DNA from: a phage
Strand: one strand, 5' to 3'
Sequence record: PZ445517.1
DNA length: 64,000 bases
The notes under the pieces are model-generated. The model saw nothing but the letters and a program-made list of their open reading frames with translations. It ran no database searches and had not been told where the DNA came from. Both the position numbers and the translations under genes were made by a program. Each line of letters starts with the position of its first letter. Within the stretch, counting starts at the first letter, position 1. This document shows, piece by piece, positions 1-64,000 of the stretch.

Positions 1-618
1 CTGTTGGGTGTTCTAGATCGCTTGTTCAAAGATAACGCTACCGGGAAAGTTCTTGCTTCCCGGGTAGCTGTCGTAATTCTTTTGTTTATAATGGCGATTG
101 TTTGGTATAGGGGAGATAGTTTCTTTGAGTACTATAAGCAATCAAAGTATGAAACATACAGTGAAATTATTGAAAAGGAAAGAAATGCACGCTTTGAATC
201 TGTCGTCCTGGAACAACTCCAGATAGTTCACATATCATCTGAGGCAGACTTTAGTGCGGTGTATTCTTTCCGCCCTAAAAACTTAAACTATTTTGTTGAT
301 ATTATAGCATACGAAGGAAAATTACCTTCAACAATAAGTGAAAAATCACTTGGAGAATATCCTGTTGATAAAACTATGGATGAATATACAGTTCATTTAA
401 ATGGACGTCATTATTATTCCGACTCAAAATTTGCTTTTTTACCAACTAAAAAGCCTACTCCCGAAATAAATTACATGTACAGTTGTCCATATTTCAATTT
501 GGATAATATCTATGCTGGAACAATAACCATGTACTGGTATAGAAATGATCATATAAGTAATGACCGCCTTGAATCAATATGTTCTCAGGCGGCCAGAATA
601 TTAGGAAGGGCTAAATAA
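1..618 (+). CDS. t: holin T (lysis timing protein), 5'-partial at window edge
   Basis: ORF is open to position 1 (track start at 4 is a TTG); product ...YSCPYFNLDNIYAGTITMYWYRNDHISNDRLESICSQAARILGRAK matches the T4 holin as recalled; N-terminal TM segment VAVVILLFIMAIVWY. Confidence 0.85.
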   Translation: MLGVLDRLFKDNATGKVLASRVAVVILLFIMAIVWYRGDSFFEYYKQSKYETYSEIIEKERNARFESVVLEQLQIVHISSEADFSAVYSFRPKNLNYFVDIIAYEGKLPSTISEKSLGEYPVDKTMDEYTVHLNGRHYYSDSKFAFLPTKKPTPEINYMYSCPYFNLDNIYAGTITMYWYRNDHISNDRLESICSQAARILGRAK

Positions 619-891
619 TTATTTGTTTGTATACATCTCTAGATATCGATATACACCCTCAAAACCCTCGTTGAATTCGTCGATGAGGGTTTTCTTATCT
701 TCTTGGGTTAATTCAGAAACAATTTTACGGAATGAATTCTGATTTAACTTTCTACCTTCATGCGTTACTCCAATCTCATTCAGAAATGCAATAAAATTAG
801 CACGATTCTCAACAATATCTTCTCTGGAAAATTTAATCAAAATAGACGCAACAGTAATAATTTCACGAACTGTATCAATGTTTTTATTCAT
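619..891 (-). CDS. asiA: anti-sigma-70 factor AsiA
   Basis: 90 aa, MNKNIDTVREIITVASILIKFSREDIVENRANF...; length and sequence match T4 AsiA as recalled. Confidence 0.9.
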   Translation of the reverse strand: MNKNIDTVREIITVASILIKFSREDIVENRANFIAFLNEIGVTHEGRKLNQNSFRKIVSELTQEDKKTLIDEFNEGFEGVYRYLEMYTNK

Positions 892-1052
892 TAACTATAC
901 CACTCAATTAGTTGACTTTATTATAATATCATCAGACACTTGATTTGTAAACTGGTCTGTGTTATTTTCTTCAAAAATTTTTTCTACGAATTCATTGAAC
1001 GACTCGCGTTCCTGAGCTACATTATGCTCGATTACCTTTTCAAGATTATGAC

Positions 1053-1331
1053 TCATTCAAAATAATCTTCAATTTCGTAATCATGGACATAAATCATTAT
1101 AGTTTTTAATACATCATCAATACTTTTTCCTGGAGCTGGAATTACGTAAAAATACCCCGCCTTTGAGTTATCTTTATAAGTTCCAACCAAGAAATCATTA
1201 TTTTCAAGATGTAGTTCTTCAACTAATTCATCGACAATTGAGTGGTATAAATTTGGTAGAAACTTATATAGCTTTTCTAGAATGTCAATTTTGATTGTAT
1301 ATTGAACCACAGATTGAGAATCAATAATCAT
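1053..1331 (-). CDS. arn: Arn-like anti-restriction protein (McrBC inhibitor), acidic 92 aa
   Basis: 92 aa acidic protein at the T4 arn position between asiA and motA; length matches T4 Arn; assignment by synteny and length only. Confidence 0.45.
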   Translation of the reverse strand: MIIDSQSVVQYTIKIDILEKLYKFLPNLYHSIVDELVEELHLENNDFLVGTYKDNSKAGYFYVIPAPGKSIDDVLKTIMIYVHDYEIEDYFE

Positions 1332-1414
1332 AGACCTTCCCCTTATGTTTCTGTTTACGATTAGATTCTTTAAACGCTTTCTTCTTATCTTTATGAACAG
1401 AAGCTTTATTAAAA

Positions 1415-1633
1415 TTATGTTTTGCGACTAAATTGTTCATAGTGCTGAATTACCTCTCTTAAACATTTGCATGTGAATGAAAACTTTTTAGCTACACCAC
1501 ACTCAAATATATGTTCTCTTAAATCACGTGTGTCAGTATATCCCATCTCAACGATAAAGTGCCGTATTAGATTTTTATCTTTATCGTTGAGAGAATTAAA
1601 ATAATCTGATTTTGAATTAATTTCCCTGGCCAA
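1415..1633 (-). CDS. hypothetical protein, 72 aa (arn-motA interval)
   Basis: ORF in minus-strand gene array; stop overlaps start of next ORF. Confidence 0.35.
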   Translation of the reverse strand: MAREINSKSDYFNSLNDKDKNLIRHFIVEMGYTDTRDLREHIFECGVAKKFSFTCKCLREVIQHYEQFSRKT

Positions 1634-1913
1634 ATTGAATCACCTTCAGTTGACGTTTTAGCTCTTTTATCATCTCTTCGTTCATCGCAATATAAAGATC
1701 ACGTAAAGCAGGTTTTAACATTCCATTTATTGGGGAACTAAATGGACATACATAATCTTTTCCTACGAGCTTTTTAGTTAATTCCATATCACAAAACTGA
1801 AATGCAGGTTCATTAGCATAAATTCCCCAATTAGTTGACATCATTTTATTGGCATATTCCAACGCCTGGATTTGATTAGTAATTCCGTCAATTTGAAACT
1901 TTTTAATATTCAT
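1617..1913 (-). CDS. hypothetical protein, 98 aa
   Basis: ORF in array; start overlaps stop of upstream ORF by 1 nt. Confidence 0.35.
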   Translation of the reverse strand: MNIKKFQIDGITNQIQALEYANKMMSTNWGIYANEPAFQFCDMELTKKLVGKDYVCPFSSPINGMLKPALRDLYIAMNEEMIKELKRQLKVIQFGQGN

Positions 1914-2374
1914 TAGTAAAGGTCCTCAGAGTAAAGTTCTTTTTCACTACCACCGCGTTCAATACGTACTTGTCCAGCGTAAGTTGCAATAATCATTGCT
2001 TCTTCACGTGTCCAATAATTACTGTATTGGTCAATAAACCCTTGATCATCATCACAAACTTGCTGAGTAACTAATTGAGGTTTAACTACATCTAAAACTG
2101 CTGCCATGTCTTTAGAATAATGACGAGCACCTGGAATAACAAGAGTTCGTCCATCTTTTAATTTAAAACGGTTGGCTGCGCAAACAATTCGTCGTTGATA
2201 CTTTTGGTTTTCGTCCCAATATGCAGACTGCCAACAGATTTCAGGAACTTCTTTCAGAATATCTTCTTCTGTGCATTTATAACCATGCGCTTTAAATTTT
2301 TCAACAAGACTTTCTGGAGTTTCACGAGATAAAGGAACATTCAGCATTTTTAAACGATTAATAAATGGGTTCAT
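1913..2374 (-). CDS. hypothetical protein, 153 aa
   Basis: ORF in array, 4-nt ATGA-type overlap with the upstream ORF. Confidence 0.4.
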
Positions 2375-2700
2375 TTAAACCATCCTTTAATACGTTGCCA
2401 CAAAGTTTTCTGTTGAGCTTTGTTAACACCAATTGAGCGAATAACTGGTTGAGATTCCTGGAATTCTTTATAATCAGCAAGGTAAATTTCGTAAGCTGAA
2501 TCTGTAAAGGAACTTATCGCTGCCATGAAATTATTGCGAATACCTACTGGAGCATCTTTACTTTCACGAATAATCATGTATTTACCAGTCTTAATCTTTA
2601 CGATAGTTCCAAGATAAGCTCCATGGTACCAGATGTCCCAACCCTCTTGAGTAGGTTCTGCGCAACGACGAAGTTCATTAACAATTTCTAACTTGTTCAT
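2371..2700 (-). CDS. hypothetical protein, 109 aa (motA.1 position)
   Basis: ORF immediately downstream of motA in the same orientation. Confidence 0.4.
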
Positions 2701-2710
2701 TATTTATTCC

Positions 2711-3346
2711 TCACAGTTCAGATGCTACAGTGATTACAGCTTCAATGTTTTCTGCCGAGCGTTTAATGTCAAGATACACATTACCGTTTTTAGCGATTTT
2801 ACATGACATTCCGATGTCAGTAAATTTCTGAATATGATGTTCCATCATTTTGTATCCAAAAATTCGCATATTTCCGTTGTTGTTAATTTCAAAATTACGA
2901 ATTCCGTGAGTGCGTTTTTCTAAAATAGCGAGATAGTTACTGCGATAAGTTTCAACCTTTTTAAGAACAAATCCATTTTCATCTAAAAGTTTTAACATGA
3001 GGTCTTTATCTTCTTCCATATCTGAAGTAATCTCGCGAGCTTTACGAGTTGCTCGTTTTTTCAGTAGTTCCGGAGCATTTTCCTGTGCATATAAAGTTGC
3101 TGCATTTGAAATAATATCCTGAGCTTCACCTGTAATGATTAATCCATCACCAGATTTCTCCACTAGGCCTTTTTTAATCAATACCCCAATATTACTATTA
3201 ACTACTGCGTTACCTAAATCTGGATGTACCTCACGAACTTCTGCAGCTGTAATGAAATCTTTCTTAGCAATGGTAATTAAAATCGCAGCAGTTTTTTCAT
3301 TCAGAACATCGTTAGAAGCTTTGATGATGTAAGTTACTTTAGACAT
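2711..3346 (-). CDS. motA: middle-transcription activator MotA
   Basis: 211 aa, MSKVTYIIKASNDVLNEKTAAILITIAKKDFITAAEVREVHPDLGN...; length and sequence match T4 MotA as recalled. Confidence 0.85.
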   Translation of the reverse strand: MSKVTYIIKASNDVLNEKTAAILITIAKKDFITAAEVREVHPDLGNAVVNSNIGVLIKKGLVEKSGDGLIITGEAQDIISNAATLYAQENAPELLKKRATRKAREITSDMEEDKDLMLKLLDENGFVLKKVETYRSNYLAILEKRTHGIRNFEINNNGNMRIFGYKMMEHHIQKFTDIGMSCKIAKNGNVYLDIKRSAENIEAVITVASEL

Positions 3347-3387
3347 TTTCTAATCTCCGTAATTCTGTATCAGTAGTTGATAGTTGT

Positions 3388-3417
3388 ATAGTACCACAGT
3401 ATGCTTTGGTTGTAAAC
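3388..3417 (-). promoter_or_regulatory. T4-type early (sigma-70) promoter upstream of motA
   Basis: minus strand reads GTTTAC (3412-3417 rc), 18 nt, TACTAT (3388-3393 rc); member of a repeated promoter cassette. Confidence 0.6.
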
Positions 3418-3447
3418 CTTTTTGTGAAAAAATTTTTGGAATAAAAA

Positions 3448-3468
3448 AGGGAGAGCCGAGGCTCTCCC
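3448..3468 (-). terminator. intrinsic terminator hairpin
   Basis: gggagagc-cgag-gctctccc stem-loop; on minus strand followed by TTTTTTATT. Confidence 0.55.
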
Positions 3469-3473
3469 TAAAA

Positions 3474-3623
3474 TTAATGCATGACTGTGATAACTGTCAT
3501 GATAACACGTTGAATGCCGAACGCAAGAAGACCTCCTGCTACAGCTGGAACAACACCTAAACCTGTCAGTAAAATGCTACCAGATACTAATGCCGCGCTT
3601 GTAATACCTATAAATGGACTCAT
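3474..3623 (-). CDS. small hydrophobic peptide, 49 aa
   Basis: hand-translated MSPFIGITSAALVSGSILLTGLGVVPAVAGGLLAFGIQRVIMTVITVMH; ATG overlaps the gene 52 stop (ATGA); below the ORF-track size cutoff. Confidence 0.35.
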   Translation of the reverse strand: MSPFIGITSAALVSGSILLTGLGVVPAVAGGLLAFGIQRVIMTVITVMH

Positions 3624-4948
3624 TTGATTTCCTCTAAATCTTTGGTGTATTCTGTAACTACATCAGTAGTTTTCCAATATTCGTTTTCTTCTTTCTTAGC
3701 TTTAGCTTCTTCAGCAAGTTTCTTTGCTTCATCGGAAGTCATATGAAAAATATTCATTCCGACTAGTTTATCAACATAAGAAGAATACATATCAATTTTA
3801 GAAAGTTCTTCGGTTAGTTCTTTGCGAGTTTTACCTTGCACAACAATTTCACCTGAAATTACTTTCTTAATGAAATGCGCCTTGGCAAAGGCTAAACGAA
3901 ATGCTGATTCAGTTTCTTTGATTTTGTTATCAATTCGTTTTTGGACATAAGTTTTACGAACTTCAACAAAGTCTTTAATTAAATCAACTACGTTATCGTA
4001 AACTTGCAGCTTTCCTTTCTCATTAATGACTGTAATATTCTGAGAACGACGCTCAATCAACCCGAAGTCTTTCATAATTTTTGCATGGCGTTCTTCTTCG
4101 TTATCACTCAAAGAATATTCTTTGCGGAATTTAATTTTAAAGCCAAAGCCATGCTCACCGCAAGCATCATCCCATGTAATGAAGCCTTTATCTTCAAGCG
4201 GATCTAAGATTTTACTCACGTAAGTTTCACGATCATACTTATACGGAATCTCAGTGATATTCATTTGAGTTCGTGAAGTAAACTTGTACGTTCCACGAAT
4301 TTCATATTGACCGTCAATTTCAACGACTTCACCACGAAATTCTGGGAATTCTACCTTCGGTTTAGTTACTTTCTTTCCTTGAAGAGCTTGTAGTACAGCT
4401 TTCTTGACAGAAGAAACACTATGAGGAAGAATGTAAGTTGCATAACCAGTTGCAATACCGGAAACACCATTAAGAAGAACAGTAGGAATAATAGGCAAAT
4501 AGAAAGCAGGAGGAATGTGTTCTTTATCTTGATGTACCGGAGCATATTCAGTATCTTTATATACGCTATAGAAATTTTTACTTACACGAGCAAAAATATA
4601 ACGACTTGCTGCTGCTTTTTGAACGGTACGAGAACCAAAGTTTCCTTGACCATCTAACAAAGGAAAGTTATTATTCCAAGTGTTAGCCATCAAAGCCCCC
4701 GCATCTTGTGCAGAGTTTTCGCCATGATGATATCCAAGGTCAGCTACACCACCTGCAATAGAAGCGAGTTTGTGAAACTTATCTTTATTTCCCCGTGCCA
4801 AATCAAGAGCTCGAGCGATAACAAATCGTTGAACTGGCTTAAATCCATCAATCATATTTGGAATAGCACGGTTTTCAACCGTGTACATAGCATAAGCCAA
4901 TGCTTCATTATCAATGATACTTTTTAAATCGCGATTATTCAGTTGCAT
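3620..4948 (-). CDS. 52: DNA topoisomerase II medium subunit (GyrA-like)
   Basis: 442 aa; ...AIPNMIDGFKPVQRFVIARAL... GyrA/ParC-type DNA breakage-reunion motifs; length equals T4 gp52. Confidence 0.9.
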   Translation of the reverse strand: MQLNNRDLKSIIDNEALAYAMYTVENRAIPNMIDGFKPVQRFVIARALDLARGNKDKFHKLASIAGGVADLGYHHGENSAQDAGALMANTWNNNFPLLDGQGNFGSRTVQKAAASRYIFARVSKNFYSVYKDTEYAPVHQDKEHIPPAFYLPIIPTVLLNGVSGIATGYATYILPHSVSSVKKAVLQALQGKKVTKPKVEFPEFRGEVVEIDGQYEIRGTYKFTSRTQMNITEIPYKYDRETYVSKILDPLEDKGFITWDDACGEHGFGFKIKFRKEYSLSDNEEERHAKIMKDFGLIERRSQNITVINEKGKLQVYDNVVDLIKDFVEVRKTYVQKRIDNKIKETESAFRLAFAKAHFIKKVISGEIVVQGKTRKELTEELSKIDMYSSYVDKLVGMNIFHMTSDEAKKLAEEAKAKKEENEYWKTTDVVTEYTKDLEEIK

Positions 4949-4952
4949 AAAT

Positions 4953-5093
4953 TTACCATACTAGTGAATGTAGTGCCATAATAACATCAGAAATGAAAAG
5001 CACGACTTGAATTAATCCGAACATTACTCCATAATATAGTGCTACCAATAAAGCAGCAAGGGCTAATGAATAGCCCAAGATTTTCTTAATCAT
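4953..5093 (-). CDS. small membrane peptide, 46 aa (52.1 position)
   Basis: hand-translated MIKKILGYSLALAALLVALYYGVMFGLIQVVLFISDVIMALHSLVW; ATG sits inside ATGATTAA overlapping the upstream stop. Confidence 0.4.
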   Translation of the reverse strand: MIKKILGYSLALAALLVALYYGVMFGLIQVVLFISDVIMALHSLVW

Positions 5094-5244
5094 TAGTAGA
5101 TAACAACACAAATGTTAAATATGCACACATACCCTGGGCTAAAGCTTGTGAAAACACACTGCTAGCATCAATACAAATAGTTAAAACACATGCTACTATC
5201 CAACAAATAAATGAAATAACTCCTAATAATTTTGCAATATTCAT
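5086..5244 (-). CDS. ac: small membrane protein, acridine-sensitivity (ac)-like, 52 aa
   Basis: hand-translated MNIAKLLGVISFICWIVACVLTICIDASSVFSQALAQGMCAYLTFVLLSTND; GAGGA 4 nt upstream; position and size match T4 ac. Confidence 0.45.
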   Translation of the reverse strand: MNIAKLLGVISFICWIVACVLTICIDASSVFSQALAQGMCAYLTFVLLSTND

Positions 5245-5251
5245 ATTTTCC

Positions 5252-5332
5252 TCACTGGCGTCCGAAGACGCCTTTAGTTTTAAGATTGTTACGATAGAAC
5301 TGCATCACGTGTTCGTTGTGGAAATTACTCAT
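5252..5332 (-). CDS. stp: Stp peptide (26 aa; activator of the host PrrC anticodon nuclease / EcoprrI antirestriction)
   Basis: hand-translated [26 protein letters not shown], matching T4 Stp as recalled; ATG overlaps the ndd stop (TAATG). Confidence 0.65.
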
Positions 5333-5787
5333 TAATACGCCTGCAACACAAATTTAAAGTTATCAGCCAACATACGGTTCATTTCTTCAAGTGTTTGATA
5401 CTCAGAATGATGATTACGAGTAAACGCTAAAGATAACTGACCTTTTCCAAATCCCGTCGTCAAAGGTTTCATCTTAGAAGCAGGTAGATAAAATACTGTG
5501 TATGCAACATTGTTATTCGCAATAGTACGCGCAAGCTGAGACCGACGCTGACGAATATGACTTAGAACTGCACTGAATCCTTGCTTAGAACGCTGATTAC
5601 CTACATAAAACCGCGCCGATACACACGGACTATCAAATGGACCACCAAATTTACTCACTAAAAAGTAAAATCCAGGGTTAGACAAAATGTCTTTATGCGG
5701 AGTTCCAAAAACCCATTCACCGCCCTTGATTGTACCAATAACAGTTGCGCCTGCATTATTCAAATCAGTAACAGTCATATATTTCAT
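5332..5787 (-). CDS. ndd: nucleoid disruption protein Ndd-like
   Basis: 151 aa, same length as T4 Ndd; syntenic (stp downstream, denB upstream). Confidence 0.55.
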
Positions 5788-5846
5788 GTTAATTTCCTCT
5801 AATTATTTTCTACTCCAAGGCCGCATGAATACATACGGCCGATAAA

Positions 5847-6062
5847 TTAATCGTCGCAGTCGACACTTAATTCCCAGAATTCTTCTACAGTATAAGTTTC
5901 AGTATCATTTTCAATACAGAAACGTTCATTACTGTTATTTGCTAAAGTAGCGTTAACTGTCATTTTCTCGCTAGTGCTTTTAAGAGGTGAAATACGAATT
6001 AACTGATCACCACTATCTAAGCAAAAAATTTCACCAACTTTTACATCTTTAAAGATTTTCAT
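5847..6062 (-). CDS. hypothetical protein, 71 aa
   Basis: ORF in ndd-denB interval. Confidence 0.4.
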   Translation of the reverse strand: MKIFKDVKVGEIFCLDSGDQLIRISPLKSTSEKMTVNATLANNSNERFCIENDTETYTVEEFWELSVDCDD

Positions 6063-6177
6063 AATTCACCTCAAGGAGTATAAAACCCAAACGCAGTTGT
6101 TGACCATCCCATCCAATATGGGAAATTTGCACCAATGTAAAATACAAGAATATAAAACCAAATGCTTAGTAAATTCA

Positions 6178-6396
6178 TTATTTTACACCATTCCAAATTG
6201 TTTCAACCACAGATTTTAAGCCATTTTGATGAATGTCCATTCCGACAACTGCCATCAAATAAATTCCAACCACAACTGAACCCAAGGCGAAAATCAGCAT
6301 GAAAATGAATAAAGCTGGAAAAATATTATCGAAAAACCATTCAATAAATGTAAAAGCACTACGTTTACGCTTCATATTTTCCTCACATAAATCCAA
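6178..6396 (-). CDS. hypothetical membrane protein, 72 aa
   Basis: hydrophobic core IFPALFIFMLIFALGSVVVGIYLMAVVG. Confidence 0.4.
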   Translation of the reverse strand: MDLCEENMKRKRSAFTFIEWFFDNIFPALFIFMLIFALGSVVVGIYLMAVVGMDIHQNGLKSVVETIWNGVK

Positions 6397-6496
6397 AGTA
6401 AGCGTTTAATACATCAATCATTAAAACGATTGGGAATATACTCAAAACTACTAGTATTATAACTACATTCCATATAGCTTTAACAATCTTTTTCAT
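6383..6496 (-). CDS. small membrane peptide, 37 aa
   Basis: MKKIVKAIWNVVIILVVLSIFPIVLMIDVLNAYFGFM with GGAGG upstream; the longer track ORF (to 6631) is read-through of the promoter cassette. Confidence 0.35.
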   Translation of the reverse strand: MKKIVKAIWNVVIILVVLSIFPIVLMIDVLNAYFGFM

Positions 6497-6524
6497 TTTC
6501 TGTTCCTCCGTAGTTGATAGTTGT

Positions 6525-6554
6525 ATAGTACCACAGAGGAACAGTCTTGTAAAC
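6525..6554 (-). promoter_or_regulatory. T4-type early promoter
   Basis: GTTTAC (6549-6554 rc), 18 nt, TACTAT (6525-6530 rc); conserved cassette. Confidence 0.6.
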
Positions 6555-6739
6555 AACTTTTTTAAAAATATTCGTAATAAATGTGAATACCAATCACTAC
6601 TGCCGAAACTTGCGCAACCCACCACGCACAAGCAATAAGTACAGAATTAAAAATTTTCATAATAACCTCATCACAAAAGTAAATGTTAAACAAATTAATG
6701 GAATACTAATTAACCAAACAAAACACCACCATAATGAAC

Positions 6740-7012
6740 TCATAGTTCAATCTCAGCGATTTTCATTTCATTACTATTAATAGCCGCTTTAAGACTATCT
6801 GAAAGAATTACATTCCAGTGGTCATTCATATGACCATTAACTAAGCGTGTAATTTCTTCGGGAGTTGAAAAATAAGGCGTATCAGACTCCCAATGCGATA
6901 GTCCCAAGCGAGTATAAATCATACCTTCATCGTCGCTAGAATATTCAACTGACACAAACTCATCAGTTATTTTATGTTTAGCGTAATAAAATTTAAATTT
7001 CATTTTACTCAA
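6740..7012 (-). CDS. hypothetical protein, 90 aa
   Basis: ORF in array. Confidence 0.4.
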   Translation of the reverse strand: MSKMKFKFYYAKHKITDEFVSVEYSSDDEGMIYTRLGLSHWESDTPYFSTPEEITRLVNGHMNDHWNVILSDSLKAAINSNEMKIAEIEL

Positions 7013-7215
7013 TAATCCGCTAAAAGATCGACGATTGCATCACGAAGACACTTATTCGCAATACGTTTAAGAGCAATTTCAGTTTCTGGAGCATTTTGAA
7101 TAATCATTGAATTCAATTCAGCCTCAGCAAACTGAAGTTCTTTAACTAATTCAGCTTTATATTTTCCTTGACCTTTCTTAGCTTTTGCTCGTTTTAATTC
7201 AGCTGTAGTAAACAT
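7009..7215 (-). CDS. hypothetical protein, 68 aa
   Basis: start placed at internal ATG 7213-7215 after GGAG; the track N-terminus is promoter read-through. Confidence 0.4.
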   Translation of the reverse strand: MFTTAELKRAKAKKGQGKYKAELVKELQFAEAELNSMIIQNAPETEIALKRIANKCLRDAIVDLLADY

Positions 7216-7249
7216 TTTTATTCTCCAATCCATATCAGTTGATAGTTGT

Positions 7250-7279
7250 ATAGTACCACGGTCCTTGTGATATGTAAAC
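7250..7279 (-). promoter_or_regulatory. T4-type early promoter
   Basis: GTTTAC (7274-7279 rc), 18 nt, TACTAT (7250-7255 rc). Confidence 0.6.
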
Positions 7280-7295
7280 TGTTTTGTGAAAATTT

Positions 7296-7853
7296 TTAAA
7301 TGGAAAGATACCATCCGTTGTAGTTGCTTTTTCTTACAACCTTACGAAGGTCTTCTCTATCACCGATGAACTTCGGAGTGTACTGGATGACACCTGGATG
7401 AATTTCTTTAGTGTTGAATATAATTATACAGTCAGCGACCTGATGATTCAGAATGGGCCCTAGATTTATTCCAGAACCGTATGGATACTCTCCGCTGCAT
7501 CCTGTTGTTACCGAAATCCAACGTGAGTCAGTTTGATGTGTCTTAACTTCTACACGAAGCCCGCAGTATTTTGGATGCGCCAGTACATCCCACGCATATG
7601 TATACGGGTCATTAACATCCTCTTGGCCTTTGTTAACATACCCGCTTAGCCAATCTGCTACAAAAAACTCTGCATACACAGCGATACGACATCTTTCAAT
7701 AACTTCTGCTTTATCCTGATTCGGATTTTGTTTTAAAGAGTATCTTGCTGTATCAGCAATTTTGACCTTCATTTCACTAGTCAAGTCACTGTTCAATAGG
7801 GTAAATGTCGGAATCTGAAATAGTCTCTGTAAACCCGGATTCGTTTTCTGCAT
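7296..7853 (-). CDS. denB: endonuclease IV (DenB)-like
   Basis: 185 aa, same length as T4 DenB; located just downstream of rIIB as in T4. Confidence 0.5.
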   Translation of the reverse strand: MQKTNPGLQRLFQIPTFTLLNSDLTSEMKVKIADTARYSLKQNPNQDKAEVIERCRIAVYAEFFVADWLSGYVNKGQEDVNDPYTYAWDVLAHPKYCGLRVEVKTHQTDSRWISVTTGCSGEYPYGSGINLGPILNHQVADCIIIFNTKEIHPGVIQYTPKFIGDREDLRKVVRKSNYNGWYLSI

Positions 7854-7918
7854 TAAACTTTCCTTTTACGTCGGAATCACTGATATTCATATAATAAATC
7901 ATAGTTTCCCTTAAAACA

Positions 7919-7936
7919 AAAGGGCCGAAGCCCTTT
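7919..7936 (-). terminator. intrinsic terminator hairpin (reads as a terminator on either strand)
   Basis: aaagggccgaagcccttt; minus strand GGGC-UUCG-GCCC then TTTTGTTTT; plus strand followed by TTTATTTTATTT. Confidence 0.55.
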
Positions 7937-7939
7937 ATT

Positions 7940-8134
7940 TTATTTGAATTGTGCAATTCTTTTCTCTAAACAATCTGCATAAGATTTCATTGAGATAAAC
8001 TGCGAAAGCAACAGTTCTTGCTCAACTGCATTAACCGCTGAAAACTTTTCACTTTCTAAAAATTTGCTCAGTGCATTAATTTTGAGCATTAATTGATCGT
8101 ATTCTTCTTTTACTCGTGCTTGATAACCTAACAT
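7940..8134 (-). CDS. hypothetical protein, 64 aa
   Basis: ORF between rIIB and denB. Confidence 0.4.
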   Translation of the reverse strand: MLGYQARVKEEYDQLMLKINALSKFLESEKFSAVNAVEQELLLSQFISMKSYADCLEKRIAQFK

Positions 8135-8162
8135 AATTTTCCTTAGTTAAGGGCCGAAGCCC

Positions 8163-9101
8163 TTATTTAAATTGTTCAGTAACGTCTTCAACTACTTCAT
8201 ATTGACAGGTACGCATTTTAGCATCGTTGTAATCAATCGGAATTGATACTACATCGCGAGGATGTACTTTAACTTTTACAACTCGGCTGGTTGAACTGCC
8301 AAAGTGACGAATATAAGATTTAGAACACACATGCAGACCACGAGAACAAGTTTGTGTATCATCGTCATTCACACGAGTGCGTGGCATTTTAACTACTTTA
8401 CCAGGACTGTTATCAAAGGTGTTTGAGTGACAGTCAAAGTAATTGCTGCGAACTACTTTCCAAGCATAGAAGTAACCGTCTTCTGTAATTTCAATATCGT
8501 TTGCTACCAAGAAATCAAAGAGTCGAGATACCGCTTTTTGGCTCGGGTTTTCCAGCAGATTTTCCAAGAACGGAAAATAAAATTCAAAGTTTTCGCCTTT
8601 TTCCATCGAATCGAGAATACGATCAACTAAACCAGATCGCAATTCAATGTTTTGATAGAACAAGCTTCCACCTTCAATTCGAACATCACCGGAAATATAT
8701 TTTTCAACAGCGCGACGAACGTTAATTTTTTGTGCCGCTTCTTCCAATTTATCTGCAACAAGCAGGTTAAGAATTTCCTGGAAGTTTGAATGAGTATTAG
8801 GAGTTGCGTTATAAGTTACGCCATCAACAGTAATTGAAATGAATTTTTTAGATGCATTCCAAATAATGTCAGATTTAGCAACTGGAGCAATAGCTACATC
8901 ACTCTTAACTTCAACTGTAATGTCACCGCTAATGGTAACTTTGGAGCGTTCAGCTTCTTCAGCATTTTTCAAAACACGACGGATTGTGTCAACCGATACA
9001 CCTTGCCAATCAGCCAATTCCTGTTGGGTGTAATTACCGCTTGAATACAGTTTGACAATTTCAGCTTGTTCGTTTTTGGTCAGGCATTTAATATTGTACA
9101 T
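8163..9101 (-). CDS. rIIB: rapid-lysis / lysis-inhibition protein rIIB
   Basis: 312 aa, same length as T4 rIIB; immediately downstream of rIIA. Confidence 0.8.
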   Translation of the reverse strand: MYNIKCLTKNEQAEIVKLYSSGNYTQQELADWQGVSVDTIRRVLKNAEEAERSKVTISGDITVEVKSDVAIAPVAKSDIIWNASKKFISITVDGVTYNATPNTHSNFQEILNLLVADKLEEAAQKINVRRAVEKYISGDVRIEGGSLFYQNIELRSGLVDRILDSMEKGENFEFYFPFLENLLENPSQKAVSRLFDFLVANDIEITEDGYFYAWKVVRSNYFDCHSNTFDNSPGKVVKMPRTRVNDDDTQTCSRGLHVCSKSYIRHFGSSTSRVVKVKVHPRDVVSIPIDYNDAKMRTCQYEVVEDVTEQFK

Positions 9102-9112
9102 AATTTTCCTTA

Positions 9113-11290
9113 TTAGGCCGCAAGGGCCTTCATAGTTTTAGCGATTTGGGAAACTTCATCATCACTTAAAGAGTTGCGATAACCGATGAAGTCGGAAACA
9201 ATACGGAATTTCTTGGTAAACTCAGCAACCATTTTATCACTGTTTTTTGAAGCATTATTTGATAATACATCAAAAAGATTAGTTACTGTCCAGATGTCAT
9301 GACCGATAGTATCTTTTCCACCGTTGAAATATACACCCTGTAATGAACTAACCATATTAGCGAGTCGTGTATATTCTTCAGAAACTTCATCTACACTGAA
9401 GTACTTCATCATAAAATCTAGTTCAGGATACTTAATAATTTTATCAATATATCGTTTAGCTGAACTTGAATAACCTACATACTTATCATAATCTACATCA
9501 TCAAAAGCATCTACATATAAATCACGCAGAGTTTCAAAAATACATTGGCACTGACCAAGTTCTTTTACCTTTTTCTGCAAAAGCGGACGAATAACATAAA
9601 ATTCATTAATGCCAATAATATTAGCCATACGAGTCAAAATATTCGTAGATGGATGACAAAGCGATGTAGTACCATCCATAGAGAAAATATCAGAACGATG
9701 CATGTATGCTACATAACCAGTAATTTCATCTGCTTCTGATGTGAGCGTAAACAGTTCCTCTTTTTCCCAACGACCGTCTTTAATTTCAAACTTAAATGCA
9801 GTAGCAGCTTTAGGACGAGGAGCTTTACTTTTAACTGCCTTCGGAATATAACTTTTAACTAAATCTTCAATTTCTGACAAATAATGAATGTTAACTTCAT
9901 CACTTTCAAACATTGCCATAATATCAGGGAGTAAATCAATCTGCGATTCTACTTCCGGATTAATAAACAGAAGACGCTCATTGTGATGAATATTCAAAGT
10001 GTTATTAAATTCATTATCATCTAACGCACGTGCTAATCCACGGACAATATTAACACGATTTTTAATATTATCAATAACGATATTAATTTTTGTTGTGTTA
10101 ATACCAAACAGACGATAACTTGATGCAACGGCTGAAGTTTCATGGCTTTGCTTAATGCGTTTCAGTCGAGGGTCAAGATTTACTTCATACACAACTCCTG
10201 CATTGCATAACTTACTATCAGGTTCAAACATACTCTGCATCTTCTTATATGACAGATTTTTAGTCGTGAATTTGACTGAATTACTAATCATATAATCTCG
10301 AGCAGAATACCCCATCTTCATCAATTCACGATATGTGTGACGAGGAGATGTAGATTCTTTAAATCGTTTTACATCTTCATTGAATGCCTTCTCACTAAGC
10401 TCTTTAACACGCTCAATAATATTTTTACGAGTACGATCGTCCAGTGAAAGAGCCTCACGTGATGGAGCAATATCAAGTGAACCCATTGGAAACTTAATGT
10501 AATTCACTTCATTGCGGATGCTTAACCAGTTACGGTCTCTAATAACACCATCGATAGGATAAACAATACCACCATAGATAGCATATAATCCACCACGATC
10601 TGGCCAGTATCTTTCTGGATTTACACCGTAATAGTCATCAAAATCCGGAAAATAGTCAATTTCACGGTCAAGACCATTAATGATAGCCAAATCTTTGAAC
10701 GGCCGCATGATATAAGAAACTTCATAAGCAAAGTTTCTAAAGTCTTTTTCTTCAACTGGAACTACGATTTCAATACCAGTTTTATCATCTGGACCCATTT
10801 CTTTCACGAATGTAGGTTTAATTTGTGGACCATCGCCATCCATGTAAGCTACATAACCACGAATTTCACCTTTATGATACGAAGTAATACTAAATGTATC
10901 AGTATAACTAAACGGAGATTTAGAACCTAAACCAAATCCGCCAATGAAATCGTTAGATTCAGCCTTAGATGAACTGAAGTATGAATTATACAAACCAGGA
11001 GAATTATCATCACCCTGAATATCAAAATCACTCATACCCGGACCAAAATCTCGGCAAACAAATCGTGGATCTAAACGTCCAGGAACTTGAATGATAAATT
11101 TTTCAGGATTTCCATTGAGAGCATGGGCATCAATCATGTTGGTAATCAATTCACGGACTACTGCGCGAATTTTGTTTGTATACAAATCAGATGACAGAAT
11201 TTTAAATACTTTAGGATTTGCTGCGATGCTAAATGCTTTTGATTTAGAACCATTGCCAAGAATAGTTTCTTTTTCAGTGGTGATAATCAT
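9113..11290 (-). CDS. rIIA: rapid-lysis protein rIIA (GHKL-ATPase-like N-terminal domain)
   Basis: 725 aa, same length as T4 rIIA; N-terminus carries ...[10 protein letters not shown]... and GGFGLGSKS motifs. Confidence 0.85.
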
Positions 11291-11300
11291 AATTTCCTCA

Positions 11301-11504
11301 TTAATTCATATTGCGTTTAATAACTTCAGCAACTTCTAGTAGTTCGTCTTTAGTTGCGGTGTCGGATTGAATTTTATCTCTAATATCCTTAAAGCGGTTT
11401 TTAAACTCTTCAGCTTCTCCCATATCGAAAAAGCGTTGAATGATTCTATATTCTCGATGAACTGCTTTATCAAAAAGTTCTAAATTTACTTTATATGATT
11501 TCAT
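11301..11504 (-). CDS. hypothetical protein, 67 aa (rIIA.1 position)
   Basis: small ORF between gene 39 and rIIA. Confidence 0.4.
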
Positions 11505-11529
11505 TTCAATATCCTCATTTGCCCAATTA

Positions 11530-11559
11530 ATTATACCACATCCTTGTGGTAAAGTAAAC
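11530..11559 (-). promoter_or_regulatory. T4-type early promoter
   Basis: GTTTAC (11554-11559 rc), 18 nt, TGGTATAAT (11530-11538 rc). Confidence 0.6.
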
Positions 11560-13379
11560 TACTGGCTCATCCATTCTTTACGAAGGTCAGCATTATCTCC
11601 CATGAGCATTTCAAAAAGCTCTTTCCAATTCTCAGGAAGTTTAACAACATCATAAACTGGGTTTTGAATCATCTCACGATATTCAGATTTTTCCAAAGAG
11701 CCAAGTCCTTTAATATAACGGATGCTATGTTTAGGTAGAGCATCTTTGGCACTCTCATATTCAGCGACTGTATAAAACCATTCTTGTTTTTTACCGACCT
11801 GAGCGATGATTACAGGAGTTTTGACAAAGCGAATTCTTCCTTGTTCAAAAAGTTCTGGCCAATTACTAAAAAATCCGAGCAGAGAAGGATAAATGCTTCC
11901 TAGACCATCGTGGTCAGCATCGGTCATAATAGCAATATTATGATAATTCAAGTTTTCAGCTTTTTCACCAAGAACTAATCCAGTGATTGCACAAATATCA
12001 AACAGTTCTTTGTTTTTAAGCATATCAGCATATGACATACCCCAACTGTTAAGAACTTTACCACGTAATGGATAACCACCATGAAGTTCTTTATCACGAA
12101 CATCAATAAGATATCCGATAGCAGAATCACCCTCAGTCAAGAAAAGAGTAGTGTCAGCATCTTTACCACAAAGATTCGCTTTAATATGTTTATGAACCTT
12201 AGCTTTAGAAGCCTTTTTAGCTGCTTTAGTTTCTGCTGCTTTTTCTGCCGCCAATTTACGAGCCAAGGCAGCTTCAATAATTGGCATTAAAATTGCTTCA
12301 TTATTTAAAATAGCACGTGAAATCTTTTTAGCATCAAGCTGAATATGACTACGAATTTCACCAAATGGAGAAGTCAAACGCTCTTTAGTCTGAGAGTCAA
12401 ATCGCATGTTTTTCATATCACGAACAAACATAACGATAGTCAAACATTCTTTAACACGTGCTTTAGTTACATCAATTTTGAACTTACGTTTGATTTGTGG
12501 AATAAGGTCTTCACAAATATCATCCATAACACAGTCAATGTGATGGCCACCATTCTTAGTATGAATGTTATTGACGTACGTTAATTGACGAAAACCATCC
12601 GGCGAACGACCAACCGCAATAGAACAGTTTTCTTGTTCTTGAACGATAGCATGCTCATCATATTGGCGTGCATATTTCTTAAAATTACCCTGAACCTTTT
12701 TACCATTAAAGGTAAATTGAATATCAGGATAAACTACTGCAAGTGTCTGGAGACGATCTAGTGTAATGTCAAGATAAACTTGAGATAGCTCATTAGTTTC
12801 AAATGACATAAAATCAGGAATGAAAGTAACGCGAGTTCCTTTCCATTTTCCAGGAATATCTTCCCACGATTTATTTTCCATGCCGTTTGAACAACGAACT
12901 ACAATATTATTTTGACCGTCGCCAGTTTCACCGACAAACATCACAGAAAAAATGTTAGTTAAACTAGAACCAACACCATTCATACCACCGGTGACGCGTT
13001 CTTTATCATCACCAAAGTTACCACCTGCTTTTGGAATAGTCCAGGCAGCAACTGGACCAGGAATTTCTTCACCAGTAGGTGTTTTAACCATCGCCTGTGG
13101 AATACCACGACCGTTATCTTCAACTGTTACTTGATTGTTTTTGATAGTAACATTAATTTTATTTGCGAATTTAAACTTAGTACGAATACCTTCATCTACT
13201 GAGTTATCGATAATTTCATCAATAAGCTTAACAAGACCAGGTACATACTGAACACTTTCCCATTTACCAAACAGAAAGCGCTCATGCATTTCATTAGCAG
13301 AAGAGCCAATATACATGCCGCTACGCTTTTTGATATGTTCAATATCGCTCAGAATTTTAATTTCATTCTTAATCATCAC
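11559..13379 (-). CDS. 39: DNA topoisomerase II large subunit (GyrB-like ATPase plus TOPRIM), uninterrupted
   Basis: 606 aa continuous ORF; ...GMYIGS..., IDNSVDE, ...NGRGIP... GHKL ATPase motifs. Confidence 0.9.
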   Translation of the reverse strand: MMIKNEIKILSDIEHIKKRSGMYIGSSANEMHERFLFGKWESVQYVPGLVKLIDEIIDNSVDEGIRTKFKFANKINVTIKNNQVTVEDNGRGIPQAMVKTPTGEEIPGPVAAWTIPKAGGNFGDDKERVTGGMNGVGSSLTNIFSVMFVGETGDGQNNIVVRCSNGMENKSWEDIPGKWKGTRVTFIPDFMSFETNELSQVYLDITLDRLQTLAVVYPDIQFTFNGKKVQGNFKKYARQYDEHAIVQEQENCSIAVGRSPDGFRQLTYVNNIHTKNGGHHIDCVMDDICEDLIPQIKRKFKIDVTKARVKECLTIVMFVRDMKNMRFDSQTKERLTSPFGEIRSHIQLDAKKISRAILNNEAILMPIIEAALARKLAAEKAAETKAAKKASKAKVHKHIKANLCGKDADTTLFLTEGDSAIGYLIDVRDKELHGGYPLRGKVLNSWGMSYADMLKNKELFDICAITGLVLGEKAENLNYHNIAIMTDADHDGLGSIYPSLLGFFSNWPELFEQGRIRFVKTPVIIAQVGKKQEWFYTVAEYESAKDALPKHSIRYIKGLGSLEKSEYREMIQNPVYDVVKLPENWKELFEMLMGDNADLRKEWMSQ

Positions 13380-13445
13380 TTATCCTCGTTTGGTTTCGGG
13401 AATATTATACTCCGGTAATCATAAAGCTAAAGGCCCGAAGGCCTT

Positions 13446-13718
13446 TTATTTAAAACGGATAGTCGAATCCTTGAAAAATAGACCAGAACATACTGTTCCT
13501 TCTACTTTCTGCCCGGTAGGTCCAATAGCACGAAATCCAGTATGTTGGAAATCATTTTCAGAGCAACCGAACCAATTATATCCAGTGATTTCAATATTAG
13601 TAAAACCGCTTGAAGACAAAACTTTGGTTGCATTATCAGCATCAGTACATCCTACTAAAGATACTGCTAATACTAATGCCGCGATAGAACGATTAACATA
13701 TTTCATAATTTCACTCAA
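13446..13718 (-). CDS. putative lipoprotein, 90 aa
   Basis: signal peptide plus lipobox ...LAVSLVGC. Confidence 0.45.
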   Translation of the reverse strand: MSEIMKYVNRSIAALVLAVSLVGCTDADNATKVLSSSGFTNIEITGYNWFGCSENDFQHTGFRAIGPTGQKVEGTVCSGLFFKDSTIRFK

Positions 13719-14082
13719 ATTTAATGGCTTGAAGGAGACTAATAATTCTCAAGCGACTTCTTTCATCTTTAACTGTAAAAGAAAGAGGGTCGCCAGATTT
13801 CATAGTGATAGTGCATTCAAAATCAAAATCTTCAGGAACTTCTTCGAAGAAGTCAAATTCTTCATCATAAATTAGAACATTACTCTGAAAACTGTGAAGA
13901 ATTTTTCCATCATTTCCAGATGCTGTACTAATCATTGTAACATTATGGCCTTTCATATCTTCAACGATAAATTCGCTTGTAGATATTACGGCATTAATAG
14001 AACCATTCCTATAAATAGAAGAAAGTAGATATTTCTTTTCTTCACCTTCGCGAACACGATATTTCTTACCAATTTTAAACAT
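13711..14082 (-). CDS. hypothetical protein, 123 aa
   Basis: ORF in array. Confidence 0.4.
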   Translation of the reverse strand: MFKIGKKYRVREGEEKKYLLSSIYRNGSINAVISTSEFIVEDMKGHNVTMISTASGNDGKILHSFQSNVLIYDEEFDFFEEVPEDFDFECTITMKSGDPLSFTVKDERSRLRIISLLQAIKFE

Positions 14083-14084
14083 AA

Positions 14085-14261
14085 TTACCCTTTAAGTAAG
14101 TCGTAAAATCCACCATTCACATGCTTAGGAGCAGAAGGCCGACGAGTAGACAAACGATGACATTTAGGGCAAACATCATTTTCTCGTTCAGAAATCTTTT
14201 TAATTTTTTCATATTCATGCCCGCAATCTTCGGATTGGCATTTATAATCATACATTGGCAT
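14085..14261 (-). CDS. small zinc-ribbon protein, 58 aa
   Basis: hand-translated MPMYDYKCQSEDCGHEYEKIKKISERENDVCPKCHR...; CxxxxC...CxxC; AAGGA upstream; below the ORF-track cutoff. Confidence 0.4.
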   Translation of the reverse strand: MPMYDYKCQSEDCGHEYEKIKKISERENDVCPKCHRLSTRRPSAPKHVNGGFYDLLKG

Positions 14262-14263
14262 AA

Positions 14264-14683
14264 TTATTCCTTAAAGTGTGCTTTCAACATCTGATACAAG
14301 GACCATGCTTGTTCATTATTTTCAATAGTAACTTTCATTACCGGGAATTCTGTGAAATCTTCTATTTGTTCTTGCTCTTCCTGCTCTTGTTCTTCAGCTG
14401 CCTGGTATGGATTTTCAACTTCATCAAAGAACCCAGCTTCACTTTTTGAAAGCCAAATAAAGTCTTCATCCAAAACATCTTTATCAGGAGATAGTACTAA
14501 ATTTCCAGTAGATGACAAAATTTTAATAGGACGCCCAAGAGCGTCCACATCTAAAATTTTAAAAGGATACATACCTAAACGGCGCGCATAAATTCCGTTA
14601 TTAATATGGTCTTTAATAAAATTTTCTTGAGCTTGTTTATTTTTAAATTGATACCATTTATTAACTTCAAATCTAATAGCCAT
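14264..14683 (-). CDS. hypothetical protein, 139 aa, with acidic [10 protein letters not shown] tract (goF position)
   Basis: ORF; synteny only. Confidence 0.4.
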
Positions 14684-14898
14684 TAATAAATTTCCTTCCA
14701 GTAAGTTGTGCCATCTTCAGTAATTTCACGAAATACGCCGTAAATTGGCTGTTTATCACCAACCTTTTCATAAACATAAACCGAAGTCAAGTGAGTAAAC
14801 TTAATGGTGTGTTCCTTTTGAACCACTACCAAATCTGGATCGAATAATACATCTTCAAATTCGTCATTAGTGCATTTCTGAACAGTTTTACGTTTCAT
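14683..14898 (-). CDS. hypothetical protein, 71 aa (cef position)
   Basis: ORF; same length as T4 Cef; synteny only. Confidence 0.4.
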
Positions 14899-14997
14899 TA
14901 CAATTTCCTCATTAATTGAACAGTGGAGCGATGCGTTTCAGAAGAGTAGCAGCACCTTTGGCAAATTTTCCATTTTATTCTCCAAGTTGTTTTCTGT

Positions 14998-15045
14998 ATC
15001 AGTAGTTGATATTGATATAGTACCATAATCAACTACTGATGTATA
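14998..15045. repeat. inverted repeat (promoter-cassette remnant) next to an A13 homopolymer at 15056-15071
   Basis: atcagtagttgat ... atcaactactgat arms are exact reverse complements enclosing a TACTAT-like element; no GTTTAC at the expected spacing. Confidence 0.5.
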
Positions 15046-15076
15046 TAGTTTTATGAAAAAAAAAAAAATTTAAACT

Positions 15077-15574
15077 TTATGCACAGCGAGCTTTGCTATA
15101 GTGTTTAATCCAACTTTCAGGAATGACTTTGTATGTTCCTAAAAATACCGCGTTGTACAACTTAACGCCATCTTCTACCCATTGATCGGTAATGTATGCA
15201 CACATAGCACGAGTACGATGTTTTTGAACAACCCCTTCCTCATCTTCGGTAAATTCGAATTCATAAGGAGCAATGAACTTAATAGCCTGACCGAGTTTCC
15301 ACTTAAAGTCTACACCTACATGCGAAGTATCAATCGTTTCAATTCCTTTAGCAGGAACAGCTTTCAAAAACGCAGACTCAAGAAATTTCGCACGAACATA
15401 GCCAAACTGAGGTTTAGACTTTCCATCTTTAGGAATGATACGCACTTTTACTTCAGAATCTTCATCTTTAACACCATGTTTAAGCTGAATGCTTACAATT
15501 TCAACCAATTTTCCTGCTGCTTTAGAACGGGATTTATCAGATACACGAGCAATTTCACCAATATTAATAATCAT
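15077..15574 (-). CDS. motB: MotB-like protein
   Basis: 165 aa (T4 MotB about 162 aa), syntenic; C-terminal motif TDQWVEDGVKLYNAVFLGTYKVIP shared with the next ORF. Confidence 0.5.
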   Translation of the reverse strand: MIINIGEIARVSDKSRSKAAGKLVEIVSIQLKHGVKDEDSEVKVRIIPKDGKSKPQFGYVRAKFLESAFLKAVPAKGIETIDTSHVGVDFKWKLGQAIKFIAPYEFEFTEDEEGVVQKHRTRAMCAYITDQWVEDGVKLYNAVFLGTYKVIPESWIKHYSKARCA

Positions 15575-15612
15575 AGTTATCTCTCACTTGTTAAAAAGAT
15601 TTTATACTCCAC

Positions 15613-15648
15613 GGGACCATTATACTCTGGTCCCAAGAGTTTGTAAAC
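15613..15648 (-). promoter_or_regulatory. T4-type early promoter with -10 inside a stem-loop
   Basis: GTTTAC (15642-15647 rc), 17 nt, TATAAT (15619-15624 rc); gggacc/ggtccc inverted repeat brackets the -10. Confidence 0.55.
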
Positions 15649-15650
15649 TA

Positions 15651-16190
15651 TTAATTTAAAATAGCTACCACCGCACTACGAGGTACTACACTAAAATCAC
15701 CTGCATGAACAACGTTCAGAAGTTCAACACCATCTTCAATCCATTGGTCTGTTACCCAACCACAGACCGAAATAAATGGAGTCTTGATAGCTACCGCACG
15801 AGTTAGAAGGTCAGTAGGATCGCATTCTTGAAAGAGGATGAACTCTGCTTCAAAAACTATAGTTTTAATTACTTCATCATTATCTAAACGGTGCACTCGA
15901 ATCACGTAAGCTTTATTCTTATCATGCCAGTTACTTTTTGAAAAGCTTTTAACCACAAACTCGCCTTCACCAAAAACATTAGTCAATGCTTTATAACCCA
16001 AATTTAGTTCAGTAGTTTTAATTTCAGTTTCAGCCAGTTTGTAGATTTTGCCGATTTCAATAGCGGTAGTCATAGTAGGTTCCTTAATTTCCAGTGGTTT
16101 AACAGGGCATACATAAGTGCTTACAACATCAAAATCAATCAGTTTAGCTACCGGATTTGGTATGTATTCAGGATTATAATTAAATTTCAT
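15651..16190 (-). CDS. MotB paralogue, 179 aa
   Basis: C-terminus TDQWIEDGVELLNVVHAGDFSVVP aligns with the MotB-like ORF at 15077..15574. Confidence 0.45.
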   Translation of the reverse strand: MKFNYNPEYIPNPVAKLIDFDVVSTYVCPVKPLEIKEPTMTTAIEIGKIYKLAETEIKTTELNLGYKALTNVFGEGEFVVKSFSKSNWHDKNKAYVIRVHRLDNDEVIKTIVFEAEFILFQECDPTDLLTRAVAIKTPFISVCGWVTDQWIEDGVELLNVVHAGDFSVVPRSAVVAILN

Positions 16191-16192
16191 AA

Positions 16193-16732
16193 TTATCTCA
16201 TTTCAATAAAATCTATGAGTTCAGCATGCGATTTGCGGAACATTACTTGGTGCCCGCCAATGATAACTTCATCTTCAGGAACTTCGTATACAGCGAGATA
16301 AAATCCTTTAGAAGATAATTCTTCCCGCTCTTCTCGTGTGAACCATCTCATCATATCATATTCACTAGCGAAAGCAAAATGATAAAGAGCTATAAACCAC
16401 CCTGGAATATGATATTCTACTCCAACATAATCTTTCTTGAACTTAGTATTAATTACTATATTAGCGTTTTTAACTAATAGTTTATCTTCGTGTGGTAAAG
16501 GAATTCTTTTATTATTATCGCTATGATGCATAAAATTAGGTCTGTCATAACCTACGTGTAATAGCCACTCTTCGCTCCATGAATCTATTATACTCCTGTA
16601 CGGCGTTATTTGAACACAAAGATTTCGACGTATTGTTATAGCATCTTCATAATCAAGAATACTAAACGATGATTCAACACGATAAATTTTCATTTTATTA
16701 TCCTCAGTAGCTATGGTGTTATAATACCACAA
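16193..16732 (-). CDS. hypothetical protein, 179 aa
   Basis: ORF in array. Confidence 0.4.
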   Translation of the reverse strand: MWYYNTIATEDNKMKIYRVESSFSILDYEDAITIRRNLCVQITPYRSIIDSWSEEWLLHVGYDRPNFMHHSDNNKRIPLPHEDKLLVKNANIVINTKFKKDYVGVEYHIPGWFIALYHFAFASEYDMMRWFTREEREELSSKGFYLAVYEVPEDEVIIGGHQVMFRKSHAELIDFIEMR

Positions 16733-16750
16733 CTAACTGAGGAAGTAAAC
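16702..16750 (-). promoter_or_regulatory. T4-type early promoter with -10 inside a stem-loop
   Basis: GTTTAC (16745-16750 rc), 18 nt, TATTAT; cctcagt/actgagg inverted repeat encloses the -10. Confidence 0.5.
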
Positions 16751-16756
16751 AACTTT

Positions 16757-17440
16757 TTATCGTTTTGTTGGAAGAGACAGAGGATCGCATTCTTCCTCTG
16801 ATGGAGCATCTTCAAGACCCATAGCATAGCGCAAAGCATACTTCATCATCAGGATGTCTTTCGCACAGTCATGAATAGAATCATGTGCAACGAATCCATC
16901 TAAAGTTCCCTTTGGAAGAGGACACGTGGTCATATCACGAACAAGGAGAAGTGCTTCAATTCTGGTACGAATATCACGCTGATTCCAGAATTTACATGGT
17001 TCTAACTTAAATGTGTCAAGTTCATTCTCAGAAACGCCATTAAGACGTTGAATATCGCGAATGAGATCGACTAAAATTGGAAAATCAAACGACATTCCAC
17101 GACACCAGCCTTGAGATTTCCAAGGATCGATATTATGCGCATTGATATAATCATTAAATTTTACAATACCATCGATAGTGCTTACATCTTCATCTGATGG
17201 TGCAATATTTTTTCGAGCTTCAGGAGATTGGTTTTTCCACCATTCAATGGTGCTTTTAGTAAAAAGACGATGTCCTTTTTGACTTTTTAAGTCAAATTTA
17301 ATTTTAATGCCACGTGAAACTAATTCATCAAATGTTTCAACCACTTCTGGGTTAGGGTCAAAGGCAATAACAGCCAAATCAATAACAGCTGCTTTTTCAC
17401 CGCTTCCCATTGTTTCAAAATCTATAATAAAATCAAACAT
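16757..17440 (-). CDS. dexA: exonuclease A (DnaQ-like 3'-5' exonuclease)
   Basis: 227 aa, same length as T4 DexA; DEDDh-type motifs (DFETMG ... HDSIHD). Confidence 0.8.
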   Translation of the reverse strand: MFDFIIDFETMGSGEKAAVIDLAVIAFDPNPEVVETFDELVSRGIKIKFDLKSQKGHRLFTKSTIEWWKNQSPEARKNIAPSDEDVSTIDGIVKFNDYINAHNIDPWKSQGWCRGMSFDFPILVDLIRDIQRLNGVSENELDTFKLEPCKFWNQRDIRTRIEALLLVRDMTTCPLPKGTLDGFVAHDSIHDCAKDILMMKYALRYAMGLEDAPSEEECDPLSLPTKR

Positions 17441-17715
17441 TAAATTTTCCTCGCTAAATCGCGAATTTGACCTACAGTATAATCTTGGATATAAACTTTA
17501 TTAATGGGCTCATCAATAAATTTTGCCATAGATTCAATATCTTTTTGTATCTCTTCAAGACTGTATACTATCTTTGAAGCTTTTTCGCAAATAGTAACAT
17601 TATCAGGTCCTGGATTTTCCTCAATGACAGCTTTAACATTTGTCATAAGAGATTTAAACTGATGCAAACTTAATTCAATCATTAATAACCGCCTTATAAA
17701 GATGGCTAATTTCAC
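17440..17715 (-). CDS. hypothetical protein, 91 aa
   Basis: ORF in array. Confidence 0.4.
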   Translation of the reverse strand: MKLAIFIRRLLMIELSLHQFKSLMTNVKAVIEENPGPDNVTICEKASKIVYSLEEIQKDIESMAKFIDEPINKVYIQDYTVGQIRDLARKI

Positions 17716-17935
17716 CTAAAACGTAATCACTGATTGTAACAGTTTTCACTTCACCACAAAAGAATTCTAACGCAATCAAATCTCGTTCAATTTCTTCCAA
17801 TTGAAGCATTAACTTGCCTGATTCAATTTTCACGTTTTTGCGATTTTTACTATAAGCTATTTCATATATTTCGCTCACTTTATCTTGAAGTAGATAAAAC
17901 TGGTCTTTAGTTATTTCCACGAATAGCTTCCTCAA
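17675..17935 (-). CDS. hypothetical protein, 86 aa
   Basis: ORF in array. Confidence 0.4.
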   Translation of the reverse strand: MRKLFVEITKDQFYLLQDKVSEIYEIAYSKNRKNVKIESGKLMLQLEEIERDLIALEFFCGEVKTVTISDYVLGEISHLYKAVIND

Positions 17936-17941
17936 ATTTAA

Positions 17942-19261
17942 TCATACATAAAACACATCATAACGACCACGTGTTACACCAACATAAAGAAGCTGCTGAG
18001 CTAGTTCAGCATCTGCATAATGAATGCAAGGTGTATAAATGAAAGCACGATCTACAGACATGCCCTGAGCTTTATGGAATGTTGATGCAGGAAGTGCTTT
18101 CACTTTACTAAACTGTGATTTAGCATCCCAAAAATCACTCCACGGAGCTTTTCCACCTTTATTCCAATTTTTATAAGTTTCTGCCGTTTTACCTAAAAAT
18201 AAGTTAAACTTATACAGCTCTTCATCAGATGAAATTATTTTAATCTTTTCACGATAATATTCATCATCGCCGTAAGTTTCTACTGTTAAATCCCAATGAC
18301 GAATTAGATATTCTCCGGGAACACCACGAGCTTTAACAAATGTTGATGTATACTCTGCTTCTATAATACGAACTAATTGTCCATTATTAAAAATAATTTC
18401 TGACACAGGCTTTCCATCAATTTTATATGTTTTAATTAATGGTTCCTGCATTACAATAATTTCACCAACGATAAAATCTTTATCAGTTTCAAAAATCTTT
18501 TTGCGAATAATGCTATTTAACTTATCAACAGATTTATTCGTAAATGCCATTACGCGATTTTCAAACAAATCATCTAGCGATTTGACGATTGAAAAATAAT
18601 TTACCATAAAATCGCGTAAAGCGGTATCACCAGTAAATCCACGTACTCCATGCCCGTCAACAATTTTATCATAAATCCACTTACCGTTGCGAACATCAGT
18701 AGCTACATCAATAATAGGAGCATTACTGCGTTTAACTTCAGTGAGTTCACATTGATAAAAATCTTTGTGCGTAAAGAATGGACTGATATAAGCAGTGTTT
18801 TCTCCTGGGTCAACAGGTCTAATTTGCTTATTATCGCCTATTCCAATTATAGTACACCACGGCGGGATAGTTGAAAGCAGAATTTTAAATAGCTTTCTAT
18901 CATACATTGACACTTCGTCGCAGATTAATACCCTGCATTTAGCTAAATCTGGTACTTCTTTTTGTTCAAAAAGAACGTTTTCTTCATATGTTACTGGGTT
19001 AATTTTGAGAATACTGTGAATAGTACTCGCTTCTTTCCCCGACAGTTTTGAAAGAATCTTTTTAGCTGCATGAGTAGGAGCTGCTAAAATAATTCCAGTT
19101 TCGCCCGTAGATATTAAAGCTTCAATGATGAACTTAGTAAGAGTAGTCTTACCAGTACCAGCAGGTCCATTAATAGTTACATGATGTTTCTTTTCTTTGA
19201 TAGCCCTCATAACGATGTTAAAGGCATTTTTCTGGCCTTCGGTCAAATCATCAAATGTCAT
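17942..19261 (-). CDS. dda: Dda DNA helicase (SF1B)
   Basis: 439 aa, same length as T4 Dda; Walker A GPAGTGKTT, Walker B CDEVSM. Confidence 0.9.
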   Translation of the reverse strand: MTFDDLTEGQKNAFNIVMRAIKEKKHHVTINGPAGTGKTTLTKFIIEALISTGETGIILAAPTHAAKKILSKLSGKEASTIHSILKINPVTYEENVLFEQKEVPDLAKCRVLICDEVSMYDRKLFKILLSTIPPWCTIIGIGDNKQIRPVDPGENTAYISPFFTHKDFYQCELTEVKRSNAPIIDVATDVRNGKWIYDKIVDGHGVRGFTGDTALRDFMVNYFSIVKSLDDLFENRVMAFTNKSVDKLNSIIRKKIFETDKDFIVGEIIVMQEPLIKTYKIDGKPVSEIIFNNGQLVRIIEAEYTSTFVKARGVPGEYLIRHWDLTVETYGDDEYYREKIKIISSDEELYKFNLFLGKTAETYKNWNKGGKAPWSDFWDAKSQFSKVKALPASTFHKAQGMSVDRAFIYTPCIHYADAELAQQLLYVGVTRGRYDVFYV

Positions 19262-19569
19262 CGTAAATTCCCTGCAATTGGTATACTAACAATACGCCCA
19301 GTATCTAAAATTCGCCGATATAATCTTTGTGTGTCTACATCAGGCTTAACGTGTTTAACTTCTATTTTATTAAACCAAAACTTGCGTGGAGTCTCAACTA
19401 ATCTCGGAATTCCCATACCTAAAGCTAGTTGATACTGCTCTTTAAGAGTAGTAAATACTTTATCAGCAATCTCCCTTTCAAAAAATACAGCAGGACGATG
19501 TTCATCAAGAGGAACAGGCACCGCAAATCCATCTTTATCTCTATACACTATCGCATATACATAAAACAT
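19258..19569 (-). CDS. hypothetical protein, 103 aa
   Basis: ORF in array. Confidence 0.4.
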   Translation of the reverse strand: MFYVYAIVYRDKDGFAVPVPLDEHRPAVFFEREIADKVFTTLKEQYQLALGMGIPRLVETPRKFWFNKIEVKHVKPDVDTQRLYRRILDTGRIVSIPIAGNLR

Positions 19570-19570
19570 A

Positions 19571-20317
19571 TTATCCTCGGATAAGTTTAAAAATTGAACA
19601 ATTTAGCGGGTATCCTCTTTTCAGTTTAAGTTTATCAATAAAAGACAAGTTTTGATACCGCTCTACACCTTGAATAATTTTATCACACATATCATATTGC
19701 ATTTCTGCTTCTGACAACTTTTTCACGGTTTTCCAATCCGAGCCTTTAAGAAGAACGTTCAATTTAACAACTTCAGCGCCTTCTGCTATACGAGAACCAT
19801 CAATACGAGCTTTAAGTGCTATAATCGTTAGCTTAACGTCAGAGGTTTGTTTTGATTTAGAAAGCTGAGAAATGTGCTCAATTCGGTTTTCGCGTTTTTT
19901 CTGTATAGCTTTAATTTGATTATAAGTCTTTTTGATTTTAGCCCATTTCTTTTCATCTAAATTTAGTTTATGAACTTTTTTCGCAGATGAACGACCAATT
20001 CGCAAAGCAAATAAATCACGCTTTTCAATCAACTCTTCTAAAGTATAATCAGAACGAAATGTATTATACTTTTTCTTTACTGCAATAACATTCCCTTTAA
20101 TGTATCCAACGTTATTGTCAAAACGTTCTAATGATAATTTCTCTCCTTCAATACGATTATCAAAAGGTTCTCCCGAGTAAGCGCAAACTTTCTGATCTAA
20201 AATGTTCTTAATGTAATTGAAGTCTAAGTTAAAATCTTTAGAACGTCTTTTAGCAGATGCCTGAGTATGCTCTAAACGACGCGTAATTTTACGAATTTGA
20301 TTTTTAGACAGTTTCAT
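19571..20317 (-). CDS. srd: Srd-like protein (sigma-related; position of T4 srd)
   Basis: 248 aa basic protein between dda and modA; synteny and length only. Confidence 0.4.
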   Translation of the reverse strand: MKLSKNQIRKITRRLEHTQASAKRRSKDFNLDFNYIKNILDQKVCAYSGEPFDNRIEGEKLSLERFDNNVGYIKGNVIAVKKKYNTFRSDYTLEELIEKRDLFALRIGRSSAKKVHKLNLDEKKWAKIKKTYNQIKAIQKKRENRIEHISQLSKSKQTSDVKLTIIALKARIDGSRIAEGAEVVKLNVLLKGSDWKTVKKLSEAEMQYDMCDKIIQGVERYQNLSFIDKLKLKRGYPLNCSIFKLIRG

Positions 20318-20346
20318 ATTTTTCTCACGGACGGTTAACTACTTAT

Positions 20347-20376
20347 ACTATATCATTTTTACTTCAGCTTGTAAAC
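20347..20376 (-). promoter_or_regulatory. T4-type early promoter
   Basis: GTTTAC (20371-20376 rc), 18 nt, TATAGT. Confidence 0.55.
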
Positions 20377-20432
20377 AACTTTATGAAAAATGCTTTAAAA
20401 CTTTCATGGTATAATGAATCTAAGTCCTTCCA

Positions 20433-21035
20433 TTATAGATTAAATCCTTCAAAGTCAAGAGTATAGATAGTGTATGTTGAATACTTTTTATACTCATATC
20501 TATCCGCAATTCTAAATACACTTCCAGCTGGTATCATTACTTCTTGTTCATCTGAAACTAATTCCATATTACGATAGCGATGGCTATCTGGAAACTTAAA
20601 ACTTGGACTATATTCTTTACAACGTAGAGCTTTTATAGCATACTCCTGGAAATTAAATACCATAGGAGCTTTGAATTCAAAAATAACTTGTGTATTGTAT
20701 TCTAATCCAGAAGCAAAATGTAGAGCTATATTTTTATCATATGAAGCTGATACTACTTTATCAAATGTAATAATATCAATTCCTTGATTTAATACCTGCT
20801 TAGTCTCAACTGGAACACCTCTCCAAAGAGGTTTATCGTTTGGTTCCAAACGAGATTTGATTATTTCATTTAACCAAGAATGATCGTCTGGCTTATTAGT
20901 AATACAATGAATTAAAAGTTCAATTTCGGATAAATTAAATCCTTCAGAAAGTAATTCTTCACGAATAGAAGCACGCACCGATGCATCCATTGATTTGATT
21001 TTAAAATCTTTTAATTGCATTGCTGAATATTTCAT
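20433..21035 (-). CDS. modA: ADP-ribosyltransferase ModA-like
   Basis: 200 aa (T4 ModA 200 aa); R-S-E ADP-ribosyltransferase signature: LWRG, SASY, EQEVMIP. Confidence 0.65.
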   Translation of the reverse strand: MKYSAMQLKDFKIKSMDASVRASIREELLSEGFNLSEIELLIHCITNKPDDHSWLNEIIKSRLEPNDKPLWRGVPVETKQVLNQGIDIITFDKVVSASYDKNIALHFASGLEYNTQVIFEFKAPMVFNFQEYAIKALRCKEYSPSFKFPDSHRYRNMELVSDEQEVMIPAGSVFRIADRYEYKKYSTYTIYTLDFEGFNL

Positions 21036-21655
21036 TCAACTACCTCAATATCATACACTTTAAATGTTCCAAATGAATCGTGTAATTTTTCTTTTGAAAT
21101 AGAAGTTATTTTATACTTTCCAATTGGAATCATCCATTCTTGTTCACGCACAATCATCATTAAGTTATCAGTACGTTCTGAATCTAATCCATCAGTATCT
21201 TCATATGTATACTTAAACTCAGTATTAGGAGAAGAAAGTATAATATCGCTGATATGGTCAGAATAATTAAAAGCTTTATCAGTTTTTAAGCGAAATATTA
21301 TTTCAGTGAAATACTCAACATAAGAAAAACCGCACGCTGTGTGCAAACTAGTAGTAAATGAATCTACTCTGTTCGTTGAAAACACTTCTCCGACTTGTAA
21401 ATCTTTAATGAGTTCTTTTGTCGATTTTGATATACCACGATATAGCTGATAAGGTGATTTAGTTAAATGCTTTTTAACGATTTTATTCAACTGCCGATGA
21501 AGAGCTTCATTCTTTTTAGCTTCCATACATTGCCAAAGAACTGATTGTTCAAAGTCAGTAAATTTTTCACAGACCTTTTTATACATATCATATTGAAAAT
21601 CAACACTTTCAGCTTTTATAGATAACTGTTCAACATCTGCAAGATTAATAATCAT
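21032..21655 (-). CDS. modB: ADP-ribosyltransferase ModB-like
   Basis: 207 aa from the second ATG (GGAGG upstream), matching T4 ModB length; LYRG, FSTN, EQEWMIP motifs. Confidence 0.65.
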   Translation of the reverse strand: MIINLADVEQLSIKAESVDFQYDMYKKVCEKFTDFEQSVLWQCMEAKKNEALHRQLNKIVKKHLTKSPYQLYRGISKSTKELIKDLQVGEVFSTNRVDSFTTSLHTACGFSYVEYFTEIIFRLKTDKAFNYSDHISDIILSSPNTEFKYTYEDTDGLDSERTDNLMMIVREQEWMIPIGKYKITSISKEKLHDSFGTFKVYDIEVVE

Positions 21656-21681
21656 GATAGCCTCCATATACTTCAGAAGCT

Positions 21682-21711
21682 ATCATATCATTGTTAGGAA
21701 GGAAAGTAAAC
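21682..21711 (-). promoter_or_regulatory. T4-type early promoter
   Basis: GTTTAC (21706-21711 rc), 18 nt, TATGAT. Confidence 0.45.
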
Positions 21712-21722
21712 AACTTTTTGAA

Positions 21723-21905
21723 TTATTTTGCCCAGGGAGCCCAGGGCGGAGGGTCAAGATGGTATGAAGCTAGTTCTTCTAGAAGAGCATCTGGGGCTTC
21801 AATTCCATAATTCTGTAATACTATACGGTACTCTTTCTTATAATCACTAGAATCATTCTGGATATTCGTAGAATGATTATCTTCTAACATCTCAAATAAA
21901 TCCAT
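21723..21905 (-). CDS. hypothetical protein, 60 aa
   Basis: ORF. Confidence 0.3.
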   Translation of the reverse strand: MDLFEMLEDNHSTNIQNDSSDYKKEYRIVLQNYGIEAPDALLEELASYHLDPPPWAPWAK

Positions 21906-21913
21906 ATTAATTC

Positions 21914-22396
21914 CTAGCGATAAAAACCAAAATAACGATTAGCTTCAATAATTTTTCTTTCTTCTTCGGACATTCTCCAGCGTAGTCCAACATCAAAATG
22001 AGCCCAGACCATCTTAACAAATGCATTTATATCTTTAATATCTTCAATAATGAATGTTTTACTTTTAGAAGGTTGACCTGCTAAATTAAGTGCTAATTTA
22101 ACGTTATCATCTTCAAACAGGTCAAAAAGACCATATTCATGAGCTCTTTTATAGCCTTTGATAGTTAAAGCTTCAGAAGAAGAAAACGGTGAATCAGTAT
22201 TCTGCAAAATATCTTCAGTATGCTTTATAATTAGAATAACATTTTCTGGATATTTTCTTTCTTTTATATCTTTAATTAAAAGATCCGGATTTTCTGCTAA
22301 AGGAATAATTAATGAGCACTTTTTATCAAGTGTATTTACTGATTTACCTTCTTTAGACATAAATTCTATTGAATATAGTTTTGCTACTTCAATCAT
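21914..22396 (-). CDS. hypothetical protein, 160 aa
   Basis: ORF in array. Confidence 0.4.
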
Positions 22397-22549
22397 GTGA
22401 TTTCCTTTTGCCTACTAATGGACCGTCAGGAATTTTGTTTTCCTGGATATATTTCTCATTTTCTTCCATCATTTTACTACCGATTTTAAGAAGCAAATCC
22501 AACGCTTCATTTGCTTTAGCCTTGGCCTCTTCTAACGTCATATTTTTGT

Positions 22550-22753
22550 TCACGATTTATCCCCATAGATGTCTCTCATCAATTTAAGCGCTGAGCGTTC
22601 TAATTTCTTTTCTTTCTCAGCACTAATCATTGATTTCATCCATTCTTCTGATTCATTCTGCATTTCTTTATTTGCTTGTTCAACCCAACCATCATCAATA
22701 TACATTGAGTTTGGTCTACTGAACCATTCAAACATTTTCTTCAGAACTTTCAT
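22550..22753 (-). CDS. hypothetical protein, 67 aa
   Basis: ORF. Confidence 0.3.
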
Positions 22754-23246
22754 TTGTTTTACCTAAAACAACAGTAGGAGCATCGTCAAATTCATGAATT
22801 TTTAGCAAATTTGGATGTAAACTATTCCATACAGAAGAAATAAAATATGATAAAGCATCTTCACTCGCAATTATAAATTTGTTTTCTTTATCTATTTTCC
22901 AGTTATATACTGAATCGTACGAATAAAAAGATAAGGGTTTATCATTATATTGTTCTGCGCTAACATTAATGTATTCGGATTTAGTAAATGCTTCAATTGC
23001 TCTAAATGGAATATTTGGCACAGTTTCAATGATACCAATCTTTTTAAGCTTTATTTCAACATCTTCTGGAACTGGCATTGAAACGAAATTTTCTACGAGA
23101 TACATTGGGTCACAATAACCCTTATCAATCATTACTGCTACGGTAATTGGAACGTCTTTAGCAAACGCCATGCTATCGCTATTAATATACATTTCAAACA
23201 AAATCGCTTCCATAATTTTCCTCAATCGCAAGATGTAGATGAACAA
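22728..23246 (-). CDS. hypothetical protein, 172 aa
   Basis: ORF in array. Confidence 0.4.
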
Positions 23247-23563
23247 CTAGAATCACAAGAACTTCCACATGAATCGCCCGTCCATACATGAACAGGAACA
23301 TTAGTGTCATATGAATCAGAACTAGACTGTGTATTCTGTGTGTTAGATGATGTAGTAGGTGTTGACCAGCGCCAAGGATTTTTATAATATTCCTGGGCTT
23401 CTTCATAAGTCATAGTAACTGCTTCTACTGTTCCATCTCCCATATAAACATATTCAACTACAGTTAAAGGAAGGTAGTCATTTGAAATAGGAACTACACC
23501 TTCTCCGGGAGTTGTAGAGAAAAAATCCGTAAAGAAATTTTTAAACCAATTAAAGATAAACAT
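23222..23563 (-). CDS. hypothetical protein, 113 aa, with Cys/Ser-rich C-terminal tail
   Basis: C-terminus ...[20 protein letters not shown]. Confidence 0.4.
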
Positions 23564-23769
23564 TACAAAAAGCCTCTCTTGAATTCAACTTGCTTCTCGC
23601 CATAATCATATCGAATCTCTGCATTAAATTCGACAGAACCATCTGCGTACATCATAAATGAATGCACAACAACTTCTGTAGACCATGGCTGTAGTTCATA
23701 TTTCTTCATTACATGTCGTGAAATGATAATATCTAAATCTTCATTTGGTTTAATCCAGCGATTTAACAT
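23563..23769 (-). CDS. hypothetical protein, 68 aa
   Basis: ORF directly downstream of an early promoter, AGGAG upstream. Confidence 0.4.
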   Translation of the reverse strand: MLNRWIKPNEDLDIIISRHVMKKYELQPWSTEVVVHSFMMYADGSVEFNAEIRYDYGEKQVEFKRGFL

Positions 23770-23795
23770 AGTGCTCTCCTCTATAAGATAATTCT

Positions 23796-23825
23796 ATTAT
23801 ACCATACTCATTTTGGAAAGTAAAC
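23796..23825 (-). promoter_or_regulatory. T4-type early promoter
   Basis: GTTTAC (23820-23825 rc), 18 nt, TGGTATAAT. Confidence 0.6.
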
Positions 23826-23840
23826 TGTTTAAATGAAAAA

Positions 23841-23860
23841 AGGACTCCCGAAGGAGTCCT
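23841..23860 (-). terminator. intrinsic terminator downstream of soc
   Basis: aggactcc-cgaa-ggagtcct; minus strand hairpin followed by TTTTTTCATTT. Confidence 0.65.
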
Positions 23861-23866
23861 TGAATT

Positions 23867-24112
23867 TTAACCGCCAGTTACTTTCCACAAATCTTCGTTT
23901 GCAGCAATCCATTCAGTACGTTGATTTTCTTCATATACAGTAGTATATGCTGCTTTTTCTGAAGGGAATGTCTGGTAATGAGCGCCAGAAATTTTGTGAA
24001 CGTCAGAATAAAGAGGGAAAGCTACAGAAATTTCCTTTCCTTCAATTTTCTTATTTCCATCTAATTTCTGCTCAAACGTTTTGATATTAACATAACCGCG
24101 AGTACTAGCCAT
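23867..24112 (-). CDS. soc: small outer capsid protein Soc
   Basis: 81-codon ORF, MASTRGYVNIKTFEQKLDGNKKIEGKEISVAFPLYSDVHKISGAHYQTFPSEK... matches T4 Soc as recalled. Confidence 0.9.
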   Translation of the reverse strand: MASTRGYVNIKTFEQKLDGNKKIEGKEISVAFPLYSDVHKISGAHYQTFPSEKAAYTTVYEENQRTEWIAANEDLWKVTGG

Positions 24113-24142
24113 GTAATTCTCCTTTTATTTAAATTACATGAT

Positions 24143-24150
24143 TATTTATA
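24143..24150 (-). promoter_or_regulatory. T4 late promoter (TATAAATA) for soc
   Basis: plus-strand tatttata is TATAAATA on the minus strand, about 30 nt upstream of the soc ATG. Confidence 0.55.
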
Positions 24151-24194
24151 ATAATTCTCGCGGCTTTTAAGTCGTCGTTTAAATAAACGCGCTA

Positions 24195-24713
24195 TTAATA
24201 ACCTCGGTCTTGACGAGCGAAGTTTTCAGCATTTTTCAGATAATAAAGTTTAAAGATTTCTTCAGCCGTAAGACCGAGACCTTGGAACATGTTCAGAACG
24301 AAATGAAGAATATCAATCATTTCAAATTTAATTTCCAACTGGTCTTGTGGAGACAAATCAGTAATTAGAGTTTCACGACGTTCACCATGTTGAGCTTTCC
24401 AAGGCTTCCATACAGCAGATGCATCTTTTTCGCCATTGCTCATACCGCCAAGAGAAGTCAGAAGTTCACGGAATTCATCGTCAATATAATCTTTCTGATT
24501 ACGCAGCCAATCAACAACTTCACCAGCAGTAGCCAAATCATCAGGATGACGGTTATATTCAGGTTTATCTTTAGCTAAACGAACTTGCAGAGATTTCTGC
24601 ATATCAAGCATAACTTGCAGTGGGTCTTTTTCATCACCGAGAATATCCCAGTATTCATTTTGAGCTTTATCGGCGCCTTCGATCAGTTGCGAACATTCAT
24701 TAAAGTATGCCAT
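24195..24713 (-). CDS. 56: dCTP pyrophosphatase (gp56, MazG-like)
   Basis: start placed at internal ATG (MAYFNECSQLIEG...) giving about 172 aa (T4 gp56 171 aa); track ORF extends further upstream. Confidence 0.75.
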   Translation of the reverse strand: MAYFNECSQLIEGADKAQNEYWDILGDEKDPLQVMLDMQKSLQVRLAKDKPEYNRHPDDLATAGEVVDWLRNQKDYIDDEFRELLTSLGGMSNGEKDASAVWKPWKAQHGERRETLITDLSPQDQLEIKFEMIDILHFVLNMFQGLGLTAEEIFKLYYLKNAENFARQDRGY

Positions 24714-24980
24714 TATTTTTCCTTTCAATTCATGGATTAGTAGATTAATTATACAATAAATATATAAAGCAATAAGGAGGACATATGGTACAAAAATTAA
24801 TGGCACTTGTTAATGCCATCAAAGGTAATAAAAACGTATAGCTTTTACTATTTCTGCTATGATAGGAATTTTACTTTGGAATTTTGTTTTATCGCCAGTT
24901 GCTATTGCTCATGGCGTTAGTATTCCAGTAATTACTCTTGATACATTCGTAGATTTAGCATTTGCTTTAGTTGGGTTAAT

Positions 24981-26009
24981 TTAAATCTTAGCATATTTAG
25001 ATAACCGCATTTTAGCCATCAACCCCTGGGCAATATTATTTTTCATATATTCCATAATTTGTTCAGGGGTTGCACCTTCCTTTCTAATCATATCATTAAC
25101 ATCTTTTGATTTCCAGGGAGATTTATCCCAAAACATAACCCTTTCTCCTGCATCAACTAATTTAGTCATTCGTTTGATAGTGTCAGGGTGACGAGGTTCA
25201 TTATCTAAAACCCACACTCGTCTATCTTTAAATGGAACAACTTCTAGGTCTAATTGACCACCTGTAATAGCTATACCATTTTCAATAAAAAGTGAATCGA
25301 TGGGTCCTTCTAGAACATATACATCACCATCTTTAACTCGTTCAACACCGTAAATTTTTGTTGCTTCAGGATAAGCTTTGATGGTGATATATTTTTGGGG
25401 AGCATCTTTCTTTAATGCACGTCCTTGAAAAGACTCAGCTTTTCCATTAGCATTATAAATTGGAATAACAAGACGAGGCTCAGGTATTTCTTTTTTATAT
25501 GTTCCTGGTGCTATACTATTAACTAATTTAGGCCATTCAGTTGTAAACCAAAGATATTTCCATTTATCCTTTGGAATACAACGAGCTTTTACGTATTTTA
25601 TAATTGGATGGTCTTCCGCCAGTTTATCTAATCTAATGCATGACGGAAGAGATTTAATTATTTTCTTCTCGGATTGTTTAGGAAGTTCTTTAGGTTTTTC
25701 TACTGGACGACTTTTACCTTTTTCTTTTCTTATTTCAAAGATATACTCACGATATAAATCAGGTTCAAACTCCTTTAAATATATTCCGATTGGTGCATGA
25801 TAGTTACAGTTATAACAATGAATATTTCCTTCATTATTATCACCGTAATACCATCCACGGGCTTTATTTTGGTCGGTTTTTGAATCTCCACAAACAGGAC
25901 ATCTAAACCGTAATTTAAAAGTTGAACTATTATTTACTTGTGTGAATTTAGGTAAATGAGCTAATGCACGGTATGCAAACTCATTATCAATCCAAGGTAT
26001 TGATGACAT
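24981..26009 (-). CDS. 61: DNA primase gp61
   Basis: 342 aa, same length as T4 gp61; N-terminal zinc ribbon CPVCGDS...CYNC plus TOPRIM-like region. Confidence 0.9.
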   Translation of the reverse strand: MSSIPWIDNEFAYRALAHLPKFTQVNNSSTFKLRFRCPVCGDSKTDQNKARGWYYGDNNEGNIHCYNCNYHAPIGIYLKEFEPDLYREYIFEIRKEKGKSRPVEKPKELPKQSEKKIIKSLPSCIRLDKLAEDHPIIKYVKARCIPKDKWKYLWFTTEWPKLVNSIAPGTYKKEIPEPRLVIPIYNANGKAESFQGRALKKDAPQKYITIKAYPEATKIYGVERVKDGDVYVLEGPIDSLFIENGIAITGGQLDLEVVPFKDRRVWVLDNEPRHPDTIKRMTKLVDAGERVMFWDKSPWKSKDVNDMIRKEGATPEQIMEYMKNNIAQGLMAKMRLSKYAKI

Positions 26010-26177
26010 TTTTACTCTTCTTTTTCTTTAGATTCCTCTTTTTTCTTTTTAGGAATCTGTTCAGGACCTTTATTTACTACAGCACCTGACGTTGTTCCAG
26101 TAGAGATATTTTCAGGATTACCACCTGAATCTCCAGCAACCATATCTTCTTTGATAAATTCTTTATATGTTTTCATA

Positions 26178-26804
26178 TTAACCTCTATTCATAAAAGCAT
26201 TAAAAATTTGGTCATCAATAGAAACATTCACTTTAGACTGTTTTTCTGATGGTAATTCATATCCACATATTACAATTTTATGATCAATATCAAAATACAC
26301 AGAAGCGATATGATTAATGATGTTTTCAGTAAAGTCTAAATCAACATCAATATCTTTTTGACCACAACCCAAAGGATAAATAATGCGAGTAATTCGATTA
26401 TCTTTAACAAAGATTCCACCGACATACTCTGTGCTGCGTTTAAAGTCTACACGCCGACGAAATGAAAAATATTCAGGCTCTTTATGAGCTCGGCTCATAG
26501 GACACAACGAGTAACTAGAATAAGAGATGTCAAATCCTACGCCTTCGATATGAGCCAAAGTGTCATGATTAAACCAATTATAATCGTACGCCAAATCCAT
26601 TAGATTATAATATGTAAAAGGCATCGGATTAACATCATTGGTCACAAGCATGTAATTAGCAACTGCTATAATTTCATTATTTTTAACAAATACAAATCTT
26701 GATTGATGCGAATGACCTGGACCCGCGTTTTCACGATTAATGATATAACACTGGGCACCTTTGTATTTGTACGTGTCTTTGCACTTGTGCATTTGATAAA
26801 GCAT
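26178..26804 (-). CDS. hypothetical protein, 208 aa (61.1/61.2 position)
   Basis: ORF between primase and sp. Confidence 0.45.
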   Translation of the reverse strand: MLYQMHKCKDTYKYKGAQCYIINRENAGPGHSHQSRFVFVKNNEIIAVANYMLVTNDVNPMPFTYYNLMDLAYDYNWFNHDTLAHIEGVGFDISYSSYSLCPMSRAHKEPEYFSFRRRVDFKRSTEYVGGIFVKDNRITRIIYPLGCGQKDIDVDLDFTENIINHIASVYFDIDHKIVICGYELPSEKQSKVNVSIDDQIFNAFMNRG

Positions 26805-27097
26805 TATTCACCTACCACTTCAGCGATGATATTTTTATTATTGAAGTTTTTATCGCAATACAGAACGTAATTATACTGCATTACACCACCAGACTTAAGC
26901 TGTTTTTGTACTTCAGCTTTCATTTCAGGGCGATCGCGCTCAACGATATTCATAATATCTGCTTCAATCTGAGTTTCAACCTCAGTCTGATCTGCAGTCA
27001 TAGACCATTCGCACAAATCTTTATCATAACCTGCCATAGCAGGCTGAGCAGCACAAGAAGCTAAAGCAAAAATTGCAGCAAAAACAAATTTTTTCAT
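26804..27097 (-). CDS. sp: Spackle periplasmic protein (superinfection exclusion / lysozyme inhibitor)
   Basis: 97 aa with signal peptide MKKFVFAAIFALASCAAQPAMA; same length as T4 Sp precursor. Confidence 0.75.
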   Translation of the reverse strand: MKKFVFAAIFALASCAAQPAMAGYDKDLCEWSMTADQTEVETQIEADIMNIVERDRPEMKAEVQKQLKSGGVMQYNYVLYCDKNFNNKNIIAEVVGE

Positions 27098-27157
27098 GAT
27101 AATCTCCTCAGTAGTTTATGTTTATATAGTATCTCAATTTCTAACAAAAGTAAACAC

Positions 27158-27460
27158 TTATTTTAAAACTTCTGCATAATCGCATGTTACAAACTGTTTC
27201 TCTAACTTGACGATTTTACGAAAGTATCTTTTGCATTGACGAATCTGTCGCTTCGTAGGGCGCACAGCAAACTTAATAAATTCCACTCGACCAAATGGAG
27301 GACTTTCTTCTGCTGGAATATCTAACACCAATTCCCACGTATCCGCAATAAGTGCTTTGAATTGTGTATTTTTCCTGATGTTATACGGAGTAGGTTTAAA
27401 TAAAACCGTATGCATATTACCCTCGCCAATCAGATTCAAAAACTTTCTTATCATTAACAA
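27158..27460 (-). CDS. hypothetical protein, about 85-100 aa (61.4 position)
   Basis: ORF; 5' end overlaps dmd, true start probably an internal ATG. Confidence 0.35.
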   Translation of the reverse strand: MLMIRKFLNLIGEGNMHTVLFKPTPYNIRKNTQFKALIADTWELVLDIPAEESPPFGRVEFIKFAVRPTKRQIRQCKRYFRKIVKLEKQFVTCDYAEVLK

Positions 27461-27608
27461 ATGCTTTAACTAAAGCTTTATTAACTTCAGCAAGTTGTGA
27501 AGTGACCCATAGAATTTGATCTTTATCAGACACATCCATAGTGATTTCTTTGGTAAACATATTACCATTTTCAAACCAGCCAATAAAAACAATCTTTGCT
27601 AATTCCAT
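27417..27608 (-). CDS. dmd: Dmd-like antitoxin (inhibitor of RnlA/LsoA toxins)
   Basis: 63 aa ORF immediately upstream of gene 41, the T4 dmd (61.5) position, with its own early promoter. Confidence 0.5.
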   Translation of the reverse strand: MELAKIVFIGWFENGNMFTKEITMDVSDKDQILWVTSQLAEVNKALVKAFVNDKKVFESDWRG

Positions 27609-27637
27609 AACAATCTCCCCATTTAACCAACAAGACT

Positions 27638-27667
27638 ATTATACCATAGTCTTGTCAGCTTGTAAAC
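27638..27667 (-). promoter_or_regulatory. T4-type early promoter
   Basis: GTTTAC (27662-27667 rc), 18 nt, TGGTATAAT. Confidence 0.6.
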
Positions 27668-29094
27668 TAAAATTTTAATTCGTTTGCTAAAGCATCTAAC
27701 TGGGCTCGAGTAGATTCATTTCTTTGATAGCGATTCTGCTCAGCTTGTATCTGTTGTGAACCTGCTACTTCGTTAACTTCAGTTGGAGTAGAATCTTGTT
27801 CAATTTCTACCCATTTCTGATTTCCTTTTTGAACACCCATCAAAAACTTATTCCATTTATTCTTATCACCATATCGTGATTTGATTTGCTTAATGAGTTG
27901 TTGTTCAGCAGCTGCTAACTCCTCGGTTTCAATGACCGCAAGCATAAAATCGGCTGTTGCTGGAAGACCGGCGGATTCTGCAATATCGCTCATGTTAACA
28001 TCAGAAGAATCCCAAGCTTGCTTACCAACCTGTGCTGCAGTCCAAAGAACAGTTTCGGTTTCAACAGCCAGAGCACGCAATTCCTCTGCAATAGCTTTAA
28101 CAGTTGTGTAACTATTTTCTGAGTAAACTCTGATGCGGCAAGATTTACAAATACCTAGATAATCGACAATAATGATCGTTGGAACAAAATTCTTCTTGAG
28201 CTTCAATTCGTTTAAAAGCGATCGAAATGTATTAGCGTCTGCTCCACCAGTAGGATACTGTTTAACGATTAAACGGCCGAGAGTAGATTTCTCACGCCAT
28301 TTTTCCATTTTTCCTTTATATTCAGCGTAAGAAATATGCCCATCATCAATGTCATCAAGAGAAACATCGAGCATATTAGCGTCAATACGCTTAGCACAGA
28401 CTTCTTCTGCCATTTCCATTGAAATGTAAAGAACATTATGACCGAGCTGTAAATAATCTGCTGCCAATGAACACAGACCTAATGACTTACCAACGTTAAC
28501 ACCAGCCATTAAAACGTTCAGTGTTCCAGTTTCAGCTCCGCCTTTAGTAATTTTATTTAGAATTTTGAGTTTAAATGGAACCTTACGAGCTTTATTCATA
28601 TAAGATAGCCAACGTGCTTCATAGTCATCCATCCAATCATGACCAACGTAGCTATCAAATGAAATTGATAATGCTTGGCGCATGATGTCAGGAATAGCAC
28701 CAACATCCGGCATTTTCTTATTTCGTTTTTCCGGAGGAAGTTCAGCATTAGTTTGAATTTCAATTATTTTAGACGTAGCATTAAACATCGCCCTTTGCTG
28801 AACATATTTTTCTGTTTCTTTTACTAACCAGCTGTGGTCTTCCGGAGAATCGGCTAGTTTTGAAATAAGTGTTTTTACACCAGAATATTCTGTTTCAGTA
28901 AATGAACTATTTTCTAATGCAACATTTAACGCATTAATGGATGGAACGCTATGGTACTCATTAACATGAGATTTAATTAATTTGAACGTATTTTTAGCTG
29001 GACCACTTTCAAAATATTCTGAATCCATATATGGCCAAACTTTTGAAAAATAAGCTTGATCAAATATGAGATGAGAAAGAATAATTTCTACCAC
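27667..29094 (-). CDS. 41: replicative DNA helicase gp41 (DnaB-like)
   Basis: 475 aa, same length as T4 gp41; Walker A AGVNVGKS, RecA-like core. Confidence 0.9.
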   Translation of the reverse strand: MVEIILSHLIFDQAYFSKVWPYMDSEYFESGPAKNTFKLIKSHVNEYHSVPSINALNVALENSSFTETEYSGVKTLISKLADSPEDHSWLVKETEKYVQQRAMFNATSKIIEIQTNAELPPEKRNKKMPDVGAIPDIMRQALSISFDSYVGHDWMDDYEARWLSYMNKARKVPFKLKILNKITKGGAETGTLNVLMAGVNVGKSLGLCSLAADYLQLGHNVLYISMEMAEEVCAKRIDANMLDVSLDDIDDGHISYAEYKGKMEKWREKSTLGRLIVKQYPTGGADANTFRSLLNELKLKKNFVPTIIIVDYLGICKSCRIRVYSENSYTTVKAIAEELRALAVETETVLWTAAQVGKQAWDSSDVNMSDIAESAGLPATADFMLAVIETEELAAAEQQLIKQIKSRYGDKNKWNKFLMGVQKGNQKWVEIEQDSTPTEVNEVAGSQQIQAEQNRYQRNESTRAQLDALANELKF

Positions 29095-29103
29095 ACTTAC
29101 TCC

Positions 29104-29460
29104 TTAAAAGAATTTAAATTTTTTCTTTGACCTTTTATTAAATGCATCTTGTAGTTGCATTGTAATACATTTTTCTACATGAGGAGCTAACTCAGCTTTT
29201 CTTTCTTGGTCAAGAACAGCAAAGTCCATTACGACTTTTCCATCAACCCAATCTAATTTTGTCACATACACAATGTGTGTAGAACCATCTTCTAGTTTAA
29301 TGACAATCTCCTGGATAACATTTTCCATGGCAGATTTAATTATCTTAAGGGATTCATTAAAAAGACGTTCTTTTCTTTCTTCTTCCCCCTCCGAAGAGGG
29401 GGATTCGTCGATAATTTCTAAATCTAAATCATCTTTATTCATTAAATTCTTCCATATCAC
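29104..29460 (-). CDS. 40: gp40-like head assembly protein
   Basis: 118 aa ORF between gene 41 and uvsX; synteny and length. Confidence 0.45.
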   Translation of the reverse strand: MIWKNLMNKDDLDLEIIDESPSSEGEEERKERLFNESLKIIKSAMENVIQEIVIKLEDGSTHIVYVTKLDWVDGKVVMDFAVLDQERKAELAPHVEKCITMQLQDAFNKRSKKKFKFF

Positions 29461-30616
29461 TTAACTGATCTAGGTCAGTTTCTAAATCAGCTGCTGATTT
29501 ACTTTTACTTTCTGGAGATTTAAATTTTTCAACCTTTGAGTTAATCAATTCATCAACTTCAGCTTCAACAATTTCATTGCTATCAATAGCACCTAACTGA
29601 TAAGCACGTTTAATAGCATCTCGGAATGGTTGATGCTTAAATAAAGGACCCCAGAATGTAGTGCAGTTGGTATCTTTTGCACGCCAAGATTTTTCTTCGC
29701 GAATCATCTCACCGGTTTCTTCATCAAGAAATTCACGGGCATACCAGCCATTTTTAGGTTTTACCACGAATCCTAATTCTAGAGCCATATCTAACAATCC
29801 AGAATAAGGATCGATACCACCGTCAAATTTAACATCAATAAAGAATTTACTTTTTTCTTTAACGGTACGAGATTTTTCTACATTTAGAACAAATTGATAC
29901 CCCTGAAGATCAGAACCATCTTTAATCTGGCGTTTACCGATAATGAATACGGTATCAGCCGAATACATTACGCCTGTACCACCTGTCATCACGGTTTTAC
30001 TAAACATTTCAATTGTTTCAATTGTATGGTTAACCGCAACACATGGAATATTTTTAATGCTAAAATAAGGAGTAACAATACGGAATAATGACTTCAGTGA
30101 TTTAGCACGAGTCATATCTGCCACAGATTTTTCATTCAAGGCATCTTCCGTTTCTTTCTTAGAAGCCATATTACCGATTGAGTCGATGAATACAATAACC
30201 TTTTCACCACGCTCAATAGCTTCAAGCTGATTCACCATGTCAATTTTCAGTTGTTCAACTGACTGGATTGGTGTATGAATTACTCGTTCCGGGTCAACTC
30301 CCATGGATCGCAAATAAGCTGGAGTAATACCAAATTCGCTATCATAGAATAGACAAACCGCGTCAGGATATTTGTTCAAATATGCCGCAACCATAGTCAA
30401 AGACATATTTGATTTAAAGTGTTTAGAAGGCCCTGCGAAAATAGTTAAACCAGACTGCATACCGCCATCAATCGCACCAGAAATAGCAATATTAAGCATT
30501 GGAATTTTTGTACGAATTACATCCTTTTCATTAAAGAATTTAGATGTAGTCAGTTCAGCAGTCATTTTAGAAGTGGAAGCTTTAATCAAACGGGATTTTA
30601 AATCTGCAATAGACAT
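29435..30616 (-). CDS. uvsX: UvsX recombinase (RecA/Rad51 family)
   Basis: 393 aa; MSIADLKSRLIKASTSKMTAELTTSKFFNEKDVIRTKIPMLNIAISGAIDGGMQSGLTIFAGPSKHFKS... RecA-like Walker A. Confidence 0.9.
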   Translation of the reverse strand: MSIADLKSRLIKASTSKMTAELTTSKFFNEKDVIRTKIPMLNIAISGAIDGGMQSGLTIFAGPSKHFKSNMSLTMVAAYLNKYPDAVCLFYDSEFGITPAYLRSMGVDPERVIHTPIQSVEQLKIDMVNQLEAIERGEKVIVFIDSIGNMASKKETEDALNEKSVADMTRAKSLKSLFRIVTPYFSIKNIPCVAVNHTIETIEMFSKTVMTGGTGVMYSADTVFIIGKRQIKDGSDLQGYQFVLNVEKSRTVKEKSKFFIDVKFDGGIDPYSGLLDMALELGFVVKPKNGWYAREFLDEETGEMIREEKSWRAKDTNCTTFWGPLFKHQPFRDAIKRAYQLGAIDSNEIVEAEVDELINSKVEKFKSPESKSKSAADLETDLDQLSDMEEFNE

Positions 30617-30693
30617 TCATTTTTTCCATAGGCATCATTATATTTTCCTCACTGGTTAAAGATAGAGTAATTATAACACAATAAATTTAGGCA

Positions 30694-31542
30694 TTAATCA
30701 ACTGCTATCGGATGAATAGCATTAAACTTATGAAATGCTTCTGATTTTTCTTTACGCGAAACACACATGCGAAGAACCTTTAATGGCTCGTCTTCTTCAC
30801 CCAACGATTTTCGTTTTTCAATATTCGATGTTTTCCAACGAGCTTGCTCTGGAAACTCTCTATTGATTTGCTCAAGCGCTCTATTATGTTTAGAATTACT
30901 ACGAATTGAACTGCACCCGCCAGGAGCTTGTGCTTTTCCAGATACAACCAGATATTTGAACAAGGCCAAATGCGGATAACCTTGATTAATTAAATTGAGA
31001 AATGCATACATATCTTCGCATAAATCAATTTTTCCATACCCAATTTGTTCTGTCGTAAGTTTTCCGAGGTCATACCATGTATTCGTGAATCCATATGAAT
31101 TTTCACGATAATTACCCCAAGATGAAGTAATTTTAAAAATTGGTAAACGAGCATGGCCATGATAATATCCGCAATCCATGGCATCCTCGACATATTGAAT
31201 CAATTCATAGAACTGTTCACGAGTTAATTGATTGACTTTATCTACACAACGACGATCATCTCTTTTTCGCATTGAACTCATACGAATAGTAGTATCATCG
31301 TCAATCATCCAAATTCGTTGACCTGCATACATATCAGTAATTGCTTTACGAGTTCCAGCAATTCCATTTACATCATCAGGAATAGTTATAATTTTAGCTC
31401 TAGACCCATAGGCATCATAATAAGCTTTTTCTTCGTGTTCACGTACTACAATATGTGGTTCATAATCAGTCGGAAACATATCAAGGGCAGAAACTGCCCC
31501 TACACGTTGATAGCTTGGAATTACGAATTGAATCATTTCCAC
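30694..31542 (-). CDS. putative glycosyltransferase with DxD motif, in the slot where T4 carries beta-gt
   Basis: 282 aa; ...RIWMIDDDTTIR...; shorter than T4 beta-gt (351 aa) and no obvious two-Rossmann-domain pattern. Confidence 0.5.
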   Translation of the reverse strand: MEMIQFVIPSYQRVGAVSALDMFPTDYEPHIVVREHEEKAYYDAYGSRAKIITIPDDVNGIAGTRKAITDMYAGQRIWMIDDDTTIRMSSMRKRDDRRCVDKVNQLTREQFYELIQYVEDAMDCGYYHGHARLPIFKITSSWGNYRENSYGFTNTWYDLGKLTTEQIGYGKIDLCEDMYAFLNLINQGYPHLALFKYLVVSGKAQAPGGCSSIRSNSKHNRALEQINREFPEQARWKTSNIEKRKSLGEEDEPLKVLRMCVSRKEKSEAFHKFNAIHPIAVD

Positions 31543-32273
31543 TCACCGTTATAATCTTTTTTCACAATATGAGTTTCGCCAGTATTCCACCAATGATCAA
31601 CCAAGTAAAAATGACGAGAATATACATGAAGACTTCCAACATTCCATATAATAGAACCTGCTTTATACTGACGAGTTGAATCGCCTGCATTCAAATCAGA
31701 TACTAATTTATCTAATACGTATTTTTGCCATGCATAATCATTACGGAATCCGAAGACCACGTCATTTGAGCGCATGCTTACTACTGCATTGACTTTCTTA
31801 TCACGAATCAGGTACTGTACTGTATTAGTACACATGAAATCTGACATACCATCTTTATTGTAGTCAAATTGCATGGATGGACGAGTATAAATCATGATAC
31901 CACGTCGAGAATCAGGATTTTGACCAAGTTCAGCTAAACACATATCATACTGGGCATAGTTATCTTCTGACCAAATAGCCCAACCATAATTCGAGTTAAT
32001 TTCACCTTTAGAAGATGCTACCTGCTGCCAAATTTTCGGTGTTTCACCTGGAATATCTTTAACAAACAAGCTTTTAGATTTATACCATTCAAGTTCACGC
32101 TGAATGTATTCATCATTAAGAGCGCCAAAAATAAACGGTTCATCTGCTACAAATGATGCGCCAATAATTTCAATAGTTTTAACGCCAGTTTTATCAACTA
32201 CGAAATCTTTTTCTTTTAATGCAGTTCCCAAATAAAAACGGATTTCTTCAACTGTCATAGAGTCATTAATCAT
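31533..32273 (-). CDS. 42: dCMP hydroxymethylase gp42
   Basis: 246 aa, same length as T4 gp42; thymidylate-synthase-like. Confidence 0.85.
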   Translation of the reverse strand: MINDSMTVEEIRFYLGTALKEKDFVVDKTGVKTIEIIGASFVADEPFIFGALNDEYIQRELEWYKSKSLFVKDIPGETPKIWQQVASSKGEINSNYGWAIWSEDNYAQYDMCLAELGQNPDSRRGIMIYTRPSMQFDYNKDGMSDFMCTNTVQYLIRDKKVNAVVSMRSNDVVFGFRNDYAWQKYVLDKLVSDLNAGDSTRQYKAGSIIWNVGSLHVYSRHFYLVDHWWNTGETHIVKKDYNGEWK

Positions 32274-32426
32274 TTAAACCTCAATTGATACATTCATATT
32301 TAACTTGTAACAGTAATAAACCCCAACCTAAAATAATAGTTGGAATCATAAGAGGAACCGTTACACTATAGTATATACTTATTATAATCATCAAGATTAA
32401 AAGCAACACTGCTATAATTTTGCTTT

Positions 32427-32678
32427 TCATTCCTTCTCTCTGATGATAATTACTTGATTTGGCTGTGCAGACTTTTTGGTTTCACCCGCAATTGACCAAA
32501 TAAATGTAATAAACCAACCAATGATTGACCAGTTAAACAGTAAAGATGTAAAAAAGATTCCTACTGTCGATTTTGACCCACGCATCAAGGCGATGAACCA
32601 TGGGAGCATGTATATAATAATAGCCAACACACCTGAAACTAAAACCATAAAAATTGAACCTGCTACTAAAGTTTCCAT
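32427..32678 (-). CDS. imm: immunity (superinfection exclusion) membrane protein Imm
   Basis: 83 aa, two hydrophobic segments; same length as T4 Imm. Confidence 0.7.
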   Translation of the reverse strand: METLVAGSIFMVLVSGVLAIIIYMLPWFIALMRGSKSTVGIFFTSLLFNWSIIGWFITFIWSIAGETKKSAQPNQVIIIREKE

Positions 32679-32685
32679 GTTTTCC

Positions 32686-33066
32686 TCACTTAGTCAAATT
32701 TTTTACGCATGAATTATAAGAATTTACTACATACTCCATCGGAGCATTTTTACCGGTACGCCATTGGTAATTATTAGCCCAATTTGCCCAAAGTTCAGCA
32801 CAGTAGTTTTCAATTTTTTCTTCACGTGTAATTACATCCGAATTACGATATGCTTGAGCAGATTCATCTGGACGAATAGCTTCGTCAAAATTCGCCTGCA
32901 TTTGTTCTACTGTTTGCTTTGGAGCTTCTTTATAACACTTGACATTAGGATTATAAAATTTGCTTGAACAGTTTACAATTTTTCCTACATCAGACTGATT
33001 TACTACCGGTCCTTGAGCTACACAACCAGTAAGACCCAATGCAATAACCAAAATAGCGATTTTCAT
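32686..33066 (-). CDS. putative lipoprotein, 126 aa
   Basis: start at internal ATG 33064-33066 (GGAGA upstream); signal/lipobox MKIAILVIALGLTGC; track N-terminus is promoter read-through. Confidence 0.45.
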   Translation of the reverse strand: MKIAILVIALGLTGCVAQGPVVNQSDVGKIVNCSSKFYNPNVKCYKEAPKQTVEQMQANFDEAIRPDESAQAYRNSDVITREEKIENYCAELWANWANNYQWRTGKNAPMEYVVNSYNSCVKNLTK

Positions 33067-33100
33067 TTCATTCTCCAAATCCGCGTCAGTTGATAGTTGT

Positions 33101-33130
33101 ATAGTACCACGGAAGAACAGAGATGTAAAC
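33101..33130 (-). promoter_or_regulatory. T4-type early promoter
   Basis: GTTTAC (33125-33130 rc), 18 nt, TACTAT; conserved cassette. Confidence 0.6.
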
Positions 33131-33218
33131 AGTTTTGTGAAAAAACTTTTAATGAATTCCAGAGGTCCAGAATCATCTATTTTTCCTAAGTATAGATTTA
33201 TATTACTTGTATGAAAAA

Positions 33219-33234
33219 GGGACCCGGAGGTCCC
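33219..33234 (-). terminator. intrinsic terminator downstream of gene 43
   Basis: gggacc-cgga-ggtccc; minus strand hairpin followed by TTTTTCAT. Confidence 0.6.
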
Positions 33235-33247
33235 TAGATTTATTCTA

Positions 33248-35944
33248 TCAGCCAAACAGGAAGTCTAACGAAGCTTTTTCTTCATAGTCCATACCCGCCG
33301 ATTCACACATACCCGCAAGCGGTTTAACAAACGATTTTTGGAACAAAGTTGAGTAGTCAATCCAAGACAGTACATCAGAACGAATTTCTTTTGGAAGTTC
33401 CGTACCCGATGGCCAAGCAATACACTTGTCACCAAATGGATTTCCCTCACGTAATGGAAGAACCATTACTTTATTTCCATCCAAAATTGGAGCTACACCT
33501 AAACCGCTAACAGCTCGACGATAAGTTAGCACCCCACGAATGTGGAACGGGCATTTAAATCCTGGCCAACCTTTATCGTCATATTTCGCTATATCGTTCG
33601 CGGTTTTTACTTCAGCAATAACTTTATAGTCAAGTTGACGATATTCTTTCTCAAAGTTCTTGTAGTATTCTTGGACAGACTCTTCACCTTCCTGAAGAAT
33701 ACGACGAATACTTTCTTCGAGAGCTTCTTGTACTGCTTTTGGTGTTGAACTCTGCTGAGTTTCCATACCCATGATTTTTAGATGTGGTTCAGCAAATCGC
33801 TTATCTTCCATATCATAAACGTTCAGAGCATAACGTTTTTTCGCTTTCCAAAATCCACCAACACCCTTTGAACCAAGCGGAGGACAAGAAATAGCTTCAC
33901 GGTCCATATGCATCAGATGCTCGCGGTTATTCATATAATCACATAACTCACGATATGCAACATCAATCATAGGTTCCATCTTTTTCTTACCGAACTGATT
34001 CATGAATTCAACTAAATCATTTTGTTCTTTAAAGCGGTCAAGACCTACTTTTTCAATAACTTTATCTACACAAACATATACAGAATCAGTATCACCCGCT
34101 GCGATGAAATCTTCGCCATTAGTTCCACACACCTTATTCAGGTATTCATTAATTTTACGAGCAATCCACTGAATACCAACTTGACCAAAAATTGTGATAG
34201 CAGTAGCATTTCGCAAATCATAGTAACGGAAATGAATATTACCAAGAGCACCATAAAGACTGTTGATAAGAATTTTACGGTTTAGCTGATTTGTGTTAGC
34301 AAGTGTAGCTGCTTTTTCACATTCTTCGATCAGACTATTAAGAACAGATTCGGTGTAATTCGATAATTCATTTAAGAAATCATCATTGAACTTAACATAT
34401 CGTTCAACTTCTGGTTTAGTTGAGCGAGACCCTGCACCTTTCATAATAATCTTTTTAATAGCTTCGGCATTCATTTCTTCGGCGAACATTTTCTTTTTCC
34501 AATCTTTACGTTGGAAAAATACTTTAGCGATTTCCTTTGGAATGATACCTTCTTGATGCTTATCATACATCCATCCATTCGGAGAACAAGAATATTCATC
34601 ACTTGGCTTAGGAGCTGTTCCTGCGATATATTCATGAATTGGATGAACTTTAAACTGACCACGAATAGTCTCAGGACTAATGTTAACCTGACGAATAATG
34701 CTAGGATACAGAGACGTCAAGTCAAAACTCATAATGTATCGACGAGCAATCGGTTTAGGTTCAAATACAAATGCACCTGGAAAACTTTGTTTAACGTGCG
34801 AACCTTGTTGAGGAATAACCTTATGTTCACCTTTCAACGAGTTAAAAATAATAGCATCCCAAGTTTTAATAGGACTCATTACACCAGAAAAAGGCATTTT
34901 AGCATAATAAGACATACTTAAAACTAGATCGATAAACCCACGAATTTTATCAATTGCTTGAACTGATTCTACGTCAATGATGTTATAACTAATGTATCGT
35001 TGATGATTAGTCTCACGAAGTTTATTAATAGGACCGTCGTATGGCAATTTACCTTTTTTGGTTTCATGTTGAGCAACTGATTCCAAAGAGAATGATGGCA
35101 AATTAGTAAATGCGAATTTCTTGTACAAATCTAAATAATCAAGAATAGATACGCCATCAATAGAATAAATTTCTTTGCTACCGTACATATTTTGAATTAG
35201 TTTAGATTTTACTCGACCGATTGGAGAGAAGCGTTTCATACTGCGTTCGCCCAGAACCATTTTAACACGATTCATGATATACGGAACGTCAAATCCCTCA
35301 ATATTCCAGCCGGTAAAAATAGCAGGTCTTTTCTGTTCCCAGAGATTAATATATTCCATGAGCATATCACGCTCATTATCAAATGGCATATAAATTACTC
35401 GGTCAAGAATTTCTTGAGGAACTTCATCACCACCTTCACAGTCAAGTTTAGCAGCTAACTTTGCATCCCATTTTGATACTGAACCGTACATTGAATTCAA
35501 CAAATCAAAGACGTAAAAACGGTCGTCAATTGAATCATAATGAGTGATAGCATCAATTTCATATTCTGCTTTCATTGGGTCAGGAAATTTATCACCAGTA
35601 ACCTCAATGTCACAGTTAGCTACACGAACAAATTTTCGGTCATAAACAATTTCTGAACCATATGTATCACTGATATAAGCGAGTTTAAAATCGTTCATAC
35701 CGAGAGCTTCGAGACCGATGTCTTCCATTCGTTTCATCCAATCTCGTGCATCTTTCATTGATGGAAATTTTTGAGGAGCGCAATTTTTACCGTAAATGTC
35801 TTTGTATTTTGATTCTTCCTTACAATGTCTAAACATAGTCGGAAGATATTCTACTTCGCGAGTACGTTCCTTTCCATTTTCATCAATATAACGTTCAACA
35901 ATATTATTTCCGACTGTTTCGATAGAGATATAAAATTCTTTCAT
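33248..35944 (-). CDS. 43: DNA polymerase gp43 (family B, with 3'-5' exonuclease)
   Basis: 898 aa, same length as T4 gp43; polymerase motifs including ...DTDS... and exo motifs. Confidence 0.95.
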   Translation of the reverse strand: MKEFYISIETVGNNIVERYIDENGKERTREVEYLPTMFRHCKEESKYKDIYGKNCAPQKFPSMKDARDWMKRMEDIGLEALGMNDFKLAYISDTYGSEIVYDRKFVRVANCDIEVTGDKFPDPMKAEYEIDAITHYDSIDDRFYVFDLLNSMYGSVSKWDAKLAAKLDCEGGDEVPQEILDRVIYMPFDNERDMLMEYINLWEQKRPAIFTGWNIEGFDVPYIMNRVKMVLGERSMKRFSPIGRVKSKLIQNMYGSKEIYSIDGVSILDYLDLYKKFAFTNLPSFSLESVAQHETKKGKLPYDGPINKLRETNHQRYISYNIIDVESVQAIDKIRGFIDLVLSMSYYAKMPFSGVMSPIKTWDAIIFNSLKGEHKVIPQQGSHVKQSFPGAFVFEPKPIARRYIMSFDLTSLYPSIIRQVNISPETIRGQFKVHPIHEYIAGTAPKPSDEYSCSPNGWMYDKHQEGIIPKEIAKVFFQRKDWKKKMFAEEMNAEAIKKIIMKGAGSRSTKPEVERYVKFNDDFLNELSNYTESVLNSLIEECEKAATLANTNQLNRKILINSLYGALGNIHFRYYDLRNATAITIFGQVGIQWIARKINEYLNKVCGTNGEDFIAAGDTDSVYVCVDKVIEKVGLDRFKEQNDLVEFMNQFGKKKMEPMIDVAYRELCDYMNNREHLMHMDREAISCPPLGSKGVGGFWKAKKRYALNVYDMEDKRFAEPHLKIMGMETQQSSTPKAVQEALEESIRRILQEGEESVQEYYKNFEKEYRQLDYKVIAEVKTANDIAKYDDKGWPGFKCPFHIRGVLTYRRAVSGLGVAPILDGNKVMVLPLREGNPFGDKCIAWPSGTELPKEIRSDVLSWIDYSTLFQKSFVKPLAGMCESAGMDYEEKASLDFLFG

Positions 35945-36023
35945 AGATATTCCTTAGTTTATAGCCCGAGTTATTAGGCTCTTGATATATTATACTCCAA
36001 ATAAGGGGCCGAAGCCCCCTTGC

Positions 36024-36392
36024 TTAATTACCAATCGTATATTTAGGAACGAGTTTCCATTCATGTTTTTGCTTAAAAGAAATAACTCGGAAGTTATTAG
36101 TTAAATCTTTCATAAAAGTTCTTTGACCGGGAGCGATTTCAATCAGTCCCCAATCTTCTAACAGCCATGCAATCGAATCACGACGAACTTCATCTTCTTC
36201 TGTCATTTCAACTTGACGGCCATCCATACGAAGCATTTCTTTAAAATGAACGATATAGTATAGTCCTTTTTTCTGAAGAATATGACAGGACTGATACAGA
36301 ACTTTATCTTTATTATTAGCAATTCCCATACGAGTCAAAGTTTCTTTTACTTTCAGAAAATCTTCAGGTTTTTTAAGAGTAATTTCAATCAT
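36024..36392 (-). CDS. regA: translational repressor RegA
   Basis: 122 aa, MIEITLKKPEDFLKVKETLTRMGIANNKDKVLYQSCHILQKKGLYYIVHFKEM...; length and sequence match T4 RegA as recalled. Confidence 0.85.
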   Translation of the reverse strand: MIEITLKKPEDFLKVKETLTRMGIANNKDKVLYQSCHILQKKGLYYIVHFKEMLRMDGRQVEMTEEDEVRRDSIAWLLEDWGLIEIAPGQRTFMKDLTNNFRVISFKQKHEWKLVPKYTIGN

Positions 36393-36393
36393 T

Positions 36394-36978
36394 TTACCAT
36401 TCCAATGCTAGTTTTTTGAGTTGTTTCTGTTCTTTTACGTTCTTAGTCACTTCTTTCAAAAAATCATCCGTGACTAATCCTTTAAGTTCTTTTAATACTA
36501 AAGGAAGTTTTCCATTTTTAGTAAGAATTGATTTATAGTTAATTGCATCATTTGTATTAACTTGATATCGCTTAGCAAGTAACTTAATAATCAATACTTC
36601 GGTGGAATCTTCAACTAGTTTTGCCCATTTACCATATCTTTTACCCCGAGGAACAGCAGCCATCAGATAATTAAAATGGGCTTCATCGCTTAAACCTGAT
36701 CCAATTAAATTCATAGCATATACAGCTGGCATGCACTCTGGAAATTGTGATAATGCATTCTCAACCATGAATTTTGAATAATCTTTTTGAGCAATAGAGC
36801 ATTTAGTTTTATTATTAATAGCTCCAATTATTTCAAAAAACTCATTTTCAGCTTTTTCTTTAAAAGAATCAGCAGCGGATTGGACAGCTGTCCAATCTTT
36901 TGAATACCAAGCAACTTGATGCTCGTTTAATTGAATATCATCTTCAAATAAGCTCATATCACTTCCACTGCATTTCAC
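36394..36978 (-). CDS. 62: clamp loader small subunit gp62
   Basis: 194 aa ORF between gene 44 and regA; synteny. Confidence 0.7.
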
Positions 36979-37933
36979 ATGCTAACTGAATGAAAAGATA
37001 AGCTAGATGCAATTCAGTATTAGCTGCAATACCATGATACTGATTATTTTCGCCGACAATTTCGTACATACGAATAATACTCTGTGGAGTTACACGTGAA
37101 TAGATTTCTTCAGCAAGTTTACCCACGAACCACGAATAATCGGCTGCATATTTTGGTGCTAAAGCTCTGAGTTGTTTAACATCTTTATTTTTGAGAGACT
37201 CAAGAACATCATCAATAGCACCACGATCGTTAGTAACCAGTGATAAAATACCAGCATCCAAAACACCTTTAGATGAATAACTATCGAGCTCGCCAATAGT
37301 TTTACGAAAATCAGGAAAATTCTTTTTAACCAAAGCTGCTACAACTTTCATATCAGCTATAGCAATTCCTTCATGCTTACAGATTTCGGTCAACCGACGA
37401 ATCATCTGCTTCATCATTTCAATTTTATCTTCATCGGTCGGTTGACCGAATGTGATAACTCGACAGCGTGACTGAAGCGGTTTAATAATACCATCAATAT
37501 TGTTAGCAGTAATAATAATACTGCAGTTTGAACTATAAGCTTCCATAAAGGAACGAAGATGTCGCTGAGATTCTGCTAAACCTGAACGGTCAAATTCATC
37601 AATAACAATTACCTTTTGACGACCATCAAATGAAGCTGCACTCGCAAAATTAGTTAAAGGACCACGAACGAAATCAATTTTACAGTCTGATCCATTTACA
37701 AACATCATATCAGCATTTACGTCATGACACAATGCTTTTGCTACAGTTGTTTTACCTGTTCCTGGAGAAGGAGAATGAAGAATAATATGTGGAATCTTAC
37801 CTTTACTTGTAATAGATTTAAAGGTTTCTTTATCAAAGGCGGGAAGAATACATTCATCGATAGTAGATGGACGATATTTCTGTTCAAGAATGTGTTCTTT
37901 TTCATTTACGGTAATCATAATTTCCTCATTCAA
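36959..37933 (-). CDS. 44: clamp loader ATPase gp44 (AAA+)
   Basis: 324 aa; Walker [11 protein letters not shown], Walker B VIVIDEFD. Confidence 0.9.
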
Positions 37934-37969
37934 GTTTTAGTGTAAATTATAAAGGGCCGAAGCCCTCTA

Positions 37970-38656
37970 TTAAAAATCGTGGGTGGAATCAGCTTCAAGA
38001 GCTACTACATAATTCGCATGTTCACCTTCAAATTTAGCAGCACCTTGTTTACCTTTTGCCCAAAGCAGAAGTTTATAATTTCCTGGTTGCATTTTCATAT
38101 TTGCCATATTGATAATGAAATTAAATGTATTTTCACCATCGTAATCACCAAGAGTCAAAGAATATTTAACACGGGTCAGAGCAGAATCTTCTACTTTATT
38201 AAAACCGTTAATTACGATTTTACCTTCTTTTACTGTGATAGCAATTGTATCAATCTGCAGACCACGAGATACACGCAACAGCTGTTGAAGGTCTTCAGCT
38301 TTAATTTCAGTAACAACAGATGCTACCGGGAATGGAATTGGTTTATTAGGAGCAACTACTGTACTCGGATCGGCTGCTGGCCAAAAAATTGTTGAACGGG
38401 CATCAGCAATTTTAATATTTCCATCTTCTGACTGGGAAATTTCTGCATCATCATTAACTAGAGACAGAATACCGAGAAAACCGTTCAAATCGTAAATTGC
38501 TACATCAAAATCAATAACGTCAGAAATATTTGCTTCCGCATAAGTTGTACCATTAACTGCGCGAGTCATAATAAATTGACCGGATTTAAGCATAATACCG
38601 GAGTTAATAGTAGCGAAATTTTTAAGCAGAGCAGTAGTATCTTTAGACAGTTTCAT
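37970..38656 (-). CDS. 45: sliding clamp gp45
   Basis: 228 aa, same length as T4 gp45; MKLSKDTTALLKNFATINSGIMLKSGQFIMTRAVNGTTYAEANI... Confidence 0.9.
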   Translation of the reverse strand: MKLSKDTTALLKNFATINSGIMLKSGQFIMTRAVNGTTYAEANISDVIDFDVAIYDLNGFLGILSLVNDDAEISQSEDGNIKIADARSTIFWPAADPSTVVAPNKPIPFPVASVVTEIKAEDLQQLLRVSRGLQIDTIAITVKEGKIVINGFNKVEDSALTRVKYSLTLGDYDGENTFNFIINMANMKMQPGNYKLLLWAKGKQGAAKFEGEHANYVVALEADSTHDF

Positions 38657-38711
38657 GTAATTTCCTTCAATTCAAATGAGATTTAATTTTATAACTAATT
38701 TAATAAAGCAA

Positions 38712-39101
38712 TTAACGATTAAAATCAGCCGCAATTGTTTCCGCAACAATTTGAGCAGCAACAATTAGACGTTCATCTGCATTACCACAATAATCATCTT
38801 CAAGGCGTTCACCACATGAAGTCATAATAAATTTAGCACCGGCGTTTAGGGATTCTGTAGTATGTTTGCGCATTAGTTCAATCCATTTATTACTTACTTC
38901 ACGATCGATAGCTTCATAATACGCATGACGAGCAGGTGCAGATTTAATTTTGTTCTGAATAACTTCCATTGCGTTATCAGAAAGAGATAAAACCCATGCT
39001 CGACGAATTTTATTTTGGTTTTGTGGATTTGATTCAGAACGCACGTGTTTTGGCTGAATATCTTTTACGTCAACAGTATAATTCACAGTAATTTTAGTCA
39101 T
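38712..39101 (-). CDS. rpbA: RNA polymerase binding protein RpbA-like
   Basis: 129 aa, same length as T4 RpbA; downstream of gene 45. Confidence 0.55.
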
Positions 39102-39110
39102 AATACACCT

Positions 39111-39302
39111 TTAGTCATAATAATCAGTAACAGTCCAAGCTTCATTTCTATTGGACATTATTTTTGTATATTCTGCTTTAAATGCATTCCTAAGCATAGA
39201 TTCAGTAACTATATGCTCTTCATTAGAAAAATTATTTCTCAGAATATATCGTTTTATTTCAGGAAAAGTTAATAAATGCTGTCCAGTTGAATATTCTGCC
39301 AC
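39111..39302 (-). CDS. hypothetical protein, 63 aa (45.2 position)
   Basis: ORF. Confidence 0.4.
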   Translation of the reverse strand: MAEYSTGQHLLTFPEIKRYILRNNFSNEEHIVTESMLRNAFKAEYTKIMSNRNEAWTVTDYYD

Positions 39303-39312
39303 AGTTCCTCCG

Positions 39313-39320
39313 TATAAATA
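39313..39320 (+). promoter_or_regulatory. T4 late promoter (TATAAATA) for the plus-strand HNH gene
   Basis: tataaata at 39313-39320, about 33 nt upstream of ATG 39354; AAGGA Shine-Dalgarno in between. Confidence 0.55.
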
Positions 39321-39353
39321 TGTTTATCACTCGCTGTATCAAAAGGATATGTT

Positions 39354-40070
39354 ATGAATTATAAACTAATTTATGAAAAGTTAATCTCTAATGCTAAATC
39401 TCGAAAACTTGATTGTTATACTGAATCTCATCACATTATACCACGCTGTTTAAATGGCAGCGATGATGCTTCAAACTTAGTAGATTTAACACCAGAAGAG
39501 CACTATGTAGCTCATCAACTTTTAGTAAAAATTTATCCTTCTGAACCAAAATTAGTCTATGCTGCTAACATGATGACAGTTTCTACGAAATACGCTAAAC
39601 GCAACAATAAAACTTTCGGTTGGATTCGTCGTAAACTCTGGGAAATAGAAAAGAATAAAGAATTCTCCCAGGAGACACGAAAGAAAATGTCTGATGCAGT
39701 AGCTAATAAAGCAAGACTAACTTGTCCTCATTGCGGTAAGTCTGGATTAAGCGGGAATATGAATCGTTGGCATTTTGATAACTGCCCAAATCACCCTAAT
39801 CCTAAAGTTAGACCACCAATGTCTAAAGAACACAGAAATAATATCTCAAACGGGCTTAAAGCAATCGTTCTTGAAGAAACATCCTGCGAATTCTGCGGAA
39901 TGATAGGCAAGAAATGCGTTATCGCAGCGCATAGAAATTTCTGCAAGAAAAATCCAAATGGACGCAAGAAAACTGAAAAGACTGGTACTTGCGTCCATTG
40001 TGGTAAAGTTACCACTTTCGGAAATTTATCAAGATGGCATAATGATAACTGTAAATATAAACTTAGCTAA
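39354..40070 (+). mobile_element. free-standing HNH homing endonuclease (Mob-like) with three CCHC zinc-finger-like repeats
   Basis: 238 aa on the opposite strand to all neighbours; HNH motif ...ESHHIIPRCLNGSDDASNLVDLTPEEHYVAH...; three CxxC-x11-H-x3-C modules; 3' end overlaps the gene 46 stop convergently. Confidence 0.8.
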
Positions 40071-41751
40071 TCTTAGCTAAACTAAATCTACCAACTTTTT
40101 CCATCTGAATATGCTGACCATATTCTTGTGGGTCATGGTCTTTATGTGAAATTATGAAGAAGTTGGTATCCTTCAAACCATCTAAAATTTTAGCTACATT
40201 TTTAATACCTTCAGCATCAAATGCACCGTCATACACTTCATCAAGAAATAAACAACTTATTTTAACACCTGAAACTTTTTCAGCAATATCACGCCAAGTA
40301 AATAAAAGAGCAATATCAATTCGCGCTTTTTCACCTTGACTGAATGAAGCATAACTAAAATCTTCACGACCACGGGATTTAATTGTCTCATTAAATTCTT
40401 CATCTAATGTAAACACATAATCCGCTTCCATTATTTTAAGATAATGGTTAATCTGCTTATTAAATAATGGAATGTACTTTTTAATAATAGCACCTTTAAT
40501 ACCAGAATCTTTGAGCATATCAGTCAAAATTCCTCGGTGGTATTTTTCCATTACTAAATTAGTTTTTGTCTTAACAATTTTATCAAGTTCTTCTTGAAGC
40601 AGTGCTATTTCATCAGCATGGTCAATAAACTCAGAAGATGCTTTTTCTATAGCTGCTTTAACTTTTTTAGCTTTATCTACTGTCGTGATTAGAGATTGCT
40701 TTTTATTGCGAATATCATTTGCTAACGACTGCTGGGTTTTAATATTATCTCGGTATTCATCAACAAGAACTTTTAAATTATCACGGTGTGTTGAAAGCTG
40801 TTCAAACGAATGCGTACATTCAGAAACTTTATCTTTAATTTTAGAAACAACTTTATCACCGGAACTTAATTGTGACAAGCAGGTTGGACATAATCCACCT
40901 TCGTGATACATATTAATGACTTTATTATACGAGTCAATTTTTGATTTAATTAAAACTGCTTCTTGACCGATTTTATTAAATGCATCAGTCGGGTCTTCAT
41001 CTAAAACAATATTAACTAATCTTTCATTAGCTTCTTCTATTTCCGATTTTAGCGTTCTAGCTTCTTTTGCCAAATCATCATACATATTTTGAAGACGAGT
41101 AAGGTTGTCACCCGTTAATTTTTTCTGGCGTTCAACGTTATCATTATATATTTTAATTTGTTGGATAATACTATCTTTTTTAACATCAAGCACTTGGTTT
41201 TGTGAATTTAATTCACGTATTAGCGCTTTATTAAGCTTATCCATTTCAGCTAATGTTCCTACCTCAAGCAGGTCTTCCACAAGCTTTCTTCGCGCAGGGG
41301 TCGACAAACCCATGAAAGGGGTATACCCTGCTGTACCAAGAACAACAATCTGCTTGAAACTGGCATATGACATTCCGATAAGCTGTTCAAATTCTGCTTG
41401 GAAATCTTTACTGCTGGCAGATTCATTAAGACGTGTACCGTTAACGGTGATTTCGAAAACGTTTGGTTTTTGTCCTCTTTTGATATAGTACTTTTTCTCA
41501 TCATATTCCATCCACAATTCAACTAAAAGTTCTTTCTTATTTGTGCTGTTTATTAATTGACCTTTCTTTACATCACGAAATGGCTTGCCAAAAAGCCCAA
41601 ATGTGATGGCTTCTAACATAGTAGACTTACCACCGCCATTTCGGCCAGTAATAAGAGTTTTTTGAACCTTATCTAATTGAATGTCAATAGGATTTCCACC
41701 TACTGACATTATATTTTGATACCTAACTCGGTTTAGTTTAAAATTCTTCAC
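40063..41751 (-). CDS. 46: recombination endonuclease subunit gp46 (Rad50/SbcC-like)
   Basis: 562 aa; Walker A GRNGGGKST, long coiled-coil, CPTC zinc hook, C-terminal ABC signature region. Confidence 0.9.
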   Translation of the reverse strand: MKNFKLNRVRYQNIMSVGGNPIDIQLDKVQKTLITGRNGGGKSTMLEAITFGLFGKPFRDVKKGQLINSTNKKELLVELWMEYDEKKYYIKRGQKPNVFEITVNGTRLNESASSKDFQAEFEQLIGMSYASFKQIVVLGTAGYTPFMGLSTPARRKLVEDLLEVGTLAEMDKLNKALIRELNSQNQVLDVKKDSIIQQIKIYNDNVERQKKLTGDNLTRLQNMYDDLAKEARTLKSEIEEANERLVNIVLDEDPTDAFNKIGQEAVLIKSKIDSYNKVINMYHEGGLCPTCLSQLSSGDKVVSKIKDKVSECTHSFEQLSTHRDNLKVLVDEYRDNIKTQQSLANDIRNKKQSLITTVDKAKKVKAAIEKASSEFIDHADEIALLQEELDKIVKTKTNLVMEKYHRGILTDMLKDSGIKGAIIKKYIPLFNKQINHYLKIMEADYVFTLDEEFNETIKSRGREDFSYASFSQGEKARIDIALLFTWRDIAEKVSGVKISCLFLDEVYDGAFDAEGIKNVAKILDGLKDTNFFIISHKDHDPQEYGQHIQMEKVGRFSLAKIS

Positions 41752-41963
41752 AAAAGATTCCTTTTAATGTATCTTTTAGACCATTCTATCATATCATCAT
41801 AATCTAAAAAGTATTCATCAAATTCAGCCATGCAAACAACACCTTGTGCTGCTTTTGATGTGATATAAATTATTCCAACATATCTAGAATCTTCTTCGGT
41901 ATAATCAATATTTGCTATGAATTCATCATTAATGTCAAATGTCGAAAACTTCACAGTATGCAT
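41748..41963 (-). CDS. hypothetical protein, about 71 aa
   Basis: start placed at an internal ATG to limit overlap with the upstream ORF; uncertain. Confidence 0.3.
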   Translation of the reverse strand: MHTVKFSTFDINDEFIANIDYTEEDSRYVGIIYITSKAAQGVVCMAEFDEYFLDYDDMIEWSKRYIKRNLL

Positions 41964-42198
41964 CCTTAATACAAGATACAGCCATATCTCGTAATGATTT
42001 AGGTGTGTCATTATCTAAAATGTTGAAGTTAAAAGATACAGCCCAGTCAGTGCAGACTGTAACCTTTTTAATACAATTATCTTCAACCTCTAGCGGTTCA
42101 AACCAATATTCAATAATTTCTTTATGACCAATATCATCTTTTACTTCGCATTCAAAATGCTGACTCATCATAACATTTTTAAATTCATCAAAAGTCAT
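41935..42198 (-). CDS. hypothetical protein, 87 aa
   Basis: ORF between genes 47 and 46. Confidence 0.35.
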   Translation of the reverse strand: MTFDEFKNVMMSQHFECEVKDDIGHKEIIEYWFEPLEVEDNCIKKVTVCTDWAVSFNFNILDNDTPKSLRDMAVSCIKDAYCEVFDI

Positions 42199-43214
42199 TG
42201 TGTTGCCTCTACATATAGCTGATTCGCATATTGAATAAGTGCTTCACGGTCAGAATCAGTGATGTCTGGAATTGCATTAATGTATTCTTCCATCAACGTC
42301 TGAAGAGATTGAACTTCAACTTCTTCACTTTCATCTGACTCGACAGAGTTATCAATTTTTGACACAACTCGTAATGAATGCACAACTTTTTCTAGTTCAG
42401 ATTCGAACTTCGTCAGATTTTTGTCTACCTCAGTTACTATAACACGTACTGATAGATTTGTAAAATCTTTATAGTCAATTTTTCCTTTAAATGGATAATG
42501 AATTCTACGATGCCAGGTAGTATTGTTTGGAATAAATTCCATTCGTTCTGTTTCTGTATCAAACATCCAGAACCCACGAGGGTCATTCTCGTCACCTGCA
42601 GTTAGTGTCCATGGTGTCCCAATATATCTGACGTTAGCAGCCTCAGAGATAGTATGGAAGTGACCAGACCACACTTCTTTATAAGTCTTAAGGAAATCAG
42701 GTTCAAGACCATGAGATTTCATTCCTTTATAAAAATAAAATCCGTTCAGTTCCCAGTGACCAACGCAAAAAGAAGCAGATGAAGTTTTGATGTGTTCAAG
42801 AATTTCACCAGTATTTTCTTCACACATCCAAGGAATTAAATCAATTAAACATCCGTCAAAATCTACTGTAGTAGGCTTATCATACACTTTAACATTAGGA
42901 TATTTAGCCAAAAGCTCAGTAGAGGCATTTGGATGCATTACATTTTTATAGTGGAGATCGTGATTTCCTACAATAGTATGTAATGTAATTCCAGCATCAT
43001 CAAGCGTTTGAACTATTTCACGAGCGAACTCCATAGTTTTATGTGTGATTGCTTTTCGCACATCAAAAATATCACCATATTGAATCCATACAGTAATTCC
43101 ATTTTTCTTAGAATATTCTATCGCTTGCTTAATTCCATCAATTTGAATACCGCGAATCCACTCATCATCGGCTTTAACGCCTAAATGCCAATCACCTAAA
43201 TTTAAAATTTTCAT
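42195..43214 (-). CDS. 47: recombination exonuclease subunit gp47 (Mre11/SbcD-like)
   Basis: 339 aa, same length as T4 gp47; phosphoesterase motifs LNLGDWHLG, GDIFD, GNHD. Confidence 0.9.
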   Translation of the reverse strand: MKILNLGDWHLGVKADDEWIRGIQIDGIKQAIEYSKKNGITVWIQYGDIFDVRKAITHKTMEFAREIVQTLDDAGITLHTIVGNHDLHYKNVMHPNASTELLAKYPNVKVYDKPTTVDFDGCLIDLIPWMCEENTGEILEHIKTSSASFCVGHWELNGFYFYKGMKSHGLEPDFLKTYKEVWSGHFHTISEAANVRYIGTPWTLTAGDENDPRGFWMFDTETERMEFIPNNTTWHRRIHYPFKGKIDYKDFTNLSVRVIVTEVDKNLTKFESELEKVVHSLRVVSKIDNSVESDESEEVEVQSLQTLMEEYINAIPDITDSDREALIQYANQLYVEATQ

Positions 43215-43351
43215 ATATCAAGAACCGTCATTGAAATGCAAAATAAAATTATTGAAATAAACCCATCTGGTGTGCTAAAGAACCCAATCCAACATGCTCT
43301 AGTGAATAGATAAAATGCAAGAAAAAGTATCACATATCCAAGAAATATCAT
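43211..43351 (-). CDS. small membrane peptide, 46 aa
   Basis: hand-translated MIFLGYVILFLAFYLFTRACWIGFFSTPDGFISIILFCISMTVLDI; stop overlaps the gene 47 ATG (ATGA). Confidence 0.35.
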   Translation of the reverse strand: MIFLGYVILFLAFYLFTRACWIGFFSTPDGFISIILFCISMTVLDI

Positions 43352-43390
43352 TATATCAAACTCCGTATAAAGCTAAAGGGCCGAAGCCCT

Positions 43391-44593
43391 TTATTTTGTA
43401 ATAATGTCAAACTGTTCTTTAAAGCAGAAGCTTGAATCTTGATGCTGATACAAAAATTCATATGCTTTTTCTCGCTCACGGTCATAAAGAGCTCGGTCAG
43501 ATGACAGTTCTTTAATACGTTCAAATGTTGATTCCATATCATTTTCATCAAACCAAATGATACCGCTATCATGCGAGGTCAAAGGAGTATTATCAACACG
43601 GAATTTTAAATTTTCGCCAGTAGATTTCCAAAATACCGGAATTGTTCCACATGCACCAAGCTCGAGATGAGTATATTCTAAAGAACGTTGTAGATATTTT
43701 TTGTCCAACTTACTCAGCTGATAACCAAATCCGGATTTACTCATGCGTTCAAGCATTTCGCTATTTACATAACGGTCAAGAATTTGCGTTGGCAAATTAG
43801 GAGCAATTTTAATTTGGTCTACTTGATGAAGACGATAATACTCGTATGGAATTCCTTTTTCTTTAATAGGAATGAACGCTGGAGAACGTTCCAGACCTTC
43901 CATAATAGTACTTAGTCCTGCAGGTTTAAGATGTTTTTCGTGAAAATCAAACATCTGATAAAAACCTTTCCATGTAGTCGTACGACCAATCCAACGGTTG
44001 ATATTCATGTTAATTTCAGAAACATCTTTCCAGTAGGTTGACCGAACCTTCGCAATATCCATAGGAGGCTGAAAGTTATATACTGTCGGTGCTTCTTCAA
44101 TATCATCAAACAGAGAAACTGTTTCTGGATACCATTCTTTCATCAGAACTTTATTAAAATCGCCATTATCAGAATGACTAAAAATAACATCAGCTCGACG
44201 AACAGTTTCTTCTAATCCCAAATTTCGGCGCAAAGAAAGAGAAGAATGGTCATGTTGATAAACTACAACACGAACAGAAGGTTTAATGTTATCAATAATT
44301 TTTTTATAGTTATTAATAGTGTCTTCTTCAACCGAAGTAGCAGGAACTGAATTGATAATTAGAATATCACAATCATTTACCAGCTTAAGTGTTTTATCAT
44401 ATTCTTTTGCCAATAAAACCGGAATTGAAAATGATTTATAATCATGCGCGCAATTACGAGTAAATGATTTATCTTTAGCATAAACCAAAGTTACTTCATG
44501 ACCATTTTTAATAAACCAATCACGTTGCTCAAGAGAAAATTTAGTTACACCACAACCTTCAAGACCTCGAGCCATAAAAATACATACTTTCAT
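43391..44593 (-). CDS. a-gt: DNA alpha-glucosyltransferase
   Basis: 400 aa, same length as T4 alpha-gt; N-terminus M-x-x-CIFMARGLEGCGVTKFSLEQRDWFIKNGHEV. Confidence 0.85.
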   Translation of the reverse strand: MKVCIFMARGLEGCGVTKFSLEQRDWFIKNGHEVTLVYAKDKSFTRNCAHDYKSFSIPVLLAKEYDKTLKLVNDCDILIINSVPATSVEEDTINNYKKIIDNIKPSVRVVVYQHDHSSLSLRRNLGLEETVRRADVIFSHSDNGDFNKVLMKEWYPETVSLFDDIEEAPTVYNFQPPMDIAKVRSTYWKDVSEINMNINRWIGRTTTWKGFYQMFDFHEKHLKPAGLSTIMEGLERSPAFIPIKEKGIPYEYYRLHQVDQIKIAPNLPTQILDRYVNSEMLERMSKSGFGYQLSKLDKKYLQRSLEYTHLELGACGTIPVFWKSTGENLKFRVDNTPLTSHDSGIIWFDENDMESTFERIKELSSDRALYDREREKAYEFLYQHQDSSFCFKEQFDIITK

Positions 44594-44836
44594 TTAATAT
44601 CCTCTTTGTTTTGGTTTATTTTACCAAAAATTTATAAAGCAATATAGGAGCCGAAGCTCCTATCCACATAATACGCCATACAGAGGCTCGTTAGAACTTT
44701 TAAATTTTATGCGCTTATATGTTATAGTTCCTTCTGCTTTAGCTTTATCATGAGACTCTTTAAAGCGTCTCATCATTTCCTCTTTAGAGGAACGAATTTT
44801 ATTATAATCTATTTCAGAAGTCTGGATGTTCATCTT

Positions 44837-45043
44837 TCACAGTTGCCACCATTTTTTGACTTGATAAGAATCAACCCACACTTTCATATTAGGGTCTGCT
44901 CTTACAATAGGAGGATTAACTTCTTTAATTGAACTATCATGGTATTCTTTTTCAGAAATTTTCACACAAAGATGACCATTCAAAGATTCAGTAAATCCTG
45001 CATTAATTTTAAGACGCTTGAATTTTACGTGTGTAAGCATCAA
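44837..45043 (-). CDS. hypothetical protein, 68 aa
   Basis: ORF. Confidence 0.3.
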   Translation of the reverse strand: MMLTHVKFKRLKINAGFTESLNGHLCVKISEKEYHDSSIKEVNPPIVRADPNMKVWVDSYQVKKWWQL

Positions 45044-45326
45044 TCATATCCTCAATCTGTGATCTAGTAGTCTTCCAAAGAATACTAATGAGTTCATCGT
45101 TATATGGTTGTTTTAGAATATCCCGACTTTTCTTGATAGCATATTCGTATTGAGCAAAATTATTGTTTTCAGCTGCAATCTGAGCGTGCTTATAAAGACG
45201 ATTCAGTTCGCGTTTGTTTTTAGACAATAACTTATTTGCTTTTCTTTCTGCTTCAAGACGGTTCTTTTCTTCAATAGAAGAAATAAGCTTTTCCACTTCA
45301 TCATTAATTTCGGGTTTATCAGTCAT
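45009..45326 (-). CDS. hypothetical protein, 105 aa
   Basis: ORF. Confidence 0.4.
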   Translation of the reverse strand: MTDKPEINDEVEKLISSIEEKNRLEAERKANKLLSKNKRELNRLYKHAQIAAENNNFAQYEYAIKKSRDILKQPYNDELISILWKTTRSQIEDMIDAYTRKIQAS

Positions 45327-45327
45327 A

Positions 45328-45573
45328 TTATTTCTCTAATATAAAATAAAAATCATCATCTGTTAAATGATACCGATAGTTTAATTCTACACCATTAGAT
45401 TTAAAAGCGGTATCATACGGATTTTCTGGATCAATATCAATGTCAAGAGCTAAAACTTCCCTGAGATACATTTTAAGTAAATAGGGAATAGCTTCAACTT
45501 CAGGTATTTCTTCCAAGAATCCGGAGAGGTTAATCGTTAGCCTCATATAAAAAATCCAAACTAGGAGAATCAT
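45328..45573 (-). CDS. hypothetical protein, 81 aa
   Basis: ORF immediately downstream of gene 55. Confidence 0.4.
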
Positions 45574-46087
45574 CTACAACACTTTTCTTTTCAGCCCCCG
45601 GTGTTCTATAGGTTGATTCTTCGTAATGCGTCATTTTATCGTAGATGTCTTGAATAAAAGTTTCATCTACTAACGCAACCATATCGTCGTCACGGCTGTC
45701 ATAGACATTGTGAACGAAGTAACTATATTTCTTTGCAACTTCCTTACGTTCTTTTTTAATACGTTGGACGAATGCATTAAAACAAGCTTGAGTTATATAT
45801 GCATGTGGGTTTTTATATTTCGTTTCATCAAAATTATGAAGCCCCTTAATAGAAGCTTCTATACCATCTGCAATCATTTCTTGTTTCCAAGACTGGGTGT
45901 ATCCTGAAAAGTTGAAACGTTTAGATAAGCCTTCTGCAATAAGCATAATGGCTAATCCGATAGTATCATTCTGACGAACTACTTTATTTGGGTCTTTATT
46001 ATTTGCTAATTCTGTTTTCCAATCAATAATAGCTTGTAAAAGCTCTTTATTGTTTACGTAATTATATTTAGGCTTAGTTTCTGACAT
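45530..46087 (-). CDS. 55: late-transcription sigma factor gp55
   Basis: 185 aa from ATG 46085-46087 ([23 protein letters not shown]...), same length as T4 gp55; track ORF begins at an upstream GTG. Confidence 0.85.
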
Positions 46088-46165
46088 TTTCACCTCTTAG
46101 CTCAATTCATAGATCTATTATATCATAATATTTGAAGATCTATCTTAAAGCATAGAGGATATCAG

Positions 46166-46435
46166 TTATCTAAGTAAACAGTATGCTTGGAATACTTTTT
46201 CCATCATCTTTTTAAATTCATGAATATCTATATAATGACTAGTTAGATCAGCATGATATAAAAAGTCTAAAAACTTTTCATGTGTGCTAACATATTCGCT
46301 TTCATTTAATTCAGAAACATGGCTTTCCCAATATCCAACACCAGTCTTATTTGGGAAAAATGAAATTTTCATGCATTGATCAACATAGAAAATGCCATAA
46401 TTTTCAATAGTAATAGAAATATTAATAAATTTCAT
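46166..46435 (-). CDS. hypothetical protein, 89 aa
   Basis: ORF in 55-nrdH interval. Confidence 0.4.
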   Translation of the reverse strand: MKFINISITIENYGIFYVDQCMKISFFPNKTGVGYWESHVSELNESEYVSTHEKFLDFLYHADLTSHYIDIHEFKKMMEKVFQAYCLLR

Positions 46436-46647
46436 ACATTCATCAGCTTAGCCGCTCCAAGAGCTGCATCTAGTGAATCAAATTGGTCAACATATTCAAT
46501 CAATTCGCCGTAATTGGCATATAACCACCATTGGCTAAATTCATACTCAAGGATGAATCCATTTCCTTCAATTTGAGTTAAACCAATGTCATTTGTATTT
46601 ACTTCATACCCAGCGAGACGTAAATCGTTAATAAGAGCTTCGTTCAT
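46432..46647 (-). CDS. hypothetical protein, 71 aa
   Basis: ORF. Confidence 0.4.
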   Translation of the reverse strand: MNEALINDLRLAGYEVNTNDIGLTQIEGNGFILEYEFSQWWLYANYGELIEYVDQFDSLDAALGAAKLMNV

Positions 46648-46649
46648 AA

Positions 46650-46976
46650 TTATACCTTAGTAATTTTCAGGTCTGCAAATTTTTTCTTGCGTTGATTTTT
46701 CATGCGACGAATAGTTTTATCGGAAATTTCATGCTTTTGATAAGCTTTAGATTCTACACCAAAAGCTTTAACATCAAATTCTGACAAGATATATTGAACC
46801 AACAATTCACGGATAGTATTACGTCCAATCTTCTGATCATTCTGTTTCATCGTCTGATGAAGCTCTTTTTCCCATTTATCCAAAATTTGAGGAGTTACAA
46901 TATCGCCTTTTTCTAGCAAAGAAACTACTTTATCATATGCGTAAGAATTGATGGCGTTTTTAATTTGAATAGTCAT
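46650..46976 (-). CDS. hypothetical protein, 108 aa
   Basis: ORF. Confidence 0.4.
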   Translation of the reverse strand: MTIQIKNAINSYAYDKVVSLLEKGDIVTPQILDKWEKELHQTMKQNDQKIGRNTIRELLVQYILSEFDVKAFGVESKAYQKHEISDKTIRRMKNQRKKKFADLKITKV

Positions 46977-47028
46977 ACATTATTCTCAATTACGTTAAAA
47001 TTTTATTATCCAAAAAGGGCCGAAGCCC

Positions 47029-47229
47029 TTAGCTAAACTTTTTGGCACCCTTCCAGCCTTCATACATCATTGCGGCTGATATTAATATTGCTCCTGAGCA
47101 ACTTGAATATTTGTGATTCCAAAACCAGTTTAGAAAAACTTCGTCATCAATACCTTGGGCTATCATATTTTCAAAGAACTGACGACGAGCTTCGGCAATT
47201 CGCTGCGATAATTTAGATTCAGGATTCAT
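47029..47229 (-). CDS. hypothetical protein, 66 aa
   Basis: ORF. Confidence 0.35.
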   Translation of the reverse strand: MNPESKLSQRIAEARRQFFENMIAQGIDDEVFLNWFWNHKYSSCSGAILISAAMMYEGWKGAKKFS

Positions 47230-47361
47230 TTAAATTTTCCAGTTACCATTTTCATCAATAAATTTAATCCAGTCATTTACTGACCACTTAGTTGTATCAC
47301 CTTTTGGAGTAACATTTAAAGTGTATAACCCCTGCTTAAAAAGCATTCGTTTGATATTCAT
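47230..47361 (-). CDS. hypothetical protein, 43 aa
   Basis: internal ATG with GAGGA upstream; uncertain. Confidence 0.3.
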   Translation of the reverse strand: MNIKRMLFKQGLYTLNVTPKGDTTKWSVNDWIKFIDENGNWKI

Positions 47362-47368
47362 ATTTTCC

Positions 47369-47662
47369 TCAGCTGTAACGATAACACTCGTTTGATTTAC
47401 GTTTAGCAACTCGTTGAGAAGTATTATAATCAAAATCATCGTCAATGTAAACTGATTTTTTCAACTTTCTTACTTCACCGCGTAATTGACGATTTAGCTC
47501 ATCTTTAACTTCTGAATCAATACCTTTCATTCTACGCCATTTATCTGAGCGAAAAATGTTTTCAACCATATCTTTATGACTTACACCATCAGGAGCTTTA
47601 CGCTTTCCGAAATAGTCATAATCACGTACTTTTAAATCTTTACGACGATACGTTTTACCCAT
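47369..47662 (-). CDS. hypothetical basic protein, 97 aa
   Basis: start MGKTYRRKDLK... at ATG 47660-47662, overlapping the upstream stop (ATGGGTAA). Confidence 0.4.
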   Translation of the reverse strand: MGKTYRRKDLKVRDYDYFGKRKAPDGVSHKDMVENIFRSDKWRRMKGIDSEVKDELNRQLRGEVRKLKKSVYIDDDFDYNTSQRVAKRKSNECYRYS

Positions 47663-47831
47663 GGAGTTTAATTTCCTTAGCAACTGAACTAAATACAGCA
47701 CGATCACAAACCATGCGTTTGTTCCATTTAATCACAGTATAATGAACATCTAGATCATCGACTGCTGTAACAATAACGATATGTCCGTTAACACGATAGT
47801 ACTGGTCAATTTTAATCTCTTTATCAACCAT
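47655..47831 (-). CDS. hypothetical protein, 58 aa
   Basis: hand-translated MVDKEIKIDQYYRVNGHIVIVTAVDDLDVHYTVIKWNKRMVCDR...; first gene after the early promoter at 47862-47891. Confidence 0.35.
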   Translation of the reverse strand: MVDKEIKIDQYYRVNGHIVIVTAVDDLDVHYTVIKWNKRMVCDRAVFSSVAKEIKLHG

Positions 47832-47861
47832 ATCAATTCCTCAAAGGTAATTCATATGTTA

Positions 47862-47891
47862 ATAATACCACGGTTTGAACCTGTTGTAAAC
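47862..47891 (-). promoter_or_regulatory. T4-type early promoter
   Basis: GTTTAC (47886-47891 rc), 18 nt, TATTAT. Confidence 0.5.
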
Positions 47892-47989
47892 AACTTTGTG
47901 AAAAATATTTTAGGGAATGATAAGAAAGGAACGATAGCTTAGAATGGTAATATACAGAATGTGAGAAAGAAAGGCCCAGAGGGCCCGTC

Positions 47990-48313
47990 TTAATCTTCTA
48001 TGATATCTCTATCATATCCAAGTGAAATGAGAGTTTCTTTGAAGTGTTTAATGTTCTTTTGTCTAGAATCATTAATGAAAATGACTGGATAACGAATGTT
48101 AAGAGATGTGAATCCAGCGCGTTTAGCAAGAGATACAATCAGTGGACGATCATACTCAATCTTACCGTTATTTGTAAGAACTTTATAGAAAGTAAAAGGA
48201 GCATTGAGCTCCTTTAGAAGTTTTGTAACTGATTGACATCCAGGACAACGACCTACTTCATCTGGAATTCCATAGACTTCAATCTTATTCTTTAAGTTCG
48301 AGTTTTGTTCCAC
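47990..48313 (-). CDS. nrdH: glutaredoxin / NrdH-like redoxin
   Basis: about 107 aa from GTG 48311-48313 (AAGGA upstream); ...KIEVYGIPDEVGRCPGCQSVTKLL... CxxC active site; sits beside nrdG. Confidence 0.45.
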   Translation of the reverse strand: MEQNSNLKNKIEVYGIPDEVGRCPGCQSVTKLLKELNAPFTFYKVLTNNGKIEYDRPLIVSLAKRAGFTSLNIRYPVIFINDSRQKNIKHFKETLISLGYDRDIIED

Positions 48314-48596
48314 GAGAAATAATTCCTTGGTAAGCCCAATAAGGAGGATTAACAGAATCCTCACCAGAGTTTTCTTCAGGAAAATAAACCTGGATAACAA
48401 ATCCAGACGCATCAAAGGTAAAATAAACCGTAGGTAGTTCACCTAACAATTCGGCACGAGTATTAATTTCTTCGAGATCTCGTTCACGTCCAGCCCAAAA
48501 ACTAGGATTTAGACTACATTCGTAAAAATAATAGTCATTACCGAACATATCAAAACCCTTCCAACTCTCTACCACATACCGCTCAAAACTAATCAT
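48285..48596 (-). CDS. hypothetical protein, 103 aa
   Basis: ORF. Confidence 0.4.
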   Translation of the reverse strand: MISFERYVVESWKGFDMFGNDYYFYECSLNPSFWAGRERDLEEINTRAELLGELPTVYFTFDASGFVIQVYFPEENSGEDSVNPPYWAYQGIISRGTKLELKE

Positions 48597-48598
48597 AA

Positions 48599-48814
48599 TT
48601 AAGCCTTTTTATCAAGAACAGAATTCAGTTTGTTAGTAATTTTATCCAGACGCTCATTAAACTCACTAGAAGATAAGCCCTTTTCTGGAGAAATTAAACT
48701 AATAACGAAAAATATAGCAATAAAAGGAATAAGGAAAATAGCTCCAACTGCCATAAACAGAAAGAATGTTACAGTTGTAAGAAAATCAGCTAAACCTTTA
48801 CGAAATTTATACAT
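48599..48814 (-). CDS. hypothetical membrane protein, 71 aa
   Basis: hydrophobic segment FFLFMAVGAIFLIPFIAIFFVISLI. Confidence 0.4.
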   Translation of the reverse strand: MYKFRKGLADFLTTVTFFLFMAVGAIFLIPFIAIFFVISLISPEKGLSSSEFNERLDKITNKLNSVLDKKA

Positions 48815-48929
48815 ATTTTACCCTTAATTAATTAACAAAGCATTGATAAGTACTAAACTATATTGGGAATAAAATTCTGGACCAAAATGAAAAATCATAT
48901 CATTTATAGTATCCATAATGCAATTCAAT

Positions 48930-49400
48930 TTAATCATGTTTCCACACCCCATCGGTATTTGACCAAAGTCGCTGATTATCTGATCCTCGCCACAGCTTTT
49001 TAGTCGGAAGATTTTTCTCATACTTCCCATCAATAATAACATCAACATATTTAAGCATTTCTAGTTGTTTAATATCTTCAAACTTATATCCTGTCCACAA
49101 CCAAATGCTTTTATTGGGATAAAGATTTTTAATAGTTTGAACCACAGAGTGAATCACGTCTCTGTTATCAGGATAAAGAGGGTCACCTCCGGTTATAGTC
49201 AATCCTTCTATATAATCATTATTCAAACATTCAATTAATTGTTCTAGTGTTTCACCAGTGAATGGAACACCATTTCTAGCATTCCATGTTGATTTATTAT
49301 AACACCCTTCGCATTTATGCAAACAACCCGTAACGAAAAGAACTGTCCTGCATCCAGGACCATTAACAAAGCAGCACGGGTATATTCTGTCATAATTCAT
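48930..49400 (-). CDS. nrdG: anaerobic ribonucleotide reductase activating protein NrdG (radical SAM)
   Basis: 156 aa, same length as T4 NrdG; Cys cluster CLHKCEGC. Confidence 0.85.
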   Translation of the reverse strand: MNYDRIYPCCFVNGPGCRTVLFVTGCLHKCEGCYNKSTWNARNGVPFTGETLEQLIECLNNDYIEGLTITGGDPLYPDNRDVIHSVVQTIKNLYPNKSIWLWTGYKFEDIKQLEMLKYVDVIIDGKYEKNLPTKKLWRGSDNQRLWSNTDGVWKHD

Positions 49401-50229
49401 TTATATATTTCCAATTATAGCCTTCAACACTTTTACGTTCGCCATTTAAACATTTTAAAATATTTCCTTTGCTAGAAATATTAAAATATTTTGCTGCGTC
49501 TGGTATATAATTAAATGTTTTTAAAAGAACACCATCTTTATATGCGCCAAATAAATTAAGAGTATATTTTTCTCGAAGACGCTGATGTTTCCTTTTCATA
49601 ACCTCAGGATTTGCATACGCCAACTTCAATGAATTTCTGTGTTTTTCTTTTACTTCAGGTTTTTGCATTGCTAACTTAGTTAGCCTGGAAATTTTATTTC
49701 TAACTTCGTCAGTTTTCATTGCATTTGACAAATTTAATAAAGTTTTATTTCTAACTTCAGGTTTTTGCATTGCTAACTTAGTTAGTTCTCTATGTCTTTT
49801 TCTAAAATCGTCATCCTTCCATATATTTTTCGATAATTTTGACATAGAGCGGTGAAATAATTCCTTTTCACTGGAATACAATTTAAAAATTTCATCCAAT
49901 TCATCCGCATTAAATCTATCGGTATTCGAGTTTATCATTCTATGAAAGGCATAACACATTTTACTATTGCTTGTTTTAGCTAAATAGTAATGAGCTAACG
50001 CATGGTCATAATATGACAAATTAACAATATTCCATTTATCTGTTTTATATTCAGGAAATATAGATTTGGGAAGCACGTGATGTGCTTCCGTTTTTCCTTT
50101 TATTTTAGGATTATTATAATTTTTTGTTATCAAATCAACATATGACAATAGTAAATCATTATTTTCTTCAAATATTAAAGCTAATTTATCATTCACAAAA
50201 TCGCAAGGATAAAATCTATCATAATTCAT
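49390..50229 (-). mobile_element. Mob-type HNH homing endonuclease inserted between nrdD and nrdG
   Basis: 279 aa; HNH motif ...EAHHVLPKSIFPE...NIVNLSYYDHALAH; first 13 codons MNYDRFYPCDFVN echo the nrdG N-terminus MNYDRIYPCCFVN; tandem LTKLAMQKPEV repeats. Confidence 0.8.
49652..49785. repeat. 32-bp perfect direct repeat pair inside the HNH gene
   Basis: acttcaggtttttgcattgctaacttagttag at 49652-49683 and 49754-49785; encodes the repeated LTKLAMQKPEV module. Confidence 0.7.
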
Positions 50230-52043
50230 TGGTGTTTAACCCTATGCATGATTTCTTTATTTTTACCGAGATTAAATCCGCGTTCATTCGGATTTCCCAA
50301 ATAACCACATGTTCTTCTTATTGTGTTCATCTTTTTAGGATCAGTTTCTCCACAGATAGAACAAACAAATCCGTTTTCAGTAGGAGTCATTTCATGGGTA
50401 CTTCCGCATGTAAAACACTTATCTACTGGCATATTAACACCAAAATAATCTAAATGCTGTGCAGCATAATCCCACACGGCCTCAAGACCTTTTAAGTTAT
50501 TTTTCATATCTGGAAGTTCAACATAAGAAATGTGACCGCCGGTCGCTATGAAATGATAAGGCGCTTCACGAGAAATCTTTTCAAACGGAGTAATATTTTC
50601 TTCTACTGAAACATGGAAACTGTTAGTGTACCAGCCTTTATCGGTAACATCCTTTACACTTCCATATTTTTCTGTATCGAGTTTACAGAAGCGATAACAA
50701 AGGTTTTCAGCAGGAGTAGAATACAAGCTAAAAGCAAATCCAGTTCTTTCAGTCCACTGTTTAAGACGAGCATTCATTTTAGTTAAAATTTCTCGTCCAA
50801 TATCACGACCTACAAGAATATTCAATTCGTGAATACCAATGTATCCTAGAGACACTGAACTTCTGCCATTTTTAAATAACTCAATTATATCGTCATCAGG
50901 TTTAAGACGAACCCCGAATGCACCTTCTTGGTAAAGAATAGGAGCAACAGTCGCTTTAACTCCTTTTAAGGAACTAATTCTACACATCAAAGCTTCAAAA
51001 CACAAATCCATTCGTTCATTGAACAATTCAACAAATTTCTGTTCATTGAATTGTGTTCCAATATAAGAATCTAACGCGATACGAGGAAGATTCAGTGTTA
51101 CAACACCGAGATTATTACGTCCATCAAGAATTTCATTACCAGTCGAATCTTTCCATACACTCAAGAAACTACGGCAACCCATTGGAGAAACAGGAATAGA
51201 TGAACCGGTGATAGCTTTATTATTCTTAACTGAAATAATATCAGGATACATTCTTTTGCTTGCGCATTCTAGAGCGAGCTGCTTAATATCATAGTTCGGA
51301 TCGTCTTTATAAAGATTAACACCTTCTTCAACGAACATAACAAGCTTAGGGAAAATAGGAGTTATCCCATCACGGCCAAGACCTTTAATACGATTTTTCA
51401 GAATTGCTTTCTGAATCATTCGTTCAGTCCAGTCAGTTCCCGTACCAAACGTAATTGTTACAAAAGGCGTTTGTCCGTTTGAACTAAAGAGAGTATTTAC
51501 TTCATATTCATAAGCTTGGAATGCATCGTATACGTCTTTTTCTGTTTTAGATTGGGCGTAATTCAACGCATCAGCGATTTGCCATTTTTCTGCGTCCTCA
51601 ATATGTTTTGCATAGGTGCGTTTAACATAAGGAGAAAGTACTTTATCTACATTCGCAAAAGTCGTTCCGCCATATTGATGAGAAGCAACCTGTGCAGTAA
51701 TTTGTGCCATAATTGCAGTAGCAACGCCGATTGATTTAGGAGTTTCAATCTGTGCATTACCGAGCTTAAATCCGTTCTCAAGCATTCCTTTTAAATCTAC
51801 TAAACAGCAATTAGTAAATGGAAGAGCAGGGGAATAATCAATATCATGGAAATGGATAATTCCGCTTTCATGCGCTTTCATAATAAAAGACGGGACCATA
51901 TTTTTGGCAATGTGTTTAGACACAATACCAGCCATAAGGTCCCGTTGAGTTGGAAAAACACGAGAATCTTTATTAGCATTCTCGTTTAAAAGGTCTTTAT
52001 TAGTTTTATGAATCAATCCTTCAATTTCTTTTTCAATTGTCAT
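50226..52043 (-). CDS. nrdD: anaerobic ribonucleoside-triphosphate reductase NrdD, uninterrupted
   Basis: 605 aa continuous ORF; C-terminal glycyl-radical region ...RTCGYLG... and zinc ribbon CFTCGS...CSICG. Confidence 0.9.
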   Translation of the reverse strand: MTIEKEIEGLIHKTNKDLLNENANKDSRVFPTQRDLMAGIVSKHIAKNMVPSFIMKAHESGIIHFHDIDYSPALPFTNCCLVDLKGMLENGFKLGNAQIETPKSIGVATAIMAQITAQVASHQYGGTTFANVDKVLSPYVKRTYAKHIEDAEKWQIADALNYAQSKTEKDVYDAFQAYEYEVNTLFSSNGQTPFVTITFGTGTDWTERMIQKAILKNRIKGLGRDGITPIFPKLVMFVEEGVNLYKDDPNYDIKQLALECASKRMYPDIISVKNNKAITGSSIPVSPMGCRSFLSVWKDSTGNEILDGRNNLGVVTLNLPRIALDSYIGTQFNEQKFVELFNERMDLCFEALMCRISSLKGVKATVAPILYQEGAFGVRLKPDDDIIELFKNGRSSVSLGYIGIHELNILVGRDIGREILTKMNARLKQWTERTGFAFSLYSTPAENLCYRFCKLDTEKYGSVKDVTDKGWYTNSFHVSVEENITPFEKISREAPYHFIATGGHISYVELPDMKNNLKGLEAVWDYAAQHLDYFGVNMPVDKCFTCGSTHEMTPTENGFVCSICGETDPKKMNTIRRTCGYLGNPNERGFNLGKNKEIMHRVKHQ

Positions 52044-52513
52044 TTTAAACTCTTTCTAAGCTGCTTCTTAAATGAAGCTATTAATTGTGTTTTAGTGTCA
52101 GATTCATTATATTCAAATCCTCTTTGAAGCATCTCAGCCATCATTTCCTCTTTTCCTAAACGAGAAAATTCCTTTGATTTATCTCCAACGAAGTTAGGGT
52201 GAATATTATTTTGGGTGTAATCGGATTTTAAATAAGTAAGTAAATTTTCTAACCATTCAAGATAATCAACGCCTTGTCCCTTTAAGCCGGAACGATTAAA
52301 TTTGTGCTTCATTTGACCTTCCGCAGCATTGCAAAGATTACAGAGCAATCCACGTACCTTTCCTGCTTTTGGTCCATTTAATTCATGGTCATGGTCAAGG
52401 TGATTAGCTTGAACATCAGGATTTAGTTCTCGTTGGCAAATTAAGCATTTACCATTTTGTGCATTATAAAATTTTTGTTTTTCTTCTTTATATAATTTGC
52501 CAGTCAATAACAT
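52040..52513 (-). CDS. 49: endonuclease VII (Holliday junction resolvase) gp49
   Basis: 157 aa, same length as T4 gp49; zinc-binding CLICQ...CNLCN and HLDHDHE motif. Confidence 0.85.
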   Translation of the reverse strand: MLLTGKLYKEEKQKFYNAQNGKCLICQRELNPDVQANHLDHDHELNGPKAGKVRGLLCNLCNAAEGQMKHKFNRSGLKGQGVDYLEWLENLLTYLKSDYTQNNIHPNFVGDKSKEFSRLGKEEMMAEMLQRGFEYNESDTKTQLIASFKKQLRKSLK

Positions 52514-52561
52514 AATAAAACCCTTACCTTAAATAGATAAGGGTATTTATTATTTCAAGTA

Positions 52562-53026
52562 TTAAAACGCTCGGTCAGAAAAAGAAATTTGAGTTTCAAG
52601 CCATTCAATATATTCTGCCGCGGCTTGCATTAAATTTCCTTCATAACCATCGTTATTTTCTTGTGCAGCTAATTTAGCTAATGCATATGAAATGCGTTCA
52701 CCTTGAAAAGCGGCTTTAGGTTTATGAATAACTTGATCAACTCGTTCTACGACCTCTTCAATTTCGCCATTTTCTACTGATTCAGTATTCCACAAGCACC
52801 AATACGTAATTGGCTTATCGTAGATGTTAATAATCTTTCCATCAGAAAGTTCAATTTCAATAATTCCAGTATCAGGTTCTATATCATCTTCGCATTCTTT
52901 TGCAAGTTCACGAACTTTAAAGACAGTACCTGCACTAAGTTCCGGCCAATAATTACACAGCCCTTTATCAGCACGATTAATTCTAAACCACTTATCTACT
53001 GTAATCATGCCCCATCTCCATATCAA
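52562..53026 (-). CDS. hypothetical protein, about 148-154 aa (position of T4 pin)
   Basis: ORF; synteny only. Confidence 0.35.
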   Translation of the reverse strand: MIWRWGMITVDKWFRINRADKGLCNYWPELSAGTVFKVRELAKECEDDIEPDTGIIEIELSDGKIINIYDKPITYWCLWNTESVENGEIEEVVERVDQVIHKPKAAFQGERISYALAKLAAQENNDGYEGNLMQAAAEYIEWLETQISFSDRAF

Positions 53027-53131
53027 TTAAGTCATTTATCGTTGGTTCATTATATACTGTTTCTTCATCAGTGTAAACCGGTTCTTCCGGCTCTGGCTCT
53101 ACTGTTTCCCATCTAGCCGCCCACCAAGGTT

Positions 53132-53452
53132 TTATAGCGTAATCCATTCTCGTACTGTCTGAGTTACTACACGTTCACAGGGCTCGACTAGTTCAACAGT
53201 CGGAACTGCATAATACCAGTCAGAATGGTAAGAACCTGAGCGAGATTCATTTACAGACACATGAACGTTATGTTTTGGACTAAAATAAACGCACTGCCGA
53301 TATTGGCATTTGCCATCTTGTACCCAATCTTCTATTTCGATAGGTTTAAGATAATCCGAAAAATCGAAATCATAATTTTCTGAAAATGCATCGTGGTCTT
53401 CGATGATTTCACTCAGAACTGCATCAATATCTAATTTATTTTCAATATTCAT
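53132..53452 (-). CDS. hypothetical protein, 106 aa
   Basis: ORF. Confidence 0.4.
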   Translation of the reverse strand: MNIENKLDIDAVLSEIIEDHDAFSENYDFDFSDYLKPIEIEDWVQDGKCQYRQCVYFSPKHNVHVSVNESRSGSYHSDWYYAVPTVELVEPCERVVTQTVREWITL

Positions 53453-53462
53453 TTTTCACCAA

Positions 53463-53657
53463 TTAATTTCGCAATTTATTAAGTTCTTCATAATCAATCC
53501 AGGATTCTAGTCCTGACGGCAAATCAGATTCAATTTCCCAAAGAAGCTCTTCAATTTTCTGAAGACGATCTAATTCTTCAGCTGGAATAGTAACCATTGA
53601 TGGAGTTCTTGATACACTAATATCGTAAATCATATTTACCCCAGTTTGACCATACAA
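53463..53657 (-). CDS. hypothetical protein, 64 aa
   Basis: ORF. Confidence 0.35.
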   Translation of the reverse strand: MYGQTGVNMIYDISVSRTPSMVTIPAEELDRLQKIEELLWEIESDLPSGLESWIDYEELNKLRN

Positions 53658-53851
53658 TCACCGTATTTCCACTTAGAAATAGACTTTTCACCATTAGAAT
53701 AATAAACTTCAAGTTTAGCACGATTATTTTTAATTTGAATAACCTTGGCTGTCATCAAAGTTCCATACCCATAGTAAACTGCAACTTCATCACCTACATA
53801 TACCGCGCTTCCGCGGTAATCGTGAATATAGTCAGTTCCTTCGAGCATCAT
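53636..53851 (-). CDS. hypothetical protein, 71 aa
   Basis: ORF. Confidence 0.35.
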   Translation of the reverse strand: MMLEGTDYIHDYRGSAVYVGDEVAVYYGYGTLMTAKVIQIKNNRAKLEVYYSNGEKSISKWKYGDCMVKLG

Positions 53852-54111
53852 TTAAAATATTCTCGCAGTTGGTCAAATCCACCAATATGACTTCCATCAG
53901 GAGCAAATACCTGAGGCATTGTCAAGCCGATTTGAGTATCACGACCTAGTTTCGTTAGAAGCTCAGCGATTTTCTCATCATCAAAAACACCTTTTTCCGG
54001 CATAATGTTGATAAATTCAAACGGCTGTTTCTTCACGGTCAAAAGACGTTTTGCATTATCGCAATACACACATTTGTGAATGTTGCTATCATAACCATAT
54101 ACTTTAAACAT
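53848..54111 (-). CDS. nrdC: thioredoxin/glutaredoxin NrdC
   Basis: 87 aa, MFKVYGYDSNIHKCVYCDNAKRLLTVKKQPFEFINIMPEKG..., CVYC active site; matches T4 NrdC as recalled. Confidence 0.85.
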   Translation of the reverse strand: MFKVYGYDSNIHKCVYCDNAKRLLTVKKQPFEFINIMPEKGVFDDEKIAELLTKLGRDTQIGLTMPQVFAPDGSHIGGFDQLREYFK

Positions 54112-54112
54112 A

Positions 54113-54370
54113 TTATTCCTTAATTCCTAGTACTTGTTTAAAAGTCTCGTCATAATCAAGACTTTGGCCCGTTTGTTCTTTATGTTTGTATATAATATCA
54201 CTTACTTCTGATAGCATATTTTTATATGAACGAGTTAAAGCAGATTTAAGCACGCTGTATCTATCAGGAAATTTACCATGTTCATTATAATAAGCTATTG
54301 CTAATTCACGGACTGCCTTTTCAGCAGTCTCCATATATTCTTTACGCTTGGTCATTTTCTTCTCTGTCAA
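54113..54370 (-). CDS. hypothetical protein, 85 aa
   Basis: ORF. Confidence 0.4.
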
Positions 54371-54638
54371 ATCGGTGTTTACAATGACGACATTTATAAC
54401 GAAGATTACTAGTCTGCCAATGAACTAATTGTACCTGTTCAGTACCGCATTCAGGACAATTAGGAACGCTTTTAGAAGCCCTTTCGCGACGTTCAACCAT
54501 AGCCATAATGGCATCCCAAGCTGGAGGTTTAAAATCTAAATCGTCAGTAACTAGCAGTCCTTTATCAAACCCAGCGCATGGAGTCCATTCAGGAAAATCT
54601 GAAGCTTCGGCAATATCTTCTAATAAACGCTTTTTCAT
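54342..54638 (-). CDS. zinc-ribbon protein, 98 aa
   Basis: C-terminal CPECG ... CRHCKH four-cysteine motif. Confidence 0.4.
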
Positions 54639-55561
54639 TTCAGTACCTCAATAGCATCACGTAAACCATTTGCTTTGGCGGTTAAAGCCTTAATAACTTT
54701 AGTATGCTCTTCAATCTGTTTTTCAACTTCAATCAAACGGGCACTGAGATATTCGCGTTCTTCTTTCATAGTATCATTCCCATGATTGGGCTTTGGCGTA
54801 GATTTAAATTTACTAGGGTCCTTTAACTTAATAACAACTTTAGTTTCAAACAGTGAAAGACCATAATTTGTATTATCATCAAAGGATTCAACTACGTCCA
54901 TTTTAGATAATAACGTGCGAAGATTATAAGTCAAAGAACGAATCGTTTTATTATGTTTATTAGCTTCGCACGGTTTCATATATGGAAGATTTTTATATAT
55001 TTCATGCGGAGCACAAACAATAATTGACAATTCAAATGGTCCATTCTGTGATGATGGAATGAATTTAGCTGTAACCCAATCTTTTACATTTACATTAATA
55101 GTACGGTCATCGCCATGACAAAACAGTCTACGAGAATGCTTAAAAAGCATATTCACGTTATTATTAAATTCATGTGAAAACTCACTAGCAAATTTTTCTT
55201 TACTATTTTTAGAAAACCATTCTTCTAAATAAGTTCTTTTCACGTCATTAATAATATTAAATGTAACAACATTAGCATTTGATACATTAGTCTCAATGTA
55301 GCTTGGATACATAAATTTTTTAACATTATTAACAGCTATCACAGAAGATAGTAATCGGGAACGTTTGAACCACTCTAGCAAAGAACCAAGAGAATGTGAA
55401 TATGCATTTTGTGTATCTTTACAAATATGGTTTTCCCATCCAATATAGTCTAAAAAATCACGAAGAATATTATTGATTACTGCTCTGTGTCCAATCTGAT
55501 AACTACGGTGTTTAGTAATAAGACTGTCAAAATAATCAATATAATGTTTACGAGTTTTCAT
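54635..55561 (-). CDS. coiled-coil-tailed paralogue A, 308 aa
   Basis: shares FKRSRLLS-type motif with paralogue B; C-terminal 40-50 aa heptad-like, K/E/L-rich. Confidence 0.45.
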   Translation of the reverse strand: MKTRKHYIDYFDSLITKHRSYQIGHRAVINNILRDFLDYIGWENHICKDTQNAYSHSLGSLLEWFKRSRLLSSVIAVNNVKKFMYPSYIETNVSNANVVTFNIINDVKRTYLEEWFSKNSKEKFASEFSHEFNNNVNMLFKHSRRLFCHGDDRTINVNVKDWVTAKFIPSSQNGPFELSIIVCAPHEIYKNLPYMKPCEANKHNKTIRSLTYNLRTLLSKMDVVESFDDNTNYGLSLFETKVVIKLKDPSKFKSTPKPNHGNDTMKEEREYLSARLIEVEKQIEEHTKVIKALTAKANGLRDAIEVLK

Positions 55562-55613
55562 GTTCTTCTCACTTGGTTAATGATTTATGCTCCGAGCCAT
55601 CCTTGGCTTTAAA

Positions 55614-56615
55614 TTACTTAATTAACTGTAAAGCTTGTTCAAGACGATCCAGGCGATTAACAGATTCTTCCCAAATCTTTTTAGCCTGCTCATATTCTTT
55701 CTGCGCTTTATTAGAAATTTCTAGAACTTCTTTATAAGCTTTTTCTAATGCAATAACTTCTGGACGAATTTCTGCCGGTTCAGGCGAATCATCAAGATTA
55801 TCCATTAGTTCCTCAAGGGTAGTTTCTTCTTTAGGAGTATTCACAATTTCATCACATTTTTGTTGGTAAATTTCTTTATCAGTCGGTGAGTACGCACACT
55901 TTACTTCACGAAGACTAACTACAATTTTATATCCTTCCCAACCGCATATATTCTTAAAAGGATATGTATGAATATTTTCTACTGTTTCCATACAAAGTAA
56001 TGCAGTCTCTAACTGACGAGTTATAGTGCTAGCAATTGAGAAAAATTTATTAATATTCTTTTGGTTAGCGTTTGGTGTAAAAAATCCATAATTCACAAAA
56101 ATAGCTACTTTATTTTCATCAAGCTCATATTCTTTTACGATAATCATATCAGAAGCCAAAGGATGAATTTGACGATAATCGCCATAACATAATTTAGAAG
56201 CTGATTTTAGAATTTGTCCTTTGAAAAGTCTGAAATTACTAATCCAACGACGAGTAAAAATATTCTCAGGGTCTTCTTTATTATTAAGATGATAAGAATT
56301 AACATCACCGAACCAATTATATCCTACTACATCTTTGGTTCGTTTAATTTCTTTCCCAAAATTACCAAGAATATCCCGATTAACCAAATATGAAAGAAGA
56401 CGAGACTCTTTAAAAGTTTTCTTGATAACATCTTTATCTACACGGCTAGAAATTTTACGAATTTCATGAATAAATTTAGTAGAAGAAACAATACTTGCAT
56501 CAACACTATTGAGCCATTGATTGATAATAGAAAGAACGATATTTTGACCAAACATCGGTATAGCTTTATCATCAATAACGCTATTGAATGATTTGATATA
56601 TTCGTTACGAGTCAT
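55614..56615 (-). CDS. coiled-coil-tailed paralogue B, about 333 aa
   Basis: start at ATG 56613-56615 (GGAGA upstream, just downstream of an early promoter); FKESRLLS motif; C-terminal coiled coil ...RLDRLEQALQLIK. Confidence 0.45.
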   Translation of the reverse strand: MTRNEYIKSFNSVIDDKAIPMFGQNIVLSIINQWLNSVDASIVSSTKFIHEIRKISSRVDKDVIKKTFKESRLLSYLVNRDILGNFGKEIKRTKDVVGYNWFGDVNSYHLNNKEDPENIFTRRWISNFRLFKGQILKSASKLCYGDYRQIHPLASDMIIVKEYELDENKVAIFVNYGFFTPNANQKNINKFFSIASTITRQLETALLCMETVENIHTYPFKNICGWEGYKIVVSLREVKCAYSPTDKEIYQQKCDEIVNTPKEETTLEELMDNLDDSPEPAEIRPEVIALEKAYKEVLEISNKAQKEYEQAKKIWEESVNRLDRLEQALQLIK

Positions 56616-56643
56616 ATTAATCTCCTCATTAGAAAGTAAGAAC

Positions 56644-56673
56644 ATTATACCACATCCTTGTGGCGAAGTAAAC
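56644..56673 (-). promoter_or_regulatory. T4-type early promoter
   Basis: GTTTAC (56668-56673 rc), 18 nt, TGGTATAAT. Confidence 0.6.
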
Positions 56674-57698
56674 TAGTTTAGTGCATTTAGTGCATTGTTC
56701 AGTTTAGAACGTTGCTTTGTCAGATTTTGAACCCTTGACTGAGCTTGTTCTAACACCTTTTCAGCTTCTAGCACTTCATTGGTCGCTTTAACGAGTTCAT
56801 CATCTACTGCCTTAAGAGACTTCTCAATCGCGTCAGCGTGCCATTTTTCTACAGGTTTAAGACTCGGATTTTCAACAGGAAGAAAATTCACTTTATTGAA
56901 TTTCCATGCATCATTATTACCTGAACTATACATCCAAAATTTAGAATCGTTTGATGAGTAATTGGATAAATTTAAATTTAAATTATCTTGCACTTCTTGC
57001 TTTTTCTCTTGCGGGACTTCGTCCTTTCTCAAAAAATCGTATTTAAATGAAACGATCATATCAAGTTCATATGTTGTCGTATCTAACTTAAATCGTTCAA
57101 AACGAGGTAAAATCTTAGATTGAACAGCAGCAACAACATCCATATACTTAAATGCTTCTGTCAACTGTGATTTAAGGCATTCACAAATTGAAAGAGAATT
57201 TTTTGTATTAGGTTTAAAGCTAATTCGTGCAGTTCTATTATTTTCTTTTAACGGTCTTACTTCCATCTGAAGAGTATAACCATCAAATTTCAGATTCTTT
57301 AAGTTAATATCAGAACCTTTTAATCGACTAGCCGTAGACAAAATTTGCTTTAATTGTTTACGGAATAGAGCAATAAATCTCCATTCAAGACGATAATGAT
57401 TTGGATTAAAAAATCCTGTTGATAAATCAACCTTACTCTGACCAACGCCTTGAACAAATAGAGGATTTTTATAATCAATAGTTTTACAGAAATCGGTGAG
57501 CTGCTCACGAGCAGTCATTTGTGTAATATATCCCGCTTTACTAAAATGACGTAACCATTCACTGCTATTCATATACTTAAAGTGAATATCACGATTAACT
57601 TTATCAGGGTCTAAATTATTTTGGCACAAAAATGTCATAACATTACGTGTATAGCTAGCATTACGAACCATATCTTCAATTTGAGAACGAGTTTTCAT
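56673..57698 (-). CDS. coiled-coil-tailed paralogue C, 341 aa
   Basis: N-terminal MKTR... start and EWLRHFSK segment resemble paralogue A; C-terminal coiled coil. Confidence 0.45.
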   Translation of the reverse strand: MKTRSQIEDMVRNASYTRNVMTFLCQNNLDPDKVNRDIHFKYMNSSEWLRHFSKAGYITQMTAREQLTDFCKTIDYKNPLFVQGVGQSKVDLSTGFFNPNHYRLEWRFIALFRKQLKQILSTASRLKGSDINLKNLKFDGYTLQMEVRPLKENNRTARISFKPNTKNSLSICECLKSQLTEAFKYMDVVAAVQSKILPRFERFKLDTTTYELDMIVSFKYDFLRKDEVPQEKKQEVQDNLNLNLSNYSSNDSKFWMYSSGNNDAWKFNKVNFLPVENPSLKPVEKWHADAIEKSLKAVDDELVKATNEVLEAEKVLEQAQSRVQNLTKQRSKLNNALNALN

Positions 57699-57706
57699 GG
57701 TGTTCC

Positions 57707-58615
57707 TTAAGATTTAAGTAAATCAACAATTTTAATTAATTTTTCACGCTCAGATTTAGCTTTACTACTCAGTCCAGATAGTCTGAAAATTTCATCATCA
57801 TATTGCTGAATAGAAATATTCAGCTCTTCAATCTGCTTATTAAAATAATCAATTTGTTCAGAATGTTTTTCGTTACTACGAACTGGTACAGGTTTTGTAG
57901 GCAATTTAGTTGAACTGGATTCATCCGGGCGATAAATTAAAATACAACTTGAACCAATAGGGCATTTTGCACCAGATGAATATTCTAATGTTCCGGCTTC
58001 TTTTAAAACTTCAAAAGCTAAACAGAGATGATGACCCATATTGACATAATCTGTAGAGCGAGCTCTGATGTAATAATCATCTCCGCGAATACTAAATTTA
58101 AAGCATTTAAGGTCTTCTGTATTATTGGTCTTAAAAATCATTTGTTTATCTAGACCTTTAGCTAATCGAGCGCCTAATGCTAATAATCGTCGTTGATTTT
58201 CCCACAAATCCGCAATCATTTGATCAAATGATAATTTCGGCATTAGTCGACCATAAAGGTCGTATCCTTTATTATAATTGCGAAGGATTTCACTCGCATT
58301 AATACGAGACAATGCTCCAATTTTATTAAGGGCTTTCATGATGCGATTAGATAAACCCATTCCAGACCCGTTTGTTCGTTGTAAATGTTTATCTAATCCA
58401 AACCCAATATCAACTTTAAATTTATCTAAAATTTCAGCATGAACATCTCTGTCAATAACATTCAAATCCAAAGTTGGGTTAAATCTATGAAAAAATTTAT
58501 CTGGCTCTCCACGACGAAGTACAGTCCATTCATTCAATTTTTTATTAACTAAAGATTTAATTACTGCATTGACATTATTAATTACGACTGACATATTTTC
58601 CTCACTCAATTTCAA
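57707..58615 (-). CDS. coiled-coil-tailed protein D, 302 aa (possible fourth paralogue)
   Basis: similar size and C-terminal coiled coil; N-terminal similarity to A-C is weak. Confidence 0.4.
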   Translation of the reverse strand: MKLSEENMSVVINNVNAVIKSLVNKKLNEWTVLRRGEPDKFFHRFNPTLDLNVIDRDVHAEILDKFKVDIGFGLDKHLQRTNGSGMGLSNRIMKALNKIGALSRINASEILRNYNKGYDLYGRLMPKLSFDQMIADLWENQRRLLALGARLAKGLDKQMIFKTNNTEDLKCFKFSIRGDDYYIRARSTDYVNMGHHLCLAFEVLKEAGTLEYSSGAKCPIGSSCILIYRPDESSSTKLPTKPVPVRSNEKHSEQIDYFNKQIEELNISIQQYDDEIFRLSGLSSKAKSEREKLIKIVDLLKS

Positions 58616-58648
58616 TTTTACTAAATACGCAGAATATGATGGAAAAGA

Positions 58649-59011
58649 CTATATAAGCACCACACACACAGATTGAACTAATACCATTCCAAAGAACCAA
58701 ACAATATTATCAAACAATGTCTGTTTTACGTCGAAAGGACGTAAACTTACAGTAATATTATCGCCTTTTTCTATTGATGAATACATCTCTGGGGAAATAT
58801 ATTCGCTAAATCTATAACCGTCATTGAGTTCATATACAGCAATAAACGATAAACTAGATCCCTTTCCTTGAGTTCCTGTAAGGGTATTAACTACAGTAAC
58901 ATCATAATCTTTATAATGCATATAATCATTAATTGCGTAATAACCATATGCAATTACTATACATAAACAACATATCAATAAATTCAATCTTTTAATTATC
59001 AACTGTTTCAT
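58649..59011 (-). CDS. hypothetical membrane protein, 120 aa
   Basis: N- and C-terminal hydrophobic segments. Confidence 0.4.
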   Translation of the reverse strand: MKQLIIKRLNLLICCLCIVIAYGYYAINDYMHYKDYDVTVVNTLTGTQGKGSSLSFIAVYELNDGYRFSEYISPEMYSSIEKGDNITVSLRPFDVKQTLFDNIVWFFGMVLVQSVCVVLI

Positions 59012-59066
59012 AATAATCTCAGTTAAAAGGGCTTAGAACCATTATACCATCCTTGGTATAAAGCGG

Positions 59067-59594
59067 TTATGCGAGTACCGTCTTTAACCGTTCTTCAAAC
59101 TTCCGAAGAGTATTCTGGCGTTCAGCTCTTTGCTTTTTGTAAGTTTCAATACGCTCTGAAATGAGAGTGTATCGTTCATTTACTGATTCTTTCATAAAAT
59201 CAGGAATTTCACGAGAAGATTTAATCTCGTCAAATTTATCAATAACAGCTTGCTCTTCAGCAATTAAGTTATCATACATCAAAATATCTTTCTTGATGAA
59301 CTCAATATCTTCTTGAGTTACACGAGATAATTTAGATGCTTTATCCTTTTTGTACTGTTCATTAGTATCACGAGACCAGTGTAATGTACGATTTTTATTC
59401 GTATTTTTGTAAATTTCTACAATACCGATCTCATCAATAATAACGATCCAATTCCAACGAGATTTGTAAATTTGTCCTCCATCAACCGTGATTTCACCTC
59501 CGATTGAGATGTCATTAAAGAACTTGCTTTGTGCTTCAGATTTAAATTTACCATCATTGTAGTTTACCAAGTTGAAAATATCTTTAGCATTCAT
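59067..59594 (-). CDS. hypothetical protein, 175 aa
   Basis: start at ATG 59592-59594 with GGAGG upstream; track N-terminus is promoter read-through. Confidence 0.4.
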   Translation of the reverse strand: MNAKDIFNLVNYNDGKFKSEAQSKFFNDISIGGEITVDGGQIYKSRWNWIVIIDEIGIVEIYKNTNKNRTLHWSRDTNEQYKKDKASKLSRVTQEDIEFIKKDILMYDNLIAEEQAVIDKFDEIKSSREIPDFMKESVNERYTLISERIETYKKQRAERQNTLRKFEERLKTVLA

Positions 59595-59622
59595 TTTCTG
59601 TTCCTCCGTAGTTGATAGTTGT

Positions 59623-59652
59623 ATAGTACCACAGAGGAACGGTCTTGTAAAC
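59623..59652 (-). promoter_or_regulatory. T4-type early promoter
   Basis: GTTTAC (59647-59652 rc), 18 nt, TACTAT; conserved cassette. Confidence 0.6.
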
Positions 59653-59654
59653 AA

Positions 59655-59969
59655 CTAAAAGAAACTTCTTTCACAATTTTTTCCACTGAACCACGCGCTC
59701 ACTGCTTTCTTAGTCTCAGGAGCAGTGTTATCCATAAACCATTCAAAGGCAGCCTTTTTATGATTCTGGAGAGCTTCTCGGGCTTTAATCTGCTCACGGT
59801 CTATTAACACTAACATATGAGCCTTTCTTGTCACCAAGGGCTTCTTATGATTCTTGGAGTATTCCCAGTCATTTGTCCAACGCATTGTCGTTGCGAACTG
59901 AAATACTGCTTCTTTAATTTTAATTTCGTAAATTTCACGAGCCTTTGAGTATAACATCATTACCTCCAT
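59655..59969 (-). CDS. hypothetical protein, 104 aa
   Basis: ORF. Confidence 0.4.
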   Translation of the reverse strand: MEVMMLYSKAREIYEIKIKEAVFQFATTMRWTNDWEYSKNHKKPLVTRKAHMLVLIDREQIKAREALQNHKKAAFEWFMDNTAPETKKAVSAWFSGKNCERSFF

Positions 59970-60058
59970 TTACCAGTTTAATTCTAGTCATCTTTTTGAT
60001 GGCAGTCCATATAATCTATTTCTGAACTGCCTTTTTGTCATAGAAGGCCTCTTATGAA

Positions 60059-61027
60059 TTATTTCAGAAGAGTAACCTCAGCAATTTCTTCCCAACCATT
60101 TTTGTCGGTCATAATAAAGTCAGCAAGATAAAGAGCAGTACGCAGTGAAACATTGCGTAAACGATTAACATTGACTTTCATCCATGATAATGCTTTATAA
60201 GTTTCTTCATCAGAAAGACCGCGCTTTTGCATCATGTCAGTTGAAAGAATAACATCTTCAACCCTGACCATAATTTCTTCATTAGTGTGAACACCCAAAT
60301 CCAAATAAACCGAGCGGGACACTAATGCTTGTAAGTGTGGGGCAAGTTTAGTACCACGGTCTAATTCGCGGTCAATGTCAACGTTTGTGATAAAAACAAT
60401 CGTTCCTTTAAATTCAAACTCACGCTCAATGCCTTTTTCTTCTAAGTAAGAAGATGCAGTGCTCCAGCAGACTTTACGGGTCTCTCCAGTGTCCAGAGCA
60501 GCTTTCAGAAGATTAAGAATGTCCATATCAGAGAAAACATCCACATCATCAATCAAAAGGACAGAATTCTCTTCACGATTATTCCAAAGCTGCTCATAAA
60601 GACCAATACCAGAGATTTTACCATTAATGCTTTTATATTCAATGTATCCATTATCATTTGCTTTATTTAAAGCTTTATCTAAAGAATACGTTTTACCAAT
60701 ACCTGCTGCGCCAGAGATAATTAATGAACGAATATTTCCATTAATAATACCATTCGTCATCATTCCCATAACATTAAATCTTTTATTAATGCGGGTTTTC
60801 ATATCTTCATATGATTCTTTAACTTCTTCAACTTTTACACCATCATATGAAATATCTGATTTGTAAACCCAAACACCACGACGTTTACCGTCAATTTCAA
60901 CAAAAACTTTACCATCTCCTTGTGCATCTACCGGAGCATTATCTGGGAACCATTCGCCTAAGAGCTCAAAAGTTCCAGAGATTTCTTTACCGAAGTAGAT
61001 ACCCTTATTGATAGTTACAGTTTTCAT
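60059..61027 (-). CDS. P-loop NTPase (AAA+-like), 322 aa
   Basis: start at ATG 61025-61027 (GGAGA upstream); Walker A SGAAGIGKT, Walker B VLLIDDVD, sensor-1-like TIVFITN; own promoter and terminator. Confidence 0.6.
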   Translation of the reverse strand: MKTVTINKGIYFGKEISGTFELLGEWFPDNAPVDAQGDGKVFVEIDGKRRGVWVYKSDISYDGVKVEEVKESYEDMKTRINKRFNVMGMMTNGIINGNIRSLIISGAAGIGKTYSLDKALNKANDNGYIEYKSINGKISGIGLYEQLWNNREENSVLLIDDVDVFSDMDILNLLKAALDTGETRKVCWSTASSYLEEKGIEREFEFKGTIVFITNVDIDRELDRGTKLAPHLQALVSRSVYLDLGVHTNEEIMVRVEDVILSTDMMQKRGLSDEETYKALSWMKVNVNRLRNVSLRTALYLADFIMTDKNGWEEIAEVTLLK

Positions 61028-61061
61028 TTTATTCTCCAAATCTGTATCAGTTGATAGTTGT

Positions 61062-61091
61062 ATAGTACCATAAAGCTTTATGCTTGTAAAC
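61062..61091 (-). promoter_or_regulatory. T4-type early promoter
   Basis: GTTTAC (61086-61091 rc), 18 nt, TACTAT; conserved cassette. Confidence 0.6.
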
Positions 61092-61121
61092 AGTTTTGTG
61101 AAAAAATTTTGAAATAAAAAA

Positions 61122-61140
61122 GGGAGCCCGAAGGCTCCCT
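61122..61140 (-). terminator. intrinsic terminator downstream of the nucleotidyltransferase gene
   Basis: gggagcc-cgaa-ggctccc; minus strand hairpin followed by TTTTTTATTT. Confidence 0.65.
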
Positions 61141-61141
61141 A

Positions 61142-62155
61142 TCATTTATAATAACTTCGGTGGTTTTCAAGATAAACCCTCTCAAGGAAGTCATCCCAGA
61201 AACCCATGTCTACTTTTTGCTGCATACCGTTTTTAGAAGCTTCAATGGATGCTGCTTCTACTTGATCGACAACATCTTCCAAAAACTCTTGAACCGTTTT
61301 AAATGGATGTTTACCCAACTTCACGTCGAGAATAAATGGAGCATCTTGGAGTGGATAAACCAAGTCACCAGTTTTGTAAATTTCCAATAGTTGGAGCCCG
61401 CCACGGCAAGCATGACTTAGAGCTTTCCAATCAATGCCTTCATTCGCTTCAGCTTTACGAGCGCGTTCACCATATTCAGCATCAAGTTTATTCAAAGACT
61501 GCTTAAGCTCAATAAGAGAAAGCGTTGTCTGATATTTACGACCCAACACAGTATAGAACGTTTGCGGGCCTGTTTTCTCATGATTATGGAATACCCATTC
61601 GCAGAATTCGTTTTCTGGAAGACGGTGTTTAATATCTGCAATTTTAGTACGACGTTGTCCTTGTGTTCCATCTTCTCGGTAATCAACCCACTGATCGGGG
61701 ATTTGATTAACTACTTTCAATACATCACGCAATGCGGCCAAACGAGAACCCTTAACACCATATTTAGAAGCTTGCTTGCGGACATATCCTAAATAGGATT
61801 TCATGTTAGTCGTATAAAAACGAGAACGATTGTCTTGGATAAATTTCCACACATCAGGTAAATCAGATTTAACCACTAGTTCAGGTGGAGTGTGAAGCAT
61901 ATCCAATGCTACAGTTTCACCATCTGCTGCTAATTTAAAGAAATACTTAAGACTGTATAGTTCATGGTCAATATCATCTTTAGTGTTTTTAGATGATGTG
62001 TTGTTAGTGTTTTTACTCATATGCTCTTTAACATTTCCGATAAGAATATCGCGAGCAGGAGGAACAAAGATTTCTTTAAAATCCACATCAGATTCTGGAG
62101 TAGAAGTTCCATAAAGATGACTACCAAAATAGCTTTTCATTACTGTTTTCATCAT
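61142..62155 (-). CDS. Pol-beta-type nucleotidyltransferase-fold protein, 337 aa
   Basis: N-terminal signature GSHLYGTSTPESDVDF (GS-x9-DxD) with a further acidic residue in ...ETVALDMLH...; start overlaps the stop of the upstream membrane-protein gene (ATGA). Confidence 0.55.
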   Translation of the reverse strand: MMKTVMKSYFGSHLYGTSTPESDVDFKEIFVPPARDILIGNVKEHMSKNTNNTSSKNTKDDIDHELYSLKYFFKLAADGETVALDMLHTPPELVVKSDLPDVWKFIQDNRSRFYTTNMKSYLGYVRKQASKYGVKGSRLAALRDVLKVVNQIPDQWVDYREDGTQGQRRTKIADIKHRLPENEFCEWVFHNHEKTGPQTFYTVLGRKYQTTLSLIELKQSLNKLDAEYGERARKAEANEGIDWKALSHACRGGLQLLEIYKTGDLVYPLQDAPFILDVKLGKHPFKTVQEFLEDVVDQVEAASIEASKNGMQQKVDMGFWDDFLERVYLENHRSYYK

Positions 62156-62613
62156 TCAGCCTTATATTCAATAACAGGACATACTTTAGCTTTACGAGCT
62201 TTTAAAAATTCGACGATAATAGACTTCTTGGGTTGAATAGGAGGTAAACCTTTATACGCCCTATCAATATTTTCTACATGTAAAGCATAATCCTTTTTCC
62301 ATTTATAATCTTTATATTTTTCATGCAGTTGTGCAGGAATAACAAATGAACCAATAATAAGTAAAACAAGCAAAATGGCAAGTATAAATGCTGATGGAAT
62401 AAGAGTCCATAAACTACTAAAAATAAGCCAACGTTGTAAACTTTCTGCGCAGATAATAGTTAGACCTGCGAGTATAGTACATCCAAAAACAGAAACGAAG
62501 AATGTAGGAATGGCAATAGACCAAAAATATGCACACAGTGTCTTAGGTCGTTTCCATTCATCATTAAACATTTTGAATAATTTATAATGCCAAGAGCTTT
62601 CATTAATAATCAT
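62152..62613 (-). CDS. hypothetical membrane protein, 153 aa
   Basis: hydrophobic segments AYFWSIAIPTFFVSVFGCTILAGLTIICA and LIPSAFILAILLVLLIIGSFVIP; coupled to the nucleotidyltransferase gene. Confidence 0.45.
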   Translation of the reverse strand: MIINESSWHYKLFKMFNDEWKRPKTLCAYFWSIAIPTFFVSVFGCTILAGLTIICAESLQRWLIFSSLWTLIPSAFILAILLVLLIIGSFVIPAQLHEKYKDYKWKKDYALHVENIDRAYKGLPPIQPKKSIIVEFLKARKAKVCPVIEYKAE

Positions 62614-62615
62614 AA

Positions 62616-63137
62616 TTATCCTTTCATTGAAGGTGTAACAGTTGTTAAATACTTAATCATAGCTTCAGCTTCTGATTTTGATAATGAAATTTCTCCATTG
62701 TTTTGACGAATAGAAATAAAATCAGGGTGACGGTCACCACCAGCTTTCAAAACACACATATAGGTATCAGTTTCATCTTCAATATTTGAAATGATTGAAG
62801 CAGTTCCGCATGAATGCGGTTTTTGATAAATCAATACAGCTTTTCTTCCGCCATTTGACTGTTCATAAACTTTTAATACATCAAACAAATCACTTCTTTT
62901 ATCAATAGCTAAAATGTTATTTTCATCTTCAATGTTAAATCCTTCGGATACTTCATAAAGTGTCACCCATAAATCGTCAATATCAATAACAGCGTTCACT
63001 TTTCCATGACTTTCAAGAGCATGACAAATTTTCTTGATTTCGTCATAACTCATTTTAATAATATCATCTCCTTGAATAAGGAAGATGTCATTTTTAAATT
63101 CAACACGAATTAAACCGCTTCCACTTGAAATAAACAT
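62616..63137 (-). CDS. hypothetical protein, 173 aa (paralogue of 63144..63689)
   Basis: C-terminus ...SKSEAEAMIKYLTTVTPSMKG aligns with ...TKDEAIALKTYLDSVIPTMISK of the adjacent ORF. Confidence 0.45.
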   Translation of the reverse strand: MFISSGSGLIRVEFKNDIFLIQGDDIIKMSYDEIKKICHALESHGKVNAVIDIDDLWVTLYEVSEGFNIEDENNILAIDKRSDLFDVLKVYEQSNGGRKAVLIYQKPHSCGTASIISNIEDETDTYMCVLKAGGDRHPDFISIRQNNGEISLSKSEAEAMIKYLTTVTPSMKG

Positions 63138-63143
63138 ATTTCC

Positions 63144-63689
63144 TCACTTTGAAATCATAGTTGGAATGACAGAATCAAGATAAGTCTTTAGCGCAATAGC
63201 TTCGTCTTTGGTAAATGTAACAATATGTGATCGAAAATCGTCAATTTGGCGAATAGTTAAGACATCTCCCTCTTCATAACATTTTGATACATTTAAAAGA
63301 GTTTCATCATTCTGATTGCAAGCGTTAGTAATAATAGCATTGCAATTTTTGAGCCATTTTAAACTATGTTTTCTTTCATTAGAATAATAAAAATATTTAA
63401 TCTTATCTATAAAACTATCCCAATGGATAACTGATAAGCATATTGACTCGCTTTCAATATTAAATCCTGGGCATGAAGAATAAAAATGAATTTTATGCTC
63501 ATCATTAATGCTTACAATTTTATCAGTATAAGGATTTTCAATTTTGGTTAAATGAATGATTTCACTAGGCGTAAAATACAGCATATCGTCTTCTTGTGTC
63601 AAACGATACATATTATTTACTTTTTCTATAGCCAATTCACCAAAAAGTGAACTAACTTCTAATACTAATCGTTTCGCCGCTACCGTCAT
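63144..63689 (-). CDS. hypothetical protein, 181 aa (paralogue of 62616..63137)
   Basis: shared C-terminal motif and shared G-F-N-I-E segment with the adjacent ORF. Confidence 0.45.
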   Translation of the reverse strand: MTVAAKRLVLEVSSLFGELAIEKVNNMYRLTQEDDMLYFTPSEIIHLTKIENPYTDKIVSINDEHKIHFYSSCPGFNIESESICLSVIHWDSFIDKIKYFYYSNERKHSLKWLKNCNAIITNACNQNDETLLNVSKCYEEGDVLTIRQIDDFRSHIVTFTKDEAIALKTYLDSVIPTMISK

Positions 63690-63821
63690 TACATACTCCT
63701 CTGAATCATATCAATAATGTTGTTCACCAGATTATAAGTAAACATTGGGTAATTATATTGAATCACCACATACACAACAAACAAAACTTTCATTCTCTTC
63801 TCCTTGGCAGTTGACAAGATT

Positions 63822-63851
63822 ACTATACCATAACCTTGCCAACTTGTAAAC
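63822..63851 (-). promoter_or_regulatory. T4-type early promoter at the head of the paralogue / membrane / nucleotidyltransferase operon
   Basis: GTTTAC (63846-63851 rc), 18 nt, TGGTATAGT. Confidence 0.55.
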
Positions 63852-63853
63852 CA

Positions 63854-64000
63854 TTAAATGACGTTTTCGATAAAATTCTGAAGCTTTGTATGAGCATCAA
63901 CCATGATTTTCATTTCTTCCTTTGCGAAAGCTGTACCTCTTTCACGAGAAGAACATTCATAGTCAGAAACTGCATTAGCATATTCTTCAATTAGCTTCAT
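63854..64000 (-). CDS. hypothetical small protein, 48 aa or longer (may be truncated by the window end)
   Basis: hand-translated MKLIEEYANAVSDYECSSRERGTAFAKEEMKIMVDAHTKLQNFIENVI; the ATG is the last three bases of the window so the true start is uncertain. Confidence 0.25.
   Translation of the reverse strand: MKLIEEYANAVSDYECSSRERGTAFAKEEMKIMVDAHTKLQNFIENVI

Follow-up and report, generated by a model that had tools for sequence, protein, structure and literature searches.

We have found that a small family of near-identical promoter cassettes in a T4-like phage coincides with indel and replacement junctions in its relatives, which supports the view that these cassettes mark where related phages gained, lost or swapped small genes. 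The DNA analyzed is a stretch of 64,000 nucleotides of sequence record PZ445517.1 (hereafter the window) and belongs to a Tequatrovirus, with 100% identity to phage T4_ev240 and ca. 95% to T4. By orthology and consensus, the repeats would be strong sigma-70 early promoters. Since recombination at such cassettes has been published as the PeSL or modular-shuffling model (Arbiol 2010; Comeau 2014), our main finding is already known, i.e., textbook T4 biology together with published modular shuffling in one more Tequatrovirus. To this we add a control that is absent from the PeSL literature examined, namely that the junctions follow one promoter sub-family (four of six members) and not early promoters at large (none of 12), and a clear example of promoters ca. 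53 kb apart that have exchanged alleles both ways.

Probable early promoters of the window

A preliminary description of this DNA had reported at least 16 minus-strand sites with GTTTAC, an 18-nt spacer and a TATAAT-like hexamer. The pattern GTTTAC-N18-TAnnnT actually gave 20 exact matches, all on the minus strand and none on the plus strand, against an expectation of 0.97 in shuffled sequences (largest value 4), and relaxing the spacer to N16-19 gave 23 matches on the minus strand and two on the plus strand. In 18 of the 20 a Shine-Dalgarno (SD) sequence and an ATG were located 15–60 nt downstream, and most had an A/T-rich tract upstream. The A+T content of the region from -60 to -37 was 65–91% in 19 of 21 sites and TGG or TGA directly preceded the -10 in most of them, these TGn and UP features being weaker at sites 53078 and 11559. 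Read in the canonical register (TTTACA), the -35 lies 17 bp from the TAnnnT -10, the T4-type arrangement.

The published T4 early consensus has GTTTAC at -36 to -31, then TGn and a -10 of the form TAnnnT (Nolan 2006), or TTTACW-N17-TAYWAT when T4 and PST are considered (Comeau 2014), and T4 early promoters have been called "uber" promoters of the sigma-70 type, with UP, -35, TGn and -10 elements plus extra conserved regions (Hinton 2010). As related by Hinton (2010) and Nolan (2006), these promoters (Pe) were described by Liebig and Rueger (1989), Wilkens and Rueger (1996) and Miller et al. (2003). The motif of the window is this same consensus and every copy has an orthologous site in T4, so that the early-promoter identity proposed in the preliminary description is supported. 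Promoters of the window and promoter-like sites of T4 correspond one to one at equivalent gene junctions (motA, ndd.4, ndd.6, imm.1, nrdC.8, nrdC.10, motB.2 and others) and share the -35, the TGn-extended -10, the A/T-rich UP tract and the extra conserved positions near the start, with no essential difference. The window has another allele of the ndd.4 promoter and an extra ORF behind the promoter at 7279, and because of indels its promoter complement is slightly unlike that of T4.

Outside the sub-family, early promoters were found, always on the minus strand, 5' of asiA (923–952, GTTTAC-N18-TATTAT; T4 161211), rIIA.1 (11530–11559; T4 2458), motB (15606–15648; T4 7215), motB.2 (16701–16750; T4 8218), srd (20347–20376; T4 11851), modB (21653–21711; T4 13186), mrh.2 (23796–23825), sp (27126–27155; T4 20109), dmd (27625–27667; T4 20612), the 55.6 orthologue (47862–47891; T4 41706), nrdC.4 (56644–56673; T4 50973) and an ORF of the mobD.2 region (63809–63851; T4 57990). 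The spacers of the rIIA.1 and nrdC.4 promoters contain the mini-hairpin CCACAAGGATGTGG, and the mrh.2 promoter lies 16 nt after the soc terminator hairpin, in a PeSL-like position. Going by the name alone, T4 8218 is presumably P8.1, a named and experimentally studied T4 promoter (Hinton 2010). Two further minus-strand matches, both within coding sequences, are doubtful, one (47423–47452) lacking TGn and UP tract and the other (53049–53078) lacking TGn and the A/T-rich upstream tract.

A sub-family of near-identical cassettes

The 23-nt core AGTTGATAGTTGTATAGTACCAC is exact at 3375, 6512, 7237, 33088 and 59610 and has one mismatch at 61049, i.e., six copies when none was expected (100 shuffles), at the six loci and coordinates given in the preliminary description. 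The near-identical core of ca. 45 bp reported there is real, but the conserved block is longer: the UP tract AAAATTTTTTCACAAAAC belongs to it, and in sub-groups of cassettes it runs on through leader and SD as far as the ATG. The whole sub-family has in common its UP tract, a TACTAT hexamer at -10, ACAACT as discriminator and ATCAACT as the first bases transcribed; only the spacer of ca. 14 nt is locus-specific, and these spacers are stable across the genomes compared. The T4 orthologues of the six copies are promoter-like sites 5' of motA, ndd.4, ndd.6, imm.1, nrdC.8 and nrdC.10.

All cassettes lie on the minus strand. Cassette 1 (3347–3468, promoter 3417; T4 163653) starts with a terminator hairpin, GGGAGAGCCTCGGCTCTCCC plus a T-run (3449–3468), upstream of the UP tract, followed by GTTTAC (3412–3417), spacer, GTGG-TACTAT-ACAACTATCAACT (3375–3397) and a leader with a GGAG SD, and motA begins with the ATG at 3346. 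Cassette 2 (6497–6580, promoter 6554; T4 166787) precedes a 37-aa ndd.4 orthologue and contains a hairpin (6500–6544) in which the spacer CTGTTCCTCTGTGGT pairs with the SD-containing ACTACGGAGGAACAG. Its allele is unlike that of T4 166787 and equals the nrdC.8 type; some 67 nt are near-identical between it and cassette 5 (59595–59678, promoter 59652; T4 53923), located 5' of nrdC.8, whose spacer/SD hairpin (59600–59640) is the same. Cassette 3 (7216–7305, promoter 7279) is orthologous to promoter 167066 on the ndd.6 side in T4 and would drive a 68-aa ORF (7009–7215). Cassette 4 (33067–33156, promoter 33130; T4 27060) is found 5' of imm.1, and cassette 6 (61028–61139, promoter 61091; T4 55364), 5' of nrdC.10, shows in this order a terminator hairpin (GGGAGCCTTCGGGCTCCC plus T-run), UP tract, promoter and the leader GATACAGATTTGGAGAATAAAATG.

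Besides, there is a seventh, degenerate member, absent from the preliminary description (14973–15070, promoter 15046; T4 6610), with four mismatches in its core (15004–15026), TATATAC replacing the -35 and a truncated 11-aa ORF next downstream. In its hairpin (14998–15040) the spacer ATCAGTAGTTGAT is perfectly complementary to the leader ATCAACTACTGAT.

Junctions and allele exchange at the cassettes

We compared the window with eight Tequatrovirus genomes, five of them IMG/VR contigs, and detected 42 unique events of at least 40 nt. Junctions fell within four of the six core cassettes (3417, 7279, 33130 and 61091) and one more just downstream of the seventh member, whereas none of the 12 early promoters outside the family had a junction in these eight genomes. 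Counted per junction, the difference between core cassettes and other promoters was significant (Fisher, p=0.0036), and modestly so against all other gene junctions (p=0.037), on a junction map derived from heuristic ORF calls in which the match at cassette 33130 was misassigned as a miss. The recombination sites that the preliminary description considered plausible are thus borne out by the alignment. That junctions appear at the near-identical sub-family and not at early promoters generally favors homology-driven exchange over tolerated insertion.

At the motA cassette, junctions map to 3374–3396 and 3396–3450 in three genomes. Cassette 3 has its junction at 7216 against all eight genomes and its first gene differs between the window, T4 and the seven others, i.e., three different first genes, while two each are found behind the 33130 and motA cassettes. 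Five genomes carry an insertion of 233 to 260 nt with an extra 78-aa ORF at 33053–33066, next to cassette 4, and two have events of +515 and +722 nt at cassette 6 (61021–61039 and 61039–61125). Just downstream of the seventh member, the window has a 197-nt deletion at 14963–14973 relative to three genomes. The overlaps at the junctions were 8–23 nt long. In L112 the inserted 75-aa ORF brings a second promoter and has the 23-nt direct repeat CTATCAAATAAATGAACTGAAAC on both flanks; a simple deletion from this two-promoter layout does not yield the motA leader of the window and T4, indicating histories more complex than one crossover.

No indel junction was seen in the eight genomes at cassettes 6554 and 59652, which did show conversion. 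The ndd.4 site has a core of nrdC.8 type in the window and in one other genome, and the nrdC.8 site has the ndd.4-type allele in a third genome, an IMG/VR contig, so that alleles have been exchanged both ways. Together with the different first genes to which the cassettes are joined, this upholds the shuffling of gene modules suggested earlier.

The reading that we find very probable is that these sigma-70 early promoters have a near-identical sub-family that doubles as homology-driven crossover points for small-gene modules. The promoters consist of an A/T-rich UP element, a G-TTTACA -35 and a TAnnnT -10, these two separated by 17 bp of spacer with TGn at its end, and have a predicted start ca. 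7 nt downstream, and unmodified host RNA polymerase would fire them immediately after infection. The copies offer 60–95 nt of dispersed homology in one orientation, each heading a transcription unit, and the phage recombination system, for which short homology should suffice, presumably uses them as crossover points. As such crossovers would occur at the heads of transcription units, modules of the type leader plus ORF (plus next promoter) could be inserted, deleted or replaced leaving the neighboring units intact. The likeness of the cassettes is probably kept by two forces, occasional homologous exchange among copies and purifying selection on the contacts with RNA polymerase, the latter indicated by the persistence of locus-specific spacers in all genomes.

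Selection might also act alone, each copy being held independently at the optimal RNA polymerase-binding sequence and new genes being tolerated or expressed behind promoters, with no recombination mediated by the cassettes. Functional selection does predict stable locus-specific spacers and conserved flanks, extended conserved regions were already known in T4 early promoters (Hinton 2010) and the start region TACTAT-N5-6-CTATCAAC is conserved in other genera too. However, the 12 other early promoters should be equally able to express inserts and carry no junction, and neither the junctional overlaps nor the flanking direct repeat fit this explanation. Moreover, clusters of 4–6 substitutions are identical at the ndd.4 and nrdC.8 loci in different genomes, and some pairs of cassettes are alike even in the spacer (6554/59652 in the window; 146875/55384 and 27080/166807 in T4). 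We regard selection alone as quite improbable.

Homology-driven crossover also has to be weighed against a dedicated mobile system, either a site-specific recombinase or a homing-type nuclease, having the cassette as its target. A junction just after TATCAA (ca. +6) does recur at two different cassettes, a specific DNA-binding protein was speculated upon by Arbiol (2010), and T4-like genomes are rich in homing endonucleases. Such a system is nevertheless highly implausible here, given that the inserted ORFs (68–87 aa) lack Pfam domains and code for neither nuclease nor recombinase, that the junctions are spread over core, leader and SD/ATG, and that most large indels of the window are homing-endonuclease genes located away from the cassettes.

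Relationship to PeSLs

PeSLs are defined by a terminator stem-loop just upstream of an early promoter (Arbiol 2010; Comeau 2014) and have been described for RB49/phi1 (Arbiol et al. 2010) and for T4/PST and KVP40/nt-1 (Comeau et al. 2014). The model includes an exchange between T4 and PST at ndd.4/.5 and mini-circles in RB49/phi1 (Comeau 2014; Arbiol 2010), and the idea of promoter-associated shuffling seems to appear already in Repoila (1994). Like PeSLs, the cassettes of the window are dispersed conserved units of A/T tract, early promoter and SD bordering small variable ORFs, and they are found at indel or replacement junctions, including the ndd.4/ndd.5 locus of Comeau (2014). Borders with ORFs that vary among close relatives, as described for PeSLs, were found at cassettes 3417, 7279, 33130 and 61091. 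The defining stem-loop, in contrast, is present in only three or four promoters of the window, 16–31 nt upstream at 3417, 61091 and 23825 and more loosely at 33130 (88 nt), and is absent at the other 17 of 21 sites, including the core cassettes 6554, 7279 and 59652. The association with junctions tracks the near-identical core family and not the possession of a stem-loop. For annotators of T4-like genomes, the cassettes should be of use in predicting early transcription units and the probable places of mosaic joints.

Promoters inside hairpins

The inverted repeats noticed earlier at 15648 and 16750 are real (dG of about -24 and -27 kcal/mol for folded 79-nt segments), but the resemblance to PeSLs claimed for them does not stand, as a -10 within an inverted repeat differs from an upstream terminator stem-loop. 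We have found further hairpin-embedded promoters at 63851, 27667, 6554, 59652, 21711 and 15046, and across T4-like genera about one third of the early promoters lie in hairpins, which have either of two fixed geometries. Class A hairpins are centered at -11.5 and are formed by pairing of the spacer with discriminator and start region, as at motB (15606–15640), dmd (27625–27660) and 63851 (63809–63844), the last two being 15-bp repeats; 21 independent promoters have this identical center with unrelated arm sequences. Those of class B are formed between the -10 hexamer plus discriminator on one side and SD plus start codon on the other, TATGAT pairing with ATCATG, as at modB (21653–21687), where TATGAT and the discriminator pair with GGAGGCTATCATG.

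Promoter-inside-hairpin control of translation is known for the T4 genes e, soc, 49 and I-TevI (Uzan and Miller 2010). As in those genes, the proximal start site is preceded by the 5' arm, and the SD and/or start codon are covered by the 3' arm, so that the structure could fold in read-through transcripts only, at 21711 (TATGATAGCTTCTG / TGGAGGCTATCATG), 6554, 59652 and 16750. The stems at 63851, 27667 and 15648 end before the SD. In the known cases the embedded promoter is a late one and translation is delayed, whereas the hairpins of the window embed an early promoter; besides, in the geometry centered at -11.5 the SD is usually not part of the stem.

It is possible, if doubtful, that the two geometries represent a general, so far unlisted device. 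What becomes of the first gene, in terms of translation, RegB cleavage or stability, would be set by whether transcription starts at the promoter or reads through. Some immediate-early proteins would then be confined to the first minutes of infection. If confirmed, the hairpins would extend the logic of four late-promoter T4 genes to a large share of early promoters, and could be relevant to the rapid shut-off of early gene expression, for which an explanation is still lacking.

The repeats bracketing the -10 could instead act on the DNA, a cruciform or bubble nucleated at -11.5 helping or blocking the open complex. The exact center shared by 21 promoters with unrelated arms would suit such a role, as would the usual position of the SD outside class A stems and the predicted drop in SD/AUG accessibility, not significantly different between promoter genes (0.19) and control genes (0.14, p=0.09). 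Yet a fixed center can also arise where a promoter fills the intergenic gap and leaves no sequence free but its spacer and discriminator, and the sense RNA stem was stabler than the antisense one in 23 of 28 cases, with 63 vs 24 G.U pairs, although the sense strand is G-rich genome-wide. Two class B patterns would make sense for RNA only: ATCATG accompanies 14 of 20 TATGAT promoters and 17 of 163 others (p=1.7e-8), and changes in the discriminator are matched by changes in the SD-to-ATG spacer (agc/gct, gac/gtc, gtc/gac, agac/gtct). We therefore consider an action on DNA unlikely. Returning to read-through RNA, in the hairpin of the motB.2 promoter (16701–16743) both the leader and the SD (GAGGA) pair with the spacer, and in motB.2 orthologues of several lineages and other genera the pairing of the SD is kept with unrelated arms.

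Probable early promoters of the T4 type

By sequence, the repeated elements of the window are early promoters of the type published for T4, as previously proposed, and they agree both with the consensus and with orthologous sites in T4. T4 early promoters carry GTTTAC at -36 to -31 and a GT-rich stretch before the -10 (Nolan, 2006), and have been described as "uber" UP/-35/TGn/-10 promoters with further consensus regions (Hinton, 2010) and, for T4 and PST, as TTTACW-N17-TAYWAT (Comeau, 2014). Their activity in the window phage itself we infer from this likeness. The preliminary description counted at least 16 minus-strand sites with GTTTAC, an 18-nt spacer and a TATAAT-like hexamer. The pattern GTTTAC-N18-TAnnnT matched 20 times and only on the minus strand; the expectation was 0.97, and no shuffle gave more than 4. 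Two of the matches (47452 and 53078) lie within coding sequence and are doubtful. The 18-nt gap is as described and, with TTTACA as the -35 in the canonical register, corresponds to the standard 17-bp spacer. A Shine-Dalgarno sequence (SD) plus ATG was located 15–60 nt downstream at 18 of the 20 sites, and most had an A/T-rich upstream tract.

The six extended copies reported before are all in place, five with an exact 23-nt core and one with a single mismatch (0 expected). They are the promoters at 3417 (motA; T4 163653), 6554 (ndd.4; T4 166787, a variant allele), 7279 (ndd.6 side; T4 167066), 33130 (imm.1; T4 27060), 59652 (nrdC.8; T4 53923) and 61091 (nrdC.10; T4 55364), and T4 has further core copies beyond the range of the window, e.g., at 70676. 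On the minus strand the full cassette reads AAAATTTTTTCACAAAAC-N-GTTTACA, a locus-specific spacer of ~14 nt, GTGG, TACTAT, ACAACT and ATCAACT. After the start region, sub-groups of cassettes have a common leader and SD: ACGGAGGAACAGAAAATG at 6554 and 59652, and GATAC(A/G)GATTTGGAGAATAAAATG at 61091 with near variants at 33130 and 7279. A seventh member of this core family, with a degenerate -35, is located at 15004-15026. The ORF behind it (region 14963-15026) is only 11 aa long in the window, with short frames likewise in T4 and several other genomes, whereas its length is 89 aa in NR1, Sf24 and a single contig of IMG/VR. A deletion of 197 nt is located immediately within the 5' end of the ORF. 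The T4 site 8218 is the counterpart of the window promoter 16750, and we take it, by name only, to be promoter P8.1. P8.1 has been experimentally dissected (Hinton, 2010).

A mini-hairpin with an AAGGA-type loop recurs in the spacers, at 11534-11551, in the region 56647-56664 and at 7254-7272 of the window and in the comparison loci L042 and L043. Its sequences are CCACAAGGATGTGG (promoters 11559 and 56673), CACAAGGACCGTGG (7279) and, in another genus, AACCAAGGATGGTT.

Indel junctions at the core cassettes

We have aligned the window to T4, Sf24, NR1 and five Tequatrovirus contigs of IMG/VR, which gave 42 unique events with a minimum size of 40 nt. Many of the large events were homing-endonuclease genes (mobA with the gene 60 split, segF, segA, mobB, mobC, I-TevII and mobD), and the window plus-strand ORF 39354-40070 was counted among events of this type. 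The only promoter cassettes touched by events over the eight genomes were members of the core family. At cassette 3417 three genomes had 322 to 351 additional nt, at 33130 five had 233 to 260, at 61091 two had 515 and 722, and at 7279 the window had 205–444 extra nt compared with all eight genomes. In these same eight genomes no indel event was found at the 12 early promoters outside the family (952, 11559, 15648, 16750, 20376, 21711, 23825, 27155, 27667, 47891, 56673 and 63851). The idea that the cassettes are sites for shuffling gene modules is thus supported by novel junctions at four of them. In Fisher tests the core cassettes differed from the other promoters at p = 0.0036 and from all other gene junctions at p = 0.037; the underlying gene-junction map is heuristic and has 33130 mis-scored as a miss. 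Junctions of promoters outside the family had indels in 0 of 12 cases compared with 28 of 99 gene junctions without promoter (p = 0.035; eight genomes), so that promoters of unique sequence look depleted in rearrangements.

The alignments at the junctions overlapped by 8–23 nt, and at two different cassettes the junctions fell directly after TATCAA, at about +6. The first gene behind one and the same cassette differs between genomes. Cassette 7279 leads into a 68-aa ORF in the window, whereas T4 has ndd.6 and the other seven genomes an 87-aa ORF in this position. The 68-aa ORF occurs in 118 records (T2, RB3 and RB14 among them), invariably at this locus. The small ORFs adjoining this cassette had no Pfam match. 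The first gene behind 33130 is either imm.1 or an additional 78-aa ORF, and behind 3417 either motA or a 75-aa ORF. At locus L112 this extra 75-aa ORF upstream of motA comes with a second promoter and is flanked by a 23-nt direct repeat, CTATCAAATAAATGAACTGAAAC. Insertions could simply be better tolerated behind a promoter. Homology-driven exchange fits the pattern better, because the promoters outside the family, equally able to express an insert, are without junctions.

In contig 2974787500_000001 two core cassettes, on the motA side (L103, ~11480-11530) and the nrdC.10 side (L099, ~4360-4420), are truncated: neither T-run nor UP tract nor -35 is left, and the terminator stem runs straight into the spacer or -10 region. 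These half cassettes could be real promoter inactivations or an assembly artefact.

Signs of selection and of allele exchange between copies

Each locus kept its own spacer in the nine genomes compared (9/9) and the flanks were common to several loci, a signature of selection on the contacts with RNA polymerase. Sequence comparison indicates that exchange between cassette copies also occurs. The core of the ndd.4 promoter was TACTATTACCCTATCAACT or its -10 variant in T4, NR1, Sf24 and four IMG/VR contigs, and TACTATACAACTATCAACT in the window and contig 2974742932; the window ndd.4 promoter is near-identical to the nrdC.8 promoter across ~67 nt. Reciprocally, the nrdC.8 promoter of contig 2974787500 was TATTATTACCCTATCAACT, the ndd.4-type allele found at ndd.4 of Sf24. 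Finding the same clusters of 4–6 substitutions at two loci ~53 kb apart points to ectopic conversion. Spacers are also shared within some T4 promoter pairs (146875/55384 and 27080/166807). BLAST with short queries for the two sites, ndd.4 and nrdC.8, gave a wide range of identities over ~500 genomes, a readout that does not resolve allele counts. An exact-core scan of IMG/VR yielded only 10 stretches. As these do not suffice to survey the population, we worked with loci anchored on proteins and with records from GenBank.

Relation to promoter-early stem-loops

The main finding is known, since it is the promoter-early stem-loop (PeSL) or modular-shuffling model, already in the literature; the interest of the present data comes mainly from the family specificity of the breakpoints and from the hairpin geometry. 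An antecedent of the model at internal-protein loci is reportedly due to Repoila in 1994. PeSLs are conserved cassettes in which a stem-loop terminator is followed by an A/T tract, early promoter and SD; they flank variable ORFs, and their crossovers were mapped to the stretch between the -10 and the ATG (Arbiol, 2010). The model was carried to T4 and PST, including an ndd.4/ndd.5 exchange (Comeau, 2014). Within the window only 3417, 61091, 23825 and, loosely, 33130 are PeSL-like by this definition, because only there is a terminator hairpin with T-run found upstream. The promoters 15648 and 16750 had been likened to PeSLs for having the -10 inside an inverted repeat; the repeat is real, but no terminator hairpin precedes it, and they do not qualify, the inverted repeat enclosing the -10 instead.

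Inverted repeats around the -10

Such inverted repeats are commoner than these two sites. Pairing the spacer with the 45 nt that come after it gave an optimal duplex of -15 kcal/mol or lower at 7 of the 20 window sites, compared with 0.33 on average in shuffles and 3.4% of genomic positions. Beyond the range of the window, about 6 of 15 T4 sites did so, including those upstream of regB, ipIII and ipI, as did 21–24% of the predicted early promoters in T4-like loci of other genera (4.9% of background positions). Among 183 non-redundant promoters of T4-like genera, 34% had a strong hairpin, whereas only 3.9% of random positions did, and the hairpin centres fell into two classes. In class A the centre is at -11.5, with arms at about -28 to -14 and -9 to +5; window examples are 63851 (63809-63844), 27667 (27625-27660) and 15648 (15606-15640). 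The arms of this class are unrelated sequences around one symmetry centre in the window, T4 and the loci L022-L143, and the centre rounds to -12 in 21 of the 183 promoters. In class B the centre is at +3 to +6, and the stem joins the -10 hexamer plus discriminator to the SD plus start codon, as at 21711 upstream of modB (21653-21687; T4 13186) and in many other loci (e.g., L025, L026, L028 and L056). At 6554, 59652 and 16750 it is the spacer that pairs with the SD.

The pairing of class B is also apparent in covariation. The start ATCATG was found at 14 of 20 TATGAT promoters and at 17 of the 163 remaining promoters (p = 1.7e-8), the discriminator and the SD-to-ATG spacer covary, and in motB.2 orthologues of several lineages the SD is paired with unrelated upstream arms. 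When the reverse complement of all six -10 bases was required downstream, the result was only borderline (8 against 4.2 expected, p = 0.05), and the test with 5-mers was clear, as was TATGAT/ATCATG.

Because the 5' arm always precedes the start site, folding is possible only in read-through RNA or in DNA. The T4 genes e, soc, 49 and I-TevI follow the same logic, but there the embedded promoter is late. RNA structure is also known to keep RegB off GGAG sites. Class B and the SD-pairing cases are likely translational occlusion of read-through transcripts. Stems were more stable on the sense strand in 23 of 28 cases, with 63 G.U pairs against 24, which is supportive rather than decisive, since throughout the genome the sense strand is rich in G and has more structure, and the bias is partly compositional. 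The predicted loss of SD/AUG accessibility upon read-through was 0.19 for promoter genes and 0.14 for control genes, which is not significant (p = 0.09), and therefore we make no general claim that the inverted repeats serve to sequester the SD. The stems of class A usually end before the SD, and they may act either in RNA or in DNA. In the literature open to our search, nothing relevant emerged on dyad symmetries or inverted repeats at the early promoters of T4.

Identity and gene content of the window

In the stretch compared, the window matched Escherichia phage T4_ev240 (LR597657.1) at 100% identity. Many Tequatrovirus genomes were ~96–97% identical to it. The window is colinear, mostly at 94–97% identity, with the T4 segment that starts at ~160.3 kb, passes the map origin and ends at ~58.1 kb, and it spans asiA, motA, gene 52, ndd, denB, rIIB and rIIA to the nrdC/mobD region, nearly all genes being on the minus strand. 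From the match coordinates (window 7004-7222 to 165294-165512 and 58000-64000 to 49336-55336 of LR597657.1) the window apparently crosses the end/start of this linear record at ~8664/8665, consistent with a circularly permuted genome. A search of the entire window against Rfam gave no family at the gathering threshold.

Several T4 elements are absent. The gene 60/mobA insertion, segF, dam and segA with the T4-type beta-gt are missing at window sites 11894-11959, 24150-24232, 24753-24774 and 30604-31551, and mobB, mobC, the nrdD intron with I-TevII and mobD at 44584-44609, 49422-50209, 51505-51508 and 62156-63119. Another ORF (up to 282 aa) stands in place of segA and the T4-type beta-gt. The large topoisomerase subunit is a single 605-aa ORF without the gene 60/mobA insertion, and the window is therefore without the translational bypass element. 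The sole sizeable plus-strand ORF of the early region (39354-40070, 238 aa) is an insertion between 45.2 and 46, missing in seven of the eight compared genomes. It may be a homing endonuclease, from a weak, sub-threshold HNH match (E = 0.007). At the same position the NR1 record has an annotated plus-strand ORF of equal length.

Follow-up and report, generated by a model that had tools for sequence, protein, structure and literature searches.

The gene between gene 42 and uvsX on the minus strand of the window (the whole 64,000-nucleotide stretch of phage DNA that was analysed) most probably encodes a T2/T6-type beta-glucosyl-HMC-alpha-glucosyltransferase (ba-gt, or TAGT; EC 2.4.1.28), with a DNA modification pattern predicted to be like that of T6 and of phage vB_Eco_Solly (Solly); we put the probability of this reading at about 0.96. 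The coding sequence (30694..31536, minus strand, 280 aa, with its TAA stop codon at 30696-30694) is supported by the list of open reading frames, by profile matches and by its counterparts in T2 and Solly. The protein matches PHROG 842, 'beta-glucosyl-HMC-alpha-glucosyltransferase', with an E-value of 2.2e-89 over profile positions 3-269 of 270, and the Pfam family PF20691, 'TET-associated glycosyltransferase' (TAGT), with 38.9 bits over profile positions 2-205 of 205, the gathering score being 27.5; an NCBIfam scan of the protein matched no family. Homology to the T2 and T6 enzymes spans all 280 residues. Identity to the T2 protein extends to 278 of the 280 residues (R11H and P251S), and three substitutions (Y40N, D55G and R106H), joined in one T6 record by an amber codon, separate it from the T6 protein, in line with the suggestion of the first-pass annotation that this might be a second-sugar transferase of the T2/T6 kind. 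Both ba-gt and the alpha-glucosyltransferase (alpha-gt) of the window are 100% identical to their Solly counterparts (SOLLY_044 and SOLLY_064), the ba-gt genes themselves sharing 98.0% DNA identity. Megablast found the gene in at least 475 phage records (DNA identity of 90% or more across no less than 80% of the query), many of them annotated as beta-glucosyl-HMC-alpha-glucosyltransferase; with the PHROG match, this places the ORF well outside chance. The genetic context is likewise that of T2 and T6, since the gene occupies the slot between gene 42 and uvsX and the DNA also encodes an alpha-gt and a dCMP hydroxymethylase. The present analysis itself establishes the orthology, the class of fold, the conserved motif, the gene context and the lack of beta-gt; for the chemistry and the DNA pattern we rely on published studies of proteins that are identical to this one or nearly so. 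The gene is already known, in an already sequenced phage, and its genetics, chemistry and structural class have been published.

The mechanical list of open reading frames gives a minus-strand ORF of 282 aa from a GTG codon (30694..31542), in which the stretch M-I-D-D-D-T-T forms residues 79-85. The ORF, its IDDDTT motif and its flanks had been correctly described in the first-pass annotation; the length had not. An ATG codon at 31536, two codons inside this ORF, overlaps the stop codon of gene 42 as ATGA and has GGTGA ahead of it. It is the annotated start of ba-gt in Escherichia phage T4_ev240, T2, Solly and Geo (843 nt each); the gene of T6 AP018814 is tabulated at 840 nt, and a length of 280 aa is listed for T2 ba-gt by Thomas et al. 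The protein is put at 280 aa, from ATG 31536, because annotated orthologues use this start and Thomas et al. give the same length. Judging from the orthologue annotations and the ATGA overlap, the two extra codons, GTG GAA (31537..31542, minus strand), are probably not translated. Gene 42 (31533..32273, minus strand), annotated in the identical record LR597657.1 as the dCMP hydroxymethylase that is the source of the glucosylated hydroxymethylcytosine (hmC), lies in an aligned block with 95.6% identity to T4 DNA, and the ATGA overlap would fit translational coupling of gene 42 and ba-gt. The downstream flank is the uvsX recombinase gene (29435..30616, minus strand), assigned from the ORF list and from synteny with T2, T6 and T4; the order gene 42, ba-gt, uvsX is common to the window, T2, T6, Solly and Geo. 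When 30400-32500 was scanned for promoters and terminators, the counts deviated by no more than about 1.4 sd from those expected of shuffled sequence, and the lone 'terminator-like' hairpin falls within coding sequence. This G+C-rich hairpin, GGGGCAG-TTT-CTGCCCT (31482-31502, minus strand), is located in ba-gt codons 12-19, just upstream of the internal Met20 codon; the window shares it unchanged with T2, G29 and the two T6 records, and it may be due to chance. Between gene 42 and imm there is also a very hydrophobic ORF of 49 aa (MKSKIIAVLLLILMII...; 32281-32430, minus strand), which shares bases with the stop codon of imm. The records of T4_ev240, Solly and Geo call it 'Phage protein'; T4, T2 and T6 retain the protein sequence with 88-96% conservation, in a region left as unannotated intergenic DNA.

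The only annotated orthologue examined that does not use the equivalent of ATG 31536 is that of T6 MH550421. Codon 10 of ggt, as the gene is called there, is TAG (amber), as opposed to CAG in T6 AP018814, and because of this amber codon the protein is annotated with 261 aa from Met20, so that the first GT-A strand is missing. It reflects either a nonsense mutation peculiar to this stock or an error in sequencing. Since this laboratory record carries it, loss of ba-gt is apparently tolerated in culture, and one might suppose that the ORF of the window, too, is a decaying or non-expressed remnant. We regard this as barely conceivable: the ORF is intact, of full length and joined to gene 42 by the ATGA overlap, its product is identical to that of a phage with measured gentiobiosylation, Solly, and the gene is preserved in the large set of closely similar records mentioned above.

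The structure model of ba-gt matches only folds of the GT-A (GT2-like) class, its structural neighbours including BcsA (9fmv), TarP (6h1j) and AvpGT (9jma), with 6-16% identity in the structural alignments. A search of PDB chain sequences with ba-gt yielded chance matches alone (E > 1), and thus no sequence-detectable relative with a solved structure. Conservation was assessed in an alignment of nine family sequences reaching down to 32% identity, in which the N-terminal I-P-S-Y-x-R strand, Arg11, D79-D80-D81, D175 and Y177 are invariant. The protein combines a GT-A fold, as modelled, with a conserved DxD motif, in agreement with its earlier description as a DxD glycosyltransferase-like protein. 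The motif (codons D79-D80-D81, 31294..31302, minus strand) is placed by the model at the end of the strand formed by residues 74-79 and, by analogy with GT-A enzymology, is a putative binding site for the metal and the diphosphate of the UDP-sugar. D175 (codon 31012..31014, minus strand) belongs to the invariant C-E-D-x-Y stretch and is a candidate catalytic base; we take this stretch to resemble the ED/TED base motif of inverting GT2 enzymes. GT2 enzymes are inverting, and a beta linkage made from UDP-alpha-glucose fits such a mechanism. By its GT2-like structural neighbours and its DxD motif, ba-gt is probably an inverting, metal-dependent enzyme. Cellular GT2-family GT-A enzymes match ba-gt in predicted fold, in the N-terminal IPSY strand and in the DxD motif, but their acceptor is a lipid, a polysaccharide or a teichoic acid, whereas that of ba-gt is a sugar on DNA. 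A published AlphaFold3 model of the T6 enzyme (ba-gt/TAGT) likewise shows a GT-A fold, sister to GT2.

The enzyme found at this position in T4 is of another kind. T4 beta-gt (PF09198, PDB 1JG7; 351 aa, encoded by a 1056-nt CDS) shares with ba-gt its genomic slot, UDP-glucose as donor, the beta linkage and hmC-containing phage DNA as target; however, it has a GT-B fold and acts on bare hmC, whereas ba-gt has a predicted GT-A fold and acts on alpha-glucosyl-hmC. BLASTP detected no similarity between the two proteins (best E-value 2.2, over eight residues), a Pfam scan of ba-gt at E of 1 or below gave no PF09198 match, and the two-Rossmann-domain arrangement of GT-B is absent from the ba-gt model. 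Identity as a T4-type beta-glucosyltransferase was rejected on these grounds, namely the lack of sequence similarity and of PF09198 and a GT-A instead of a GT-B fold, which bears out the earlier view, based on length and motif, that the slot does not hold the 351-aa T4 enzyme. Nor is beta-gt encoded elsewhere: tblastn with T4 beta-gt found no homologue in the window (best E-value 1.4) or in the complete 166,954-bp T4_ev240 record (best E-value 3.6), and segA, which shares the slot with beta-gt in T4, had no tblastn homologue in the window or in the complete T4_ev240 genome. In blastn alignments, DNA homology between the window and T4 stops at 30604 and restarts at 31551, with flanks that are only 92-96% identical to T4. 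From these breaks it follows that a 946-bp cassette (30605..31550) without DNA similarity to T4 stands in place of 1941 bp of T4 (23556-25496) comprising segA and beta-gt.

According to published chemistry, ba-gt attaches a beta-1,6-linked glucose to alpha-glucosyl-hmC, which yields gentiobiosyl-hmC. In the phage of the window, hmC derived from gp42 would first be alpha-glucosylated in the DNA, after replication, by alpha-gt (43391..44593, minus strand; 400 aa), the presence of which had been noted in the first-pass annotation and is confirmed by its match to Pfam PF11440 (E-value 1.8e-237). In a second step, ba-gt would transfer glucose from UDP-glucose to the alpha-glucose, through a beta-1,6 bond, producing gentiobiosyl-hmC; hmC residues skipped by alpha-gt would remain unglucosylated, because T4_ev240 has no beta-gt. 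HPLC/MS of Solly virion DNA revealed about one-third 5-hmdC and about two-thirds alpha-5-gentiobiosyl-mdC; alpha-glucosyl-mdC was present as a low background, and the beta-glucosyl form was absent (PMC13390438). Since Solly has exactly these two transferases, the best prediction for the virion DNA is a pattern as in T6 and Solly, with about one-third hmC, about two-thirds alpha-gentiobiosyl-hmC, little mono-alpha-glucosyl-hmC and no beta-glucosyl-hmC. Solly is a different isolate, and the sequence comparison with it covered the two transferases. The earlier prediction of a glycosylation pattern unlike that of T4 would therefore hold, in the form of gentiobiosyl-hmC and hmC without beta-glucosyl-hmC.

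The authors of the Solly study also pointed out that the position of TAGT is syntenic with that of T4 beta-GT (PMC13390438). Such a shared slot might hint that ba-gt is a non-homologous replacement of beta-gt, that is, a first-sugar transferase acting on hmC left bare by alpha-gt. Indeed, homologues of ba-gt have also been found together with beta-GT, or alone, with neither first-sugar GT (PMC13216743), so that the acceptor range of the TAGT family is incompletely defined. Yet about one-third of the hmC of Solly, with identical ba-gt and alpha-gt, is unglucosylated and none is beta-glucosylated, and T6 deprived of ba-gt, reported to contain alpha-glucosyl-hmC only, loses just the second sugar (PMC11078745). 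Classical biochemistry of T2 and T6, as cited in later papers, gives the same pattern. We consider it very improbable that ba-gt transfers the first sugar, and retain its assignment as the transferase of the second.

How much of the second glucose is added may differ among carriers of the gene, as gentiobiosyl-hmC has been reported at 5% in T2 and 72% in T6. T2 ba-gt (UniProt Q06717 according to Thomas et al. 2018; T2_042 in LC348380) has 280 aa and occupies the same slot with the same ATGA overlap, but has His11 and Ser251 where the protein of the window has Arg11 and Pro251. T6 ba-gt is an orthologue in the same slot (AP018814 / NC_054907; ggt of MH550421), but T6 alpha-gt is of the T4 type, unlike that of the window, which, compared residue by residue, belongs to the T2 type, with two differences from T2, 33 from T6 (33-34 across T6 and T4) and complete identity to Solly. 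This T2-type alpha-gt, together with the mere 5% gentiobiosyl-hmC of T2 despite a near-identical ba-gt, would be consistent with a ba-gt that is present but of minor effect, the DNA being mainly mono-alpha-glucosylated with some 5% gentiobiosyl-hmC as in T2. We nevertheless find this unlikely, for Solly reaches about two-thirds gentiobiosyl-hmC with the same T2-type alpha-gt and an identical ba-gt, and the window has the family-invariant Arg11 where all T2 records have His11. The type of alpha-gt was also considered as a predictor of the ratio of mono- to diglucosylation and was rejected, because Solly (T2 type) and T6 (T4 type) are both highly gentiobiosylated and Geo (T6 type) is intermediate. 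Geo, whose alpha-gt is of the T6 type and whose ba-gt shows seven substitutions, has hmC, glucosyl-hmC and gentiobiosyl-hmC in a ratio of 1:2:2 (PMC13390438).

At codon 11 (located in T2 LC348380 at the site equal to 31504-31506 of the window), each of the eight records with an exact match to the T2 segment (seven of T2, and SV76) reads CAT, for His11; the window, G29, T6, Solly and Geo read CGT, for Arg11. This codon is the sole difference between the T2 records and their nearest non-T2 relative in the 121-nt test segment. T2 and Solly differ by four residues over ba-gt and alpha-gt together and yet are reported to contain 5% as against about 67% gentiobiosyl-hmC, for which reason a hypomorphic T2 allele (R11H or P251S) is proposed. 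Residue 11, and possibly residue 251, might then set the amount of second glucose and explain the contrast of T2 (5%) with T6 (72%); we put this forward as a tentative possibility, on balance rather doubtful. If it were true, the phage of the window would belong to the high-gentiobiosyl class.

The first-pass annotation had presented the gene as standing instead of a T4-type beta-gt. The substitution is real with respect to T4, but it is no departure from the usual, the arrangement being common in Tequatrovirus. Thomas et al. found a-gt with ba-gt in 12 of 14 T4-like "RB" phages, and a 2026 NAR survey reported alpha-GT or beta-GT combined with TAGT in the vast majority of phages, as compared with only six of 753 genomes with alpha-GT and beta-GT together (PMC13216743). 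Given the rarity of the latter pair, it is T4 that is the exception, and the phage of the window represents the common Tequatrovirus state. The predicted pattern is relevant to how sensitive the phage is to defences that depend on glucose, as had been anticipated for restriction systems. Loss of ba-gt makes T6 more susceptible to the Brig1 glycosylase (PMC11078745), which according to published work attacks alpha-glucosyl-hmC but did not degrade T6 DNA, with its mainly gentiobiosyl-hmC. GmrSD-type enzymes target DNA with alpha-glucosyl-hmC as well as DNA with gentiobiosyl-hmC. The pattern also matters when restriction enzymes or CRISPR tools are selected for phages of this kind, although the practical value is small and no new biological question is opened.

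The window is 100% identical to T4_ev240 (LR597657.1), in circular permutation: positions 8665-64000 correspond to 1-55336 of the record, and positions 1-8664 to 158291-166954. T4_ev240 is not T4 in the respects considered here, lacking segA and beta-gt and having a T2-type alpha-gt, and its name could mislead as to DNA modification. A CDS annotated as 'Phage-associated homing endonuclease' (39354-40070, plus strand; 30690-31406 of the record) lies between a 45.2-like gene and gene 46 and, as a plus-strand CDS amid minus-strand replication genes, looks like a mobile insertion. Two repeats were also observed. A 67-bp sequence occurs at 6492-6558 and, with 98.5% identity, about 53 kb away at 59590-59656, and a 73-bp stretch at 3379-3451 recurs with 95.9% identity at 145183-145255 of the record, outside the window.

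Follow-up and report, generated by a model that had tools for sequence, protein, structure and literature searches.

A putative late-expressed, free-standing homing endonuclease gene opposing the 3′ end of gene 46 in T-even phages

The Mob proteins of phage T4 form a family of which MobE is a characterized member (PMC2790892), and mobA, mobC, mobD, and mobE have been described as promoter-less cassettes (PMC2988022). The segD gene likewise has no separate promoter, and its expression is believed to be very low (PMC2988022). Passages of PMC2993671 and PMC2988022 describe SegF and SegG as cutting in the flanking gene at a distance, with co-conversion and polymorphism-based protection, and for SegG a passage of PMC2993671 cites co-conversion from a cleavage site distant from its gene. 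I-TevIII carries a CX2CX12-13HX3C motif that binds zinc and is needed for DNA binding and dimerization (PMC1865063).

The window analyzed here is a 64,000-nucleotide stretch of phage DNA (PZ445517.1), and its sequence was identical to that of Escherichia phage T4_ev240. The gene under study is known already: its annotation in RB32 dates from 2006, a review of 2010 included it in its count of "mob-like HNH" genes, and RB32, RB33, and RB51 carry the same gene, annotated as a putative mobB-like homing endonuclease. No experimental study of its cleavage, homing, or transcript was found in the literature searched. We consider it probable, judging from sequence and distribution, that the gene (HE) encodes a late-expressed, free-standing homing endonuclease targeting the 3′ end of gene 46. 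The ORF and its expression signals were located as follows.

39354-40070, plus strand: homing endonuclease (HE) ORF, 238 aa
39313-39320, plus strand: T4-type late promoter octamer TATAAATA, 33 nt upstream of the HE ORF start
39333-39343, plus strand: conserved 5′UTR motif GCTGTATCAAA, adjoining the Shine-Dalgarno sequence
39343-39347, plus strand: Shine-Dalgarno sequence AAGGA of the HE ORF, 6 nt before the ATG

The late promoter that a sequence-only reading of this DNA had placed ahead of the gene was found on the plus strand, and it is shared well beyond this phage: TATAAATA occurred 33-48 nt upstream of the HE ATG in 6 of the 8 lineages compared, being retained even where the HE homologs were only 57-65% identical, and the remaining two lineages had CTTAAATA in its place. 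Within the window the octamer was rarer than chance (3 copies vs. 10.3 expected from shuffles), and one other copy lay 31 nt upstream of soc; its position 33 nt before the HE ORF is therefore meaningful. The gene, which runs opposite to every one of its neighbors, is probably transcribed late from this promoter, with a predicted transcription start near 39326-39328; promoters of the T4 late class have this octamer as their -10 element and depend on gp55, gp33, and gp45. The 5′UTR motif was the same or nearly the same in lineages L005, L006, L008, and L031, and its ATCAAA part was kept in L029 and L030. A hairpin sequestering the ribosome-binding site (compare mobE and I-TevI) was rejected, the HE 5′ region folding no better than shuffled sequences (z = -0.40). 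The description of HE as the only internal plus-strand gene holds for credible genes, since every other plus-strand ORF of at least 90 aa in the window overlaps minus-strand genes; one GenBank record does have a 41-aa plus-strand ORF at 24859-24984.

The encoded protein consists of a nuclease head and a zinc-finger tail.

39423-39515, plus strand: HNH (beta-beta-alpha-metal) catalytic core, residues 24-54, ESHHIIP...N41...EEHYVAH
39663-39701, plus strand: NUMOD3-like helix 1 (FSQETRKKMSDAV), helix 106-117 in the AlphaFold2 model
39723-39785, plus strand: zinc finger 1, C124-X2-C127-X12-H140-X3-C144
39819-39857, plus strand: NUMOD3-like helix 2 (MSKEHRNNISNGL), an SxExRxxxS repeat, helix 158-170 in the model
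39885-39944, plus strand: zinc finger 2, C178-X2-C181-X11-H193-X3-C197
39990-40052, plus strand: zinc finger 3, C213-X2-C216-X12-H229-X3-C233

The HNH core recognized earlier (ESHHIIP...EEHYVAH) was intact, and E24, H26, H27, P30, G35, N41, H50, and H54 were invariant in 78 homologs. The residues typical of HNH nucleases (a general-base His, an Asn, and a His/Asn metal ligand) were thus present on a beta-beta-alpha core. In the AlphaFold2 model (mean pLDDT 93.4), the core was formed by strands 24-27 and 42-45 and helix 47-60, and each of the three fingers was a beta-hairpin plus a helix. PHROG 655 "homing endonuclease" matched the protein with E = 7.5e-69, and the Pfam HNH model PF01844 remained below its gathering cut-off (16.9 bits vs. 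21.4, E = 0.0071). The domain is a divergent subtype, and its HNH membership rests on motif, fold, and Mob homology. Residues 1-110 were 44% identical to T4 MobB (BLASTP, E = 3e-29), and the N-terminal domain was 36-37% identical to MobE (E = 1e-22) and MobC (E = 5e-22). The T4 stretch where mobD maps (mobD is unannotated in that record) was 53% identical to HE over 75 aa by tblastn. The Mob-type N-terminal nuclease pattern MNY...HHIIPR...NLV.LT..EH was also present. Past residue 134, in the C-terminal half, no significant alignment to any Mob protein was obtained.

Similarity to I-TevIII was found in the zinc fingers: residues 118-238 of HE matched the RB3 I-TevIII finger region, and the tandem modules are homologous to I-TevIII residues 200-268. 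Zinc finger 1 was 50% identical to I-TevIII ZF2 over 28 aa, and zinc fingers 2 and 3 were collinear with I-TevIII ZF1 and ZF2 (36% over 67 aa, E = 2e-9, NPN linker included); I-TevIII-like PHROGs also matched residues 165-236. All three zinc-finger modules proposed from the sequence were present, but their spacing was 12, 11, and 12 residues instead of X11 throughout, the 11-residue spacer of the middle finger being one shorter than the published I-TevIII motif. Only zinc finger 3 was invariant family-wide (C213, C216, H229, and C233 in 78 homologs). The Pfam NUMOD3 match was weak and below the gathering threshold (residues 103-115, E = 0.13), and PF07460 was present in many HE homologs. Searching the PDB with the protein sequence gave no significant match, and the best Foldseek hit of the whole-chain model against the PDB had E = 0.024, to CTCF-type finger arrays; such whole-chain structure searches were probably limited by the multidomain, beads-on-a-string model. 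As read from these matches, HE is a Mob-type HNH domain joined to two NUMOD3 helices and three I-TevIII-type CCHC zinc fingers, a natural domain swap with one finger extra.

The ORF lies within a cassette that alters both neighboring genes.

39297-40082: mobile cassette, 786 bp, replacing a 72-bp segment of genomes without HE (HE-minus)
39111-39302, minus strand: gene 45.2, starting in HE-carrying (HE+) alleles with GTG plus an extra Ala codon
40063-41751, minus strand: gene 46 (Rad50/SbcC-like), its last codons coming from the cassette
40063-40070: convergent HE/gene 46 overlap, 8 nt; HE ends with TAA at 40068-40070, and gene 46 has its stop at 40063-40065 (minus strand)

HE had been described as wedged between 45.2 and gene 46, and the alignments bear this out: the cassette replaces the spacer, and homology to HE-minus loci ended exactly at 39296 and restarted at 40083 in 13 of 13 comparisons. 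The 72 bp that are replaced hold the 45.2 start codon, a 55-bp spacer (55 bp is also the length of the T4 45.2/46 spacer), and the final codons of gene 46. In HE+ alleles, the Shine-Dalgarno sequence of 45.2 lies directly against the late promoter's reverse complement, and the extra Ala codon was found in the HE+ Mosigvirus allele as well, but not in the HE-minus Mosigvirus allele. The C-terminus of gp46 reads ...GRFSLAKIS here vs. ...GRFTVMV in T4. The convergent 8-nt overlap with the gene 46 stop was confirmed, and it sits within an AT-rich palindrome pair (TTAGCTAA twice); it was not conserved, the two genes being 6 nt apart at one extreme and overlapping by 23 nt at the other across lineages. 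A target-site duplication was rejected because the 9-bp direct repeat CTTAGCTAA, which occurs twice at the 3′ end, was not conserved among HE+ phages; most of these had CCTAGCTAA...CTTAGCTAA at that end, and in RB51 the double copy was absent.

HE was present in 60 of approximately 504 Tequatrovirus records, and 444 had an uninterrupted 45.2/46 junction; T4 and T2 were without the cassette. In Mosigvirus, 14 of approximately 157 records were HE+. A comparison of presence and absence across T4-like genomes, as the sequence-only reading had recommended, thus yielded abundant insert-free alleles, and the gene is not one that all relatives carry at this site. Full-length homologs in a search of phage records were 42-65% identical. 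They abutted or overlapped the 3′ end of gene 46, in convergent orientation, in all seven other lineages fetched (Mosigvirus, Slopekvirus, Pseudotevenvirus, a Yersinia phage, a Klebsiella phage, and a metagenomic lineage), which covered at least four genera. The insertion occupies one fixed polymorphic site, with the same position and orientation in 8 of 8 lineages, and the gene 46 side was kept even where the left-hand neighbor gene differed. The population analysis covered 18 hand-fetched loci plus BLAST band counts rather than all of the approximately 504 genomes, because searching IMG/VR with RpbA yielded no more than 6 loci.

Next to the cassette, gene 46 itself was polymorphic.

40083-40285, minus strand: hypervariable 3′ block of gene 46, approximately 200 bp, covering the Walker B and H-loop coding region

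HE+ and HE-minus alleles diverged by 14-32% in this block and by 0-3% across most of the remaining gene 46. All fixed differences between them (20/20) fell at 40089-40254, and the left flank had none. Three haplotypes were observed, T4 having haplotype B and T2 haplotype C. Block identity was at least 95% in 60 records and 80-90% in 473, with no records between; KMB22, an HE-minus phage, is among the former 60, so that in one of the 60 HE+ records the block is probably truncated or of another type. In Mosigvirus, a block was found at the same place in gene 46. The block was tightly linked to HE in Tequatrovirus, and some HE-minus genomes had an HE+-type block: KMB22 and, in Mosigvirus, HX01 and LR027390. 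Such genomes are what co-conversion starting at a remote cleavage site predicts, and the combination of an HE-linked divergent block with HE-minus genomes that carry it is consistent with unidirectional gene conversion and co-conversion. The block is a candidate cleavage and immunity region as well as a candidate co-conversion tract.

Under the mechanism that we favor, a related phage without HE would, during mixed infection, have the 3′ end of its gene 46 bound and cut or nicked by the enzyme, and recombinational repair, with the HE+ genome as template, would then bring in the cassette together with neighboring gene 46 sequence. Protection of the carrier would come either from the heavy substitution of its own gene 46 block or from the cassette splitting the site. 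We lean slightly toward a cut inside the Walker B to H-loop block of approximately 200 bp, 50-220 bp from the insertion point.

The same element might instead recognize a homing site spanning the insertion point itself (the spacer together with the final codons and stop of gene 46), as intron-encoded enzymes do, a placement that we regard as possible but doubtful. Here the cassette would protect its carrier by splitting the site, and the gene 46 block would be a hitch-hiking tract from a foreign donor. The Mosigvirus genomes favor this placement: HE+ OZ035759 was almost identical to HE-minus LR027390 and HX01 through the 3′ end of gene 46, differing only at 2 nt beside the boundary and in the replaced segment. 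Because one HE+ and two HE-minus genomes have the same block, divergence is not required for coexistence, and the target could span the junction. The idea that block divergence is required for self-immunity is weakened accordingly, and in Tequatrovirus the tight linkage of block and HE might stem from their physical closeness following a single heterologous acquisition instead of from immunity. Five substitutions common to all Tequatrovirus HE-minus genomes, including KMB22, also lie at the boundary (40089-40110), and the zinc-finger domain derives from an intron-encoded enzyme whose site spans its insertion point. Against a junction site, the 45.2/46 spacer was not conserved between genera, yet the element keeps the same site, and a break at the junction gives no direct route to HE-minus genomes with the HE+-type block. 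Furthermore, SegF, SegG, and MobE are described in passages of PMC2988022 and PMC2993671 as cutting inside the flanking gene, away from their own insertion points. Natural alleles (T4-type, T2-type, KMB22, and HX01) could separate the two target-site models without engineering.

Two signals for transcription of the neighboring genes appeared to lie inside the HE ORF.

39838-39863, minus strand: MotA-box middle-promoter-like site, TGCTTTA-N13-TATTAT
39957-39999: perfect 12-bp stem with a 19-nt loop, -21 kcal/mol

The stem was one of approximately four true hairpin repeats in the 64-kb window, and its z-scores (-4.6 on the plus strand and -5.1 on the minus strand) are inflated because the region was chosen after the repeat was seen. 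On the minus strand it is followed by AUUUUUCUU, so that it resembles a terminator acting on transcripts that come out of gene 46. The only Rfam match, a sub-threshold one of this internal hairpin to RAGATH-8 (21.5 bits vs. a threshold of 86.7), was taken as chance. The MotA-type pattern occurred 15 times in the window vs. 4.8 expected, with 11 of the 15 on the minus strand. HE-minus T4, T2, and KMB22 have TGCTTTA-N11-TATAAT in the spacer that the cassette replaces, and the site within the HE ORF may stand in for this displaced promoter; the case for an embedded promoter is weakened by its not being conserved in L005 or L006.

HE could instead be a stranded or domesticated relic, no longer homing and kept because its deletion would cost the phage parts on which it now depends (the gene 46 end, the 45.2 start codon and ribosome-binding site, and perhaps a terminator and a middle promoter on the antisense strand). 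The C-terminal tail of gp46 is encoded by the cassette, as are the start and the Shine-Dalgarno sequence of 45.2. The cassette also carries the minus-strand MotA-box-like site (39863-39838) and the terminator-like hairpin (39957-39999), and host promoters embedded in T4 homing endonuclease genes are known to be one way in which these genes are retained (PMC2988022). We nevertheless consider a relic unlikely. The embedded promoter-like site was not conserved in other lineages, and the low, patchy frequency of HE (9-12%, two genera) is more in keeping with a mobile element than with a domesticated gene that has become fixed. In addition, the HE ORF is under purifying selection (pN/pS 0.02-0.17 in six HE+ phages), and this low pN/pS together with catalytic and zinc ligands that are invariant across homologs diverged to 42-65% identity indicates that selection acts on the HE protein itself.

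On the plus strand, no terminator-like site was found from the end of HE (40070) to 42044, and the hairpin at the HE/gene 46 stop codons had no T tract on that strand. Late HE transcription running antisense into gene 46, as originally suggested, is plausible. The main effect of HE could be regulatory or competitive instead of self-propagation, an interpretation that we rate as very unlikely. In the regulatory version, antisense RNA from the late promoter would shut off the Rad50-like protein late in infection; in the competitive version, the nuclease would disable gene 46 of co-infecting rivals (interference competition). T4 gene 46 is needed for recombination-dependent replication, which speaks for this interpretation, as do the stretch between 40070 and 42044 without a plus-strand terminator-like site and an orientation against all neighbors that, among T4 homing endonuclease genes, is found only in promoter-less segD. 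However, L006, L008, and L031 have a GC-rich hairpin between HE and gene 46 (with no T tract on the plus strand), antisense read-through could be a tolerated by-product, and ordinary homing is already accepted to entail marker exclusion. A reading that combines both effects, as a compact competition-and-regulation module at the 3′ end of gene 46 conserved in all eight lineages compared, seems to us similarly improbable. If it were true, cutting the gene 46 of rivals would spread the cassette and cripple their recombination-dependent replication, antisense RNA would be made over the phage's own gene 46, and the embedded terminator and middle promoter would rewire 45.2-rpbA expression.

As a homing endonuclease gene, the reading that we prefer, HE would be one more putative member of this class in T-even phages and a well-formed, ordinary example. 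It is among the few such genes that face against their neighbors with a conserved late promoter of their own, and its place, at the end of a recombination gene, is unchanged across the eight lineages compared. The triple CCHC finger array with its small HNH head might interest builders of compact programmable nickases.

Among the systems described, the T4 Mob family (MobA-E) is like HE in being free-standing, intergenic between conserved genes, and patchily distributed, and it shares with HE the homologous N-terminal region of approximately 110 residues and a NUMOD3 motif after the nuclease domain; GenBank notes call the HE gene "similar to mobB." Mob proteins are without CCHC zinc fingers, whereas the C-terminal half of HE has three. 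The T4 mob genes are co-oriented with their neighbors, whereas HE faces the opposite way with its own late promoter and, unlike them, overlaps and rewrites the end of a neighboring gene. I-TevIII (phage RB3, nrdB intron) has the same zinc-finger motif, with an HNH nuclease N-terminal to the fingers as in HE, and its expression is also late. It is intron-encoded with two fingers and nrdB as target, in contrast to the free-standing HE with three fingers and gene 46 as proposed target; the HNH subtypes differ (no significant match of HE to the I-TevIII N-terminus). I-TevIII dimerizes to make a double-strand break, and the HE protein might either cut or nick. SegF and SegG are GIY-YIG nucleases with intronless homing and marker exclusion, and HE is HNH; their life-style is the same as that predicted for HE, whose behavior is deduced solely from population patterns. 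Finally, segD alone among the T4 homing endonuclease genes faces against its neighbors, as HE does, but unlike segD, HE is preceded by a consensus late promoter that is conserved and by a good ribosome-binding site.

The window matched Escherichia phage T4_ev240 (LR597657.1), a Tequatrovirus, at 100% identity over at least 41 kb. The sequence-only reading had placed an opposite-strand gene between genes 45.2 and 46, and this gene, a predicted HNH homing endonuclease (HE), was found there with its features:

39111-39302, minus strand: gene 45.2, one neighbor of HE
39313-39320, plus strand: T4-type late promoter octamer TATAAATA, a sequence match
6 nt upstream of the HE ATG, plus strand: good ribosome-binding site, AAGGA
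39354-40070, plus strand: HE ORF, 238 aa
40063-41751, minus strand: gene 46, the other neighbor

HE and gene 46 overlapped by 8 nt at their stop codons. HE was also the sole internal plus-strand gene, as claimed, if credible genes are meant: all other plus-strand ORFs of at least 90 aa overlapped minus-strand genes, and a 41-aa plus-strand ORF near gene 61 was called in one GenBank record. The observation itself was confirmed, and its interpretation is supported overall.

The presence/absence comparison suggested earlier showed HE to be polymorphic at a fixed site. HE was found at 98-100% identity in 60 phage records (HE+), including RB32, RB33, and RB51, vs. an uninterrupted 45.2/46 junction in 444 Tequatrovirus records (HE-minus), T4 and T2 among them. 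Homology to HE-minus loci ended exactly at 39296 and restarted at 40083 (n = 13 loci), which defines a cassette of 786 bp (39297-40082). The cassette replaced 72 bp, comprising the 45.2 start codon, a 55-bp spacer, and the final codons of gene 46. HE+ genomes therefore have a gp46 tail of ...GRFSLAKIS instead of ...GRFTVMV, and their 45.2 starts with GTG and an additional Ala codon. The Ala codon was also present in the Mosigvirus HE+ allele and absent from the Mosigvirus HE-minus allele, which points to a common cassette structure in Tequatrovirus and Mosigvirus. Two Mosigvirus records named mar005P1 (LR027390.1 and OZ035759.1) differed in HE presence; they were approximately 2% diverged over 17 kb and are therefore not the same isolate.

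A further 113 phage records contained full-length HE homologs, at 42-65% identity. In every fetched lineage (among them Yersinia phage MHG19, a metagenomic lineage, Mosigvirus, Klebsiella phage Roth78, Slopekvirus phT4A, and Pseudotevenvirus leB), the homolog was convergent with gene 46 and adjoined or overlapped its 3' end. This site was kept in phT4A and leB despite a different left-hand neighbor gene. The junction ranged from a 6-nt gap to a 23-nt overlap; because overlap length varies, the 8-nt overlap is incidental. No description of a fixed site at the gene 46 end, as in the eight lineages compared (the window's own and seven fetched), was found in the literature searched.

T4 differed from the window by approximately 18% in the first 260 bp or so of gene 46 beside the insert, and by 1-2% across most of the rest. 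All 20 fixed differences between 6 HE+ and 12 HE-minus loci fell within 40089-40254, and none in the left flank. This hypervariable block (40083-40285) codes for the Walker B to H-loop stretch of gp46. Three haplotypes were observed (HE+, T4-type, and T2-type), so that HE-minus genomes are hypervariable here too. Database records formed two groups by identity to the HE+ block, 60 at 95% or more and 473 at 80-90%, with none between; KMB22 was the only HE-minus phage found with an HE+-type block. Mosigvirus had a hypervariable block in the same place, but there HE-minus phages (e.g., HX01 and LR027390) also carried the HE+ haplotype. No description of an HE-linked hypervariable block was found in the literature searched.

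HE would most likely act as described for the free-standing homing endonucleases T4 SegF, SegG, and MobE (PMC2988022, PMC2993671, PMC2790892), which its features match. In a cell also infected by a related phage, it would cut that phage's HE-less allele within or beside a conserved flanking gene; repair would then copy the HE gene and nearby markers, and the carrier would be protected through sequence differences. Cleavage, as a nick or a break, is predicted, and no experimental work on this gene was found in the literature searched. We somewhat favor a target within the block, because the block occurs without HE in HE-minus genomes, as expected if a cut at a distance leads to co-conversion, and because the spacer differs from genus to genus. 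A less likely but still serious rival is a target that straddles the junction of the gene 46 stop and the spacer, which the cassette would split; consistent with it, Mosigvirus HE+ and HE-minus genomes were nearly identical through gene 46.

The late promoter claimed for HE was borne out as an octamer that is present and conserved: six lineages, the window's included, kept TATAAATA 33-48 nt upstream of the HE ATG, and the other two of the eight had CTTAAATA. Only 3 copies occurred in the 64-kb window vs. 10.3 expected from shuffles, which indicates selection against the octamer; a correctly placed copy before HE is thus unlikely to be accidental. The other copies were:

24143-24150, minus strand: TATAAATA, 31 nt upstream of soc (23867-24112, minus strand)
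14010-14017, plus strand: TATAAATA, within a minus-strand ORF, with no plus-strand gene downstream

The former agrees with late expression of soc, a late gene; the latter is possibly an orphan or antisense late promoter. HE itself is predicted to be transcribed late. No plus-strand terminator-like site was found downstream of HE before 42044, and hairpins at the HE/gene 46 stop codons had no T tract on the plus strand; a late transcript would therefore probably enter gene 46 antisense, as initially proposed. A 5'UTR motif, GCTGTATCAAA (39333-39343, plus strand), was kept across lineages with HE proteins just 57-65% identical. Purely speculatively, it might act in translation or autoregulation, as the analogy of the I-TevI operator would suggest. 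A hairpin sequestering the HE ribosome-binding site was looked for and not found. The literature searched contained no description of the kept opposite orientation and late promoter.

Other promoter-like sites and hairpins were as follows:

approximately 1916-1941 of the T4 locus, own coordinates, minus strand: MotA-box middle-promoter-like site, TGCTTTA-N11-TATAAT
39838-39863, minus strand: weaker MotA-box-like match inside the HE ORF, TGCTTTA-N13-TATTAT
39957-39999: hairpin inside the HE ORF, perfect 12-bp stem, 19-nt loop
1546-1592: perfect 14-nt inverted repeat TCTCAACGATAAAG / CTTTATCGTTGAGA, 19-nt spacer, in the gap between two minus-strand ORFs

The first site, strong and present in the 45.2/46 spacer of HE-minus T4, T2, and KMB22, was displaced by the cassette. 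The weaker match was not conserved in two other lineages' loci (L005 and L006). The hairpin at 39957-39999, among approximately four true hairpin repeats of the whole window, had about -21 kcal/mol (z approximately -5 on both strands, in a region chosen after the repeat was seen) and resembles a terminator, being followed by a U tract on the minus strand. Different strong hairpins occurred in the 3' half of other lineages' HE ORFs (L005, 3514-3547; L006, 3621-3641; L031, 2006-2042). Speculatively, the cassette may carry signals for host genes in the form of the weaker MotA-box-like match and these hairpins. The window's strongest hairpin was the repeat at 1546-1592.

A second putative homing endonuclease (49390-50229, minus strand, 279 aa) contained NUMOD3-like repeats and an HNH motif. 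Its neighbors were nrdG and an intron-less nrdD, and it occupied the position of mobC in T4; its kinship with HE was distant (34% over 76 aa). Topoisomerase large-subunit gene 39 (11559-13379, minus strand) was one 606-aa ORF, whereas in T4 it is split into genes 39 and 60, with mobA nearby. The window also had no mobB between a-gt and gene 55. T4_ev240, despite its name, is therefore not T4 in mobile-element content. Another homing endonuclease gene was annotated just upstream of gene 46 in Aplg8 (locus L021, 4468-4801), PP01 (L024, 3654-3987), and T2 (L023, 3923-4263), where the window carries 46.1 and 46.2. RB51 also diverged there, from window position 41688, perhaps owing to the same insert. 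Some phages thus have mobile endonuclease genes on both sides of gene 46.

HE belongs to a well-known class, and its annotation as such dates back to 2006; the RB32 copy (RB32ORF054w) is described as a 'putative site-specific intron-like DNA endonuclease, similar to mobB'. PHROGs assigned HE to a homing endonuclease family (E 7.5e-69), and Pfam HNH and NUMOD3 matches were both sub-threshold. Residues E24, H26, H27, P30, G35, N41, H50, and H54, and C213, C216, H229, and C233 of the last finger, were invariant (78 homologs). The pN/pS was 0.02-0.17 (six Tequatrovirus HE+ phages); the protein is maintained, not decaying. A confident AlphaFold2 model (mean pLDDT 93.4) showed a nuclease core of beta-beta-alpha type, two NUMOD3 helices, and three fingers, each made of a beta-hairpin and a helix. 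Whole-chain fold searches gave nothing significant, with weak matches to C2H2 finger arrays and small HNH domains, and sequence search found no solved relative. The three zinc-finger-like modules first read as CxxC-x11-H-x3-C were real, but their spacers were 12, 11, and 12 residues.

Residues 1-110 or so were homologous to T4 Mob proteins (MobB, 44% identity, E 3e-29; the T4 stretch where mobD maps, 53%; MobE and MobC, 36-37%), whereas the C-terminal half was unlike theirs. Fingers 2 and 3 instead aligned collinearly with both RB3 I-TevIII fingers (36% over 67 aa, E 2e-9) and had the NPN linker in common with them; finger 1 was an additional copy. The literature searched held no description of such a three-fingered Mob/I-TevIII chimera. 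The I-TevIII motif, CX2CX12-13HX3C, binds zinc and is required for DNA binding and for the dimerization that gives a double-strand break (PMC1865063). T4 homing endonuclease genes are all co-oriented with their neighbors, except the promoter-less segD (PMC2988022), and the orientation of HE against its neighbors is unusual.

Follow-up and report, generated by a model that had tools for sequence, protein, structure and literature searches.

The window is the whole 64,000-nucleotide (nt) stretch of phage DNA analyzed here (sequence record PZ445517.1). On its minus strand, the gene for the anaerobic ribonucleotide reductase (RNR), nrdD, is followed by an open reading frame (ORF) for an HNH endonuclease and then by nrdG, which encodes the RNR activase (Table 1). 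The three are tightly packed, as the earlier note had described. The TGA stop of nrdD overlaps the endonuclease ATG in an ATGA at 50226 to 50229, and the end of the endonuclease ORF overlaps the start of nrdG by 11 nt (49390 to 49400). The last three endonuclease codons plus the stop fall inside the first 11 nt of the segment that we call block D, and the nrdG ATG is 8 nt ahead of the endonuclease stop codon. A scan for sigma-70 promoters found 9 against 10.0 expected from shuffled sequences, which is no excess, and the full T4 late promoter, TATAAATA, is absent from 48900 to 50500. The 7-mer TATAAAT alone, a partial T4 late promoter, straddles the nrdG ATG. The hairpin GTCCTGGATGCAGGAC was picked up by a scan for terminator-like structures and occurs in two covarying versions among 40 loci.

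TABLE 1 Features of the nrdD-nrdG region of the window
Feature	Coordinates	Strand	Description	Basis
nrdD	50226..52043 (also 52043..50226)	minus	Anaerobic ribonucleotide reductase, 605 aa, intron-free	Pfam NRDD, E = 1.9e-171; ORF list
HNH homing endonuclease ORF (predicted)	49390..50229	minus	279 aa	phrog_655 and phrog_12434 matches
nrdG	48930..49400	minus	Anaerobic RNR activase, 156 aa	Pfam Fer4_12, E = 9e-49
Block U	50190..50229	minus	Native nrdG start, now endonuclease codons 1-13	Match to insert-free relatives
Inserted cassette (putative)	49361..50189	minus	829 nt; endonuclease codons 14-279 plus block D	Alignment with DalCa (L001) and IMG/VR loci
Block D	49361..49400	minus	Recoded replacement nrdG start, MNYDRIYPCCFVN	Same block in both cassette-bearing genera
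HNH catalytic core	49978..50097	minus	EAHHVLPKSIFPEY...WNIVNLSYYDHALAH, residues ~45-84	Alignment A1; profile match; model
Helical linker	49564..49812	minus	About five 17-aa NUMOD3-like modules (x-K-x4-L-x2-A-x3-PEV)	Repeat families D1 and D3; model helices
C-terminal module	49414..49548	minus	Putative NUMOD1/I-HmuI-like DNA-binding module, residues ~228-272	Sub-threshold Pfam matches; phrog_7140 and phrog_20162
Conserved hairpin/palindrome	49345..49360	minus	GTCCTGGATGCAGGAC; nrdG nt 41-56, directly 3' of the insertion point	

The endonuclease ORF and nrdG have near-identical starts, a resemblance that the earlier note had pointed out. The segments 50190 to 50230 and 49361 to 49401, spaced 829 nt apart, have 32 of 41 nt (78%) in common. 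Blocks U and D differ by nine substitutions within 40 coding nt, including F6I and D10C, and the start peptides, MNYDRFYPCDFVN in the endonuclease and MNYDRIYPCCFVN in NrdG, are identical at 11 of 13 positions. As a control, we made 100 dinucleotide-preserving shuffles of 48900 to 50300 and scored the best 41-nt direct match in each; the mean was 26.4 (standard deviation, 0.95) and the maximum was 29. Because 32 matches exceed the maximum of the 100 shuffles, the duplication of the start is beyond chance.

The alignment with insert-free relatives that the earlier note had proposed as a check set the boundaries. In these relatives nrdD runs through an ATGA directly into nrdG, and there is one copy of the start, not two. 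That copy is identical to block U, not block D, at 39 to 40 of 40 nt: block U matches the nrdG start of the insert-free IMG/VR loci L009 to L012 at 40 of 40 nt and that of DalCa at 39 of 40. Residue 10 of NrdG is Asp in all 27 insert-free loci (26 from IMG/VR plus DalCa). From nt 41 on, nrdG in the window is of the local lineage type, with a sliding identity to DalCa of 37 to 40 of 40 nt after the first windows. The insert-free relatives join cleanly at nrdG nt 40/41, giving a presence/absence polymorphism at one exact site. Because block U matches the insert-free relatives and block D does not, the native start is the upstream one and the diverged copy is downstream. The earlier note had the endonuclease copying the start of nrdG; the direction is the reverse, the first 40 nt of the endonuclease gene being the original nrdG start. 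For the same reason, the gene lies inside nrdG and not, as that note had put it, between nrdD and nrdG, although its proposal of an insertion through the nrdG 5' end agrees with the position of the cassette. Block U, which is the ATG plus 13 codons plus 1 nt, retains the original ATGA coupling of nrdG to nrdD. We conclude that the 829-nt segment is probably a mobile, putatively homing, endonuclease cassette that entered the 5' part of nrdG and separates nt 40 from nt 41. To judge from these alignments, the start now used by nrdG is a diverged copy that travels with the element.

The cassette has a sporadic distribution: of the 825 phage records that match, 29 carry it. A full-length ORF is found in 22 records from Tequatrovirus and in several from Klebsiella phages. 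IMG/VR yielded no cassette-bearing locus and no block D sequence, and one metagenome scan yielded a single block D contig, which adjoins segH. In the distant loci L027 and L028, the 1.3 to 2 kb between nrdD and nrdG holds small accessory ORFs and no endonucleases.

The cassette also occurs in Klebsiella phages of the genus Jiaodavirus, where it is joined to the nrdG start of that lineage, MNFDRIYPSDFVN, which is identical to the start in the insert-free loci L022 and L031. As in the window, nrdG itself begins MNYDRIYPCCFVN in these carriers. The upstream neighbor in Jiaodavirus is a 72-aa ORF, not nrdD, and despite the different upstream genes both genera share one insertion point, down to the single nucleotide, as expected from cleavage at or near there. 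Between Tequatrovirus and Jiaodavirus, the body of the cassette is 85% identical and block D is 82 to 87% identical, whereas the rest of nrdG is 67 to 69% identical. This difference between cassette and nrdG indicates horizontal transfer, with the cassette apparently moving independently of the host genes.

The identification of the ORF as an HNH homing endonuclease gene, also made in the earlier note, is upheld. Its product matches phrog_655 ("homing endonuclease"; E = 7e-37) and phrog_12434 ("HNH endonuclease"; E = 7e-15) in PHROGs. The H-H...N...H...H motif is intact: H50, H51, N67, H76, and H80 are invariant in our alignment A1. With this motif intact and a single copy of the start in insert-free relatives, neither outcome that the earlier note had named as refuting was observed. 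A profile of the family searched against PDB sequences aligned with the HNH domain of McrA (6ghc; E = 0.0058), and Pfam-A gave no HNH model at E ≤ 0.1 for the 279-aa protein. The C-terminal module gave two Pfam matches below the gathering score, PF22083 (E = 2.4e-4; 21.1 bits versus a cutoff of 27) and PF07453 (E = 5.7e-3; 17.3 bits versus a cutoff of 22.8), and is also matched by phrog_7140 and phrog_20162. An AlphaFold2 model built from a nine-sequence alignment had a pLDDT of 73 overall and of 87 to 94 over the HNH core, with helices at residues 140 to 222. The linker and C terminus, modeled as 17-aa helical repeats followed by a C-terminal beta-hairpin plus helices (pLDDT, 47 to 75), fit a modular DNA-binding architecture. 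In a Foldseek search of the model against PDB, no match had an E value below 1.7, which probably reflects the extended, multidomain shape of the protein. The gene is thus predicted to be an HNH-type homing endonuclease gene. One record annotates the endonuclease, mistakenly, as NrdG activase. The window also holds a second HNH ORF, at 39354 to 40070, which begins MNYKLIYEKLISNA.

An exhaustive HMMER search recovered 2,347 homologues at E ≤ 1e-3. In all but a few matches, the homology begins at residue 11 to 14 or later of the window protein, which corresponds to about residue 5 of the homologues. We inspected the N termini of 26 homologues, and none was NrdG-like except that of P0003 and the Mob-type MNYxxIY of two distant matches. 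P0003, which is 86% identical to the window protein, begins with its own lineage's nrdG codons; P0048 and P0104 begin MNYKKIY and MDYKNIY. The window protein belongs to a subfamily with the motif HHxLPKSxFPEY, whose inspected N termini consist of M-x(2-10) followed by a K-L helix. An nrdG-like start as the typical N terminus of the family was rejected, since the inspected N termini of this subfamily differ.

The two copies of a 32-bp perfect direct repeat that the earlier note had listed are at 49652 to 49683 and 49754 to 49785, within the part that encodes the helical linker, with a spacing of 102 nt. They sit inside a 42-nt repeat that is 90% identical, and a 51-nt (17-aa) periodicity, repeat family D3, is also present. 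Repeat number does vary in nature, a point which that note had suggested checking: the variant L045 lacks exactly 49684 to 49785 (102 nt).

Block D is not confined to this cassette. Its 41-mer is present in 78 GenBank phage records, once in each. The recoded part of nrdG is a patch of 19 nt (nrdG nt 12 to 30) embedded in otherwise near-identical nrdG; it also flanks segH (in RB3 and T6) and one T4-type mobC, and in phage U5 it is present without any endonuclease gene. Because it is not exclusive to this cassette, block D may stem from another element, or it may have hitchhiked as foreign flanking sequence, in which case it would not be an adaptation of this enzyme. SegH is the GIY-YIG free-standing homing endonuclease of RB3/T6-type phages, reported by Sandegren et al. 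(2005) to cut gene-bearing and gene-less DNA alike. Its gene occupies the same junction in 71 to 73 GenBank records and is then followed by the same recoded nrdG start, MNYDRIYPCCFVN. SegH differs from the window protein in having an unrelated nuclease fold and no upstream copy of the nrdG start; instead, about 85 nt of recoded nrdD 3' end lie ahead of segH, whose first three codons, ATGCATAGG, are the native nrdD codons MHR. Phage PD112 has a decayed segH remnant.

The mobC gene of T4 shares several features with the window gene. It occupies the same site, overlaps nrdD in an ATGA and nrdG by 11 nt just as the window gene does, falls in the same PHROG family (phrog_655), has a C terminus (...WKY-x-x-EL) inside the first codons of nrdG, and is sporadic (present in 32 of the 633 records that match). 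It, too, matches the native nrdG start, over its first 21 nt. However, T4 MobC has 210 aa versus 279 aa, BLASTP aligns the two proteins over the HNH core only (23 of 60 identities [38%]; E = 1e-7), the HNH subfamilies differ (HHIIPRSMGGSDD in T4 MobC versus HHVLPKSIFPEY in the window protein), and the junction in T4 mobC is at about codon 7 versus codon 13. In addition, a MNYxxIY start is typical of the T4 MobC family, making the capture of nrdG codons ambiguous there. The 32 records retrieved by Megablast with T4 mobC are a distinct set from the 29 with the window gene. Orthology of the window gene with T4 mobC was therefore rejected, on the 38% identity over 60 residues and the different record sets; by sequence, the window gene is a different predicted endonuclease at the same hot spot. 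The GenBank record of phage PST names the window-type gene mobC by position. T4 MobC itself is a putative HNH homing endonuclease whose activity is listed as "ND" (PMC2988022).

We propose the following mechanism. Insertion would push the native nrdG start (block U) upstream and fuse it in frame to the endonuclease, so that the endonuclease would inherit the nrdG ATG and its ATGA coupling to nrdD; nrdG would be rebuilt from block D, a recoded copy of nrdG codons 1 to 13. The enzyme would recognize and cut the intact native nrdG start in cassette-free phages, and in a mixed infection, repair from the cassette-bearing genome would copy in the cassette, block D included. The cassette-bearing genome itself would escape cleavage, with block U split from its right half-site and block D carrying nine substitutions, which should also suppress deletion through recombination between U and D. 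Three parts of this scheme are inferred from the anatomy: which site is cut, that block D confers immunity, and that translation begins at the captured ATG. Codon 12 of the window phage, GTG, is a possible alternative start, and since it is GTT in phage PST, that start is not conserved.

When an 829-nt insert lies between the copies of a 40-nt repeat, its two circular permutations cannot be told apart from one genome. The cassette could therefore have arrived with a copy of the nrdG start as its 5' end and have inserted just upstream of an untouched nrdG, whose start would be native and drifted. Comparison among genomes makes this very improbable: the upstream block matches insert-free genomes at 39 to 40 of 40 nt, whereas the downstream block has nine differences, and the second genus combines an upstream block of the local type with a downstream block of the cassette type. 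We give almost no credence to the idea that the resemblance to NrdG is a family trait or chance, even though Mob-type HNH proteins often begin MNYxxIY. T4 MobC begins MNYDRIYSNLVNSA, the start of the window's second HNH ORF and those of P0048 and P0104 can be cited alongside it, and for T4 mobC itself the ambiguity is real. The window protein, however, belongs to a different subfamily, whose inspected N termini have M-x(2-10) starts, its first 40 nt match insert-free nrdG at 40 of 40 positions in a way that tracks lineage, and the 32 matches of 41 surpass every shuffle.

Two further explanations accept the anatomy and differ over its meaning. Block D could be a co-converted foreign flank inherited from the donor lineage or element, for example segH, that was first at the site. 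The real target would then be in nrdD or deeper in nrdG, in the manner of free-standing T4 endonucleases with distant cut sites. The occurrence of the 19-nt patch with three unrelated endonuclease genes, and with none in U5, favors this explanation, as do the recoded nrdD 3' end that segH cassettes also bring and the precedent of SegG, which a passage in PMC2988022 cites for distant cleavage with co-conversion. Nevertheless, we consider it unlikely, since the patch is short (nt 12 to 30) with surrounding nrdG near-identical, D10C is a three-base codon change at a position that is Asp in 27 of 27 insert-free loci, and the two genera, whose upstream genes differ, have exactly the same insertion point. 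Alternatively, the endonuclease could now be immobile and be kept in place because nrdG translation has come to need ribosomes that reach the end of the endonuclease ORF and because the U/D divergence would block clean deletion. The 11-nt overlap, the lack of an obvious Shine-Dalgarno sequence ahead of nrdG, the "ND" entry for T4 mobC (PMC2988022), and decayed neighbors such as the PD112 segH remnant speak for such a state. It is rather improbable given the intact catalytic residues, an ORF that stays full length in the Tequatrovirus and Klebsiella phage records, 85% identity between genera versus 67 to 69% for the host gene, and the variant L045, which has no nrdG overlap and is still maintained.

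A paralogue of the endonuclease with 36% identity, found in 72 GenBank records, has the same construction in gene 46: its own N terminus is the native gene 46 sequence GTGAAGAATTTTAAACTT, and a recoded ATGAAATCATTTAAACTT now opens gene 46. The copy in phage Ac3 was left out of this comparison; it looks codon-rewritten and broken. The recurrence of the start-capture design at nrdG and gene 46 suggests a recurring strategy of this endonuclease family, as opposed to a single event. We can tentatively generalize further, at somewhat less than an even chance, to a phage HNH clade that colonizes the first codons of conserved genes (nrdG and gene 46) by start-codon hijack. Its members would take the initiation site and the first 6 to 13 codons and supply a recoded 5' end that withstands both cleavage and recombination. 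The nrdG patch (nt 12 to 30, including D10C) would then be a shared immunity allele circulating among three unrelated competing endonuclease genes, and sometimes alone, as in U5. If this is true, the nrdD-nrdG junction offers a natural setting in which to study how endonucleases compete and how target-site immunity evolves.

The predicted protein architecture recalls that of I-HmuI, the intron-encoded HNH nicking endonuclease of Bacillus phage SPO1. Like I-HmuI, the window protein would be a modular monomer with an N-terminal HNH domain, helical linker modules, and a C-terminal NUMOD-type helix-turn-helix. The Pfam match to I-HmuI_NUMOD-like is weak and below the gathering score, and no structural match was recovered. 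I-HmuI is intron encoded, whereas the window gene is free-standing and inside a coding sequence. The gene arrangement has its closest counterpart in fungal mitochondria, where endonuclease ORFs with a foreign gene end (mORFs) are found in atp6 of Allomyces macrogynus and in atp6, atp9, cox2, and nad3 of Glomus (PMC3630166). There, too, the endonuclease ORF travels with a diverged replacement of the terminal coding segment of the host gene, the displaced native segment matches close relatives, and in-frame fusions occur (PMC3630166). At nrdG, likewise, the copy in use is foreign or diverged and the displaced copy matches relatives, but in mirror image, at the 5' and not the 3' end. In the fungal organelles, the 3' (C-terminal) end is replaced and the displaced piece is a silent remnant; in the phage, the 5' end is replaced and the displaced piece is reused as the start codon, first 13 codons, and coupling of the endonuclease. 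By this analogy, the phage version is a 5' variant of an arrangement known from fungal mitochondria. Other HNH Mob-type genes interrupt conserved phage genes themselves and leave the host function intact, namely, MobE in nrdA of Aeh1 and MobA in topoisomerase gene 39/60 (bioRxiv 10.1101/2022.08.31.505936), but there the host protein is split in two or translational bypass is needed, whereas here it stays whole by means of a replacement 5' end. A full-text literature search found no description in phages of a duplicated or captured start of this design; Sandegren, Nord, and Sjoberg (2005) may already note it.

Neither the target nor the activity of mobC-position endonucleases of T4-like phages is known (PMC2988022). 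The anatomy described here predicts a target at about nrdG nt 10 to 45, cut near nt 40, for which block D would be a ready-made resistant control. It also represents a way for an element to enter a coding sequence with neither an intron nor an intein, by swapping the 5' end and borrowing the translation start, and we propose that nrdG translation is thereby made dependent on the endonuclease ORF. For annotation and phylogeny, nrdG starts are mosaic, and the name "mobC" is used for two different genes.

Escherichia phage T4_ev240 matches the region from 48900 to 50400 at 100% identity, and about 20 other coliphages match it at 98 to 99%; the source of the window is a T4-like phage (Tequatrovirus). 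The layout described in the earlier note was recovered: nrdD and the endonuclease ORF are coupled at an ATGA, the ORF overlaps nrdG by 11 nt, and the two genes have nearly identical starts (peptides MNYDRFYPCDFVN and MNYDRIYPCCFVN; 32 of 41 nt the same, 829 nt apart). Chance does not explain the similarity of the starts: across 100 dinucleotide-preserving shuffles, the top score for a 41-nt direct match was at most 29 (mean, 26.4; SD, 0.95). The nrdD genes of T4 and PST carry a group I intron with I-TevII; that of the window phage is uninterrupted.

Coordinates of the features in the window
Feature	Position	Strand	Description
nrdD	52043..50226	-	605 aa, intron-free
Endonuclease ORF	50229..49390	-	279 aa
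nrdG	49400..48930	-	156 aa
Inserted cassette	49361-50189		829 nt
Block U	50190-50229		native nrdG start
Block D	49361-49400		recoded replacement nrdG start
Repeat-region segment	49684-49785		102 nt, missing from a Logan contig
Hairpin/palindrome	49345-49360	-	nrdG nt 41-56
Second HNH gene	39354-40070	+	238 aa, T4 Mob type

Insert-free relatives identify the original nrdG start. In DalCa and eight close IMG/VR loci (L005 to L012), the nrdD stop and the nrdG ATG overlap as ATGA, and nrdG begins with ATGAATTATGATAGATTTTATCCTTGCGATTTTGT(G/T)AATG. The first 40 nt of the window endonuclease ORF match this start at 40 or 39 of 40 positions, and the nrdG start in use in the window differs from it at 9. 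When the window was aligned with these relatives, homology ended exactly after ...GTGAATG and restarted at G(T/C)CCTGG. These breakpoints therefore delimit an insert of 829 nt between nt 40 and 41 of nrdG. The insert consists of endonuclease codons 14 to 279 followed by a divergent version of nrdG codons 1 to 13 (block D), and the native start (block U) has been pushed upstream, where it runs in frame into the endonuclease. Insertion at the 5' end of nrdG, as the earlier note had it, is thus placed at the nt 40/41 junction, but the note's idea of a copied nrdG start within the endonuclease fails, because block U is the native start. Residue 10 of NrdG is Asp in all 27 insert-free loci examined; Cys at this position, a three-base codon change, was found with block D only.

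Klebsiella phages of the genus Jiaodavirus, and one ENA contig, have this endonuclease too (protein, 86%, and DNA, 85% identical); in that genus a 72-aa ORF separates nrdD and nrdG. Two insert-free loci of this type (L022 and L031) have the nrdG start MNFDRIYPSDFVN. In the insert-bearing Jiaodavirus genomes, the endonuclease begins with the exact local sequence, ATGAATTTCGACAGAATCTACCCTTCTGACTTTGTGAATG, and nrdG begins with MNYDRIYPCCFVN, just as it does in the window. The two genera share 85% identity in the endonuclease body, 82 to 87% in block D, 77 to 80% in block U, and 67 to 69% in the rest of nrdG. These comparisons show, therefore, that block D travels with the endonuclease, that block U is the recipient's own, and that the cassette has moved horizontally between genera. 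An endonuclease that brought its own copy of the nrdG start is excluded by the movement of block D with it and the local origin of block U in both genera. In Klebsiella phage UTI-K1 (1203-2039 of the locus), the endonuclease is annotated "ribonucleotide reductase of class III, activating protein," the name of the adjoining true nrdG, an error probably caused by the borrowed NrdG N terminus.

The first 13 residues of the window endonuclease are foreign to its family. An exhaustive HMMER search gave 2,347 homologues (E ≤ 1e-3), and, with a few exceptions among the matches listed, homology begins at query residue 11 to 14 or later, often at about 14, which corresponds to about residue 5 in the homologues. 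The subfamily N termini inspected read M-x(2-10) and then a K-L helix (e.g., MNIREKLLEKF and MIEGKLKEVF). Among 26 N termini inspected, none resembled NrdG, beyond a Mob-type MNYxxIY in two distant matches, except that of the 86%-identical homologue (P0003), which is the Jiaodavirus nrdG start.

The nrdD/nrdG junction is a hot spot common to three endonuclease genes. T4 mobC (210 aa) lies at the same junction with the same overlaps; it occurs in 32 records, a set distinct from that of the window endonuclease, to which it is 38% identical over 60 residues only. Its first 21 nt match the native nrdG start, but capture is ambiguous because MNYxxIY is typical of the mobC subfamily. The GIY-YIG gene segH is at this junction in 71 to 73 records. 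Its flanks in RB3 are, upstream, some 85 nt of recoded nrdD 3' end and, downstream, the same block D patch (nrdG nt 12 to 30). At 1420-1510 of the RB3 locus, the first three segH codons, ATGCATAGG, are the native nrdD codons Met-His-Arg, and the last ~22 residues of nrdD are rewritten (TPSVVPWNLGKMKEMVKRVKHA versus NPNERGFNLGKNKEIMHRVKHQ), so that segH too is placed within the end of a coding sequence, here the 3' end of nrdD.

The block D 41-mer was found in 78 GenBank phage records, one copy per record. Shigella phage vB_Shso_BCPShso_001 (780-1560 of the locus) is a mosaic in which a T4-type mobC lies between a segH-type nrdD end and block D; its recoded nrdD end stops early at TAG, after which come 12 nt of the native nrdD tail, then mobC, then the recoded nrdG patch. 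PD112 (1262-1500) has block D and a segH remnant of about 80 aa with an in-frame internal deletion, unannotated in the record, where nrdG is annotated from a later ATG. U5 (AY262145; 2440-2570) has no endonuclease gene at the junction and yet has the recoded patch (MNYDRIYPCCFVN), which is either the footprint of an element's loss or the product of a conversion event in which only the patch was copied; U5 also has a short segH-type nrdD stretch, TGCGGATATCTTGGAA. From the segH flank, the mosaics, and U5, it follows that block D is a short mobile patch not exclusive to the window cassette.

A 36%-identical paralogue (P0005, RB68 type; 72 GenBank phage records) lies between 46.1 and gene 46. In T4, which is insert-free, gene 46 starts with GTGAAGAATTTTAAACTT joined to AATAGAGTA. 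In an insert-bearing genome, the P0005-type endonuclease opens with the same GTGAAGAATTTTAAACTT, in frame with its own body, and gene 46 restarts with a recoded ATGAAATCATTTAAACTT joined to AATAGAGTA, changing MKNFKL to MKSFKL. There are at least two independent in-frame captures (nrdG and gene 46), and T4 mobC would make a third; such captures argue for translation from the captured start codon. In Ac3 (OK040907; 602-1500 of the locus), the paralogue and the gene 46 start specify proteins unchanged from those of other phages, but the DNA is 78% identical and has E. coli-style codons (CTG, AAC, and ATC); the paralogue ORF starts with GTT, is interrupted by frameshifts, and looks recoded or artefactual. 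The window has a second HNH gene, between 45.2 and gene 46, that starts MNYKLIYEKLISNA...HHIIPRC and has repeated CxxC zinc-finger-like modules; it is on the opposite strand from all its neighbours, and its 3' end overlaps that of gene 46 by 8 nt.

The endonuclease would be translated from the captured ATG through coupling to nrdD; a good Shine-Dalgarno sequence is lacking, and phage PST has GTT in place of the GTG at codon 12. Translation of nrdG would then follow by re-initiation at the 11-nt overlap. The enzyme may recognise the intact native nrdG start and cut near nt 40, after which repair off a cassette-bearing genome would copy in both the cassette and block D. Protection of the carrier, and less recombination between the two blocks, would come from the 9 block D substitutions together with the separation of block U from its right half-site. 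A hairpin (GTCCTGGATGCAGGAC) begins exactly at the insertion point. Its pattern, GG(T/C)CCTGG-N-TGCAGG(AC/GT)C, is conserved, with two covarying versions (GGTCCTG...CAGGACC and GGCCCTG...CAGGGTC) and a few mixed forms in a set of 40 nrdG loci; it may be an RNA element or belong to the endonuclease target.

GenBank records already call the window endonuclease gene a putative homing endonuclease or "mobC." The presence of T4 mobC and segH at the nrdD/nrdG junction is known, and the activity and target of mobC are listed as unknown (PMC2988022). In the literature searched, we found no description of the intragenic position of the endonuclease gene, the capture of a host-gene start by an endonuclease, the replacement nrdG 5' end, the same design at gene 46, or the patch common to segH and the window cassette, although earlier mention of each is possible. 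The nearest documented design, a mirror image of the phage cassette, is in fungal mitochondria, where mobile endonuclease ORFs arrive with a foreign segment for the C-terminal end of a gene, and the native segment is shifted downstream (Allomyces atp6; Glomus atp6, atp9, cox2, and nad3) (PMC3630166).

The assignment to the HNH homing endonucleases was borne out by matches to PHROG families 655 ("homing endonuclease"; E = 7e-37) and 12434 ("HNH endonuclease"; E = 7e-15). A family profile aligned EAHHVLPKS...WNIVNLSYYDHALAH to the McrA HNH domain (6ghc; E = 0.0058), and the catalytic motif shows no sign of inactivation, H50, H51, N67, H76, and H80 being invariant among relatives. The C terminus has weak NUMOD1 and I-HmuI-like matches, both under Pfam thresholds. 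The middle of the protein is a series of about five 17-aa helical modules (x-K-x4-L-x2-A-x3-PEV), which account for the DNA repeats in the gene, including the 32-bp perfect direct repeat (spacing, 102 nt). Repeat number does vary: a Logan contig (L045) has the same cassette with a deletion of exactly 102 nt between the two 32-bp repeats, a loss that removes one 34-aa double module. ICP1 phages provide a precedent for recombination between repeats in the DNA-binding regions of endonuclease genes (PMC10448857). The contig also has a 2-nt insertion, which ends its endonuclease ORF just ahead of the nrdG ATG.
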